Below, piece by piece: positions 1 through 64,000 of a DNA stretch of 64,000 nucleotides. The DNA comes from Marsupella aquatica. Taxonomy: Eukaryota > Plantae > Marchantiophyta. Positions within the stretch are counted from its first letter, which is position 1. Each line of letters begins with the position of its first letter. The stretch covers positions 9,673,839 to 9,737,838 of the forward strand of contig OZ316893.1 in the NCBI GenBank assembly GCA_973895155.1, read 5' to 3'. The position numbers were made by a program, and so were the translations under genes. The notes under the pieces were generated by a model. That model worked only from the letters and a program-made list of their open reading frames with translations. It had not been told where the DNA came from and did not search any database.

Positions 1-8
1 AATTCAGT

Positions 9-204
9 TTCAGGCCAGCCTTTTTGGGTTCCCTCGTTGCCCCTGCCCATCCTATGCCTGGGCAGCCCTTAAAATCACACCCTTCCTTCCCAACACCCCA
101 CCTGAAGACTCTCCTCATTTTTGTGTCACAAGTAGGTTTCAGGCCAACCTTTTTGGGTTCCCTCGCTGCCCCTGCCCATCCCATGCCTGGGCAGCCCCTA
201 AAAC
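9..204. repeat. Two direct copies of a ~66-bp unit (tttcaggccagcc...gggcagcccttaaaa); an inverted copy lies at ~2024-2090
   Basis: Units at ~9-76 and ~139-204. The reverse complement ttttaagggctgccc...ggctggcctgaaa is at ~2024-2090. Confidence 0.7.
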
Positions 205-410
205 CCCACCCTTCCAGCTGCTGACTGTTTGTTGAGTAAGGGTGGTGAACAAAGTTGCCATGACTCGAAGGAATGTTTAAGGCAAGCATCTACTCTTTCC
301 CTTATCCCCTTTCTATGTCTTTCCCCAATTTCTCGAAAGAATAGTCTTCCGTGAACTTTAGTAAGGGGAACCAATGGTTTGGGTGAAATCCGGGTGCCTC
401 ACTGATGCTA

Positions 411-971
411 TTTGGGTGCTATTTTTTTTAATTTGTTTTTTGCAGTTAAATCAAGTGGCCCTTCAACCATTCTTTGATGCTATTTTGCCAAAAACCTTTG
501 TGGAAATATTCATGTTAGACTTGAGCTTTTCGTTGGTGTTATTTTTGTGAAAGTTTTTTTCAGATGTGAGCATCTAGCTAGAGCATTTCAGGCAATTTAT
601 GTCACTTAAATGGTAATTTTTATTGTTTAGCTTAGTACACAATGCACTAATTGAATTCACAAGGCATCAATTGATTCATAAAAATGAGCACTAGGATGCA
701 TATAGTAACAAATGTAAAAGCAGTTATATGACCTTAAAATTTGAGCTCAATGTTGGTGAAACAACCACAAAATTAGCTATCAAAATCATATCACAATTCA
801 CATCTCTATGTTTACTCAAAGTGACACAAAAGAAACTTTCACAAAAAGAACTTGGTGTGTTTAGGAAATACTCACGTTGGACTCCTTTTTTTGGCAAAAT
901 AGCATCAAAGAATTGTTTAAATCACACTTGATTTATTTGCAGAAAACAAATTTAAAAAAATAGTACCCAAA
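411..971. mobile_element. MITE-like element with ~80-bp imperfect terminal inverted repeats
   Basis: tttgggtgctattttttt...attctttgatgctattttgccaaaaa (~411-494) is the reverse complement of tttttggcaaaatagcatcaaagaat...aaaaaaatagtacccaaa (~888-971). The interior is AT-rich and non-coding. TSD not resolved. Confidence 0.5.
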
Positions 972-3900
972 ACCACTGACTCGCCTTACTAAAGTTCAGG
1001 TAAGACTATGCTTGGAGAAATACTTTCAGGTGTGAGTACTGCCAAAAAATTTGAGATGGAATAACTAAAGAGAGTAAATATTAGGTACCTTAAAGTAGTA
1101 CTTACCTTGCACAAGTATTTCAACACATGAAAAAAATGAATATGGGAGTGACAAGGGCTAAATACTTTGTACATATGTTATCTATTTATTTTAAGCAAGT
1201 GTACACTTAAAATTGCTTCTAGAGAGTACATTTGGTGGACTGATGTAGATAATTGTAGGATTATGTTACAATTAAAAAATGCAGAAAAGAATCACTAACA
1301 CAGGTCATGAGAAAGGGTTGCAGGGACAAGGGGCCCCATTAAGTATATTTGAAAAGTGAGAGTCACGAATATCTTTACCTAGAGGGGACCCATCAAGTAT
1401 TTTGCTGCGCTTTTTGTGATCGTTTAGTTTCTGCCTTGAAATTCCTTTCTTTGTCTTTTCTCAACTCCATTTCTCAACCAAACCAGACTTTTTGACATCC
1501 TTTGATTCATGCCAGAAATTTTTGTCTGTAGGGTTGTAGTTATTTAGTCATTTTTGCAGTTGTTTGGACTCAGGCTTATTTTGGCTCTTTAATCTTACAG
1601 AGGTTAGGCTAATGTTTTCACCCCTTTATTGAGTCACTTGCCTTTGGTATCCTGTTTCCTGGTTTGACATTTTTTGTCCTTTGGAAATGTCACATATACA
1701 TTCTCCTTCAACCAGATAGTTCTTTTCTGGAATCTGAGATAATTTTGTTCCTACAAAAGAGACCTCAATGCAACCACACTCAATGCTGAGAGGAATTCCT
1801 GCCTGAAAAAAATATATTTGTAGGGAGGGTTTAGTTCTTCTTGCAATTGGTGATTGCGCTCGCCTTATTTGGCTCTTTGGTCTTATTTCCATGTTTCAAA
1901 CTTTCAAAATACAGTTAGAAAAATCTGACTAATGACCAGAGAGCGGGCCAGAGAACCCATTATTTAAAATTAAAATATAGAAATTAAAATATAGAAATAA
2001 AGGGGTTACCAAAAAGGGCTAGGTTTTAAGGGCTGCCCAAGCATGGGATGGGCAGGGGCAGCCAGGGGACCCAAAAAGGCTGGCCTGAAAAAAGTGGGAC
2101 AGAAAAACGAGGACAGTCTTCCGGTGGGGGAAAACCAAGATGCATTTAATGACAAAACAGGGACTCGTCTCCCTGAATGGGCCGAAGGGGGGGAATGGAA
2201 TGGCTGTACTAGGGTGTCTCACATATAGGGAGTTTAAGGAAATTTTTGCGCCTGGGCCTCCTGAGAGGACTGGTCGGGCACCACGCCTGGGAATTTTGAC
2301 CAAACACCCCCCCCCCCTCCCCGACCGTGATTACAATATCAACGAACAAAAGACCTAAAACCAAGAGTTATAGGCCATTGGCATTTGCACCTGCAACCCA
2401 TCTCATAATTCACTAACTCAAAAATGTTGGCCCACATCAACCGTGTCACGGTGCGCCCAACTGTGTCTTGAGCTGCCCGTGTATGCAGCTTTTTTTTACA
2501 TATGTGAGACACCCTAGTGAGTCCCAAAGGGTTACGGCCATGGCCCCCGAGTGACCATGGGTTAACCAGCATAACCCAAGTGTATTGCTTAGTCTATTTT
2601 GACCTGAAGATTGTGCCTGACATTGAATTACTCTCAAGGCAAGCAAGTTGGCCACATTGGTGAAACCCCTCGGCTGGGCTGGCAGGGCGTTATGTATAGG
2701 GTAATGCAGATCTGGGCGCAGGGTTACTAGGCTGTAACCTTGCGTCCAGAATATGAAAAGAAGCTGATCGGCGCCGCCTTTGCTACACTGTATGGTCACA
2801 CTGGTGGGGTACCTTAATGAGTCTTAGTTCTTTGCCAAAATTTTCCTGTAAGAGCTTCACAACCCCAGGGGTCAAAATCATGCACCAGAAAAACTATCTG
2901 CAATGACCTTCACTTGACCTAAGTTGCATCTAAACTTTCTATTACTTTCAAAACTTTGACCTTAGGTAATTAATCGAGGTCAAATTGTTGGTTAGAATGC
3001 ACATGTCCCACCAAATAGGCATTGATTCAAGCACATATGCAAATTTGTATTGCACATTTATTATAGAATTTGTGTCCAAAGATGCACTATACTAAGCATA
3101 AAATGAAACACTAGTATAAGGATAGGTTTAGTTAGACTACAGGCTAGCTTCTAAACTCACTTCTTCCCAGTAATTGTACATCCAAATGTGACAATATGCC
3201 TTGTCCTGCACCTGGTGATTTAATTTAGGATTGTTTGATTACAATCTCCAACTGAATCACAACTTCTCCTTCGGGTGATGTTTATATATATGGTGATGGG
3301 ATTACAAAGTATGTTCCTAACTAGGGTTAGGTTAGTAACCCTAGTAGCTTAACTGTAGTATCTTAACAAGGATTGAATAATTGGGATTATCATATGATGG
3401 AGTTCGATAGTACATCCCATATATGGTCACATTTTGATGTGCAATAACTGGGACTCCCTAAACATTGGTCACCTGAGTGTGCTAATTTTAATCTGTAATG
3501 TCAATTTACACCCACGACAGGAAAGGTGACCTCAGAGGTTGCCGTAGGAGAGAGGGCACCGCGGGGGAGCAGCACAAAGAGAGCCGGCCGGCCGTGTAGG
3601 CAAATGGTGGGCACATTGCCGATGTGGATGTACTCATTATTACTAAAGCGGCACATTCCTTCGCGGGCCGAAATTGTAGAGAAATGTAAGAGAAACACTT
3701 CTGTCGTTGCGGTTCCGTGGTAAGAAGACTTTGGAGGCAATTCTCGTACGCTACCCACCTTCTCGACGCTCGCTGCCTGTCCGCACCACGCGCAAACCAC
3801 GCGCTCACGAAAGAAGAGCGATGCAGTGTCTGGATTACGCGGTACAGCGTGAGCGGTGCAGTGTCTCGACGGACGAATTGGACGTTGCATGTATGCTGTG

Positions 3901-6900
3901 TCATTCCGGAAACAGGTCGTGTCATTCACGAGAATCTTTGGTAGCGAGGTTATTGGCAAAGCGCAGTAGTACTGCAGCAGGAGGTGGTGAAGAAAAGGCT
4001 CTAAATCGACGACGAAAGGCCATTTTTTTCCTCAAATCAGGCTCTGCATCGACAGGATTCGGTAGCTTTACACCGTACCGAATCGAGGCACAGCTCTCGA
4101 TCGACAAACACCACACCGCAAGGGTAGGAAACACCGCACCGCAAGGGTAGGAACTTGGAAGGTGACCTTTGGACTCTAGAGTCTAGAAAATGCCCATGGC
4201 CAAAGCTACAGTAGCTGCTCATTTGCCAATGCTGTCTCAAATAAGTTTAGGGTAACCCATGGTCCAAAGTGGGTTACTGGATGTAATCCCCAAGAGCAGT
4301 AAGCCCGAGTGGACATGGATCAACGAGCGCTGCTCCAAGGGTAGTTTTTGTTGTACTTTTTACCCAATACTTGGATAAGCCTCCAGACTAGCCCGAGTGG
4401 CCATGGATTAACCGGCTCAACCCCAGTGTAGTTTTGCTCTTTTTTTACTCAAAATTTGAATAATTCTTCAGACAGACTAGCCAAGGGCCTAAATCTCATA
4501 ATCCACAGAAATATAGAGAGAAACCCACAGGAGGGGATATTGTACAGTATATATTGCAGGAGGGGATGTATAATGTACAATATGCAACACAATATGTTTT
4601 GACAATACCGTGTACAATAGGGTCTGGGCCATTTGAATTTTTGTGAACAATTTGGTTTTGACAATATTGTGTACAAATAGCTGTACCCTTTTGGCTTGAA
4701 CTAAAGTTCAGCCAACTATGCTACGACTACACTAAGCCACATACTCTGAATATGCTATACTGTAGCGAGAGATGTTTTGCAATGTGTACAGTGCAGTATT
4801 GCAGCACTCTGGACTGTACTGTGGAGGTGGCTCTCTAGGTTTTACATTGTCCTAACAAGCGGCTTTACAAGGTGTCAAGGGTAATAGTGACACTATTTTC
4901 TGGAAAGGAACTCGAGGGTGAGATTCTTGTTCTAATGATAGATTTGAGACTAAAGCTCTTTTGAAATTAAGGTAAAGTAAATGCAAATCCCATGAATGAG
5001 GAGCATAACTTCGAAATGTTTGGACTGTCTGAGGAGGTGGTCTAGATTCTAGACAAAATAAGGACTTCACATAAGCATTTACATCAGCCCACTACTTGCC
5101 ATGTAGATTGGTAATACCATTGCTCAATGGCCCGGGATTTTGTAAGGCCACCCTTACTATAAGCCTTCTCTTAGCATCCATACCAAATCAATTTCTTGTG
5201 CACTGCTGCTATCCATATCAAATGGGTCTCAGTGAAGGCCTTTGTCAGGGAGTGGAGAGGGCGTCCATTCAATATTAGATTGGTGACATGGAAATGTGGT
5301 CCAACCCCGTAGCAAAACTATTTTTTGCAGGGCTATCAAACCATTTAACGGATGCAAGGCATTGGTATATATATATTAGCCCTCGTACGTTCTGTATACT
5401 TTTGTTAAAGCTTCTTGTGACTTAAGATTTCTTTGGTCATAGACCCTGTGTAATGCTTCCCAAATGTAATGTTTGTTCTTTGATTGAACATGTTGCCCTA
5501 GTGCCATCCCTGGTTCTCACAGGACCTGCTTGAAACATTAATACCTATTTATCATGCAAGGAAATAATGGAAGGCCACAAGATTATTTTTGTGTTTTCAC
5601 TTTTTAATTTTAAAAGCAATGTATATGCCAGAAAGTCACTATTTATACCATGATGCTTAAAATATTCTTAAATTTAATTTACATAAAAAAAATCTCTTCT
5701 AACCACAACGACCCATAATATTGCCCAAAATCTGAATAAATATAAGCTTAGTATTGTGATGGGCCTGACAATAGCCCCGCAATGTATTATTAAAGTTATT
5801 ATAAACTCCAGATGCGAGTGTAATGCTTGACCCTAGTTGTAACTTCAAAATCAAAATAAAGTTATCTGGGAAGGTTACAAGTCAAGGCATTTTGGTACAC
5901 ACATGTACAAAGGTCAGTATAATGTTTGACCCCATTTGTAACTTCAAAATCAATAAGGTCATAAGTTAAGGCAATTGGTACACATATATTCAAAGGTTTG
6001 AATATTGTTTGACAAGTTGTAGCTTAAAAACAATGTTATAATACTCTAGAGTTTACATTCCAAAAATCTAAGATTCAATACCACTTCAAAACAATAGTTT
6101 TGTAACTAGACCCTTCCACATGTTAACATCTTAATAATCCTTGCATTAAACTTCAATGTAAGCTTCCCATGACCAAACCCTCGCTTATTCATCCCACCTT
6201 CATCATGATCTTTCATCCCTACTTATATTTCTAATATTCTTTCCCATTTTATTTGTATGGTGTCAAGAGGTTGAGAGAATGCTTTATATGTTGCTCACCA
6301 AGCTTATTTATTTTATTGCAATTAAATTGCCTTTTAAAATATACTTTATACCCAACCTGGAGATTTTTCAAATATTGATTTTTTTCAAAGCCCACATACT
6401 GCCCAAGTTCTTCTTATTCTTTAGGCACCATAAAGGGCATAATCTAGTTATGTCAACATCCAAGCATGGATAGGTTTAGTTTGATAGAGTTGTTCGTGTT
6501 GAGAAGTGACATTACTCTTCACACAAGGTTTCACACACAAAAGCAACATAGATTGTTGGATTCAAAACATCTAATGGTGTAAAAGTTTTTTTTGAGCTAA
6601 GGGACCACACGAGTATTCACACACAAAATGAATCTAGATGATTGGATTCATAACATTTAATGGTATGAGAGCTCATTTTCAGTTGAGAGGCCACATGAGC
6701 CTTCTCACGAGTCTTCACACACAAAATGGATGTAGATCGTTCGATTCAAACCATCTAATGGCTGGATATTTATAGGGTGACATGGATTTTGATAAAAAAT
6801 TCAGATTTACGGAAGTCTCTAACTGGACCCGTAACAATGGTTAACTCTAGCCATTTGATCTGACTGATTGACGCATTTAATTGATCATTTGCTAACAAAG

Positions 6901-7723
6901 AGGACGGTGGACTATGGGCAAAATAGTTACAAGCAAAAATGCATGTCATTGGATTTTAAAATTGACAAATAAAATTAAAAGTGAATAATTAACAGTGACA
7001 GTGTGCACTTTTAATGGATGTTTTTTGGGGGTTTCCTGTTAATTCTCTACTTCTGGAGTATGCTAGCATTGTCAGATGCATCAAAGAGTTTTTTAAGCCA
7101 TAACTCTGTTGTCTCAAGCATGGTAGGGCCAAAATTTTGTAACTTGCTAGCTAGCTTTGAAGTCTATTTTCTACATAAATTTAAAAAAACTTATTTTCCC
7201 CCAGACTCGGATCCTTGGGCTAACAATGGCCAACAAAAAAAATGCGATCCATGCCATTATTTCTAGACCAAGTCTCATGCCTATCAAGCCAATCATGAAC
7301 TCACCTCCATGGTTGTTGGAATGTTTGGCTTGAAGTGCCACCAGATGACATTGAAGCATGTGTAATAATGTACAAAGGAGGTCTGTTAGGCTTACATTCC
7401 TGGTGAGAGTGCCATGAAAAATGAACTCCAAGAACCTTTGTGATTGATATGACAAATATAGATATGACAAATATACCCCCCTTAATGTTTGTATGAAATT
7501 AAGGGGAAATTAAGGGGGCTGCATATATACATAAATATGTGACAAATAGAGATATGACAAATATAAGCATACATCATCATCTTAACATACAAATATACAA
7601 TACATCTCACCCTCTCCATCCATTTACAATTGGTGGGGCCCTAGACTTACCTAGCCCTTCACTGACTTCAATTATAGCTTCTGTTGCACACCTCCATTAT
7701 CTTTTGGGAGACCTACGATTTAG

Positions 7724-10700
7724 GAGGATATGCTCAATAGACCCCCTCCAGGATAAACTTTACTTGATCAGCCCCCTCCAAACTTTTTTGCCCCAATCAG
7801 CCCCCTCATTATGGCCCGTACCCTTTTCCCCTGTGTAAGGCCCTTCTCCCCGTGTAAGGCCATACTGCACAGTTTTCAACCATGCCACCACGCAGGGTCG
7901 CCTCCCGTAGTCGACCATGCGACTCCGCTGCAGTAGGGCCGCAATTACGCGGGTTTGTGTTCTTATGAGTGTGAATACATTGTGGTTTATGTATTCAACA
8001 AAATTTCTTTTTTAGGGCACACATTGTCGGGGTGCGGTTTAGGGTCAAGCGCGAGAGTCATTTGTCGAGGGTGGAAAAATTGTTGGAAAATTTGCTAAGT
8101 GTGGTGCGAAGACAATGTGGACAATGTCTTCCAAAACCCACAACATCGGCCATTTACCCCTGCTCAAATGGCTTCTTGAAGTAGAATGTCCTGTCGTTGG
8201 AAAAATTGCTAAGTGTGGTGCGAAGACAATGTGGACAATGTCTTCCAAAACCCACAACATCGGCCATTTACCCTTGCTCAAATGGCTTCTTGAAGCAAAA
8301 TGTCCTGCCGTTGGAAAAATTGCTAAGTGTGGTGCGAAGACAATGTGGATAATGTCTTCCAAAACCCACAACATCGGCCATTTACCCCTGCTCAAATGGC
8401 TTCTTGGAGCAAAATATCCTATCATTGGAAAAATTGCTAAGTGTGGTGCGAAGACAATGTGGACGATGTCTTCCAAAACTGAAGGTAGTCTCCAGCAGAA
8501 TGAATAACTTTTATACATCAGAACATAGTGAATGTAGCTTGCTTTTTATTCATAAATGTTTCCAGTACAAGTTGCAAGTCAAGTTGTGACCTTGCAGTCT
8601 AGATGTATCATGGGCCTCCTTGCCTTCCAATAAAGCTACATTTTATCTGAAGCTACCTCAAGCTACATTGCATCTGAAGACCACTGAAGCTACCACAAAA
8701 ATGGCTTAGTACCATACGGGCGGGCATACGGGAAGGGTGTCCATGCTCAGTCAGCATACTGGGAAGCTAGGGTGCGGGAGTTGGCCAATAGCCTCCCTGA
8801 ATGTATCTTGTGAAGCAGTCATTTGGGACCAGCATTTGGCAGCAAACCATACTTCTTCTTTATCATTGTCTTCTTCTGCAACTTTGTCTGTCTCCATCGA
8901 AGTCGCACAGTGGATCGAAGCTGGTTCCAAGAGGCCTCATTGTTGTCCTTCCTCACATTTTGCCCATGGCCCTTGTGTTTCTTGGCAATCCGAGTGGAGA
9001 AGTTGGATTTTGAATACAACCAAGGTTGGCCCGCCTCCAATAATGCAGGTGGCAACTCCAATTTGTGTGTGACGTCCATGTGGGTTTGGAAATCAGCAAA
9101 GGAAGAGAATGACCAAGGCTTGTGAGCACCAGCTATGCAGACAAACACATGCTTGCCTTCAGCATCAACACGATGTTGGAAGTGATTCTCTTCCTCTGCT
9201 ACCTGAATTTTTCTCATTCGTGGAGCCATGGAAACTGAGCTTGAACCTTGGTTGGGCTCAAAATCAAACCCAACCTCTCCAGCCTATGACCTTGACCTTC
9301 GTCCTGTACTGCTTTCCACTCCTTAATGGAAGTAGACTGGTCCCTATACTCATGCCCACAACTTCAACATATCCCTGTCGTGAAGTCCACTTTGCCTAGA
9401 GCTTGCAGGCAACCACAAAATCATGAGAGGAAACTTCATTCACAAATTCAAGGATATGATTCAACTGCCATATGGAAACAGTCCTTGCACTGTTATCCAC
9501 GTAATATTGAAACTATGCAGTGCCAGAACCAGAAGACATGGATGTGATGGTGATCAAAAGTTGCAGAATTCAAGAGACATTCACGTAATGGTATTCTGTG
9601 TATCAACACGATGCAAAAAAAATGCAAAAAACAGTATCTTGGGCTGCATTGACGGACAATCCTCCTCTGGAAGAACAACAGAGGGAGATACTCTCACCAA
9701 AACAAAACAGCCCATCATATTAATGTTTGCAACAAGAGCACAACAAGAGGCGATTCTAATGATAGCTGGACCAAACCAAGAAGAGAATAGGTTCAGATAT
9801 AAGCAAAACTAGAACACACGGATGTCTTGGTATTCAAACAAGGCAGCAAAACTCGAAGACATTCATGTCATGGTATTCGAAACATGCACAACATTCAAAC
9901 GCATTCAAAGCACAGCATTCAAACTTAATTGTTGACATGTAGACCACGTTTGTAAAATTCAGGATGCAAAGCATGTCATGAAGCATTCAGAAATAACTTC
10001 TTCAGCACTTTGCAAACAATGGTGCTACAAGATTTATACTTAGGCAAAAAGAGCTGAAATCATACTTAGTGCTTTGACCAAGAAACAAAGACAGGCGGGT
10101 TCAAGTGGGATGCAGATTAATCCCTATCGTGAAGTCCACTTTGCCTAAAGCTCGCAGGCAACCACAAAATCCTGAGAGGAAATTGAAGCCCCCGACCCGC
10201 TGAAGCCACAAATTCAAGAACATGATTGAACTCCCAAATGCAACCTAGCCCTACACTGTTATCCACGTATTCAAACTATGCAACAGAACCGGAGGACATG
10301 GATTGCATGGTGACAAAAATGCACAAGAACAAGGAGACTTTGCAAATGATCTGAACTAATCTGAACAATGCAAATCTGAACGATGCAGAAGAACTTACGA
10401 CCAGATAGATAAGATAATGCAGGAGACGTCATTCATGTTATGGTATGCAGGATTAAATAGTTTCTTGGGCTACATTGGCGGGCGGACAATCCTCCTGTGG
10501 AATTGAAAAACAGCAAAGGGAGACACTCTCACCAAACCAAAACAACCCACCAACAATCTGGCAGGCGCTACAATGTGAAAGAAATCTCGGAGAATGGGGT
10601 GAATGAACACTACTCGATCCTAGCAGTGGGCCGCAACTCAGACCTCAAGCTCTCCTTTGGCATCGATCAATGAAATGTGCACACGTTCAAAGCATGAACC

Positions 10701-11137
10701 TCCCCAAAATGGCCAGCCGTCAGCAACAAACGACCCCGCCTCACCTCCATGAACGATGCCTCAGTCCCCTTCGTAAAACAACAAAAAATGTCGATCCCAC
10801 CCTCAACAACTGACTCTCGCGCTTGACCCTAAACCGCGCCCTGACAATGTGTGCCCTAAAAAAGAAATTTTGTTGAATACATAAACCACAATGTATTCAC
10901 ACTCATAAGAACACAAAACCGCGTAATTGCGGCCCTACTGCAGCGGAGTCACATGGTCAACTACCGGAGGCGACCCTGCGTGGTGGCATGGCTGAAAACT
11001 GTGCAGTATGGCCTTACACGGGGGAAAAGTGTCTTACACAGGGGAAAAGGGTACCGGGGCTGATTGGGGCAAAAAAGTTTGGAGGGAGCTGATCAAGTAA
11101 AGTTTCTCATGGAGGGGGTCTATTGAACATATCCCTC
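7724..11137. mobile_element. Non-autonomous Mutator-like element (Pack-MULE-like), ~340-bp TIRs
   Basis: 7724-~8060 is the reverse complement of ~10811-11137 (termini GAGGATATGCTCAATAGACCCCC / GGGGGTCTATTGAACATATCCCTC). It is flanked by a 10-bp near-TSD, tacgatttag (7714-7723) / tacgaattag (11138-11147). No transposase inside. Confidence 0.85.
8082..8479. repeat. Tandem repeat, 114-bp unit, ~3.5 copies
   Basis: (g/a)ttggaaaa...gctaagtgtggtgcgaagacaatgtgga recurs at 8082, 8196, 8310 and 8424. It gives the 38-aa periodicity of the ORFs on both strands. Confidence 0.95.
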
Positions 11138-14100
11138 TACGAATTAGTAATAAGATTCATTGCGCCAGGAGGGACGGCCCTAGAGCATATCCCGGGACGG
11201 CCCTAGAGCATATCCTGGACCAGGGTCGGGAGTGCTTCTAACCCCTATCACTGCCCATGAAACCTCACTGTTAGAATAGGTAGCGTCTTCGTCGTCATGC
11301 CACTCGTCCTCGGCACTGACTGTCGTCCTGAGATGCTACGATAGATTTTTCAGTCTCCTACGATTGAATTTCCCCCAGTTTCCGATGTGAACAGGAAGTC
11401 CAAGTACACTGCTACTGTAGTCCAGGGCGAGAAGGACTCTCTTAATTTCCATGGCGGGAGTAAGAGTAGGAAAAACTTTTTCATGGTCCATTCCGCCCCT
11501 GCCCGAGAGATCTCTTCGATTAAATCATGCCTTGGGGCCAGAGTGGAAGGCTTGAATGGCCCACTCGGACACCTTGCTCCCGGAAATTCGTGCTCAGATC
11601 AGGGCAGGATCCCTTTGAAGTTTCAGGTACATGCTCATTCGCTTTCTTTGCTTGTCATTGCTCAATTGAAATTTGAAGTTCTTTTAGAGCCTAGACGAAC
11701 AGCGCGTCCGTCGTCCGATGTTACCTTCTACCTAAATACGCTGTTAATGCTTAGTTCGCAGAGGGATGCACTACTGAGGACTCAATCATCTGAAATTAGG
11801 GCTGGTTAGTTGAGTTCATTGAGGTTGGTGGTCGTGTGAAATGACCTATGTAGATGTTGTGTAGCCCGGAGAGCAACTTGAGTCCATTGTTCGGACCAAG
11901 CTTCATAGTCTCAGATGGCCAGATCTTGGCGAGCTACTTTTGCCAGAAAATAATTGCTACCTACGTGTTCATATTCTATTATCACTGGATGACCGTGATC
12001 TCCGTCCTTACATCCGAACTCATCGGGCTCATTTCTGCAAATTGCACTGTTAGTACTGTCCTTGAGATGTATCGAACTGCGTCCGCGTCAATTTTCATAT
12101 CAATGGAACATGATTGTGTTTGCTCTGGAGCTTGTTCCCATTTTTGTAGCAACCACGGACGGCGAACACTCTCATGCTTTCCTACTTGTAACGACTAAGG
12201 TGGACTTTCAAAGGTTGGCCGTCGAATTAGCATGGGAGTGATAGTGCTCTCAACTTGATCACATAATGTTGATGTACTGATTAGGTTGGCTTTCTGTTGT
12301 AGTTTCAATAATCTGAGTGGCACCACTTCAGATAGCTACACAATAGTCACTGGATTTTCTTAGAAGGGTGATGGAAAGCCTGCTGAATAATGCTTCTGAA
12401 ATTGGAAGTAAAGCCAGTTTCTGCTGTCGAAGACGAAAGGGACAAAGGTGTTCTTTCCATTTTGTCGGACACAGCTGAGTGGGACAGCGACGGGGACAAG
12501 CCCTCACGAGAACTAGTAGTTACAACTGGATCCGATGAGAACGTGGTAAGTGCAAATGACTTAAGTGTTTCTGTAGTTACAGAGGTCATGTTGTAGTTGT
12601 AATTTGCAGATCAAACTAATTGAAAGGCATAATTGCATGGAAGAACCCTTCCTTGGTCCCTGACTATCACGGCTGACAAGTTTCAAGTGTGTTTAAGCTG
12701 TTATGCATTGTGCTCCTTGCACACGAGGATGGTGGTGGGTTTGAAGTAAGTTCTGTACATCTATCAGAAATGGAAATGCTAAGAGAATACACTAAGGGGG
12801 CTCTGTAACTCGTCAGCCATGGGAAATGATGACAGTGGATGTCAAAACCCAAAAAGCATGAAGGTCCCAAGAGACGAACATCCTTTGGCTCTTCGAAACA
12901 GAGTCAATCCAATTTGAAATATGCGCTCAAAATGTTCTCTCAGAGTCTCAACAATTTGAGGTATGCGCTCAAAAGGTTCTCTCAGAGTCTCGCAAAATGT
13001 ATTTCTCAGTTCGTCGTGCAAATATATGACTTATAGACTAAAAAACAAATGACAATCATTGCGTAGGAATTTTCTTCTCCAAACAAACTAATGACAATAA
13101 AATGAAGATACCAGCTCATTGGAGACATTGCAGAGACCTGCACATGAAAATAACGTAGAAGTCGTAGTGGTTGACGGTCACGTGTAGAAGTATGTTGATA
13201 GCAAATGACATGTACAGTACAGTGGTACATAAGGATTACGAGGATGATCTCAGAAAAGACATTTGATCTAGGCTTAAAGAAAACCACGCACCGATAAGGT
13301 AGTCCTCTATGTCGATGCCAAAAAGTCTTCCGATTTCACTGCATGCCTTGAGATTTACCGGTCATGACCATCCAAAATGACACTGTCAATTCTCAATCTA
13401 GGGAACAGATTGGATATAAATCAGGTTGCAGCATTTCAAATATGACTTGGTCTACAGAAAAAATAATATTGCTAAAGTGAGAGCGATTGCACGGGATAGT
13501 AGCAGTATAAACCATCGGAAATGAAAAACCCAAACGGAGCTTTAACACACAAACAGCAGTCGGGCTTGTAGCTGAGTCATAACAAATTTACAAGACCAGA
13601 AAGAAAGAAGGAGAACAATGTGCACTTTGAAACATAGAAGGTGGGATAGTGTTGAGAGTACTTGAACTTACAGCCTGCCAGGATGTCTCCTTCGGAATGG
13701 GACAACAGCCCTCCAGTGCATAATTGCCAGCAGAAACACAACTATTTGTGTTTGAGATCTCTAGTGATTATGATACCTTCTGGGCGGTTACATAATTGTG
13801 AAATTTGGCATTTCCATGGCAACATTGTGACAAAAATAAAATTTGGCATTTACATGGCAACATTGTGATACAAAACCATTTTTAAACACTTGTTATCAGT
13901 GTACTAAAATTTATTATGTAATCAAATTATATTTCTAAAATGAATTATTTAATTTTTTTTAAAATGGAAATATAACTAAAACAAATACATGTGATAATGT
14001 TATCTGTCTTGGCTTTATATTTACTAGCCCTGATTACCCGTTCAAAGAATAAATAACAGGGAGTACAATAAAAATGTCACTAAAATATATTTATTATTCA

Positions 14101-14946
14101 CATTTTTTGAAGTTTGATGAAATAAAAAATAAAATCATCATGAATGCCATCATTTTAAAAGTCAGATATGACATACCATACTCTTTTCTATGCACATCCC
14201 TCTTCTTGTGCACATATGTTATGGTACTCTTTTTTATGCACATCCCTCTTCCTGTGCACATATGTTATGGTGGGGTCCTAGAGCTCCTTTCTATTACAAA
14301 CAAAAATCATGATAAAAATATGCATGATTATCATAGTTTTTCCATCCACATGATGAGCCATGTAGTTACAGGTTTCACTTTAGAAGCCTAGTCCCCAACT
14401 CTAGCCTAAAGTTGGTGCTTTATAAATAAGATATATTTTATGTTTTGTTTGTATGGTAGTGGTGTCCCAAGATTTATGCCAATGCACCAAGAACACAAAT
14501 GAGGCAGCTATTTTGCTTCACAAAAAGGTGAATCATGTTTGTCCTGGTTGATGATGATGTGGCATGTGAAGTGCAAGAGAATTTGCAAGGGACTTCTCAT
14601 AGGGGGTCTGTAATTGTAAATGTGTCACAAGGAATATTATTGTGACAATTTCTTGAAGATGTTTAGCCAACAAAGAAGCACTGGATAAGCTGCTTGGGTG
14701 TGAATCTACAGCCAGGTCTTAGGGATGGTGATTTTAAGAGCTCACAAATTTCAGTGAAGTGACCTTCTATTTTTGACAGCCTCACTTGGATGCAGCTTTC
14801 TATGCCAAAAACAAAAACAGCTGGACAATTTTATAAATTGTTATTAATGCTTATGGACAAGATTAAGAAATGGAATAAATTGAACAATCCTTCCCCAAGA
14901 AGGGCTTCCTAGAGCATAGCTCAAACCTGATTGCCTACTATACCTT

Positions 14947-16320
14947 TGATGAGTTTGGGAACATTGATGACTAATGTTCTTTGACGGTGACAGAGTCTAA
15001 CAATGTCTTTAAAACACTCAGCTGGATGGGAGTAAGCTGAAGGTGGCTAACATCAACCATTACTCTGGATGGATATTTTGTTTGGATTACCTCATTTGGA
15101 GCTTATTCTCGGATTTTTGCAGTCTTTTTGTGAAGAAACCTAGTTTCTGCACAGATTCTAAGTGTTTGACGTAGATTAAGAAGTTGCATCTTATCTTATT
15201 TTATTTTAATTGATAGGGATCTCATAAATCTCTGAAATCTTGGTAGAAGATTGAATAGATATAGAAAATCACCTTGGCAAAGTTTGAGCTTCATTGGACC
15301 AGCCGTTAAGGAGTTATGAATTTTCTAAAGTACCAAAACTTAATCTGTTACTTTCTGTCGATGCTTCACAAAGCGTCCAACAGTTTCAGGACGCCTCACG
15401 AAGCGTCCACCCCTGACATTGAGAAGACCTCGACGCTTTTGAAAGCGTCCGCAGCCCCAACTTAAGAGAAGACGCTGACGCTTCACAAAGCGTCCACCTT
15501 TTTCTTCCCGCACTTAGAAAATTTTAGGTTATGCTACATTTTCATCCAATAGCATTTTTGTCCGATTTCTTTGAAGTACTTAGACCACTCAGAAAAGTCT
15601 GAGATTTTACCTGCTTGTAGATTGAAGGTAGTACAAGCCACTGTAGAAAAATCATTATTTTGGGTGTTATTGATTAGGAATTAAAAATAGAGAAATCTAG
15701 TCAAATCTTATATTCTATCAGAAAAGTTTAATGACACTTAGCCATTTCAACACTTAGACTTAGTTTTTGTTGGAACTTAGTATTAGAATCATATTTTGTC
15801 AAGTTTTGTTAGTCTCAAAAGGGTACACCTTTCCATACCTCCTTTATGTTAGGCTTCCAAACCTATAAAGTCTTTTAGAGTTACTCCATGCAAGAGAGAA
15901 TCTTATTGAGTGTGTAATTTGTTGATTAATTCTCCTCCTTCCATTGTAACAAGACATTGAGAGTCAAGGTCTTGTATGGAAATAAAGCTTTGATTTTGAA
16001 GTATGATTAAATTCATGACACATTTGTGGTGATTGAGTTTAATAATTAACTTCTGAGATTCATATTGAATTCACTGCTAGGCTTGCTCGCTGTGATGAGA
16101 TTCGTTAGCCAATTTGAGGATGAATGTTGTTTGTGAGAGGCAAAATTCTCTTTTCAGAGTAATTAGTACCGATTACCATGCACTGGAATAAACTTTAGAA
16201 TTTGACTTAAGTCATGTATCATACTTAGTCGAATCATGTTGACGGCATCTTAAAGTTTATCGTTGCATTTGTAACCAAAAATTACCCTGGGTTTGGTGAG
16301 CAGAATTCCCACACTCAACA
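14947..16320. mobile_element. Probable solo LTR of a second retrotransposon family
   Basis: Starts TGATGAGTTTGGGAA and ends TTCCCACACTCAACA (TG...CA, 13/15 inverted match). Non-coding. The flanks (acctt / ttatt) do not form a clean TSD. Confidence 0.45.
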
Positions 16321-19300
16321 TTATTATAGGTTAAAGAGAAAGGTTGATTGAAGAATGATAGCAAGTTACCATTCTATACATGCTAAGACCAGAGTCCTTT
16401 CTTAAGGAGTGGCAATGTTTAAAATGCTAAACAAATCATCTCAGTTTAAGCTTATCCTCTCCTATAACTCAGAAGACCATTTGTGGTTGTTTTGATTAAT
16501 TTGTTTACTTCTGTTAGGAGTAGATGTGAATAATAGAGAGCAAGAGGCTCTAAAACTCTCAAAAAGATAAGAATGTTCAATTCAATCTAGTTCTATTCTT
16601 AAAGGGATCGAAACTCGAGTCTTTAAGTGAAAATAGACACTTTTGATTCTTCCATCTATACGACAATTACAGCAAAATTTCAATTGGGAAGCAATGGGAT
16701 ACAGTTCATGAGTACAAGACAATCCCAGCATAGGAGCCAGCATGCTTCAAAAATTGGATAGAAATCAGATGGAGAGCTTCATTTAGTGGGAGTAAGCTAA
16801 AACAAGACTTCCTACAAAATAGGATGAGGAAATAATCTTAGACGTAGCACCAAGAACTCAAATACATTTTTTCTGCATAAAGTGGTGAGTCAGCTTTGAC
16901 TGTGGTGTAGTGATAGCCATAACAATGCAAAAACTTAGATTACCATGCATACCTGTATCCCTTCAAAGAGCTACTGATTTTGTCAACACTCCTGCATTAT
17001 CCAAAGGTGCATGCTTTCAACACTTTTACGACAACAAAAAGATTAGAAAGTAATATCTAATCCACTTCAACCAGCGAACTGTCATTTGATCTAATGTCCC
17101 AAACTAGGGTACCCCTTACCCTAGAGTGCTTGGGCCTAACACTAATACTGTTGAAATGATCTGGGGTCCATTATTATGTAGAATGATTGTTGCATGGGTT
17201 TACTGTCCAAAACAAGAATGTCATAGAAGACAATAATAATAATTTGCAATCCACCATGATGACATGGACTCACAATTACAGTTTCATTCCGAAAAATTCC
17301 CAGAGAAGATGGATCATCTCCATAGAATCTTCACGTAATATGTGGAGGCAAGTATATTTTACTTTTGTCCTACCATAATGAAAAGAAAACTACAGTCCAT
17401 AAAGGAATGGGAAGAAAGAAAATAATAGAAGCAATTGCCCAAAACAAGGAACACTCCAGACCAAACTTCACTCCAACACGCCAAAAGTTTACAGTTGTAT
17501 GTGAACTAGTAGGTGAACTGGAGTTGCCATGTTTTCCGAGCAATTTCAGTTTCACAGGGCACTCAACCCTGAAGATATCACCTATGGTTAGCTCATAAAC
17601 TCATCCTGCATGCTGCTACTCGAACTTGGATGCTAACCAGAGTTTAGTTACTTTAAGGGCAACTATATTATTCCTAGGATGAGCTAAATGCCCATTCTTT
17701 CAATAATAATAGAAATAATGACAATCATGCATGATCATGATTTGGACATACATAATATCTTATCTTTCCTTTTATTCACATAAATTTTGGTGGGGCCCTA
17801 GAGTCATGGTCCAGAGGTTTCTCTCTAGAGCCTAGACCCCAATTTCAGCTCCTCATTACAATTAGTTATATAGATAGTTTTACATTAATCGCAATGTCCA
17901 TTTCTGCAACTTCCATGCCAACAAAGCCTATGAAACGTCTTAAACCACCACTAACCATGACACAACTTGAATTCACCATAAATAATACTATTTCCCCTGA
18001 AACCGATTGTGAGCCCTATTGTGAGCAAAATGGCACTGTAGAGGAGAGGAATGAGTGGAATGTGAAAAATGGAGAAATCTTTGACATTTCCCCTTTTTAC
18101 ATGGCTCATCTCAGCATATATAAGGTTTAAGTTTAGCACATAATGTCCTTGTGGCTTGCTTCCATTCGCAGAGAAGGGACACTCAACTCACAGGGCAGGA
18201 TGGGAAGGGTTGCCCCGACTACTCACCTATGGTTAGTTTCTAAACTCAATCTGTACAGATGCTTCAACTTGGGAAGGGGCACCCAATCAGGGGCAAGATG
18301 GGAAAGGTTGCGGCCCCAAATAATCACCTATGGTTAGTTTCTAAACTCACTCTGTACTGGTGGTCAAACCTTGGGTGCGGTCACAAGATCTTAGTTCCTT
18401 TAGGTAGAACTCTATTAGTGTGTCTCATAAATGAAATAAACTGGCACCTCACGGGTGGCCGACAAGGCAGTTGGGAGCACCGCAACAGGGTACAAACAAG
18501 CTGTGATGCCTAGCCAGGAATCATTAGGCCAGTTTAAATAGTAAAATCAGGAGTGTACCCTAGGAAACACCTTAGTATAGTAACAAAAACAGGGAAATAT
18601 AAACAATTAAGGGTGACTATGGAACCCGAGCCGAGGCCGAAAGTAAGGACGTCGGGGGAGGGAACACGATTAGGGTTAGGGCGCGCTAAGTATCGGCAGC
18701 TATAAGTAACCAACGGGAAGGAAGACCAGCCAAGGGGGGGGTTAAGGACCGAGCGCAAGGAATGGCGGCTCATTTGCAAGCACGAGCCAAGCGAACAACT
18801 ATGGGAGGCCAACTACTGTCCGCTGCTCAAGCAAGCACTCAGGGTGGAAGCAGATACCGGCAATCAACTCAAGAAGGGTATGAGCAACGTCAATCAAGCT
18901 GCTCATTTTTGGGGATGCCTGTTAGAACGGGCAACTGGGTACATTGGGACCTACGAGGACGAAGAATCGGAGAGAGCGGCTCGAGAACGGTAGGAGCTCG
19001 CTTGGCTGTGGGAAGTGCAGAAGTCTGCCTTCTTAGGAGGAGAACTCATTACGGCTGAATTCTTGTGGACGCCTATTGCCGACGAACTCGACGATCTTCT
19101 GTTTTGTGAGAATAGAATAGTCGGCATCCGGGAGGCCATCAACCGCTGCAACGACATACACTGGGAGTTGAAGGGTAGCACGGAGGGGTGGACAAAGGCA
19201 ACCATGCTAGGAGAAACATCCATGGCAGCCGCTATGAAGAGGAAAGGGAACAACAACGAAGAAGCCACCCCTGCAAAAAGAACGAGGTCGGCGGCACCCA

Positions 19301-21501
19301 GGAAACCAGTAGAGCAGGGAAGCAGGAGGCAGGCGGAAGCCGAAGAGGAGGAGATCGACCCCATCAATGTTGTTCCAACAAGAGATGACACCTGGAAAGG
19401 TTGGGCGGCGACCCTCCCCAAGGAGGTGCAATTACACTTTGCACGGGAAGAGGATGCATGCTTTACGGCTATGCAGACTCGGAAATACCAGGGCTTCATG
19501 GCCGGATCCGGCTTGGAAGCCTTTGTAAAGTTACCATGGCTGAAGCCAGAGGTGTCGGATTCAGACTTACTAGAATTCGTGGGATCATGGGAGCCCGAGA
19601 CCAATTCCACAAGGGTGTATGGGAAGGATTTCTATCTCACTCCCCGGGTGATTGCCGAAGTGTTTGGCTTGCCGATGGGCAATAAGACCAAAGTAGATAC
19701 CAGGAAGACCTTGCCAGACAAGGAGTTCCGGTCGTTTCCAAGGCCATCAACAAAGAATGGCTTCTTCCGAAATACTTGCACAAACCCGCACATAGGAGAA
19801 ATGATCGATTTCTTGCAGGTGACCATGCATTGTAACTTGCCAAGGGCAGAGATCGGCAAGGCACAGGTCTATCTGGCGGAGAGGCCAGACCCAACCCGAG
19901 ACTACAACGGGTACCTCCTCACCCAACTAAAGAAGATCTTGGAGGAGGAACAACTGGTGATCGGCATGGGAAGCATGTCCGGCTTGGTTATCATATGCCG
20001 CTGTTGTGCCGGTATGCCCAAAGTCAGACATTCGCCCCGATACTGCCCCTGCAGGCAAGAGCACCAGAGGAGGTTCCGGAACCAAGGCCGGCAACAGAGA
20101 AACCGACCCAGCCCAACAGTCCTACAATCGAGCAGGTGTTTAGGCCGAGGAAGGAGGACTTGCCGATGCAGCAACCAGGCATGTAGAATCTGCAAAATTG
20201 CTAGAGAAGGAAAGGAGAACGACAACGGCAATGGCAACGGGACCGGTACAAAATACTGCTCCCGAAGTCGGCCTTAGCCAACTTACCAGGGAAAACCCCT
20301 TTACCGGGGTCAAGGAGAGGAGGCCGAAACACGAGCCGAGAGTCCGAATGTATGTAGGAGCTTCAAGTCCCGAAGCCGAGGAAAAGCAGCCTGAAGCTCC
20401 TGGTCGCGACAGGGAGAAGATGAGATTAACGTGGAAGCCGGAGGAACCAGGACCCGTGATCTGTGAGGCCGTGTTCACGGCAAGACCAGGACAGCAGCGG
20501 AGGGAGCCGGCAGTCCAAGCCAAGGAGGAGGCGGTAGAAGGCTACGACAATGATGACTCCGACTACGGGTCGGACCATCATGTTCCAGGAATAAGGACCT
20601 ATGATAGGTTCATCCCCACGCTTCCAAGAGTAGTTCGAGGGGACCCGACCCAACAGAGCAGCCCCGAGTCTCCCCCACCAGATGTCGCTCCCCCGAGCTT
20701 TGATGGCATAAAACAGATGGCACAGGAGTTTCAAGAACGACTCAGGGAGGAAGAAGAGGCAGCCCTGGCTAGGGAGAAGGATTTACCAGGAGGAGAATGG
20801 CCAGAGGACATCAGGCGGCTTGCAGAAAAATGAAGCAGCCCGCCAGCCACGATAGAAGAAATTCGCAAGGCGGCTTGAGAACAAAGGCCGCGGTGGATGA
20901 TGCCGATGACTTCTACTCACTCCGCCTATGCTAAAGAACAAGCCATGGAGTACGGGGAGATGTGTGGGGAACTTGCGCTCAGCATCTTTGGGGAGGAGTT
21001 GGAGTAGGGACCCTTTTTCCAGAGGGAAATGTTGGAGAAGCGCCAATTAGAAGAAGCGGTGGCTTTGGAGAGAAGCAAGAAGGACGAGGTCATCCGTCGG
21101 CTTAGGGCAAGGGAAGCCGAGGTAGAAGACCTGAAGGCGGCCAAGAAAGCCCAAGATGAGCTACGGATTAAGCGGCATGAGCTCAACATCATGGGCAATT
21201 GGATACCGCGCAGTCTGATAATCAGATTATCAAGGATAAATTGACTCGGACCCAAGGTGAGCTGGCCGATTCGATCAAGGAGAAGGAGAAGTGGAAGCGA
21301 GAGTTGAGAGACGCAGAGGAGGCCCACATAGCAGCCAACAATCGGGCCATGGCGGAAACTTAGAGAAGGGAAAGGGCGCTGAAGGGGGAACTCGAGGATA
21401 TCCGTGGAGCCCTTGAGCAGAAGGAGGCCGAGTTAGGGAAATCCTATCAGGCGATTATCGTGCTGCGGGAGGAGCTCGCATCCATGACGGCCAGCTTCAA
21501 G

Positions 21502-24243
21502 CACTAGTAGAAACCGGGGAAATTTAGACCATACCTTATAGGACTATGCCCACTAAGTCCTTTTTCCATACTTAAAACGACTCGCACCCATTGCCCCGGT
21601 TTTGTTGATGACTAGAAAAGACTATGAGTGTTTTATGGTTCACTAAAAGACTATGAGAAGTAACCTTGCTACTTTGTGAAGGGTGAATAGTCTGTGGGTT
21701 ATCATGGGTAATGTTCACTTATGTTGAGGAGGGTAATTCTATAAAGAGGGTGATAGCAAGGGGCATATCTCATTAAATGGCCTTATTTGTGACCAAAAAG
21801 GTTTTGGGTTTAATGAAGTGGGGTTCATGGAGGGTGGACTACGGAGGGATCGATTACTAACTCCATCTATAAAAGGCCGAGATGCACAAAGGTAGATTTG
21901 TACCGGTCTCAAGGGGGTGTGGGTTTAGGGTTAGGGGGTTGTCCAGCAGAAGAACACTCGATTGAAATAGTGACGCAACAGTTTAGGGTAAAGAAACATG
22001 TTTAGGGACCCTAACTTGTTTGCTGCCTTGGGAGGATCTTGAGAGCTTGAGCTTGCAAGCGGCACTCTAAAAATGGCCCTTGGCATTGCAAAGATAGTCT
22101 GGCCACAATCGAGTTGTCAAGACGTTTAGGGGGTTTATATGTCAAGGCTAGGGGGTGGCTGGGTTTTCACTAAAGGGGGTTTAGGGGGGGTTTGATGTCA
22201 AGGGTTGGGGGTTGCATGTTAAGGGGATGGGGGTTTAGGGACCATTGGATCGTCGGCATCCATCCCCACCATCAAAACATTGCCCGTTCCCGCGTCCCGT
22301 TCCCCCTTCCCGTTGTTGGAATGGCATGTCGTCCCTTCCTTTGGTCCCGATCCTTTGGTTTCCCGATCCTTTGGTTGCCTGGTGCTAGGGACTTGCCTTT
22401 CTGCCTCAATGTTTCCTTGTGCTTTTGTTCCACTTTGAGGTCGTTTGAGTAGTCTATCGTTCACTGTCAGTGTTGTCGCTGCCCGCCCCGTTGCTGTGTG
22501 TTCGATTGAAGCTGCTTCAACAGAGGTGATCGCTCCTGCTACAGAAGGCATTGGCTTCGGAGCGAGCTGCGGTAAGGGAATCCCAAGGGGCCGGGGCTTC
22601 TACTTGCGCGACCGTTGGAGGGGAGCGAGTCAGAGCATCCGTTGGAGGGTCAACTCTGCATACACTTTGCACCTCCACACTCTGTCACACACTAATCTCG
22701 CCACATTTCTAACCCTTTGCACTTTATTGTGTTGTCTTTGTGGGCTTTCACGGGAATTCGCGGGCACTACTATATAGTGAGGTTTAGTGTTCCACCTTTC
22801 TTGTGGTCGGCGCTGCGGACTTAGAGACAAAGGATTTGGTTTAGGGTCACCGTCGTTGAGCTGAGCAATGTTACAACTCGAGCAACGACCAAGCTCGGCA
22901 GCGCTCTGGGATTTGTTGGCCACATTGACAAAGTCACGAGTCAGAGGTGAGTGTTTGTTCATAGTGTTTTGAAGGGTTTTACAGTCGCGGTCGGACAGGA
23001 ATGTTCTTCTCAGGAGGCGCTGAGTTTGACAGGTCCATGTAGTTGCACCACACGGCCCTCCTATTTTTCTTTTACTCCCACAGTGAGCTCCCGTATGAGC
23101 TCTTGTGTGAGCTTTGTTCAGCTGTGGTGGGTGCTGCGATGATTTCCGTTGAACTCAGTTGTGTTGTGCTGATTTTTGTCTAAGCAAGCTTGGGGGAGGG
23201 TTGCCAATTGGACGTTGGAGCTGCGCTTGTGATATTTTGGGGTTTGGGCAAAGGACGAAGGGCGAAGATCAAGCATTGTCGTTTTGCTAACGCTGCATGG
23301 TGGAAATTGGACCAGCCAACTCCTTGTCTACGGTGTTGTGGAGCTGGGCGAGCTGCGACAAGGGACCAAGCCAGGCGACCTGTGAATCAAAGCCCATCGA
23401 CCGATGCTGAAGGTTTGATGTTCTATATTTGAAGCTCTTGTTTGCTTTCTATTTGTCAGTCTTTCACAGCTGCGCATTAGTGTTGGCCCTATCCTCCGTC
23501 CCTCTGCTGGCCTGCTACTGACATTTGGTTAATCATAGTTGTTCACTACTGTGCATATATTAGTGTTGGCCCTATCCTTTGTCCCTCTGCTAGCCTGCTA
23601 CATCTGGTTAATCAGAATGCAATGTCTGTCTGAGTGAGCTGATCATCTCCAATGTAGTATGGGCTTGGGATTTACATATATGTTTCCTGCTTCCAGCAAA
23701 TAGGCAATTGCTTCCAAGCTCTTTGGTGCAGATGTCTCTATGGAATGCAATGCCCTGTATGCCAGAGCTTTCAATATTGGCATGTTCACATTTTCTCTTG
23801 GAATATATGATCCCGAAAGCTTCATGAGCAGTCGCATTCAGATTTTCCGGACATCCTCATAGCAAGTTGGTCGCGCTACTAGAAGTACTACCACTTTTAC
23901 TATACCTCCAATCTTAGTGCCTTTTACGAAATGCTTTCTCATTCTTCTACTTGACATGGCATCATCCTGATTGCTCGTCGTGCTATGACCAGCAATGGAA
24001 AGCATAGACGAGTCGCATTCAGATTCAGATTCTAATCCATACATTTTGTCTAAGGCTCTCACCCCACCACGCCTGCCTGCCTAATTCTCCAGCCGATTGC
24101 ATGGGGAGTAATCGCGAGTACAGCTCTCCAACGATTGCTCTTCTTTGTTGCTACTCTGGCTTTGCTGCTACATTGGTTGTTGATCTTCACCCACCCACTT
24201 GCCTACTCAAGGCACAATGCACAGAGTACAGCTCCGGGAGAAA
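21502..24243. mobile_element. Truncated CACTA-like insertion inside the old LTR
   Basis: The LTR ORF breaks after ...gccagcttcaag and resumes at gccgacctccgggag (24244). The insert starts CACTAGTAGAAA. No matching TAGTG right end. Confidence 0.55.
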
Positions 24244-24672
24244 GCCGACCTCCGGGAGAAAGACGACCAGCTTGATCAGACTTATGCCAAGATGAATAAA
24301 ATGGAGTCTGAAGTCGTTACGGAGCTCAACAAGGAGCTGAGAGCAACCCAGGAGGAGAGGGCTACCTTAAAGAAGGAATTGGAGGAAGCCCAGAAAGAGC
24401 GGGAGGAGGCGTGCAAGGACCTGGATGAATTGTAGGAGGAGTTGGAGGAAAGCACGCGGAAGATGGAGAACTTATAGGGGCGAGCCAACAACCAAACAGA
24501 GCGGTTGAAGAAACAGGTCGCAGTATTTAAATGCTTGGCTTCCTCAGGTCCAACTTCAATTGGGGCAACCAAGTTACCAGGAGTAGTACTGGCCGAAGGA
24601 CAAGCCGAGACACTCGCACCGGTGCCGGAGGTAAGTGGCAAGGGGAAGGGGAAGGGGCCAGCTGCTGAACCA

Positions 24673-24710
24673 AAGAAGAAGAAGAAGAAGAAGAAGAAGA
24701 AGAAGAAGAA
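24673..24710 (+). repeat. (AAG)n microsatellite, ~12 units
   Basis: Poly-Lys run in ORF 24505-25068. The young LTR copies have only KKK at this position. Confidence 0.9.
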
Positions 24711-25855
24711 GCGGAAACCTTATGGGTTAGGGAGTAATACGGCTCCTCAAGCCATCGTGACCAAGGAGGTAAACCCAGCACCAACCTCAGGCAGGGTCAC
24801 GATAGAGGATCCAACTGCCCTAGAAGGCAGGGATGGCAAAGCCGAGGCCAGGATACTTGGTGATGAAGCCAGGGTACCGGATCCACCACTAGAGCATGTC
24901 GGGGAGGCCGTGGCCGATGCTGAGGCCGAAGCCAAGGGTGGACCCAGTCAGGCCGATGGAGAGTTGACTCGGTCCGGAGCAGGTAATCTATCAGAGGACG
25001 GACCTACGGTAGTGGCTGCGGAGGAAGTGTTGGGGGCCTCCATTGTGGACCAGACACCGCTGCCATGACGGTGGTGGAGGGCCGCTCCTTTTAAGGAGGG
25101 CGGACGTGGAGGGAGGAGGCGTGAGTGGGCAGAGCGGGCTCAGATCTCCAAGTTTAGAATTAGGATTAGGACCAAGGGGCGGCCCTGACACTTAGCTTAG
25201 TGGGATTGCGGATCCACTGGTAAGAGCAACACTTGTGCTCCTGCTTCCCTGTACATAGGTAGATTATAGTTAGGTAGATTAGGCTTACGCTGCAAGGAAT
25301 TAGGTGGATCCACTACCAGGATAAGTACCTGGGCAGCGGGGAGTTCAGGGCCTTCTTCCTTAGCAAGTTTTTAGTGCACCAGCAGGGCTGGGATCAAGTA
25401 ATTAAAGAAGCTCTCGGTTAGTTATACTGTGACCCTTGTGTAAATTCATGTTTCCTCATACCTAAGAGATGAATAGAGTTGGCCTCACGGCTTAGTTCGC
25501 AAATCTTGTATATGAGAAGTACTGTTTGTATGGCAACTGCATGGTATAACTCAGTCAGAAGGAGTCATTTTGCTATTTGTGTGTCACATTAACCTGTTTG
25601 AAGATTGCCCACATCAACCAAGAAGGGAGTAAGCAAGGTAGTAAGAGTTGGATGTGTCGAGCTGAGAGAGGTCTTAGCGGCTTACCCAAGCCAGTTGGGG
25701 ATCATTCCGACGGCAAAATCCAAACATACCTAAAGGAAAACCAAGAGAGGAGGACAAGGGAAGGCCTAGAATAGGCCGGCTACGTATCTCATTACCCGAT
25801 GAAGGATCTATCCAGTACATGTGAGTAAAATGTTAATAGTAATAGTAGTAGGAAG

Positions 25856-26039
25856 TCATGAGAGCCTGTTGGGAGTATATCAAAGCGGATCTCTACGCAA
25901 TGGTGTGCGATTTCTGGAGGACTGGCAATCTGGCAAGCGACATTAAGGATGGAGTGATTCGATTCATCCCCAAGAAGACTGAGAAGCGGCATCTAGGAGA
26001 CTGGAGGGCGCTAACCATGTTGACGATCACATACAAACT
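25856..26039 (+). pseudogene. L1-clade LINE reverse transcriptase, 5' piece (5'-truncated LINE)
   Basis: CWEYIKADL...GVIRFIPKK...LGDWRALTMLTITYK matches the LINE RT N-terminal motifs (LIPK...RPISL..YK). Cut by the CACTA insertion. Confidence 0.9.
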
Positions 26040-26580
26040 CACTACAACACTATGCACCTCTTTTGCGAACCACCACCCTTCGCATCATACAAAGGAAATA
26101 AAATCCGAAATACCCAATTTGCGAACTTACTCGCATCGCAACGTCTTCGCTACTTCCCATCTCAAATTCTTCGCAAACGGCCCTTCGCAACTACTTTGCA
26201 ACTTGCGATTCTAAATACGTCGCAACATCTCCGCAACGTTGCGACGGCATTGTCCTTGCAAATATTGAGAAACGACAAATTTCATTATTTTGCGAGAACA
26301 AATGAATCGCTCGTGTTGCGATAACATTTACATCGCAATTTTCGATGTTAAATTTCTCTATAACTTGCGATGCAAACAAACTCGTAAGATTGCGAAGAGC
26401 GGATGACCGCTTTGTTGCAAAGGCATTTAACTCAAAAATGTGTGGAGAGGTAGTCTTCGCTAGGGTTGTGATTTAGACAACATCGCAAGTGTTGCAATTC
26501 GTTTCTCCTCGGAAGTTTTGCAATACGTTCACCGTGGCTCTTTGAGATGGGGGTTGGTTCTCAAAAGCTTCGCAAAATGT
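26040..26580. repeat. CACTA left subterminal repeats (TTGCGA/TCGCAA motifs in both orientations)
   Basis: Dense ttgcga/tcgcaa occurrences, mirrored at ~62090-62637. Confidence 0.85.
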
Positions 26581-26803
26581 ATATTTCATGGGTTTTTGTG
26601 TATTTGGGTTAGGGTGAGGGTGAGGGAGACCATTCATGGGTTTTGAAGGAGGGAGGAAAGTGATGTTGACCGAGTCTGCCGCAATTAAAATGGCATTACT
26701 GAAAAAGTACAAAAGTTACAAAATGGAAGGGTAAAGGGCCACGGCCATGCATGCTGATTGCTATACATGTGAACTAGATGTAAGTGCTCTAGCTACAACC
26801 TGT

Positions 26804-27357
26804 CTACATCGAGCTAGAAAGGAGTGTTCCTGCCCCTCCTTGCCTTCTTCCCCTTGGCCTTCTCCTTGCCCTTGTGTGCTCTTGGGGGGGTGCAACCTGG
26901 ACTTCCTCCTCCTCTTGGTCACCCTCCTCCTCATCCTCATCCTCATCCTCATCCCCACCTCCACCGCCCTGGCTTGCCGCGCTACCACCCCCAGCACCAC
27001 TGGAACGTGCTGATGCAAATGACTGGTCTCCAGTGCTAGTTGGCCTGGCTTGAGTAGCAGGAGCTGTGCTCCCCTCCCCTGTCCCCTCCACATCCTCATC
27101 ACTACTATCGGTGCCACCCTCGGTATGGGAGTCACCATCCTCCCCTCCCTGCTTCCATTAGCAAACCAGGGTGTCTGTTAGTCTCATATTCTTTACAAGT
27201 GTGAACAAAAGAGATATTCATTCAAAATTGCAATGAATGTAATAACCTAAAAATTCTCACCAATAATTCATCAACTTGCTGAAAGAGATGCTCCTTCCCA
27301 TGTTTCTGGCCCACCTCCATCTCAGCCGCCGTAATCTTCCTCTTGTACCTCTTGTAC
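26804..27357 (-). pseudogene. CACTA second gene (TnpA-like), downstream exons
   Basis: Short exon tag|YKRYKRKITAAEMEVGQKHGKEHLFQQVDELL|gtgaga (~27357-27262), then a Gly/acidic-rich last exon (ORF 26804-27091). It lies on the far side of the MULE insertion from exon 1. Confidence 0.5.
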
Positions 27358-28504
27358 TAAGCCAAAACAAAACCAGCACAATTGGGTTAACACCAACCCA
27401 TAACCCGATTCACATGGCTTCTAAAAATTAGGGGGTTTGTTGGGGCTGGTGGGGTGGTGCATCAAGGTTTTGGGGTTATGGAGGGTGGCATATATGGGGA
27501 AGACCCTCAAAGAACACTTAAACGATCGGAAAATTTAAAAATTCAAATTTTTGAAATTTTGCGAAGGCGCCAGCTTCGCATTCATAAGGACAATTACGTT
27601 TGCGAAGTTGGTTGCGATGCGAACGTCTTTGCAACGCCTTCGCAAACGTAAGCAAAAAAAGGGCATAATAAGGTTTGCGAAGGATTTGCGAAGCTACCCG
27701 CATCGCAAATGTATCGCAAACTCTGTCATGGCAAAAACCCGAGAGGGAAGCAACTGTACGTGACCTAATCTGACACAACAAGTCTAATTGTAACTACTTG
27801 GTGGAAATGCAAGAAAGAGTTGGCTCATTGCAGGTGTGTTGGAATAGGAATTGGAGTAGCAAGAAGTCAAGGGAGGAGAGGGAGGTGCACTCACGGGTAT
27901 AGCCACCAAGACAGGAAACAGGAAAACAGGAATTCTGGTAGCAGTTTTTTTTTGTTGTTATCAGGAACATGTTGCTGTTACCAGGAAAAGTTAGTCATTG
28001 GAACAGGATAATACTTCATTACTTCAAGCCAGATACATCTGAAAAAAAACAATATTCATTGCGCTTCATTTACATTCTAGAGCTTAGAACCAACTAACAC
28101 GACAATAATTGTTGTCTGAACACCAACATACTTCTGGAAAATAGTGTCACGGGAAAAAACATTGACATGGTAGGTCCCACCATAAGGAACATAATATTAT
28201 ATGCCAACAATAAGGCAGAAACCACAAATGAAAACTCCAGACAATTTGAAACACCACCGGCGATGGGCTAGCGCCTGGCGCTAGCTAAAATGGAAACAAC
28301 CAACACATTTAGAAAATGACATTGGATAAATGCAGAATGTGGGAAACAAAAATTTAAAATATCATTTGTAGTGGTAGGATTACAATGAAGTAAATGGTAA
28401 TAAGGAAGACTTCCATCCCAACGCCAGGCGCTAAAACAAAACTATACCGTTGTAATACGATAAAATATATAACCGTTTCGAGTATCGGACAAATATATCC
28501 TTCT

Positions 28505-31500
28505 CTATAAACCATGAGCATTCTCCCTTTCCAAGATCAGTCGGACTTCTCCAACTGTGAGAATTGGTTGGCTGGTCAAAGTAGATTCCTCAACGTCTAG
28601 TTTGAAAACGTTCTTGAAAACCCAGTACAAATGTTTGCAAGGCATATATGGATGTCTACAAGAATGTCGACGATAGAAATCCTCACAAGAACAAGTCGGG
28701 AAAATACAAATCTGCACAAAGTAACTATTCGGCGTCCTTAGATTCTCATGTGTTTGTACTTTGAATTGCTTCCCCCATGAGTTCCCAATAGAAACATCCC
28801 ACTGTCCCTGGACGGACATGGTCTCTTTTCTTGCAGATTCAATCCTCTTCATGTGGCCATGGGTCAAGGTCGATCTAGGAACCGTGTTCTTTCCATTCCG
28901 ACTCCGGAGACGAACAGTGGGTTCCAGAAGATTGACTCTCTCTGGAAATAAGTTTACATTGATTCGAAGCTCGAAAAGTGATGGTGGAGGTAGAGGACCG
29001 TCTCTTCCTCGGGCTATAGGTATTCCCTGGTCAAAAAGATACTTCATCTCGGCTTCCGAAACATTTGTTCCTTTTATAACAGGAAGAACATCGGGAAAGG
29101 AGGGCAGGTTCACTACACCACGGCGGGGACGGCTCCGATAACATGTGTTGTTTGGGCAGAACCAAATCATTTCGGCTATGGGTTCCCCCCTGAACATGCG
29201 TTGTCCTTTGACAACAATGCCGATGACACCGTTTGATGAGGGGAACCCAACTTTCTTCACTCTATTTCGGCACTCATCTCTATTGGAACTACCGCCAAAT
29301 GACGCGTTGCACTGTGGAACGGCCCCAAATCTTGATGTCCGACGCAGATGCCATGAACCCTGCATGACTTTTGTTTCAAGAACTGGAGATTGGAGCGATG
29401 TCTGCTGAAGTACAGTGGGAGCGCTTTGTGGGTATTGTGTTGAACGTGATTGATGTCGACCTTGCGGTGTACTGAAATCATCACGTTCTACATCCCTCGA
29501 ATCATCACTTCTTGAGAGATTGACAACGGAAATGTCATCAGGTTTTTCTTTCGATACGGAAGCAAACATTGTGTGGTGCAGATTTTTACGCTTGAGTGAT
29601 CTGGTATTCGGCGATGTGATAAGGACTTTATCATGCCGGTGGGAGTCTTGTGGCGAGACAATCCCAGTTGCAGGTCCTTTCCTCTTGACAGACTTTGTTA
29701 GACCATCTCCGTTGAGAGGAACGCTTCTCTCCAAGTCAAACTCAGCTGCATTGGAGAGGAGCATGTTCATCGCATCCTCGAATAGCTTTGGGGAACCTGC
29801 CTGGTCAGCTGAACGGAAAGCCAGTTCCCATATTGTAGGACCTCTTCCTCTACTCAATCCTTTCCGATATGCGGTATAGGCTGCAACCTGAGATATAGCT
29901 CGATTCTGATCCATTTCACATGCCTCGAAGAGCCCCACTTTTTTTTTCATTACCCATGCTTTCATTCCTGCGTGAACAGACTCTGATCCGGTACAGTTAG
30001 GAATCCTAGCGCCTTCTTCAGCACTTTTGTCCTGGAATGGCAAAGCATAAACACTAGTAAGAATCCGCGAAACATACTAGCGCCAGGCGCTAGGCAGAAC
30101 ATTTCGACAAAATCATCAATATTATTGTGTAATCACATGTTTATGAAAATAAACAGGTCAATATTTGAGATTCAATGACATTATTTGGATTCTTTGGATG
30201 GAATGTTGAGGAATGTCATCTCAAAAATGTACTTCCACAAAGGAATCTGACTTGCATATTACTAGCGCCAGGCGCTATTACCTACCAAGCGAATAAAATT
30301 TCCCCACTGCCTCCAACGCACGACCCACCACGATATCCAACTCTGAAGCATGCGGAGCTTCCCAGGTAAGCAGTTACCCGATTGCCACCATAGGTCAATC
30401 TCTCTTGAAAGTCGGTAAGCCTCTACAAATGTCGGTGCGTTCCGTAATTTATCCCATAGCATTCGATGTTCCGCCTGCTTCTCTTCCAACACTCCTTCAA
30501 CAGAATGGCGATGAAAAGCTTGGTAAAAATGAAAAGCGTCTGTCCTCTCCCGTTCAGGGTTTGGGTGCCCTCCAAAAAAAACATTTTGGACTGCTAACCA
30601 TCCGGCTTGGGCATTGTCTGCCATGAAGCCATGAATGATTGGATTATCTAACCCATTCTCTTTGGAAACCTCAATCATCAATCTCCAAGCCTTCTCGAAC
30701 GACGCCGTGTCCTCAGCTTTTAGCTCGCAAGTAAATATTGTACACAATGCGCGGTAATTATGATCGTAAACATGTGCGCTGAAAGTGACCCAATCCTTGG
30801 TCATTCGTTTCATGACATCGAAGCTTACCCAGGCACCTTCAAGCATCCCTCCAGGTTGCATTTGCCGCAAAAGATCCACCCCAGACCCATGGCCTTTGGA
30901 AGTCATCTTGAATATGTGAGGCTTGTCTTCTTGAGACCCTTGACCTGGAAGGATGTACCTCTGCAGAAAAGGCATGTTGATATTCTTTTGATACCGAACG
31001 AGAAAATCCAACTCTCCACGGCCTTTCTGGTCCTGCCTCACACTCCTGAAAAGAGATGCAAACTTCTATGGAGTAGAAACTACCATTAGAGACTGGAAAA
31101 TCTCCGTCTCTTCAATATCTTCAATCTCACCCAGGCTCTCACACAAAGACTGTACAAAAGATCCTGTAGCTACATTTTTAATCCCGATAGGCGTCCAAGT
31201 AGGATTGCCTTCCAATTTCTTTTTAATGACATCTTCAACTACCTTTTCCGCACTTCGGGAAAATACCTTACGACAAGGATGGTTGTGGGTGCCCACATGA
31301 ATCGCAAGGCGAGACATGTGACTACAGGTATCTGAGTCAAGCAGAACTTGAGGATACATATAAAACAGTCTTGCAGAGCATGCCTCTACACAAAAAGGGA
31401 GCTGTTGGCAATAATGACAAACAACTCCACCCTGGTCAATAAATGATCCAACACGGTGAGAGCCTCCAAGTTTTGGGGTACCAGCCCATGCCTTTGCATT

Positions 31501-32271
31501 CCTCCTCTTCTTTCGGCGGAAGTAGTCACAAGTTTTATTCCTGCACTCAATAAATCCAGTACAAGTGACTTTACCAAATTCCCAGTATTTTTTGGGCTGC
31601 ACGTTTGCAGTGGTAGGAAATATTCTTGTCCAGATGTAGCAATCCTTGGTTCGGTCCATGTCCCGTAGACAGGATCCTTTTGAAAGAATTCCCGACGACG
31701 GAGGCAACTCAAACACAACGTCTCCATTGTACTTCGGAGGCAAACAAGGTGCTTGTTCATGCTGGAAGTTTCCAGCCGAAATGAACCTCGAAAGTTTGCT
31801 GGACCCAGTTGACTTGAGCAGCGCGTCCATTGCACTTCTCCGGTATACAATATGGGATTGCGACGATGGCATCTCCTCTTTGACCAAGACAACGTCAGGC
31901 GCCAAAGGCTCCACAAAGGGGATCCTTGGTGTCTACTCATCATCACTATCAGAAAGAGCAACTACATCCATGGGATCCCTCTGAGGGGATTGCCGGTCTC
32001 CTTCATTTGGTTCCCAAACGACAATGGAGTAGCACAACCCAGCATTAAGGTGCCAAAATCTCACGCCTTCATCGACATCAAAAATTGCGACAAATTCAAA
32101 GTCATTGGCTTCCGTTCCCTCCTGAACAATTGCCTCTATGTCATTCATGCGCAAATCAAACCTTCCACAAAGATAAACCTTACTTATTTGCCTGTACCTT
32201 TCGTCCACAGACACTGGAATGGAAACGATGTCACCGGTGGACATACGTGTAACTACGATTGACTGAGACAT
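28505..32271 (-). pseudogene. MULE transposase, ~1170 aa: GCM-like DNA-binding domain, DDE core, C-terminal SWIM zinc finger
   Basis: ORFs 31933-32325, 31066-31914 and 30262-31041 share one frame, separated by single TAG stops. A GT-AG intron (30285-30032) joins them to 28505-30031. Motifs: DCYIW..CTGFIECRNKTC..CHYC..C..HVGTHNHP; SFDVMK, FMADNAQA, ESVH; CSCEDF..CKHLYW. Confidence 0.85.
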
Positions 32272-32502
32272 CACAAAAGCCTCGGAAGCAAATGAGCGCT
32301 GGAAAATTATGAATCGAAATGCCACCGACGAGGGCTGTTATCGATCCTGACTAACAGTTCCCTAAAGCCGTTATAATAAGACAATCCTCTGACACCATAA
32401 ATGTATTTTGTCGTTATATCAACGTCATTTACGATCAACGTCATTTAACAATAAACGTCATTTAGGAAGAACCATATTGTTCTAGAAATATCAAATGATG
32501 AA

Positions 32503-32955
32503 TAGCGCCAGGCGCTATTAAAAACAATACAAAAGTAGAGGCTCATGCAGAGTCAATTTATGTGTAGCGCCTGGCGCTATTAATAACAATCCAAAAGTTT
32601 AGGGCCCGTCTAACGTAAATTTATGTGTAGCGCCAGACGCTAATAAAAGAAAATGACATAAAACTAATTCCTAAAGGAGACACTGGATGATTAGCGCCAG
32701 GCGCTAATATTGATATCATTAATATTATGAAATTCTAAAATGGTAAAAAGTAGGAGCAGGAGCCTTCAAAAGGCTGAAAAGGATTTGTTTTTTGCTAGCG
32801 CCGGGCGCTAGTTTTCTTTTGTATCAGAAATATGATAAAATCAGATTTAGGGGAAGTAATGGAGTATTAAAGACTCTTATGGCTCTATATTGAATTCCCA
32901 ACTGACATTAAAATTGAAGATTTTAGGCCTTGGAAATTACTAGCGTCGGGCGCTA
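32503..32955. promoter_or_regulatory. Cluster of six TAGCGCCNGGCGCTA palindromes in the divergent intergenic region
   Basis: Copies start at 32503, 32565, 32628, 32692, 32796 and 32941. The regulatory role is inferred. Confidence 0.7.
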
Positions 32956-33271
32956 CTATTTGGTGAGTAAAAATGAATTCGATATATTCTCAGGTTTTCC
33001 TTTCAACGGTCATATTCAATGGTAACTATAGGTTGCGTGACCCTCAATACATCGATCCCCTTATGTGTTGTCGCATAAGATAATGACATGTGTCATAGAT
33101 CCAGGCCATGAGTTCAGTTTCCTTAGCGTATATGTCATGCTCTGTGCTCTAGATTCTTCTTATTTCCCATGTTAAGTACAGTACGATCAAAGCTGTGTGA
33201 CGGGTTTTTGCCGTTCGCGGTACGGAAAGAGCACGGTGGTCATCACTACTTCCTTTGCCCTTGTGCGAGCA

Positions 33272-33894
33272 ATGGACCCTGCCTTTTCCTCCTCTCAATG
33301 CTTTAGTGGAAACGGGCACAGAGAGGTCGTTCCCTCGCAAACATCTGAGTGCTCATTTTCAGGATCTGTGTATAGTCATCGAGTGACTCGATCCGCTGCT
33401 TCGCGAGATCCTGCAGCACAACCCGCTGTATCGTTCCCGAATAGCAAGAGAGGGAAGATGGATGATTCTGATTCGTTTGCTATGGAGGACTTTGGAGAGA
33501 CGTCGCTGACTGTTTATGATGTGATCTCCAAACACATTATGTCGTTTGGAAAAGATTTTCGAGGACATGACAAGGATCCGCCAAGGATTCCAATGTGCCG
33601 ACTACTCCATATGGAAGTAGTGCGGACCTTACAGAAGGGAAGTCCTTCGATAGAGAAGCTGAAAGACTCCTTTGAGAGCACAGGATACAATTCGAAGATC
33701 GGCATGCTGTTTTACGTCCAACCAACAGATTCCAATGGAGAAGTTCAGATTTGCACGCCAGAGATCCGTGCTTCCTGGGATGCAATTTGGGTCGCAGAGA
33801 ACGAAAAGATGAGGCGGAATGTGCTGCCGACCCTGACTTCTCCGTCCTGCAGGATAAGATGTTTTATGTGTTTGATGGAAACCATCGACTCTAC
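33272..33894 (+). pseudogene. MULE accessory gene, 5' part: ParB/Srx-like domain (interrupted by the Gypsy)
   Basis: ATG at 33272 and a 1-nt frameshift near 33810. ...KMFYVFDGNHRLY joins AWSIV... after removal of the Gypsy and one TSD. Confidence 0.75.
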
Positions 33895-36800
33895 TGTGGT
33901 GCGTCCCATGGCTCCCTAAACCCAAGAAACCCCCCAGCTCAAGCCGATTCCCGCAGGTTTCGTGCTTGGCGAGGCCGTTTCCGCGGCTTAGTGGCATGGG
34001 ACGCTGCTAACCTTCTACTACTACTATTAACATTTTACACACATATACTGGACAGATCCTTCATCGGGTCATGAGATACGTAGCCGGCCTAATATAGGCC
34101 TTCCCCTGTCTTCCCCTGTCTTCTTGTTAGGTATGTTTGGATTCCGCCGCCGGAATGATCCCCAATAGGCTTGGTTAAGCCGCTAAGACCTCTCTCAGCT
34201 CGACACATCCAACTCTCACTCCCCTGCTTACTTTCCTTCCTTCTGTTGATGTGGGCACTCTTCACACAAGTTAATGCGACACACAAATAGCAAAATGACT
34301 CATTCTGACTGAGTCATACCATGCACTTGCCATACAAACAGTACATCTCATACACAAGTTCTGCGAACTAAGCCGTGAGGCCAACTCTATTCAGCTCTTA
34401 GGCATGAGGAAACATGAATATACACAAGGGTCACTGTATGACTAACCGAGAGCTTCTCGTACTACTTGATCCCAGCCCGGCTGGTGCAAACTAAAAACTT
34501 GCTAAAGAAGAGGCCCTGAGCTCCCCGCTGCCCAGGTACTTATCCTGGTAGTGGATCCGCCATTCTTTGCATCGTAAGCCTAATCTACTTAACAGTAATC
34601 TACTTGCCCGAATCTACCTATGTACAGCAAGGCAGGAGCACAAGTGTTGCTCCTACCAGTGGGACCGCAATCCCACTAAGCTAAGTGTCAGGGCCGCTCC
34701 TGGTTCTGATCCTAATCCTAAACGTGGAGATCCTCGCCCGCCCTGCCCACTCACGCCTCCTCCCTCCACGTCCGCCCTCCCTAAAAGGAACGGCGCCCTT
34801 GCACCGTCACGACACCGGTGGTGGATCCTTAATGGACGCCCCCAACGCTTCCTCCTCAGCCACTGCCGTAGGTTCATTCTCTGACAGATTACCTGCCCTT
34901 GACTGAGTCAACTCTCCATCGGCCTGACTGGGTCCACCTTCGGCTTCAGTCTCGACACCGGCCTCGGCAATACCCACGGCTTTGGCCTCAGTCACTCCCT
35001 CGGCTTCGGCCTCTCCTTTCCCTAGGGTAGTTGGATCCCTAGCCGTGACCCTGTCTGGGGTCGGTGCTGGGTCTACCTCCTTGATCACCACGGCCTGTGA
35101 AGTCGTATTACTCCTTGACCCTGAAGGTTTCCGCTTCTTCTTCGTTGGTGGCTCGGCAGCTGGTCCCTTCCCCTTCCCACTTACTTCCGGCACTGGTGCA
35201 GGTGGCGCGGCTTGTCCTTCGGCAATTACCACCCCTGGTAACTGGTTTGTCCCAACGGGAGATGGACCTGCTGCAGCTAAGCATTTAAATACTGCGGCTT
35301 GTTTCTTTAGCCGCTCTGTTTGGTTGTCGGCCCGCCGTTGTAGGTTCTCCATCTTCCTCGTGATTTCCTCCAACTCCTCTTGGGTTTCATCCAGGTCCTT
35401 ACGTGCCCCCTCCAGCTTGTTTTTGGCCTCCTCCTGCTCCCTGTGGGCTTCCTCCAATTCCTTCTTCAAGGTAGCCCTCTCCTCCTGGATTGCTCTTAGC
35501 TCCTTGTCGAGCTCTGCAATGATGACAGACTCCATCTGGTTCATCTTGGCGTAAGTCTGTTCGAGCATCTCGTCCTTCTCCCTTAGGTCGGCCTTGAAGC
35601 TGGCCGTCAGGGACGCAAGCTCCTGCTGCAGCGCCATAATCCCTTGATAGGATTTCCCTAACTCGACCTCCTTCTGCTCAAGGGCTCCGCGGATTTTCTC
35701 GAGCTCCCCTTTCAACGCCCATTCCTTTCTTTGGGTCTCCGCCATGGCCCGGCTGTTGGCTGTTATGTGGGCCTCCTCTGTATTCTTCAGCTCTTGCTTC
35801 CACTTCTCCCTCTCTTTGATCGTGTCGGCCAACTCTTCCTGCGTCTGAGTCAGTTTATCCTTGATATTCTGATTATCAGCCTGCGCGGTGTCCAACTGCC
35901 CTTGCATGATGTTCAGCTCATGTCGTTTAATCCGCAGTTCATCTTGGGCTTTCTTGGCCGCCCTTAGATCTTCAATCTCGGCTTCCATCCTCCTAAGCCG
36001 TCGAATGACCTCGTCCTTCTTGCTTCTCTCTAAGGCCACCGCTTCTTCTAATTGGTGCTTCTCCAACTGCTCCCTATGGAAAAAGGGTCCTACCTCCAAC
36101 TCCTCTCCAAAGATGCCGAGCGCAAGTTCCCCACACATCTCACCATACTCCATGGCTCTATTCTTAGCGTAGGTGGAGTAAGTAGAAGTGATCGGCATCG
36201 CCCATCGTGGCCTCTGCTCCCAAGCCGTCCTGCGGATCTCTTCAATCGTGGCTAGAGGTTTGCTTCCTTTTTCGGCTAGCCGCCTGATGTCCTCCGGCCA
36301 ATCTCCTCTTGGTAAATCCTTTTCCTTAGCCAGGGCGGCCTCTTCCTCCTGCTTGATTCGCTCCTGAAATTCCTGCACCGTCTGTTTTATGCCATCGAAG
36401 CTCGGGGGAGCAACATCTGGTGGGGGAGACTCAAGGCTACTCTGCTGGTTGGGGTCCCCTCGCACTACCCTTGGAAGTGTGGGGACAAACCGGCCACAGG
36501 TCCTTACTCCTGGAACGTGATGGTCCGACCCATAGCCGGAATTATCATGGCTGCAGTCCTCCACTGCCTCCTCTACCTCTTGGACGTCCGGCTTCTCCCT
36601 CTCCTCTTCGTCAGTAGGAGCTTCAGGCAATTCTGCCTCAGATTCGGAGCTTGAGGTTCCCACGTACATTCGAACACCTGGCTTGGATTCCGGCCTGATT
36701 CTCTCCTTGTCTCCAGCAAAGGGGTTTTCTCTTGTGAGCCGGTGTAGGCCTACCTCTGTAGTAGTGTCCTGCATTGTTGCCGTTGCCGTTGTTGTTGCCG

Positions 36801-38521
36801 ATGCCGATTTCTTTTCTTTCTCCAGTAGTTTCAGCAGACTCTGCATGCCTGGTTGCTGCATCGGCAAGTCTTCCTTCCTGGGCCTAAACACCTGCTCGAT
36901 CGTAGGACTAACAGGTGGTTGAGGCTTCTCAGCCAACGGCCTCGGCGTTGGAGCTTCCTCGGGTGCCCTTACCTGCAGGGGAAGTACCGGGGCAAAAGTC
37001 TGACCTCTGGCATACCGGCACAACAGCGGCATGTGATAGCCAAGCCGCGACACGCTCCCCATGCCGATTACCTGCTGCTCCTCCTTTAAGATCTTCTTCA
37101 ATTGGTTGAGGAGGTACCCGTTGTAGTCCCGGCTTGGGTCTGGCCTTTCTGCCAGATAGACCTGTGCCTTGCCGATCTTTGCCCTCGGCAAGTTACAATG
37201 CATGGTCACCCGCAAGAAGTCGATCATCTCTCCTATGTGCGGGTTGGTGCAGGTGTTCCGGAAGAAGCCATTCTTCGTTGATGGCCCGGGGAACGACCGG
37301 AACTCCTTGTCAGGCAAGGTCTTCCTGGTATCAACTTTGGTCTTATTGCCTATCGGCAAGCCAAACACTTCGGCAATTACCTTGGGAGTAAGATAGAAAT
37401 CGTTCCCATATATCCTCGTGCAATTGGTCTCGGGTTCCCATGACCCCACGAATTCTAATAGGTCTGACTCCGGTACCTCCGGCTTCAGCCATGGTAATCT
37501 TACAAAGGCCTCCAAGCCGGATCCGGCCATGAAGCCTTGGTACTTCTTGGTCTGCATGGCCGTAAAGCATGCATCCTCCTCCCGTGCAAAATGTAGTTGC
37601 ACCTCCACCGGTAGGGTTGCCGCCCAGCCCTTCCAGGTGTCATCCCTGGTTGGAATGGCCTTGATGGGATCGACCTCCTCCTCTTCGGCTTCTCCCTGCC
37701 TCCTGCTCTGCTGCTCGGCTGGCCTCTTTGGTGCCGCCGACCTCGTTCTTTTTGCCGGGGTGGCTTCATCGTTGACGGCTCCCTTCCTCTTCATCTCTGC
37801 TGCCGTGGAGGTTTCTCCTAGCACCGTTGCCTGGGTCCACCTTTCCGTGCTACCCTTTAATTCCCAGTGTATGTCATTGCAGTTCTTGATGGCCTCTCGG
37901 ATGCCGACGACGCTGTCTTTGCAAAACAGAAGATCGTCGAGTTGATTGGAAGTAGGCGTCCACAGGAACTCGTCCTTGATGAGTTCGCCTCCTAAGAAAG
38001 CCGTCTTCTGCAGCTCCCACAATCGAGCGAGCTCCTGCCATTCTCGAGCTGCCCTTTCTGACTCCTCGTCCTCGTAAGTCTTGATGTACTCAGTTGCCCG
38101 TTCGAACAGGCATCCCCAAAAATGTGCCGCTTGATTGACGTTGCTCATACCCTCCTTAGGTCGATCGTCGATATCTACTCTCTCCCCGAGTGCTTGCCTA
38201 AGCAGTTGACAGTAGTTGGCCTCCCGTAGTCGTCTGCCTAGTTCGTGCTCGCAAATGAGCCACCATCTCCTGCAAGCGCTCCTTACCCCTCTCCTCTGCC
38301 GGTCCTTCTTCCCGTTGATCCTTCCTAGCCGCCGACGCTTAACGCGCCCTAACCCTAATCGGGTTTTCACCCTCAGCCTTACCTCCGGCCTCTGCCCGGG
38401 TTCCATGGTTGCCCCTAATTGTTTATATTTTCCTTGTTTTGTCACTATACTACGGTGTTCCTAGGGTGCCTTCCTGCTTTACCCACTTAACCGGCCGAGT
38501 GATTCCTGTCTAGGCATCACA
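33895..38521 (-). repeat. 3' LTR (4627 bp)
   Basis: Near-identical to 44722-49348. Minus strand reads TGTGATGC...GCACCACA. Confidence 0.95.
34807..38445 (-). CDS. LTR-encoded 1212-aa protein, plant-mobile-domain (PMD)-like region plus long coiled coil (3' LTR copy)
   Basis: Intact ORF. EFVGSWEPETN...LTPKVIAEVFGLP resembles the PMD consensus ERWRPET...TL.DVA.ILGLP. E/K/Q-rich heptad region in the C-terminal third. Confidence 0.8.
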   Translation of the reverse strand: MTKQGKYKQLGATMEPGQRPEVRLRVKTRLGLGRVKRRRLGRINGKKDRQRRGVRSACRRWWLICEHELGRRLREANYCQLLRQALGERVDIDDRPKEGMSNVNQAAHFWGCLFERATEYIKTYEDEESERAAREWQELARLWELQKTAFLGGELIKDEFLWTPTSNQLDDLLFCKDSVVGIREAIKNCNDIHWELKGSTERWTQATVLGETSTAAEMKRKGAVNDEATPAKRTRSAAPKRPAEQQSRRQGEAEEEEVDPIKAIPTRDDTWKGWAATLPVEVQLHFAREEDACFTAMQTKKYQGFMAGSGLEAFVRLPWLKPEVPESDLLEFVGSWEPETNCTRIYGNDFYLTPKVIAEVFGLPIGNKTKVDTRKTLPDKEFRSFPGPSTKNGFFRNTCTNPHIGEMIDFLRVTMHCNLPRAKIGKAQVYLAERPDPSRDYNGYLLNQLKKILKEEQQVIGMGSVSRLGYHMPLLCRYARGQTFAPVLPLQVRAPEEAPTPRPLAEKPQPPVSPTIEQVFRPRKEDLPMQQPGMQSLLKLLEKEKKSASATTTATATMQDTTTEVGLHRLTRENPFAGDKERIRPESKPGVRMYVGTSSSESEAELPEAPTDEEEREKPDVQEVEEAVEDCSHDNSGYGSDHHVPGVRTCGRFVPTLPRVVRGDPNQQSSLESPPPDVAPPSFDGIKQTVQEFQERIKQEEEAALAKEKDLPRGDWPEDIRRLAEKGSKPLATIEEIRRTAWEQRPRWAMPITSTYSTYAKNRAMEYGEMCGELALGIFGEELEVGPFFHREQLEKHQLEEAVALERSKKDEVIRRLRRMEAEIEDLRAAKKAQDELRIKRHELNIMQGQLDTAQADNQNIKDKLTQTQEELADTIKEREKWKQELKNTEEAHITANSRAMAETQRKEWALKGELEKIRGALEQKEVELGKSYQGIMALQQELASLTASFKADLREKDEMLEQTYAKMNQMESVIIAELDKELRAIQEERATLKKELEEAHREQEEAKNKLEGARKDLDETQEELEEITRKMENLQRRADNQTERLKKQAAVFKCLAAAGPSPVGTNQLPGVVIAEGQAAPPAPVPEVSGKGKGPAAEPPTKKKRKPSGSRSNTTSQAVVIKEVDPAPTPDRVTARDPTTLGKGEAEAEGVTEAKAVGIAEAGVETEAEGGPSQADGELTQSRAGNLSENEPTAVAEEEALGASIKDPPPVS

Positions 38522-41500
38522 TAGCTCCCCACTTAATTGTGAAGCGTCCTCGCGAACAACTTCATCTTCGTCCATATAGTATTTCTTGAGGCGGTCATAA
38601 TGGATGCGAACTGGATATACCTCTCCCGTAATGTTGGCCAATTGTACGGAGCCATTGGGGAACATCATGGTTACTCTAAAGGGTCCTAACCAGCGAGTGT
38701 AAAGCTTTCCTGGAAACCTACTATACCTACTGTCATAAAGTAGCACAAGATCACCGGTATGAATACTAACTACTTTTAACCTTTTATCATACTGCTGCTT
38801 CATGATATTCTGTCTATATTCTACTCTCTCGGCTGAAATCATTCTCGCTTCCTCTAAAGCTTCTAACCTATATTCTCGCTCCTTTAGGCTCTCCTCCGCT
38901 GAGGCTCTTTCCTCAATTGTAACTTGAAATGTCGGTATCTCAAGTTGCATGGGTACCAGGGCTTCTTGTCCAAAGGTTAAGAAGAAGGGTGTATGACCGG
39001 TAGTGGATTTATAGGCAAGATTGTAAGCAAAAACAGCAGCAAACAATTTATCATCCCAATCGAGTTTGTTCTGAGCTACTGTCTTGTTCAATATCTTTCC
39101 TATGATTCCGTTTGCTCGTTCTGTCAACCCGTTTGCCTTTGGATGGTAGGGAGTAGTAGGCCTATGTTTAACTAAATACTGCTCATTTAAACGACTAATT
39201 ATATCATTCAAAAAATGGGTTCCTCTATCACTAACTAATTCTAGGGGTGCTCCATACCTGGTGAAGATCTGCTCATACATGAATCTAGCCGTCGTAATTG
39301 CATCATCCTTCGTTGTTGGTCTGGCCTCTACCCATTTAGTTGCATAATCCGTAGCCAGGATTATGTACTTGTTCCGTCGAGGGTGGGTCAGTGGTTTCAG
39401 AGGTCCAATGTAATCAATACCCCACTTCTCGAATGGTGCCAGAGGTAAAATAGGGTGCAGTGGATGCCTGGTGGACGCCCTTGGTCCTCCCGCTCGTTGA
39501 CAAGGATCGCATTGTTTGATAAACTGATAGACATCTTTGTGCAAGGTGGGCCACCAGTAACCGGCATTTAATATCTTCTTAGACGTGGTTACTGGGGAAA
39601 AATGTCCTCCGGCCTCCTCTCCATGCATGGCCCGTAGGACTCGTTTTACCTCTCTCTTTTCCAAACATCTTTGAATCGTGCCGTTGATTCCATGCTTGTG
39701 CAGTATGCCTTTAATGCACTGATACTGTCTGACCTTCCGCACAAAGACTGCGGCTTGCTCTCGGCTTAATCCTGGCTGTAATCTGGAAGTGCTGAGAAAT
39801 TGTAAAATCTCAGGGTACCATGTACCAGCTATTTCCACAACGAATAGCTCCTCGTCGGGGAATCGATCATCGATGCAATCCGTGGCAGGTTTACCTGTGA
39901 TCCTTGAAAAGAAGTCGGCATTGGCATGTAACTTTCCCGGCTTGATCCTCAGCTCATAGTCAAACTCCTGTAATAGCAAAATCCATCTTGCTACTCTGCC
40001 TGTAAGGTCCGGCTTATTGACTAGGTACTTCAAACTTTCATGATCAGTATGAAAGATTACCTTGTACCCTAGTAAATAATGCCTAAACTTTTTACAAGAA
40101 TAAATGACTCCTAATGCTTCTCTTTCCGTGGTAGAGTAGTTCCGTTCGGCATCGGCAAGCTGACGGCTTGCGAAGTATATGGGATGGTCCCTTCCTTTCT
40201 CATCCAACTGACTTAGTACTGAGCCAATACAGAAGCCCGAGACATCTACAAAAACATGAAAATCTTTGTTCCAGTCCGGTGCTATCATGACTGGGGCCTC
40301 TACTAACATCTGCTTTAATTCTACCACCGCTGTGACTCGTTCGGGTGTGGGTTCGAAGTCTGCTCCTGCCTTGAGCATGTTGGTTAATGGTAAAGCTAGC
40401 TTGGCAAAATCCTTGATGAACCGGCGATAGTAACCAATGCATCCCAAGAAGGATCTTACATCCTTTATGTTCTTAGGTTGCATGATATCTAGCCATACTG
40501 CTAGCTTACCTTTGTCAATCTCAATGCCCTTCCTTGATACCTTGTGACCTAGTAGCACCCCCTCGGTTACTGCAAAAAAACATTTATCTGGGTGTAACTT
40601 GAGACCCACCTCTCTACATCTCATGAAGGTTTTCCTGAGGTATTTAGCATGTTTCGATGCCTTCCCGAATACTGCAAAGTCATCAATGAAGATTTCCATG
40701 AACTTTCTCAAGTAATCATGAAAAATGTTCACCATTAATCGTTGGAACATAGCTGGTGCGTTGCAGAGTCCAAATGGCATACGATTGAAGACATAGATCC
40801 CCCATTCCGTGATGAAGGCCGTCTTGATTTGGTTATAACCAGAGTATCCATCCATGAATGAATATAGTTCATGACTGGCTACCATGTCTAGTACCATATC
40901 AGTAAACGGTAAAGGAAAATGGTCTTCTAATGTTGCTTCATTCAGCTTCCTGTAATCCTGACAAACCCGGATCTTGGGTTTACCATCGGGTCCAGCTTTC
41001 TTGGGAACTATCACAATTGGAGACACCCAGTCTGAATGCAGGACTGGAGTGATGAATCCAGCTTCCACTAGTTTGTCGATTTCTGTTTTGACCAGCAGGG
41101 AATACTTCGGGTTCATCCTTCGAATTGGTTGTCGAAATGATTTGGCTCCTAACATGAGATCAATTCGATGTTCCCCTAGTGTTGGATCTACTCCCTTTAG
41201 ATCTTGGTGACTCCATGCAAACACATCCTGAAATTCAATCAATAAGTCACTGATCTCTTTCTCGAGCTCAGGTGCTAGGTTTCTCCCTAAGTTCAGTTCT
41301 CTTCCCTCTCCTAAGTCGAGCTTCCGATATTGCCGTGCTTGGATCATATTAATCTGCTTCTTCAAATTCGGGTCCAGTTCGGCTTCCAGTCTCTCTAATC
41401 TCATACCTCCATAAACTGGGATCTCGGCTGGACTAGCCGAGTCGGTCCCTTCCTTGGTGTCCATAGATTGTCCCCTTACCGGTCTATTCGGTTTTGAATT

Positions 41501-41752
41501 AGTGGTCGGCTCCCCTTCCTGCCTTGGCTCTGGATCGTGTCTGTCCATCTCATCCACTTCTTGCTCCTGAGAGTTAGGCCGCTGTGCTCTCTCGGCTTCT
41601 AATAGGGCCTCAATTTGTTCTGCCCTCGTAATCGGCTTGTATGCCGATCCCTTGGTATTTAATTCCTTGCCGATGATCGATGGCGTTGTGGACCCCGTCG
41701 GCTCTGCCACAACGCCTGCAGAAAATCCACTGTCCCTGCTACTGCTCCCCAC
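38510..41752 (-). CDS. pol: Pol: reverse transcriptase, RNase H, integrase
   Basis: RVCQDYRKLN, MPFGLCNAP, FIDD; RNase H DVSG..ERNYSTTEREAL; integrase HHCC, WGID/SDRG/ERAN and GPF. Apparent short in-frame deletion at YNQI^KTAF. The stop codon lies inside the 3' LTR. Confidence 0.93.
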   Translation of the reverse strand: MGSSSRDSGFSAGVVAEPTGSTTPSIIGKELNTKGSAYKPITRAEQIEALLEAERAQRPNSQEQEVDEMDRHDPEPRQEGEPTTNSKPNRPVRGQSMDTKEGTDSASPAEIPVYGGMRLERLEAELDPNLKKQINMIQARQYRKLDLGEGRELNLGRNLAPELEKEISDLLIEFQDVFAWSHQDLKGVDPTLGEHRIDLMLGAKSFRQPIRRMNPKYSLLVKTEIDKLVEAGFITPVLHSDWVSPIVIVPKKAGPDGKPKIRVCQDYRKLNEATLEDHFPLPFTDMVLDMVASHELYSFMDGYSGYNQIKTAFITEWGIYVFNRMPFGLCNAPAMFQRLMVNIFHDYLRKFMEIFIDDFAVFGKASKHAKYLRKTFMRCREVGLKLHPDKCFFAVTEGVLLGHKVSRKGIEIDKGKLAVWLDIMQPKNIKDVRSFLGCIGYYRRFIKDFAKLALPLTNMLKAGADFEPTPERVTAVVELKQMLVEAPVMIAPDWNKDFHVFVDVSGFCIGSVLSQLDEKGRDHPIYFASRQLADAERNYSTTEREALGVIYSCKKFRHYLLGYKVIFHTDHESLKYLVNKPDLTGRVARWILLLQEFDYELRIKPGKLHANADFFSRITGKPATDCIDDRFPDEELFVVEIAGTWYPEILQFLSTSRLQPGLSREQAAVFVRKVRQYQCIKGILHKHGINGTIQRCLEKREVKRVLRAMHGEEAGGHFSPVTTSKKILNAGYWWPTLHKDVYQFIKQCDPCQRAGGPRASTRHPLHPILPLAPFEKWGIDYIGPLKPLTHPRRNKYIILATDYATKWVEARPTTKDDAITTARFMYEQIFTRYGAPLELVSDRGTHFLNDIISRLNEQYLVKHRPTTPYHPKANGLTERANGIIGKILNKTVAQNKLDWDDKLFAAVFAYNLAYKSTTGHTPFFLTFGQEALVPMQLEIPTFQVTIEERASAEESLKEREYRLEALEEARMISAERVEYRQNIMKQQYDKRLKVVSIHTGDLVLLYDSRYSRFPGKLYTRWLGPFRVTMMFPNGSVQLANITGEVYPVRIHYDRLKKYYMDEDEVVREDASQLSGELCDA
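38522..38535 (-). other. Polypurine tract
   Basis: taagtggggagcta directly precedes the TG of the 3' LTR. Confidence 0.65.
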
Positions 41753-42774
41753 TTAGCCGTTTCATCCAATTGGTCTACATCCTTTACTTCCTCCGGAATT
41801 GCAGCTAAAAAGGTGGATTCTATTGTAAAGCAATCCTCGACCTCTTCGTCTTCTTCTTCCAAGTCACCTTCCATTGGTTCTTGCCATAATCCGCTGGGGG
41901 GTACCTCTGGTCCAAAGACACCTTCTTCGGTTAGGTTAGTGAGGCATTCTAACCAACGTACTTCATCGGCTGACTCCAGTCCACTGTCGTACCCATCTAC
42001 TTCCCTTATGCTTTTCCTACGGTCATCCTTAGTGTCCCAGGATACCGTGATAGAGGGGGTCCCGAAAGTGAACTGCTTTTTACCCCAATCTTCTATTACC
42101 TCGGCTAGGTACAGCCATGGCCTACCAATCAATAGCCGGAATGACGTAGGATTTACCGGCTTCATTACTACATAGTTAATGCTAAAGAAGATACCTCCTA
42201 TCTCTGTCTTGATGCCGGTTAACACTCCCGTCGGAATGACCTGATATCCATTGGCCATGTTCAACACTCTTCCAGTCATCTCCGGTGTTAGACCCCACCC
42301 TTTTGCTGTTGAATCAATCATAATACATACCCCTGATCCTCCATCGATGGGTACCCGTAGTAATAATTCTCCTTGAATCATTAATGGTAATGCTGGAGCT
42401 CCTTGATCTTCTTCTATTATTAGTACGTCGGATCTGGTTGCTACCTTGGATAATCTCGGCTTGCCGAGAATAGCCTTCCTTAATTGCTTCCGGAAGTACG
42501 GGCTATTTTTCAATAGTTGACCTACTGTTGCCGAGACTCTAGATTCTAGTACATCTTTAGCCAGGTCATAGGGAACAATCGGCTTCTCTTCTGGTGGTGT
42601 TTCCGTCTTGGATTCGGCCAGTTTTGCCACGCTAGTCTCCACAGCTGTTGGGTCTTCCGAAGCAAACAATGCTTTTGCTCGTTTTACATCCTTGGCAATG
42701 GCTTCGGTATTCTCCAGGGTTTCTAATTCTCTTAGTTGTTCCTTAACACTAGCCGTAACAGAGGGGTAGAACAA
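41659..42774 (-). CDS. Retroviral-type aspartic protease region
   Basis: PIDGGSGVCIM and LLIGRPWL motifs. Same frame as gag across one TAA; different frame from RT. Confidence 0.85.
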   Translation of the reverse strand: MFYPSVTASVKEQLRELETLENTEAIAKDVKRAKALFASEDPTAVETSVAKLAESKTETPPEEKPIVPYDLAKDVLESRVSATVGQLLKNSPYFRKQLRKAILGKPRLSKVATRSDVLIIEEDQGAPALPLMIQGELLLRVPIDGGSGVCIMIDSTAKGWGLTPEMTGRVLNMANGYQVIPTGVLTGIKTEIGGIFFSINYVVMKPVNPTSFRLLIGRPWLYLAEVIEDWGKKQFTFGTPSITVSWDTKDDRRKSIREVDGYDSGLESADEVRWLECLTNLTEEGVFGPEVPPSGLWQEPMEGDLEEEDEEVEDCFTIESTFLAAIPEEVKDVDQLDETAKWGAVAGTVDFLQALWQSRRGPQRHRSSARN

Positions 42775-43068
42775 CTTAGGATGATCTCGATTGAAGTCGC
42801 TATCTTGTGAAGGATTGGTTTCACTGGTGGGCTCATGGCTTACCTGTATTGCCGGAGCCCTCCCTTCTCCTTCTGTTGATGTTGACGAAGAGTCGATCCT
42901 TTCCTCCGTAACCTTCCCTTTATTTTTGGCCAGCCCATCCCACCTTTCCTTCCTTCTGGTAGATCGAGTAGAGACCCGGTAGCAATCATGATCTAAATCC
43001 TCCTCTGAGAAGGTTGATAGGGCTTCGGCCTCATCATCAGATGGTACGAACTCTGCCTCGGCATCCTC

Positions 43069-44460
43069 TTACCATCCTAGTTCGATGTGGTTGATTTGAA
43101 CTCCTCCGGGGGTAGTACCTGGCGGTAAGATCTTGATCGGCAAAAGCTTATGATTTGCGGCCAGGCCTGCCAACCAAGTAGGACATTGCCCTAGCATATG
43201 ACCTTCCTGTCGGCATCCCATAATTAGCTGAGCTGGTTGTCCATCACCCTGTTTGCATGCATTCGGGCATTCTCTAGCAAAATGGCCAGGTTGACCACAA
43301 TTATAGCATGCCGCAAATCTTTGCACATTCGGCCTAGGAGGTACTGACGGGTTCTGAATAATCCGAGGATACATCTCTCCTAGATTGTTCCTTAACCCTG
43401 ACCACAGAGATGCAGGTCTGTTGGATAGGTCTCGTGCTCCAGTCTCACTGATGCCGAAAACACTATCAGCGGCATCTCCCAAAAAGTACTCTACTTCTCC
43501 CTGACATGGTCTGATCTCGGCCACATGCCGAACATGATTAGTATTAAGCTTAGGACACGCATCTTTATGGTGTCCGGTTTTATAACATAAGGCACACCAT
43601 ACAGAGCTATCCTCCTGTACTACCTTCTTCTTTGGTTTTACCTCTACAATGATAGCCTTAAGTTGCTCGGTAAGGGCTACGATGTTATCTGGTGGCTTAG
43701 CCTCCATCTTGACTTTCGTCTTCCCTCTCCTTCTGCCCTTCCTTTTCCTAGTTTTTTCTTCTTCAGAACTAGAAGATGACTCACTCTTGCTACTCCCACT
43801 ATCCGAGCTTGACTTATCACTTCTAGACTTCTTGGGATGTTTCTTCTTCTTATCTTTTTTCTTATGGGGTGATCCCTCCTCTGATGAGGAACTCTCAGAC
43901 TTAAGCTGTTTCTTCCGGCTTGTGATATCTGCATTAATGTATAATTGAATATCCTTAATTGCTTCGGCTAAAGTCTCCGGGTTCTCCTTCCTAATTGCAA
44001 AACTCATCTTCTGTGGCAAAGCATTCACCAACCATTGAAGTTGCATACCTTCAGATGCATTGGTCTTTGTACGTCTTACCAGTTTCTGAAAGCGTTGCAA
44101 GAACTTCCTGAAGGATTTGTTCTCCTTGAACCGAAGTTGTCCCAACTTCAGCACTGCTAGTTCTGAAGTTCCAATGGGTCGAAACTCCTTAACAAAGAGT
44201 GTTTTGAAGATATCCCAGATGGCTTGATCTTCCACATCTAATGCTCTGTACCAAGGCCTAGCCTCACCCTTGAACAGGCCGGGAAGAATCTGCATCTTGA
44301 TGGCCGATTCTCCATTTGCTGCAGCGGTTCCCTCAAAATCATCCAACCATTCGTCCGGATCCTCATCTCCTCTCCCATGAAATGCCTTGTAATGTATGCG
44401 CGACCGCTGGCTCAATCTGGTCCCTGGCCTCTCGTCTGGCCGTGCCTCTGGTTCCCCCAT
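43069..44460 (-). CDS. gag: Gag with CCHC zinc knuckles
   Basis: FHGRGDEDPDEWL..F, GEARPWY (retrotransposon gag); CALCYKTGHHKDAC and CYNCGQPGHFAREC. Confidence 0.92.
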   Translation of the reverse strand: MGEPEARPDERPGTRLSQRSRIHYKAFHGRGDEDPDEWLDDFEGTAAANGESAIKMQILPGLFKGEARPWYRALDVEDQAIWDIFKTLFVKEFRPIGTSELAVLKLGQLRFKENKSFRKFLQRFQKLVRRTKTNASEGMQLQWLVNALPQKMSFAIRKENPETLAEAIKDIQLYINADITSRKKQLKSESSSSEEGSPHKKKDKKKKHPKKSRSDKSSSDSGSSKSESSSSSEEEKTRKRKGRRRGKTKVKMEAKPPDNIVALTEQLKAIIVEVKPKKKVVQEDSSVWCALCYKTGHHKDACPKLNTNHVRHVAEIRPCQGEVEYFLGDAADSVFGISETGARDLSNRPASLWSGLRNNLGEMYPRIIQNPSVPPRPNVQRFAACYNCGQPGHFARECPNACKQGDGQPAQLIMGCRQEGHMLGQCPTWLAGLAANHKLLPIKILPPGTTPGGVQINHIELGW

Positions 44461-44699
44461 GTCGGTTGGAGACTCACTTCTCCTTACCGACTCTTCTTCT
44501 GGTATGTCTTCTTCGACGCCACTTCCAGTTTCGGAGCTACCAGCTCTTTCTGCCCCTCTCAGTCACTGTGTATCATGCCACCCGGCGAGCTGCTGCAGTC
44601 GAGCTCTCTCCCGTTGAATCACTCTTTCTTCCCTCGGCGTAAGGTCAGTCATTACCTACACTTCCGTTCTAACTTCATATCTCACGGCTTAAGAAATGC

Positions 44700-44717
44700 C
44701 CCCTCCATCTAGCGCCA
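44700..44717 (-). other. Primer-binding site
   Basis: TGGCGCTAGATGGAGGGG starts 4 nt after the 5' LTR end. Cognate tRNA not identified. Confidence 0.75.
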
Positions 44718-44721
44718 AAAA

Positions 44722-47700
44722 TGTGGTGCGTCCCATGGCTCCCTAAACCCAAGAAACCCCCCAGCTCAAGCCGATTCCCGCAGGTTTCATGCTTGGCGAG
44801 GCCGTTTCCGCGGCTTAGCGGCATGGGACGCTGCTAACCTTCTACTACTACTATTACCATTTTACACACATATACTGGACAGATCCTTCATCGGGTCATG
44901 AGATACGTAGCCGGCCTAATATAGGCCTTCCCCTGTCTTCCCCTGTCTTCTTGTTAGGTATGTTTGGATTCCGCCGCCGGAATGATCCCCAATAGGCTTG
45001 GTTAAGCCGCTAAGACCTCTCTCAGCTCGACACATCCAACTCTCACTCCCCTGCTTACTTTCCTTCCTTCTGTTGATGTGGGCACTCTTCACATAAGTTA
45101 ATGCGACACACAAATAGCAAAATGACTCATTCTGACTGAGTCATACCATGCACTTGCCATACAAACAGTACATCTCATACACAAGTTCTGCAAACTAAGC
45201 CGTGAGGCCAACTCTATTCAGCTCTTAGGCATGAGGAAACATGAATATACACAAGGGTCACTGTATGACTAACCGAGAGCTTCTCGTACTACTTGATCCC
45301 AGCCCGGCTGGTGCAAACTAAAAACTTGCTAAAGAAGAGGCCCTGAGCTCCCCGCTGCCCAGGTACTTATCCTGGTAGTGGATCCGCCATTCTTTGCATC
45401 GTAAGCCTAATCTACTTAACAGTAATCTACTTGCCCGAATCTACCTATGTACAGCAAGGCAGGAGCACAAGTGTTGCTCCTACCAGTGGGACCGCAATCC
45501 CACTAAGCTAAGTGTCAGGGCCGCTCCTGGTTCTGATCCTAATCCTAAACGTGGAGATCCTCGCCCGCCCTGCCCACTCACGCCTCCTCCCTCCACGTCC
45601 GCCCTCCCTAAAAGGAACGGCGCCCTTGCACCGTCACGACACCGGTGGTGGATCCTTAATGGACGCCCCCAACGCTTCCTCCTCAGCCACTGCCGTAGGT
45701 TCATTCTCTGACAGATTACCTGCCCTTGACTGAGTCAACTCTCCATCGGCCTGACTGGGTCCACCTTCGGCTTCAGTCTCGACACCGGCCTCGGCAATAC
45801 CCACGGCTTTGGCCTCAGTCACTCCCTCGGCTTCGGCCTCTCCTTCCCCTAGGGTAGTTGGATCCCTAGCCGTGACCCTGTCTGGGGTCGGTGCTGGGTC
45901 TACCTCCTTGATCACCACGGCCTGTGAAGTCGTATTACTCCTTGACCCTGAAGGTTTCCGCTTCTTCTTCGTTGGTGGCTCGGCAGCTGGTCCCTTCCCC
46001 TTCCCACTTACTTCCTGCACTGGTGCAGGTGGCGCGGCTTGTCCTTCGGCAATTACCACCCCTGGTAACTGGTTTGTCCCAACGGGAGATGGACCTGCTG
46101 CAGCTAAGCATTTAAATACTGCGGCTTGTTTCTTTAGCCGCTCTGTTTGGTTGTCGGCCCGCCGTTGTAGGTTCTCCATCTTCCTCGTGATTTCCTCCAA
46201 CTCCTCTTGGGTTTCATCCAGGTCCTTACGTGCCCCCTCCAGCTCGTTTTTGGCCTCCTCCTGCTCCCTGTGGGCTTCCTCCAATTCCTTCTTCAAGGTA
46301 GCCCTCTCCTCCTGGGTTGCTCTTAGCTCCTTGTCGAGCTCTGCAATGATGACAGACTCCATCTGGTTCATCTTGGCGTAAGTCTGTTCGAGCATCTCGT
46401 CCTTCTCCCTTAGGTCAGCCTTGAAGCTGGCCGTCAGGGACGCAAGCTCCTGCTGTAGCGCCATAATCCCTTGATAGGATTTCCCTAACTCGACCTCCTT
46501 CTGCTCAAGGGCTCCGCGGATTTTCTCGAGCTTCCCTTGCAATGCCCATTCCTTTCTTTGGGTCTCCGCCATGGCCCGGCTGTTGGCTGTTATGTGGGCC
46601 TCCTCTGTATTCTTCAGCTCTTGCTTCCACTTCTCCCTCTCTTTGATCGTGTCGGCCAACTCTTCCTGCGTCTGAGTCAGTTTATCCTTGATATTCTGAT
46701 TATCAGCCTGCGCGGTGTCCAACTGCCCCTGCATGATGTTCAGCTCATGTCGTTTAATCCGCAGTTCATCTTGGGCTTTCTTGGCCGCCCTTAGATCTTC
46801 AATCTCGGCTTCCATCCTCCTAAGCCGCCGAATGACCTCGTCCTTCTTGCTTCTCTCTAAGGCCACCGCTTCTTCTAATTGGTGCTTCTCCAACTGCTCC
46901 CTATGGAAAAAGGGTCCTACCTCCAACTCCTCTCCAAAGATGCCGAGCGCAAGTTCCCCACACATCTCACCATACTCCATGGCTCTATTCTTAGCGTAGG
47001 TGGAGTAAGTAGAAGTGATCGGCATCGCCCATCGTGGCCTCTGCTCCCAAGCCGTCCTGCGGATCTCTTCAATTGTGGCTAGAGGTTTGCTTCCTTTTTT
47101 GGCTAGCCGCCTGATGTCCTCCGGCCAATCTCCTCCTGGTAAATCCTTTTCCTTAGCCAGGGCGGCCTCTTCCTCCTGCTTGATTCGCTCCTGAAATTCC
47201 TGCACCGTCTGTTTTATGCCGTCGAAGCTCGGGGGAGCAACATCTGGTGGGGGAGACTCAGGGCTACTCTGCTGGTTGGGGTCCCCTCGCACTACCCTTG
47301 GAAGTGTGGGGACAAACCGGCCACAGGTCCTTACTCCTGGAACGTGATGGTCCGACCCATAGCCGGAATTATCATGGCTGCAGTCCTCCACTGCCTCCTC
47401 TACCTCTTGGACGTCCGGCTTCTCCCTCTCCTCTTCGTCGGTAGGAGCTTCAGGCAATTTTGCCTCAGATTCGGAGCTTGAGGTTCCCACGTACATTCGA
47501 ACACCTGGCTTGGATTCCGGCCTGATTCTCTCCTTGTCTCCAGCAAAGGGGTTTTCTCTTGTGAGCCGGTGTAGGCCTACCTCTGTAGTAGTGTCCTGCA
47601 TTGTTGCCGTTGCCGTTGTTGTTGCCGATGCCGATTTCTTTTCTTTCTCCAGTAGTTTCAGCAGACTCTGCATGCCTGGTTGCTGCATCGGCAAGTCTTC

Positions 47701-49348
47701 CTTCCTGGGCCTAAACACCTGCTCGATCGTAGGACTAACAGGTGGTTGAGGCTTCTCAGCCAACGGCCTTGGCGTTGGAGCTTCCTCGGGTGCCTTTACC
47801 TGCAGGGGAAGTACCGGGGCAAAAGTCTGACCTCTGGCATACCGGCACAACAGCGGCATGTGATAGCCAAGCCACGACACGCTCCCCATGCCGATTACCT
47901 GCTGCTCCTCCTTTAAGATCTTCTTCAATTGGTTGAGGAGGTACCCGTTGTAGTCCCGGCTTGGGTCTGGCCTTTCTGCCAGATAGACCTGTGCCTTGCC
48001 GATCTTTGCCCTCAGCAAGTTACAATGCATGGTCACCCGCAAGAAGTCGATCATCTCTCCTATGTGCGGGTTGGTGCAGGTGTTCCGGAAGAAGCCATTC
48101 TTCGTTGATGGCCCGGGGAACGACCGGAACTCCTTGTCAGGCAAGGTCTTCCTGGTATCAACTTTGGTCTTATTGCCTATCGGCAAGCCAAACACTTCGG
48201 CAATTACCTTGGGAGTAAGATAGAAATCGTTCCCATATATCCTCGTGCAATTGGTCTCGGGTTCCCATGACCCCACGAATTCTAATAGGTCTGACTCCGG
48301 TACCTCCGGCTTCAGCCATGGTAATCTTACAAAGGCCTCCAAGCCGGATCCGGCCATGAAGCCTTGGTACTTCTTGGTCTGCATGGCCGTAAAGCATGCA
48401 TCCTCCTCCCGTGCAAAATGTAGTTGCACCTCCACCGGTAGGGTTGCCGCCCAGCCCTTCCAGGTGTCATCCCTGGTTGGAATGGCCTTGATGGGATCGA
48501 CCTCCTCCTCTTCGGCTTCTCCCTGCCTCCTGCTCTGCTGCTCGGCTGGCCTCTTTGGTGCCGCCGACCTCGTTCTTTTTGCCGGGGTGGCTTCATCGTT
48601 GACGGCTCCCTTCCTCTTCATCTCTGCTGCCGTGGAGGTTTCTCCTAGCACCGTTGCCTGGGTCCACCTTTCCGTGCTACCCTTTAATTCCCAGTGTATG
48701 TCGTTGCAGTTCTTGATGGCCTCTCGGATGCCGACGACGCTGTCTTTGCAAAACAGAAGATCGTCGAGTTGATTGGAAGTAGGCGTCCACAGGAACTCGT
48801 CCTTGATGAGTTCGCCTCCTAAGAAAGCCGTCTTCTGCAGCTCCCACAATCGAGCGAGCTCCTGCCGTTCTCGAGCTGCCCTTTCTGACTCCTCGTCCTC
48901 GTAAGTCTTGATGTACTCAGTTGCCCGTTCGAACAGGCATCCCCAGAAATGTGCCGCTTGATTGACGTTGCTCATACCCTCCTTAGGTCGATCGTCGGTA
49001 TCTACTCTCTCCCCGAGTGCTTGCCTAAGCAGCTGACAGTAGTTGGCCTCCCGTAGTCGTCTGCCTAGTTCGTGCTCGCAAATGAGCCACCATCTCCTGC
49101 AAGCGCTCCTTACCCCTCTCCTCTGCCGGTCCTTCTTCCCGTTGATCCTTCCTAGCCGCCGACGCTTAACGCGCCCTAACCCTAATCGGGTTTTCACCCT
49201 CAGCCTTACCTCCGGCCTCTGCCCGGGTTCCATGGTTGCCCCTAATTGTTTATATTTTCCTTGTTTTGTCACTATACTAAGGTGTTCCTAGGGTGCCTTC
49301 CTGCTTTACCCACTTAACCGGCCGAGTGATTCCTGTCTAGGCATCACA
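44722..49348 (-). repeat. 5' LTR (4627 bp)
   Basis: Near-identical to 33895-38521. Followed on the minus strand by the PBS. Confidence 0.95.
45634..49272 (-). CDS. LTR-encoded 1212-aa protein (5' LTR copy)
   Basis: Intact ORF, about 15 aa differences from the other copy. Confidence 0.8.
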   Translation of the reverse strand: MTKQGKYKQLGATMEPGQRPEVRLRVKTRLGLGRVKRRRLGRINGKKDRQRRGVRSACRRWWLICEHELGRRLREANYCQLLRQALGERVDTDDRPKEGMSNVNQAAHFWGCLFERATEYIKTYEDEESERAARERQELARLWELQKTAFLGGELIKDEFLWTPTSNQLDDLLFCKDSVVGIREAIKNCNDIHWELKGSTERWTQATVLGETSTAAEMKRKGAVNDEATPAKRTRSAAPKRPAEQQSRRQGEAEEEEVDPIKAIPTRDDTWKGWAATLPVEVQLHFAREEDACFTAMQTKKYQGFMAGSGLEAFVRLPWLKPEVPESDLLEFVGSWEPETNCTRIYGNDFYLTPKVIAEVFGLPIGNKTKVDTRKTLPDKEFRSFPGPSTKNGFFRNTCTNPHIGEMIDFLRVTMHCNLLRAKIGKAQVYLAERPDPSRDYNGYLLNQLKKILKEEQQVIGMGSVSWLGYHMPLLCRYARGQTFAPVLPLQVKAPEEAPTPRPLAEKPQPPVSPTIEQVFRPRKEDLPMQQPGMQSLLKLLEKEKKSASATTTATATMQDTTTEVGLHRLTRENPFAGDKERIRPESKPGVRMYVGTSSSESEAKLPEAPTDEEEREKPDVQEVEEAVEDCSHDNSGYGSDHHVPGVRTCGRFVPTLPRVVRGDPNQQSSPESPPPDVAPPSFDGIKQTVQEFQERIKQEEEAALAKEKDLPGGDWPEDIRRLAKKGSKPLATIEEIRRTAWEQRPRWAMPITSTYSTYAKNRAMEYGEMCGELALGIFGEELEVGPFFHREQLEKHQLEEAVALERSKKDEVIRRLRRMEAEIEDLRAAKKAQDELRIKRHELNIMQGQLDTAQADNQNIKDKLTQTQEELADTIKEREKWKQELKNTEEAHITANSRAMAETQRKEWALQGKLEKIRGALEQKEVELGKSYQGIMALQQELASLTASFKADLREKDEMLEQTYAKMNQMESVIIAELDKELRATQEERATLKKELEEAHREQEEAKNELEGARKDLDETQEELEEITRKMENLQRRADNQTERLKKQAAVFKCLAAAGPSPVGTNQLPGVVIAEGQAAPPAPVQEVSGKGKGPAAEPPTKKKRKPSGSRSNTTSQAVVIKEVDPAPTPDRVTARDPTTLGEGEAEAEGVTEAKAVGIAEAGVETEAEGGPSQADGELTQSRAGNLSENEPTAVAEEEALGASIKDPPPVS

Positions 49349-49353
49349 TCTAC

Positions 49354-52300
49354 GCATGGTCCATCGTCACGAAGGAGAATCTGGATGATGTGAAATACCA
49401 TCCTCGCGTCCAGTGCACAATATTCAAGGGAGAAAAGGGGTCCTTGATCGAGATTGAGGCGGCGATGCACACTGTTAACCAGTAAGTGTCTCTTCCAATA
49501 TATTTCTAATGTAATCTATGATCATAGTGTTTCACTAGCGCCGGGCGCTACTGACTCCCTCTCTTGTTTTCAGGCTTGGGCAGGCAGTGGTCAAACCCTC
49601 TTGGATACTTGATGCAGACCGTATCAACCGAATACTCTCGAATGAACTCGATTACTACAAGTCTATCATTGACGCTGCAAACTTCAAGAAGTTTGGGCAG
49701 ATCATGCAGAAAATACGGAAGGGATCGTGGTATACGAAAAAAATGCCTCAAGAAGCACTTCTGTACATCTTGTGTGAGAATAAGATCAAGTCTTATTCTC
49801 GACAGTTTAAGATGGATCTGGAACATGCTGCCGCTCAGGGTACACCTTGGTCTCCCGGAGAGATTTCAAAAAGACATGCAGCGATGATGAAGGAGGCAAC
49901 AAAGGATTGGGCGATAAAGGTGTCAAAAATTACTCCTCTGTTAAGCCCCGCCTTTGAGGATTTCATCCAGACATGTGCTAAGATGTACCCCCTCACAGAG
50001 AAGAATAAGAAAGAGAAGAAGCCGGATGCAGTTGTCTGTACAATGGATCGAGCAAGATTGTTTACCGCTGTCTCTGCCCTCGACCCTAAGCTAAGGAGTA
50101 CCCTTCTGGTTGCCCATTGTACACCGGAGTTGAGGAAACAATTCTTCCATCCTCAGAGTGTAAATGACGATCCAGTGAAGCAATGGTGCCATACCTGGCA
50201 AACTTGGAACACTGTGGAGGGAATTGCCGTTGGTTTGCTGCAAACCTCCCTACGCCAGGTCAGTGATATAGTCCCTGCCAATCGGTTGCAGGAGTGGGAG
50301 TGTGAGTCGATCGAATCGCTTATTGAAATAGTCTCAAATGACTTCAAGAAATTTGGGGACGCTGTGAAAGGCAAGTTTTTTAATACAATGTGGCCTTCCA
50401 AGTATCCCGACAAGGCTGACTACACCCTCAAGAATCAGAAGAGGGCCAAACGATACCTGTACCGTTTCATCATGCATATGGAGATTGTGAAGCCAGATTA
50501 CTTTTGGGCATACCCTGCTGCTTTCCAAAAGTGGATCGTTGTTCCCGAAGGAGACATACTGGCCGACGTGTATTCAATGTATCCCGCTAAAGGGTGTCTT
50601 CCACCAAGGGAACTATCAGAATGGGAGAGAATTCATTGTCCTTGGTATTTGGACACCGATAGATGGGACTCTCCATTCGGAGACACTGAGAAAGACGCAT
50701 TTCATAAGCTTTCAAAAACTCAGGTCCCTCCCAAGTTTGTGTCCGACATGAAGCAAGGAATCGAAGGTGATGTGAGCAAGTCAGCGTCAGAATTGCAAGC
50801 GGTGTGCAAAACTACAGTTGTTCATGTTGATCGAAGTCGCAAACCCAGAGCCAAAGCAAAAACCGAAGCTACGGCACCGAGTACCTCAACGCGGTCCGCC
50901 AAAAAACGTAAGTTGTCATTCAGCTTGGAGCCTCACAGTTTGGTTAGCGCTAGGCGCTGCTATATGACTATGACTATTGGTTTGTTCAATTGGTTTGGAC
51001 AGCGCCTGGCGCTATTATTCAGCATTGAATAAACTCTGCTCTTTTTCCTTTAGGTGGGAGAAAGTTTGACGCTGCAACCGATGAAACAAAAGTAGATGCC
51101 ACTCCGGAGCCTTCCGAAGCCAATACCGGTGCCCAGTCAGACCCAGTAACTCCAATTGACAAAGCGAAAGAGATTGTCCCTCTTGATGCAACCAGTACAA
51201 AGAAGAAGAAGAAAAGGGCAATTCAAGCAGGAGAATCTTCCCGAGATGATGCCGCTGGAACTGGCGTTCAGAGAGATGTGGGAACCTTCAAGAGCAAATC
51301 TTCTAGGCATTGCATGGTGGAAACAAGTATCCAAGAATTTATTGATATTGCTTTCAACAAAGCAGCAAAACCAGATTGGGTGACTGATGCAGAGAAATGG
51401 GGAAAGGACTTAATCAAGTCGGGTTCCCGAGAAAAGGGAGTAATCAGAGGAGGAAAAGAAAGATCGTTTGGTGTCAATGCAGGATTCATCTATCTTCCTA
51501 TTGGACTTAAACCTACGCTCATGGACCGTCGGGTTCCAAAGTGGAATGTACCAGACCACACAGTTCCCAGTTCTTTCTTCAAAGCGATGGACCCGTTCCT
51601 TTCTAATGATGGCATGCTTGCGATCTTGTATTCTGATGACCATGACCAGGTCTCGCAAGTCATTTCAGCATGCCAGCAGTCCAAAAAGTTCCATTGTGTC
51701 AATTCTCACAATGTCGTCATGTCTATGCCCATGTACAGAGCAAAGACCGATATTCAAGTACAGATCATTGAATCTCTTGTTTATTGTTAGCGCCTGGCGC
51801 TAACTTAGTCTTTGCTGTTGTTCTCAAGTCATTACCCGTCGGTTCATAATTTGAGCCTAACGTGTGCGATGCGTGCAGGTATTTACCCTTAGGCTAGACA
51901 TATTTTGTCGGACTTCTTCAAAAGGGAAGGTACCAAAGGATCCACGGTTTAAGCCTCTTTCAAGAAGTGAAGATCCTTCGATCTCTAACTTGATTGGGCT
52001 TCCAACCTTGAAGACAGATCATTTCCCGGAGTTGGATTTTGCTGGGAACGCTTGTCTTTCGGTTGGTTTTATGCAATCGGTGATAGAGCTCTTTACTCTT
52101 CCTGGAGATATTGTCCTTGACTGGACTGTAGGTTCAGGAAGCACATTCATTGCTGGTGATTTTTCTGGTCGTTTCGTGATTGGGTTGGAAAATAGGCGTG
52201 AGTTTGTTGAGACCGCATCAAGGGTTTTCTTAGAACTTCTTGATCCCAAGCATGTTCCGACATTGCCTCCTCCCGCGACCAATTTAAGTGGTCGCAAAAA

Positions 52301-52839
52301 GAAAGATAGGCTCCGATCTGTTCTCAATTTTGATTCCGATGAAGAGGAAGGTACCTCTAGAGACGTCGGAGATGACACAGAGAAAACCCAGGAGGAAGAT
52401 TCTTTGGAGAAGAGCAAAGACTCAGACGAGTAATGTTCTTCCAGTAAGCTTCTTTATCCTTTCAAGTGTTGTTGACAATTCTGGGTTCTTGCTCTCTTAT
52501 CTCCTAAACTGATATTTTTTTCCGTTTTACTGGATCAGATCAGAATGGAATCTGAGGAAGCGTTTCCAACTCCGGAGGAGACTAGCTAGGAATGTAATTG
52601 TCACTCCTGAGAAGCCGTTTGTTTTGCCCTCATACGCTGAAAATGCCGCTAGGAGGGTTGACAAAATTAGAACGCTTTGTTGGGAAACAAAAGGTCTACG
52701 TCTTCAAAGGGGAGCAGATAGGAAGTTCATGAAGAACCCTTATATAGATGATGTTTCCCGAAGCAAGTACATTGATGACGAAGCTGAGTCCACGGACAGA
52801 TCTGAAAGCTCCGCATCAGAAACATCTGGTAGTTTATAG
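49354..52839 (+). pseudogene. MULE accessory gene, 3' part: central region plus N6/N4 DNA-methyltransferase-like domain
   Basis: GT-AG introns 49482-49573, 50908-51053, 51758-51878 and probably 52430-52538 all preserve frame. C-terminal IELFTLPGDIVLDWTVGSGSTFIAGDFSGRFVIGLE resembles the SAM-binding end of beta-class N6_N4_Mtases. Confidence 0.75.
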
Positions 52840-53628
52840 TTAGCAATGGGGTTTTCTTAGAATACGTCGTTTAATGTTTCAATATGTAAGCATTTCGATG
52901 AATTGGCTGATTTTAAGCCCTTTCAACTTTTACTAGCGCCAGGCGCTCCTCAAACATACTGTCTTTATTTTATTTTTATTTCAGATTCTTCAAGTTTGAG
53001 TTATGAGGACGTGTGCTGAGGTGCAATATTGGCTAGCACCGGGCGCTTCCCAATCTTGTAAAGGTTCTTGGGTGTGGATTCTTTCCTGTTTGTGGTTGCA
53101 TAAATGTTTTGCTTTCCGTCTGATTTTGTGGTATTAGATGAACTGGCGTGAACAGTCATGGATCTTTGCAGCTAGATGTCTTCTGGAAAGACCCTGATCG
53201 GGAGGAGGCTGGAATAGACGATGGTTGTCAACTGGGATTACTGTAGTAGCTCCAGGCGCTACTGAAAGGTTTTGGTTAATTATAATTGACTTGAATAGCC
53301 TTCTGAGATCGAACATTTCATAACCCCCTTCATTAATTATCCTCCGAGAGTGCAATTGGTACAAATTATAAACTCTTCACAGCGCCCGGCGCTAGCAAAA
53401 ATCGTGGAGAGTTCCTACCGCTACGAGTTTCTTATATTTACTCCTGTTTGTCTTTTAAAAAAACCTCACCTTTGGCGTTATTTTTACCAGCGTCGGGTGC
53501 TACCAGAAAAAAATTTCAAAACTTTGAGACTAGAATTTTCCTGTTACTAGTATTTTTGCCTGTTACCAGTTTCTGTTATGAATACCTGTTTCCTGTTTTC
53601 CTGCCTTTTGTAAACACCTCGCACTCAC

Positions 53629-54637
53629 GAATACTGCTTTGAGGCTGGGGAGGCCACCTTGACCCAGCCTGTTGGTGATGTTGGGCTTGTCTCGGACTTT
53701 CAGCTGCCTTCAGGAACTTGTTGGGTGGATCGCCTACTTCTACTACAACCTGTTGGAGCTAGGCTACCTTCTGCTCCATCACCTTCAGGTCCTGGTCAGA
53801 CTTCCCGGCCTCCTTTGCCCTTCGAGCCTTTGCCAGCTTCTCTGTGAAATCATTGAGGAGCCTGGCTGCTTTCAACTTCACCTCTGTCTGGTAGAAGGCC
53901 TGCCAGATATCTTTTGAGAATTGCAGCGGCCTCTGCAAATTCCTATACTCCTCCAAATCTCTAAGGTGAGACCTGATCTTCATTCTATCATGGTATCTAG
54001 CTTGTGACATGGAGTTTGAAATTTTGTCAGCAAGCCACTGTGAATCCATCTCTCCTCCATTTCGAAATGCATCTTTCACCTGATTGATGACTCGCTTCTG
54101 CTCTGCCTTTGAGCGAGTGCCCCACTCGACTCCTCTTGCAAAATTTGTGGATACAATGTGCCTGATTGTGCTCTTGGCCCCATTGTAAGCAAGCTCGGTG
54201 GGAATCCCCTCATCCTCTAAAGTAATCAGAGGCAGCTTCCTCCTTGCTGCCTCCTTCTTTCTTTGCTCCTCCCTCTGTTTCCTGATCAGGTCTCTCTCAT
54301 CTTTCCTCCTCTTCTTTTCCAATGCTTGAGGCGAGAGCACTCCAGCCTGAGCTCTCTCGTCCCTCTTTCGCTTCCTCTCAGCAGCCGCCTGCTCTGCTGC
54401 CTTCCTTGCATCCTCCTCCACTGCTGCTTGCCCTGCAGTGAGACCTGCTTGCAAGGCTTGGCCCAGAAGGGCACTCAATGATGCCAGCCCTGCTGGACTG
54501 GTGAAATCAATTTGACTCAACTGTGCAACCGAAAAATGCTCATCCACAATCGCCTTCAATCGATCCCCCCCCCCTTGGTTGCCTCCGCTGCTGCCAGAAG
54601 CTCCTCCATCACCACCAGTCCCCTCTCCGCTCGCCAT
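53629..54637 (-). pseudogene. CACTA second gene (TnpA-like), exon 1
   Basis: ORF 53759-54637 continues past a TAG, with a frameshift, to ...NRLGQGGLPSLKAVF|GTGAGT (donor site, which is also the MULE target site). Transcribed divergently from the transposase. The TnpA call rests on position and the G-x-GG motif. Confidence 0.6.
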
Positions 54638-55365
54638 CGCTCCGCCCTTGCCCTCGTTGCTTTCCTCAGGCCTGAATGAACTGAATCCGCCTTGTCCGCG
54701 CTCGGCAATCCATAAGGATTCAAAATATTAGGCTTTGCGATTCGTTTCGCATCGCAGTTTGCGATGCATCGGCCTTCGCAAAAAGCTTCGCAAATTCTAT
54801 CTTTGCGAAGCTTCAAGATTCGCAAAAGCCTTCGCTATTTGGTTTTGCCATAACCCCCGTCTCGCATGCGTATTTGATGTGTTGTTAGGGATACTAAGGG
54901 GGCTTATGAACATTAAATGGGGTAGATGTAGAGGATTATGTTGCATTTTAGTGGGATGTGATGAGATAAGGATTGGGGGGGTTAGAAAATTGAAGGAGTT
55001 ATATTGGAGGGTAAGAGGAGGGGGTTTGGCCTGGTTAGGGGAGGGTTTCTTTTGTGAAGGTTGGGCTTAGATTGGCTTAGATACGAGGGGTTTTATGTTT
55101 TGGGTTTGCAGGGGGGTTTTATTTATGAAGGTTGGGGTTATATGTATTGGAGGGTAAGAGCTAGGATGGGTTTTATGTTTTGGGTTTTGGGGTTTAGGCC
55201 AACTTAGGAGGGTTTGAAAGAGAGGTTTCAGTTTTATAGTATCTTGGGTTACTTTTATGGTATCTTAGGAGGGTAACCAAGAGGGGTGGCATATAATTAT
55301 GGTAGAGAGAAGCATAGGATGGTTGAAGGGAATTGACCATTTAGGTTTTTGCTAATTTCATTGGC

Positions 55366-56380
55366 TTACGCTTTTAGAGTTCCCAAGGTCTATGGTGGGT
55401 TTTTATTGCATGACACTCACCTTTCACTTGAAGCGGGATGAGGTTTTGGTTTTTATGCTAACAATTGAGGGAAATCCCATGTAATCATGATCCACTGCAG
55501 GACCATCACTGCTTCCTCAACTTTTGTCTAATGCATATGCATTGTGGGAACCCGGACATCTAAAAGGTATATTTAAACATGTATGTTAGCAGGGTTTGAT
55601 AAAGAGATTGTTCATAAACCTTGCCCTTCTTTGTTGTGCAAGAATATCTATATGCACATGTTTGGGGGTCTACAACTTGAGAGAAGCTAATGGCTATCCA
55701 AACTTACTTTTTTGTTTCCAGTATTTTCCTCGTGCTTCTAGATTCAGCTCATGTTCAATGAGCCACACGACCTACAGGCACTATTGAGTCCGGATCTCAT
55801 TCAGGTAATTATTGTCCAACTTCATTCTGGGCTTAGGCCTTTAGAGTTTTCCCAGGGGTCTAGGGTGGGTTTTTATTGCATGACACTCACCTTTCACTCG
55901 AGGGGGGATAAGGGTTTAGGGTTTAGGGTTTTATGCTAACAATTGAGGGGAAAACCCATGTAATCATGATACAACGCAAGGCCAACACTACTACCTCAAC
56001 TTTTGTCTAATGCATATGCATTGTGGGAACCCGGGCATCTAAAAGGTATAACATCATGTATACAGTCAATGTTGTTAGTACAGATTTTTATGCTTGCCCT
56101 TCTTTGTTGTGCCATGATATATGTGGGTAAATGTCTAAGATTCCACAACTTGACGGCTGCTAATTACCATCCAAACTTACATTTTGTTTCCAGTATTTTC
56201 CTCCTACTTCTAGATTTGGCAAATGTTCCAAAAGCCACATGACCTATAGGCACTGTTGAGCCCGGGTCTCATTCAGGTAATAATCTAACCTCACTTAGGA
56301 CATAGGGTATTACAATTTTCCCAAAGGTTATAATGTGGTTTCGTCTTGCATGACACTCACCTTAATTTGGGTTTCATGCT
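55366..56380. repeat. Tandem repeat, 470-bp period, two copies plus a partial third, between the two CACTA genes
   Basis: gcatgacactcacctt occurs at 55408, 55878 and 56348, and the intervening sequence is alignable. Confidence 0.9.
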
Positions 56381-56519
56381 AACAAATATAAAAGGGTAAT
56401 AAAACCCCATGTATAAACCAACCTAATTGTTTTTTGAGTTCATTTTTTTGAAAATCGCTTTATATATGGCCTAATTTTTCCTAATCATGCCCTACATGCA
56501 ATGTAATGTGGCAGTGGAT

Positions 56520-56744
56520 ATGTCCTCTTCCTCTGAACTATCCAGTAGTGAGTACTCCTCCGATGACGATATACCCCCTCCTCCTCAGCCCAAGGTTACC
56601 GGTCCTCGTGGTCCACCCCGAAGACTTTGTGACTGCACCAGATGTGTGGGCCAAATTTCTCAAAAATCTTATGTGTGTGCTCAACATATCGAGAGATATG
56701 GACGTCATAAAGGTCTTACTCCCGGGGCTTCTTCATCCCATATG
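56520..56744 (+). CDS. CACTA exon 1 with a transposase-associated CxCxxC...H zinc-binding motif
   Basis: RRLCDCTRC...VCAQHIERYG; phase-0 donor ATG|GTAAGT. Confidence 0.7.
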
Positions 56745-56855
56745 GTAAGTTTGTTTCAATTGATTGTCATTCTTTACTGTTATTTTTAGAGGTGAATCAA
56801 TGTTTACACATATGGTTTACACATTTGGTTGTTTGTGGGTGTTTGCATGGAATAG

Positions 56856-57686
56856 GGATCCAATATGCGTAGATTGGTGACACCACCACCCTATGTCCCA
56901 TCACAAGGAGTTTTAGATGCTATAGGCAATGCACTTTCACAAGCCTTGGGTTTGGGAATTAGTACCAGTCATGGGACAGAAGGGGAACACCCTCATGTGC
57001 CCACTGAGACACGAAGACCCCGGTCCAGGCCCCAATCCAACAGGAGGCCACGAGCACCCAATGACCCATCCAGAACACTAGTTCAGGGTAGGTGGGGTGT
57101 TTGTTCATTCACCGGCAAGTGTGCTTCTATCATCAAGGATTGGGAACCTATCACTCTTGGCTTGCCTTATTTTACAGATTTTGATGAGGAGATTGTGGTT
57201 TGGGGTAGACGTTGGATTGTGAAAACTTCCACACTTGGAGAGAGACATGGATATGGAGTATTTGCTTGTGAGGATATCATCATGGATGAGGAGGGTGGGT
57301 CAAGTGTTCGTGGTAGAGAGGGTCCTACTTTGTTCCCATACGGTGGACCCATCTACAAGAGAAGACATTGGAACATGATCCTTGCACAACATCCTGAGTG
57401 GAAAACATATGCTCTAGAGATGGATACTTTTGATGGTAGCACTAGAAGGTATAGTGAGCAGCGGGTGATAGACGGTGATCCCATACGTAATGGGAATATT
57501 GATGGTTTCATAAATAGTACTGTGGGGACTCGGCCCAAGCATAGGGCCAATTGTGAGTGGGTTTTTACTGATGGTCCAATGCCGGCACCATATGGCACGA
57601 CATATCATAAGGACCATTGCTTAGTTCTTGCTACTAGGACCATTAGAGCAGGAGATGAGTTATTCACACACTATGAGTGGGATTAG
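56856..57686 (+). CDS. SET-domain protein exon carried by the CACTA
   Basis: HGYGVFACEDI, FPYGG, NIDGFINS, ANCEW and ATRTIRAGDELFTHYEW are the ordered SET motifs. Acceptor aatag| is in frame with exon 1. ORF is intact. Confidence 0.85.
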   Translation, partial: GSNMRRLVTPPPYVPSQGVLDAIGNALSQALGLGISTSHGTEGEHPHVPTETRRPRSRPQSNRRPRAPNDPSRTLVQGRWGVCSFTGKCASIIKDWEPITLGLPYFTDFDEEIVVWGRRWIVKTSTLGERHGYGVFACEDIIMDEEGGSSVRGREGPTLFPYGGPIYKRRHWNMILAQHPEWKTYALEMDTFDGSTRRYSEQRVIDGDPIRNGNIDGFINSTVGTRPKHRANCEWVFTDGPMPAPYGTTYHKDHCLVLATRTIRAGDELFTHYEWD

Positions 57687-57899
57687 GAAATCATGTCCTT
57701 TATCCTCTTGCACCTATTTTGGACTTCCCATTTACTATTATATATATATGGCCTTTGGGCTCATTTTGGAGTAATAAGGTTTTAGCCCATGCATTTACTT
57801 TAATTCTTAATGTCTTGAATAAATGGTGTTAAGTCTATTTTAATTTGTTGTACTTGGTCAAATATACATGAGGAGGTTTTTTGGTTGTAATGTGCATAG

Positions 57900-60800
57900 A
57901 ATGCGCAACCATCTCAACAAATGTTACCACGAAGGTTGAGAGCAACATATCGGGAGATGCGTATGCCAGAAGAGGGAGAACCATCAGAGGGTGATTCCTC
58001 ATCAAGTAATGATGTAGGTGGTGTTGATGAGGAAGCCGCACCTCGGACTGATGACCAGGTCATGCATGATCAAGATAGAGCCATGGATGACTTCATGGTT
58101 GATTGGTTTGGTGCCGATGTTGAGGATGATGTGCCTCACATTGGTCATGAGGTTGGCCCTTCAAATGACCCACGGCCACAACATACTCCAGAGGGACAAC
58201 AACAATGGAAAGAGGCAGAGGAACATGCTCGAACACCTATTTTTGAGGGTGCTCGGTTGAGCCGTCTTTCTGCCATATTGGGGCTCTTGAACATTCAAGC
58301 CAAACACAAGACAAGCAATTCTATGTTATCAGACATATTTGAATATTGTCATGACTTGATGTTACCCTTGGAGAATGTGTTGCCAGGGACTTGGAAGGAT
58401 GCAAAGAAGGTTCTCTCATCCATTGGCATGGATTACCATATTATTCATGCCTGTGTGAATGATTGCATGTTATTTCACGAGGATACAGCCCATATCACAG
58501 AATGCACAGTATGTCATGAGCCACGGTATGAGCCAAATATGCTAACCCAGAAGGTATCAAGGAAAGCAGTTCGTTGGTTCCCCATAATTCCTCGCTTGTT
58601 GCACATGTATAGATGTTCTGACTTGGCCGAGTTGATGGTATGGCACAAGAAACATCGTTCGGAGCCCGGTGTCATGCGATTACCAGTTGACTCTCCTGCT
58701 CATAAACATGTGGAATCAACATGGCCAGATTTTGAGCGTGACCCTCGGCATGTGCGATTGGGGTTGGCATCAGATGGAGTTAGCCCTCATTCACTTGGAG
58801 GGAAGGGGAGACCTACGTCAGTCTGGCCTGTGGTTCTCATGAATTACAACCTTCCACCATGGTTGTCCATGAAAAAGGGTTTTTTGTTGCTATCTTTGAT
58901 TATCCCAGGGCCAAAGAAGGTGAAGAACATGGACACCTATTTGACATTACTGGTTCAGGAACTCCAGAAATTATGGGAAGGAGTATGGGCATATGATGGT
59001 CGAAAGACTACAGGGGGTACCCCACGGGTTTTCAAACTCAAAGGGGTTTGTATGTGGACCATGCATGACTACCCAGGTAAGAACTTTGTTGTTTGAATAC
59101 ATCATATTCTAATGCATGGTATCCCCTCATTTCCATGTGCTAATCCTAACATAATGTGTGTTTATATGACCAGGATTTGACTTTGTGAGTGGGTTGCAAA
59201 CCCAAGGCTACAAGGCTTGCTCCACTTGTGGCCCAAGCCTTGGTGATGTAGCCAAGTATTCATCACATCTTTGCAAGATTGTTTATCTTGGGCATACAAA
59301 GTTTCTTCCAATGGGACATCAGATGAGGCGTGACCCACTACTATTTTCCTCTATTGATATGCCCTTTGGTGACGAGCGTGATGTACCTGAGCCAACAACT
59401 TTTATACACTGGAAAGACATGGCTGCAAGAGTGGCAGACCCAGAGGATCCCATGCAATTTGACGGTAGTGGCTTGACAAGGTGGAGTATATTAACCACTT
59501 TGCCCTATTGGGGTGAGTTGAAGATCCGCCATCTATTAGACCCCATGCACATTGAGGGAAATGTGGGAAAGGCTTTGATAAAGGCTTTCTATGGAGAGAA
59601 AGACACTAACTTCAGGGAGGCTTGTGAGGATCTTGAGATGCATCCAGACGTGTGGGTCATAATTGATCCTATCACAGGGATCGAGCATCGACCTTCAGCT
59701 CCATGGGTGCTTCCTATTGGCCAGAGAAGGGAGTTTCGGAATCGCATAGGAGACATGCGGTTTCCTACTGGTTATGGTGCCAATCTCCGAAAGGCCTTTG
59801 GGATGGAGGACAATCATAAGTGGCCAAGGTATCTCAAGACACATGACTACCATAGGTTATTGCAGCACATATTGCCTGTGGCCATAATAGGTTTGGCAAG
59901 TGAAGAAGTGCAAGATGCCCTTTGGTCATTGGGAAAACTATTGAGATGGGTATGCTCAGATAAGGAGATATATACTGATGAGATCCCTGGGATGGAGGTT
60001 TTGGCAGCAGAGGTGGTATGCAAGTTGGAGAAGGCCCTTCCTCCTTCCTTTTTTGACTGTCAAGTGCATTTACTTGTTCATCTTGTTCATGAGGTGGCCA
60101 TTGCAGGTCCTGTGCATTGTCGGTGGATGTATTGGCTAGAACGATACATGGCAGTGTTAAAAGGTTATGTACGTAACCGTGCACGGGTTGAGGGAAGCAT
60201 GCTACAGGATACTTAGCAGCTGGGAGTATGTTCTATTGTAGTAACATATTGGCCACAATTGATTGTACCTCTCCCCGTACTTGGGTAGAGGAGAGGGAAG
60301 ATGAAGAGGATCGTTTAACAGGTGCTAGGAAAACTCGCATCATGTTGACACCAGTGGAGGTGAAACAACTGACCACATTCATGTTGAGTAACAGCACTAT
60401 CATGGAAGAATGGAGGGATTTCTATGAGGATGCCAAAAGTAACAGCACAAGACCAAGGATTTTTCCAAAGTACCTTGACTATATGAAGGAGAAGTTAGTT
60501 GAGGTGGATGACATGGTGGTCAGGGGAGAGAGTATATTACATTTTCCGGCTATCACAGATGATGTTCGTACCATTGTTCATGGTCCCTTGAGAGTGGTTA
60601 CAACAAGGACAGCAATGTGGACACAAGGAAGACATTTTAGGTGATCTCCATCTACCTTAGTAACCTTTGATTTGAATCACTTGGTTTAATTTAATTCATT
60701 TGTAATACAAGCACGTATATTGAAGAGGCAGATTCTTGGTGTGTTCAATTAATTGGAATATGTTTGTGTATATTTTTGTGTAACATATCCTTATGGTTTG

Positions 60801-61290
60801 ATGGATTTTAGGATTTCTTCCCTTGATGAGAAGAGGGGTCGTACCTTTGATTGTGGAGTTCAAGGACAATTCTCTCAAGATTCCCGTAGCACTCGCCATG
60901 ACACAAATATTATTCGAGATGTTGTGCCACATTATGGAAAGGTAGAAGAGATTCTAGTGATATCTTATGATGCACAGTCAAAGTTTGAAGAGTATGTCTT
61001 CAAGTGCAAGTGGTTCAAAGTGAACCTTGCAGGTAACAATCCTACTGTGGTTCAAGATGAGTGTGGATTTACATGACTGAAGACGTCTGCCACTAGTTTC
61101 CAGCCATCTCATTGGCAAACATCAGAGCCGTTCACTTTTCCAAGTCATGTGGAACAATGTTTCTATATTCCATACCCCCCAAAGGAATGGTCACTTGTCA
61201 TCACATATGTGCCACGGTCTCGTTCAATCGTTGGGGAAAGCCTGATATTCTGGTTGTGTCCCAACCTGAAGATGATGAGGACCAAGTTTG
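57900..61290 (+). pseudogene. CACTA TnpD/Tnp2-type transposase
   Basis: IHACVNDC, RHVRLGLASDGVSP, NYNLPPW, MHDYPG, LDPMHIEGN, LKTHDYH, HLLVHL and WMYWLER. Introns 59077-59173 and ~60641-60811. Frameshift near 60201 and premature TGA at 61074. Confidence 0.93.
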
Positions 61291-61449
61291 AGGGGTCTGT
61301 GTTTGTGGATATATAGCTACACGGATATATAGTTAGATTTGATGATATGAAGATTTCTCTTCTCGGTAGAATGGAGAAATATGTGCTTCTCAATTATCAA
61401 TAAACTTATGTTTTGTAAGTATATCATTTTCAAATGTTGTTTTCTATAT

Positions 61450-62070
61450 CTCCCATCCCTACCCCACACTCACCACACCTTTTGGTAGACTTTATGCAAA
61501 GAAAACTCATGTTGCTTGTAGTCCTCTATCCTCCATGCTTTCCTAATCCCCCCTAGCCGTTCTCCTTATTACTTGTACCCACCTCCCTCCTCCTTTCTTT
61601 CATTGTCTGTCCCTCTTATTAAACCCTCCTTCCTCCTTCCTCTCCTTGTCCCAACCCCTTTCTATTCCAACCCTATACTTTCCTTACTTTCCACCCCTGT
61701 CCCCCACTCTTACCTATACAACCTAGCTTCTCTCCTCCCTCCTAAACCTATACCCTTAAACCTCCCTCATTTCCTTGTCCCTCTCTAAACCAATACCCTC
61801 CCTCCTTTCCTTGTCCCTCTCTAAACCCTAAACTCCCTCCTTTTTATTTTCACTCCCTAAATCCAAACCCTCCCTAAAACTATATCTACATACCCTTCCT
61901 CCTCCCTCATTTCCTTGTGCCCCCTAAACCTGTATCCTCCCTCTTGGATCCCTCCGTTCCTTGTCCCTCCTAGCCCCATTCCCTTCCTCCTCCTTTTCAT
62001 TGTCCCTCCCTAAAAGTTACATGTATCCACCCTCCTTTACCCTCCCTCCCCAATCCCATTCCTTTTCCAC
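61450..62070. repeat. Pyrimidine-rich degenerate repeats (ccctcc..ttccttgtccct..taaacc)
   Basis: Recurring ~35-40-bp C/T-rich units inside the CACTA right arm. Confidence 0.7.
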
Positions 62071-62089
62071 CTCTTTGAAGCGCTCATAA

Positions 62090-62637
62090 TATTTTGCGAA
62101 ACATCTTGCGAAACCCCTACACCCGCAAACTCATCGCTACATTTGCGATACTTACTTGCTCGCTAATTGCCATCATAAACTCATCGCAAACTTCCAAATA
62201 TACCACCATCTCAAAGTTGCGAAACCAAAACATTCACAAAATGAGACCCTAGACAGGCACAGGATTTGCGAGCCTATTACTATCGCAAGTTAGCCATTCC
62301 GTAAACATCGCTCATTTGCGAGACAAGAAGACTCGCAAAATATTTTGAGATGCTAAAATATTTGCAACTATTTAGTTTTCCGGCGCATCTCAATGAATTT
62401 GTGAAGCGGTAAAGATCGCTAAATTGTTCAATGATAATTACTTCGGAAATGTTTTGCGATACGTGAAGTATCATAAAATGTTGCGATTGTCTAAGTTTCG
62501 CAATTATGTGTTGCGATGTGGGTAGATTCGCTAAGTGCGATGCGTATAGTATCACAAGTTTAGCGATGAGATTAATCTTGCAAACCTTTCTTCCTCTTGT
62601 AAAACGCCTTCGCAAAATTGGCAAATATGTAGTAGTG
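62090..62637. repeat. CACTA right subterminal repeats (TTGCGA/TCGCAA)
   Basis: Dense ttgcga/tcgcaa motifs up to the GTAGTG terminus. Confidence 0.85.
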
Positions 62638-62640
62638 ACT

Positions 62641-64000
62641 GATCGCCAAGCTGCTGGCTCGACGACTGAAGATCCTTTTGCCACGGATCATCAGCCCTCA
62701 ACAGACTAGATTTATACCGGGTCGTCACATACTGGAAAATATATCCCTATCCTGGCTTGTCAATGACTGGATAAACTGTACCAAAACTCCCTCTTTATTC
62801 ATGAAATTAGACTTCGAGAAAGCTTTTGATAGAGTAGACCACTCTTATATATGGGAAACCATGCACCTACTTGGCCTTGGTTCTCACTTTATTTTTTTAG
62901 TTCAGTCACTTATTAGTAATGCTAGTTCCAAGGCACTTGTGAATGGACTCTGGACTCAGGACATCTTGATGAGTCGCGGGGTTCGGCAGGGGTGTCCACT
63001 TTCCCCCTGCTTTTTGCAATATCTACACAGCCACTGATGGATTTTTGTAGGTATGAAATTGCTGCTGGTAGACTTCAGGGATTGCAGATCTCTCCATCTC
63101 TGAATATCAGCTTCAGACTCTTTGCGGACGATCTGGGTCTTTTCATCCCTGCCACTATGGTTGCCTTCGAACAGGCTCAGGAGGCTATTAGCTGTTATGA
63201 ATGTGCGACAGGTGCCAGGTTAAACTTGAAGAAATCTGTGGTGGTGCCACTCGCGGTTGAGGAAATCCGTAGTTGGCTAATTGGATCGGGCTGTCTAATT
63301 AGCGGTGAAGGCGAGATACAAAAGTACTTGGGTGCACCTTTTGGATCTAGGATATCGGAGGCTAACTTGCATGGTTTTTGCCTCGATCGAATTGGTGCCA
63401 GATTATCATCTTGGTCTAACCGTCTCCTTTCTTTCACTGGTCGGATCATGTTAGTCAAACATGTACTTCAAGCTATACCTGTATATCATATGATGTTCCT
63501 TAGATCACTTGCTGCATTGGCTAAAAAATTGACAACTTTGAGCAGGGTTTTTCTGTGGGGGGCCAACAGACTTGGAGGTAAGAAGATCCCACTTGTGGCT
63601 TGGGAGAGACTATCTAGGCCTAAGGTTGACGGTGGCCTGGGCCTTAAGGAATTTACATGCCATTCTGCTGCTCTCTTAAGTAAATGGTTCATTGGAGCGA
63701 TTGATCATCCTGAGTCGGAATGGGCACTGATGTTTGCTGAAAATTTGAAGCTAACATCCTGGAGGAATTTCAGAGTTGTTCGTAGAAATCAGTACTCAAT
63801 GAAGGATAAACTACTCTTGTGTTCACCCCGATCCTTTGGCAATCTCCTGTACACTGGACAGATTTGGACGGCGTGGGAGCAGGTGAGGGAAAATTTGATC
63901 TTCTGCCCTGGAAATGGTACCATCCCAGTGCACTGGAGTGTGGAAGATCTCCTGAGATGCTTGCACTCTTTCTATAACTTAGTAGAGGAAGGTAGAGGAG
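62641..64000 (+). pseudogene. L1-clade LINE reverse transcriptase, 3' piece (runs out of the window)
   Basis: Removing the CACTA and one TSD restores ITYK-LIAKLLARRLKILLPRIISPQQT. This is followed by KLDFEKAFDRV, GVRQGCPLSP, FADD (63121), KYLGAP and GGLG. Frameshift near 63005. Confidence 0.92.

Follow-up and report, generated by a model that had tools for sequence, protein, structure and literature searches.

A dead putative Mutator-like element of a liverwort carries a predicted ParB-type accessory gene and a dispersed array of 15-bp palindromes

The window, a stretch of 64,000 nucleotides of the liverwort Marsupella aquatica, contains a dead copy of a putative Mutator-like element (MULE) with a transposase gene, a divergently oriented accessory gene and an array of 15-bp palindromes in its non-coding DNA. 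In the reading that we prefer, with a probability of roughly 0.42, the accessory protein would bind the palindromes of its own family through a predicted ParB-type module and, by sitting on this DNA, help the family to stay active, its methyltransferase fold being likely disabled.

Features of the element, its nested retrotransposon and its palindromes (positions in the window)
Feature	Position	Strand	Remarks
Putative Mutator-like element	27896..53620	.	10,266 bp without nested LTR element
Left 9-bp target-site duplication	27887..27895	+	repeat GCACTCACG; empty-site contig
Right 9-bp target-site duplication	53621..53629	+	repeat GCACTCACG
Left end: short imperfect TIR and CAGGAA repeats	27896..28045	+	5 repeats in first 150 bp
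Right end: imperfect TIR and CAGGAA repeats	53471..53620	-	
Transposase gene	28505..32271	-	intron 30032-30286; domain names by eye
Accessory exon, first part: disordered N-terminus and predicted ParB/Srx-like domain	33272..33894	+	to GNHR (33877)
Accessory gene, remainder of predicted ParB-like domain	49354..49481	+	MHTVN = conserved MHNLN
Accessory exon, helical middle region	49574..50907	+	
Accessory exon, linker and first half of beta-class methyltransferase fold	51054..51757	+	motif IV position Y-L-P-I (51491)
Accessory exon, SAM-binding half of methyltransferase fold	51879..52429	+	motif I at 52119
Probable last accessory exon, basic/acidic tail	52539..52839	+	GT-AG intron 52430-52538; weak matches
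Nested Ty3/gypsy-type LTR retrotransposon	33895..49348	-	splits accessory gene; class from ORF content by eye
LTRs of nested element	33895-38521 and 44722-49348	-	99.3% alike, 33 of 4628 bases differ
Two palindromes 3' of transposase	28269, 28419 (28269..28433)	.	
Two exact palindromes, transposase intron	30078, 30263 (30078..30277)	.	
Six palindromes, divergent promoter	32503, 32565, 32628, 32692, 32796, 32941 (32503..32955)	.	
Exact palindrome, accessory intron 1	49536..49550	.	
Two palindromes, accessory intron 2	50945, 51000 (50945..51014)	.	
Exact palindrome, accessory intron 3	51788..51802	.	
Five palindromes, right subterminal region	52934, 53034, 53247, 53380, 53488 (52934..53502)	.	

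MULEs are marked by a DDE transposase, often with a SWIM domain, and by terminal inverted repeats (TIRs) that are long, short or absent, depending on the group. The 9-bp duplication of the present element lies within the 8-11 bp used as a criterion for MULEs (PMC6446971), and its TIRs are short and imperfect, left and right matching in 25 of 29 aligned columns. An empty site is represented in public DNA by one contig of run X2, in which position 27895 joins sequence matching 53630 onward (28 of 30 letters); this supports the boundaries proposed in the initial annotation. The element is probably a MULE, judging from the duplication, the ends and motifs read by eye. CAGGAA occurs 15 times, eight of these in the terminal 150 bp at the ends, and these end repeats are likely sites for the transposase, separate from the palindromes. 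When the interrupted CACTA ORF was read through the insertion, no clean frame emerged.

For the transposase announced in the initial annotation, DDE- and SWIM-like motifs are readable by eye on the strand opposite to the accessory gene, but none of the exon pieces matched Pfam, NCBIfam or PDB. The candidate catalytic residues are D (30828 region), D (30627 region) and E (29986 region), the C-terminus carries a SWIM-like CxC...CxH, and the N-terminal part contains what we take to be a GCM-like Cys/His region. Two in-frame TAG stops (31933-31935 and 31066-31068), a frameshift in the accessory gene and the LTR insert that splits the latter agree with the earlier view that this copy is inactivated.

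The gene model of the accessory gene agrees with the divergent, spliced gene for about 1200 residues of the initial annotation: from an ATG at 33272, four predicted GT-AG introns leave a frame of 1213 codons that is free of internal stops but has a single frameshift (codon 180). This frameshift, near 33809, is specific to the present copy, ten X4 contigs differing at 33808. The nested LTR element is flanked by a TCTAC duplication; six X4 and four X6 contigs span the insertion point uninterrupted, position 33894 being followed directly by sequence that matches 49354 and beyond, so LTR-free copies of the element exist. The gene model and the 1207-aa Riccia protein P0114 are collinear, and the probable last exon of the gene matches the C-termini of Riccia homologues weakly (E 0.002). 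The gene belongs to a multi-copy family with homologues in the liverworts Riccia and Calypogeia, which rules out a one-off capture. These homologues came from a HMMER search, while word-index protein searches with single exons returned none; the modelled Riccia homologues are 24-26% identical to the accessory gene. Of the variants listed in the accessory exons, a biased subset, 24 of 38 are synonymous. No algal protein was among the 20 homologue matches looked up by name, two metagenome scans aimed at the DNA around homologues returned no relative, and a scan of viral contigs found no paired palindromes. Among the Riccia homologues, no direct case of a neighbouring MULE transposase or palindrome was found, only one chimeric gene model (P0085).

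The palindrome, TAGCGCCNGGCGCTA, is present at 19 sites in the element, the number given in the initial annotation, all within three mismatches. The window contains 9 exact sites, 15 at ≤1 mismatch, 18 at ≤2 and 20 at ≤3, compared with means of 0, 0, 0.04 and 0.93, respectively, in 100 dinucleotide shuffles, that is, 18 observed versus 0.04 expected at ≤2 mismatches. Every site at this last threshold falls in the element's own DNA, and the remaining 53.7 kb of the window hold none. The earlier statement that the motif is absent elsewhere in the window therefore stands at ≤2 mismatches, but fails at ≤3, where one of the 20 sites (43113) lies inside the LTR insert. Confinement to non-coding DNA was confirmed, all 19 sites lying outside the exon model although non-coding sequence makes up 3098 of 10,266 bp (naive P ~1e-10). 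Six sites are in the divergent promoter, six in introns (four of the five) and seven in subterminal DNA, the outermost being 373 bp and about 120 bp from the element ends. Four promoter sites (32503, 32565, 32628 and 32692) belong to a tandem repeat with a spacing of 62-64 bp.

Palindromes persist in diverged copies of the element. At position 28421, the contigs of X2, X4 and X6 that cover the palindrome differ toward the consensus, and the right half of the intron-1 palindrome (49536) is also found in a diverged intron of X1 contigs. Both core CG dinucleotides are kept, although the flanks of most sites are unrelated. Every site contains CG and CCNGG; for the latter as a methylation target of the enzyme, nothing spoke beyond resemblance to restriction sites. 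A two-fold symmetric site fits a ParB-type dimer.

A ParB/Srx-type motif had been noted in the accessory protein. Its P-motif at 33877, G-N-H-R-L-Y-A, does fit GxxRxxA, but is not the canonical GERRxR. Across homologues, D-G-N-H-R and a downstream asparagine are near-invariant (R in 37 of 43, N in 43 of 44). KorB, with a GARRYR that is also off the canonical P-motif, is an active CTPase requiring R117 and N146 (PMC11790492). In a wide fold search among 48,161 chains, the AF2 model of the Riccia homologue P0116 gave KorB, PadC and the Pnob8 ParB domain as its top three matches, KorB ranking first, and in a second comparison the best 13 rows were all ParB, Noc, KorB or PadC. The N-terminus of this model aligns with 7bm8 at Z 8.1 (rmsd 2.7, 99 aligned), while ParB, KorB and Noc matches to the Riccia models generally reach Z 6-8, moderate scores in a range that the tool calls common. 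Four chains align both the N-domain and the DNA-binding domain to P0116 residues 21-395 (rmsd 10-16), and a brief search with residues ~400 to 580 gave no fold match. The best Foldseek E for a ParB-type match was 0.28, and neither PDB nor BFVD yielded a match at E 0.001. An Atlas search placed a homologue with a ParB_N cluster at 0.92, while all matches of the window's own 119-aa ParB fragment stayed below 0.9; no ParB came up when PDB was searched by sequence with P0114 and with the A2 profile, and tblastn found no match to the ParB-like part in phages. On these moderate model scores, the accessory N-terminus is predicted to adopt a ParB/Srx-type fold, in keeping with the motif, and the first part of the 49574..50907 exon is the predicted counterpart of the central DNA-binding domain of ParB.

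The N6/N4 methyltransferase-like C-terminus is supported. The SAM-binding exon matches Pfam N6_N4_Mtase (PF01555) above the gathering score (E 3.9e-9) and PDB 5hek (E 5.6e-6; profile match to residues 71-235), and the Riccia homologue model has a complete beta-class fold (Z 18.2 with CcrM, 16.6 with PvuII and 15.6 with rotifer N4CMT). The exon also matched 166 phage records, all below 60% identity, with no donor singled out. Both the circularly permuted Rossmann fold and the SAM-binding motif I of this class are present. The protein thus resembles CcrM, M.MboIIA, PvuII, rotifer N4CMT and MpDN4MT1 in fold, motif order (IV before I) and SAM-binding loop, but whereas those beta-class enzymes have [DNSH]PP[YFW] as motif IV, the homologues have D-[LMI]-P-[TS] and this copy Y-L-P-I, lacking the D. 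The homologue motif aligns with the D-I-P-Y of a phage methylase (hhalign 96.4%). None of 24 aligned sequences has an aromatic residue at position 4, position 2 is never P, and position 1 is D in 20 of 24. The aromatic of motif IV is needed for the amino-methyltransferase mechanism (PMC4738411); the domain is likely a catalytically disabled pseudo-enzyme, to judge by its sequence, and the suggestion that the accessory protein marks the DNA of its own family is doubtful.

The complete fold and the well-kept SAM-binding half could nonetheless belong to a protein that binds the palindromes and actively deposits 4mC or 6mA on the element encoding it, the role suggested for the Ectocarpus Sola1 protein. 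Retention of the first D in most rows would agree with this, as would the finding that 4mC methyltransferases of bacterial origin function in Marchantia; however, Marchantia MpDN4MT1 retains TSPPY (bioRxiv 10.1101/2021.02.12.428880), and the loss of the aromatic and of P throughout the alignment, with loss of the D in this copy, makes active writing unlikely.

The distribution of sites bears on the other alternatives. With six of 19 sites at the divergent promoter and seven subterminal, the protein might repress in the manner of KorB or help architecturally by joining the ends, limiting or aiding transposition without counteracting silencing, and KorB, the top fold match, is a clamp that silences at long range (PMC11790492). 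The six intronic sites, however, are more in line with a protein that covers the entire element than with control of the promoter or pairing of the ends, and the kept methyltransferase fold points to DNA-modification biology, which renders this role rather improbable. We regard as similarly improbable that the transposase binds the palindromes through its GCM-like DNA-binding region while the accessory gene has another target. The AtMu1c transposase does bind cognate motifs and activate its family without an accessory factor, but its peaks are at the TIRs (bioRxiv 10.64898/2026.08.24.746577); here the palindromes keep the above distances from the ends, the TIRs carry a different repeat (CAGGAA), and palindromes beside ParB accessory genes recur with the unrelated Plavaka transposase (bioRxiv 10.1101/2025.02.11.637652). 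That a host factor uses the palindromes as its sites, or that they are a functionless by-product of local duplication as the promoter repeat could suggest, is very unlikely in view of their absence at ≤2 mismatches from the rest of the window, their preserved core CG dinucleotides in mostly unrelated flanks and their strict avoidance of exons.

For the preferred reading, binding by the accessory protein with occupancy of the element, we infer palindrome binding, CTP use and anti-silencing. An accessory dimer would recognise the two-fold site by means of its helical region, which aligns with the central DNA-binding domain of ParB. The N-terminal domain might bind a nucleotide, close and spread from the sites across the 10-kb element, a step proposed because this domain retains the two residues, an arginine and an asparagine, on which CTP binding and hydrolysis by KorB depend. 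Occupancy of the divergent promoter, introns and ends could then shield CG/CHG cytosines or recruit host demethylation, as VANC does for VANDAL; the methyltransferase fold would bind SAM or a base instead of writing methyl marks, and the transposase would use the separate CAGGAA repeats at the ends. The CpG observed/expected ratio of the element, 0.72 (0.60-0.84), exceeds that of the host CACTA (0.45) but not that of neighbouring LTR elements (0.62-0.69), a comparison confounded by age; special protection from methylation is thus not visible and gains no support from this ratio.

The design itself, implied in the initial annotation to be new, has precedents. Ectocarpus Sola1-1_Ec32 encodes a 1104-aa ParB-methyltransferase opposite its transposase, for which binding and modification of its own element were already proposed (PMC12477816). 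As far as the described architecture goes, both systems combine ParB-like and N4/N6 methyltransferase parts in one chain of ~1100-1200 aa, antisense to the transposase within a large DNA transposon; the present case differs in being a probable MULE, in a land plant, with a degenerate motif IV, and in its defined dispersed palindrome, none being mentioned for Sola1-1_Ec32 in the accessible text of PMC12477816. Green-algal ParB-methyltransferase accessory genes are attributed there to Iyer et al. 2011 (ref 50 of PMC12477816). Likewise, in red algae, the Plavaka/Mutator elements of Bostrychia and Chondrus, with the Plavaka accessory genes PAG2/PAG3, have ParB genes beside arrays of inverted repeats, with self-binding proposed (bioRxiv 10.1101/2025.02.11.637652). 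Shared with Plavaka PAG2/PAG3 are the ParB-like domain, the PF01555 methylase and the inverted repeats, with homologues also on Mutator elements, and the best HHpred match of the Plavaka ParB-like domain, 7BNR, is also among the fold matches here. In Plavaka, however, the two domains are encoded by separate genes, one joining ParB with a 2OG oxygenase and the other PF01555 with SET, and the repeats form tandem arrays beside PAG3, whereas the present palindromes are dispersed through introns, promoter and ends.

The VANDAL/VANC system is also a MULE with an accessory gene and a short, partly tandem motif in non-coding DNA (PMC5735166, PMC10398659), VANC21 sites occupying introns, intergenic and terminal non-coding DNA (PMC5735166), a placement that the palindromes share. 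The VANC motifs, 8-9 bp long, are not called palindromes in the available text (PMC5735166), in contrast to the 15-bp palindrome here, and the predicted ParB and methyltransferase folds distinguish the accessory protein from VANC. Anti-silencing is proven for VANC (PMC5735166, PMC10398659), whereas here it is proposed. As in ParB/parS, Noc/NBS and KorB/OB, a predicted ParB/Srx-type N-domain precedes a helical region, and there are multiple palindromic sites (PMC11790492). Unlike those clamps, the protein has GNHR instead of GERRxR/GARRYR, large insertions and a C-terminal methyltransferase fold, has no ParA-like partner in the element and, if acting at all, does so in a eukaryotic nucleus. The openly accessible literature matches listed include no land-plant ParB-methyltransferase transposon gene; the Bostrychia and Ectocarpus supplements may list plant cases or repeat motifs. 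New here are the setting in a putative land-plant MULE, a precise dispersed candidate site and a likely pseudo-enzyme.

ParB-methyltransferase accessory genes of brown, red and green algal transposons have been noted, in the accessible texts, as a hypothesis only (PMC12477816, bioRxiv 10.1101/2025.02.11.637652). The present element offers a precise candidate site for binding, along with many natural copies, intact annotated homologues in a sequenced liverwort (e.g. R1sor_027256) and a sharp prediction, namely that the protein binds but transfers no methyl group. A broader and doubtful extension is that land-plant transposons possess a nuclear nucleotide-gated ParB sliding clamp. It would enter DNA at palindromes specific to the family and move out along the element, and the dead methyltransferase that it carries would shield against methylation by the host. 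Other helpers of eukaryotic mobile elements, among them the Starship auxiliary gene DUF3723, would be built on the same ParB-like module. If the proposed role is true, the protein and its 15-bp site would form a small module for targeted epigenome work, and plants would have a second mechanism of anti-silencing, one derived from prokaryotes and possibly working as a CTP-gated DNA clamp in a eukaryote.

Four elements are nested in the window (see table), the CACTA element being itself inserted in an RT-like frame, judged LINE-type by eye. Both ends of the Mutator-like element (MULE) are fixed by a contig of the public sequencing run X2, which represents an empty site by joining 27895 directly to a match of 53630 onward (28 of 30 letters), so that the single element bounded by a target-site duplication (TSD) described in the initial annotation is upheld. 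Without its nested LTR retrotransposon the MULE measures 10,266 bp. On both sides it terminates in short inverted repeats that match imperfectly (25 of 29 columns), and CAGGAA repeats, 15 in the whole element, occur five and three times in the terminal 150 bp of the two ends. The LTRs of the nested retrotransposon differ at 33 of 4628 bases, and the uninterrupted, LTR-free accessory-gene junction is read through by six contigs of run X4 and four of run X6.

Features of the window and placement of the palindromes
Feature	Position	Strand	Remarks
Tandem repeat	8082-8479		3-4 copies of about 114 bp, about 95% identical; both directions open
Relative of nested LTR retrotransposon	18499-25852		about 82% identical
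RT-like frame	25852-26039, 62638-63037		interrupted by CACTA
CACTA element	26040-62637		TSD ACT; Tnp2 domains at 57900-60213
CACTA hexamer clusters	26060-26580, 27550-27720, 54730-54830, 62090-62620
MULE	27896-53620		inside CACTA; flanked by two copies of GCACTCACG
Transposase gene	about 32271-28505	minus	one intron, two in-frame TAG stops
LTR retrotransposon nested in MULE	33895-49348		TSD TCTAC; splits accessory gene
1217-codon open frames, one in each 4.6-kb LTR	34807-38460, 45634-49287	minus	coiled-coil-like C-part
SET-domain ORF in CACTA	56856-57686	plus	PF00856, E 1.7e-5
Palindromes, left subterminal			n=2
Palindromes, transposase intron			n=2
Palindromes, divergent promoter			n=6
Palindromes, accessory introns 1-3			n=4
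Palindromes, right subterminal			n=5

The transposase gave no Pfam, NCBIfam or PDB match. By eye, it has a Cys/His-rich N-part, which we take to be GCM-like, one glutamate and two aspartate motifs, and at the C-terminus a CxC...CxH finger, presumably SWIM. Together with the 9-bp TSD, these motifs fit a MULE, a group with TSDs of 8-11 bp (PMC6446971). The divergent accessory gene was modelled as 1213 codons with four GT-AG introns, no internal stops and one frameshift, at which 10 X4 contigs differ from the window. As initially annotated, this copy is inactivated, and three times over: by the LTR insert, the frameshift and the transposase stops.

The accessory gene is a family; one-off capture, named beforehand as fatal to the initial annotation, is ruled out by multi-copy contigs and by homologs in Riccia and Calypogeia. 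The right half of the MULE was matched in six public runs (three organisms, four studies), and at 80% likeness run contigs leave none of the 30 bins in either half empty, in hundreds to thousands of pieces with a wide identity range. In the accessory exons, 24 of 38 variants were synonymous, the 38 being a biased subset among the best-supported 80 of about 2000. Out of 1.84 billion proteins, a HMMER search starting from the middle exon picked 111; 20 were looked up, including eight from Riccia sorocarpa and three from Calypogeia fissa. A Riccia-heavy profile returned 79 of 7986 candidates, all of them R. sorocarpa gene models. At 60% identity, 61 protein rows of the family fall into 16 diverged groups. 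The accessory exons of the window run collinear with the Riccia homolog P0114 (R1sor_027256, 1207 aa), which matches the protein at 26% over residues 72-1071 (E 2e-77) and is one of 10 among 184 compared proteins to match all four accessory parts. These homologs make a liverwort the probable host. In another gene model, P0085, the accessory middle region is joined to an N-part that looks like a transposase.

The palindrome TAGCGCCNGGCGCTA occurs in the window nine times exactly and 15, 18 and 20 times at up to one, two and three mismatches, against respective means of 0, 0, 0.04 and 0.93 in 100 shuffles. Nineteen copies lie within the MULE's own DNA, and all 19 fall outside exons, though exons make up 70% of that DNA; the array of about 19 palindromes confined to non-coding DNA is thus borne out. 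No palindrome was found in accessory intron 4. Four promoter copies belong to a 62-64 bp tandem repeat, while the flanks of most palindromes outside this repeat are unrelated. Sites are retained in diverged copies: the right half-site persists in an otherwise different accessory intron 1 of three contigs of run X1, and at position 28421 all covering X2, X4 and X6 contigs are nearer the palindrome consensus than the window is.

For the N-terminal domain, an AlphaFold2 model of the Riccia homolog P0116 (101 rows, mean pLDDT 76.7) was compared with known structures. The five leading Foldseek rows were all Noc or ParB, but with a best E of 0.28. A wide VIA fold search of 48,161 chains ranked KorB first (Z 7.0, rmsd 3.0, 95 aligned), followed by PadC (Z 6.3) and the Pnob8 ParB domain (Z 6.2), at scores (below 8) that can arise by chance. 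In a second-look search the top 13 rows all belonged to the ParB family (7bm8: Z 8.1, rmsd 2.7, 99 aligned); four of these alignments reach through the ParB DNA-binding domain to about residue 395 of P0116, with rmsd 10-16. The homologs share a D-G-N-H-R motif, its R kept in 37 of 43, and an N further along, kept in 43 of 44; by position these two residues appear to match KorB R117 and N146, both required for CTP binding and hydrolysis (PMC11790492). The ParB-type protein proposed at the outset therefore stands as a putative assignment, resting on consistent ranking and motifs, with moderate scores (Z 6-8). In the Atlas, a ParB_N cluster, with the family on 32% of its members, lies close to P0116 residues 10-200 (0.92). 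The nearest clusters, nearer than ParB_N, are DUF3723 (0.96; 183-189 shared features), which is conserved among the cargo genes of Starships (bioRxiv 10.1101/2021.12.13.472469); DUF3723 may contain a ParB-like domain, and no paper pairing 'ParB' with DUF3723 was among the literature matches listed.

The N6/N4 methyltransferase-like C-terminus was confirmed: a model of homolog P0115 has a beta-class amino-methyltransferase fold (Z 18.2 to CcrM, 16.6 to PvuII, 15.6 to rotifer N4CMT). Motif IV reads D-[LMI]-P-[TS]-G in the homologs, aligning to D-I-P-Y-N of a phage methylase, and Y-L-P-I in the window's own copy. All 24 aligned rows lack its aromatic, and because the mechanism as described relies on an aromatic that stacks on the base (PMC4738411), we regard the domain as a likely pseudo-enzyme. 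This renders doubtful the earlier proposal that the protein marks its own family, and makes an active 4mC/6mA writer unlikely.

Taking all readings together, the accessory protein is probably a palindrome binder. In our preferred reading (probability roughly 0.42), a dimer would use its ParB-type central region to recognize the palindrome, then load and spread from there, and occupied or shielded CG/CHG-rich sites would keep the family transcribed as with Arabidopsis VANC, without writing a mark. That it acts as a nucleotide-gated clamp is rather doubtful. VANC, whose anti-silencing is proven, shares the non-coding site placement (PMC5735166); for the MULE such a role is proposed by analogy. 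CpG observed/expected is 0.72 in MULE exons vs 0.45 in the host CACTA and 0.62-0.69 in neighbouring LTR elements; because the MULE resembles the latter, no special protection is visible, which counts against the anti-silencing step. Binding of the palindromes by the transposase would agree with activation of its own family by the AtMu1c transposase, but that protein binds at TIRs (bioRxiv 10.64898/2026.08.24.746577), and we consider this improbable, as we do a KorB-like repressor or end-pairing helper. A host or neutral motif is very improbable.

Of the 59 TCGCAA/TTGCGA hexamers in the window, 43 belong to the host CACTA (4.0 per kb vs 0.3 elsewhere); they stand at its two ends and in the non-coding DNA of its interior, and they often form inverted pairs. 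Their core is common to the Arabidopsis TnpA-Spm1 target CCVTCGCAAA, of which the CACTA holds no exact 10-mer. Its SET ORF, just upstream of the CACTA transposase, is reminiscent of the SET domain in PAG2 of red-algal Plavaka elements (bioRxiv 10.1101/2025.02.11.637652); with the CACTA, two elements of the window carry an accessory gene of chromatin type.

The combination, of which no description was known to the initial annotation, is already in print as a hypothesis for algal transposons. Ectocarpus Sola1-1_Ec32 carries a 1104-aa ParB-like and N4/N6 methyltransferase gene opposite its transposase, and the same source, citing Iyer 2011 and the Bostrychia genome, proposes a class of accessory proteins binding and modifying their own transposon (PMC12477816). 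In Bostrychia, PAG2 (PF01555 and SET), PAG3 (ParB and 2OG oxygenase) and tandem inverted repeats are described, with homologs also on Chondrus Mutator elements (bioRxiv 10.1101/2025.02.11.637652). DAM enzymes carried by retrotransposons form a class of their own, the excerpted text mentioning neither ParB nor PF01555 (bioRxiv 10.64898/2026.05.21.726589). No land-plant ParB-methyltransferase transposon gene was among the literature matches listed. The feature is real, and what it likely adds is a land-plant MULE case, the first as far as the literature was searched, in which a defined site is dispersed over the element and the catalytic motif is probably dead.
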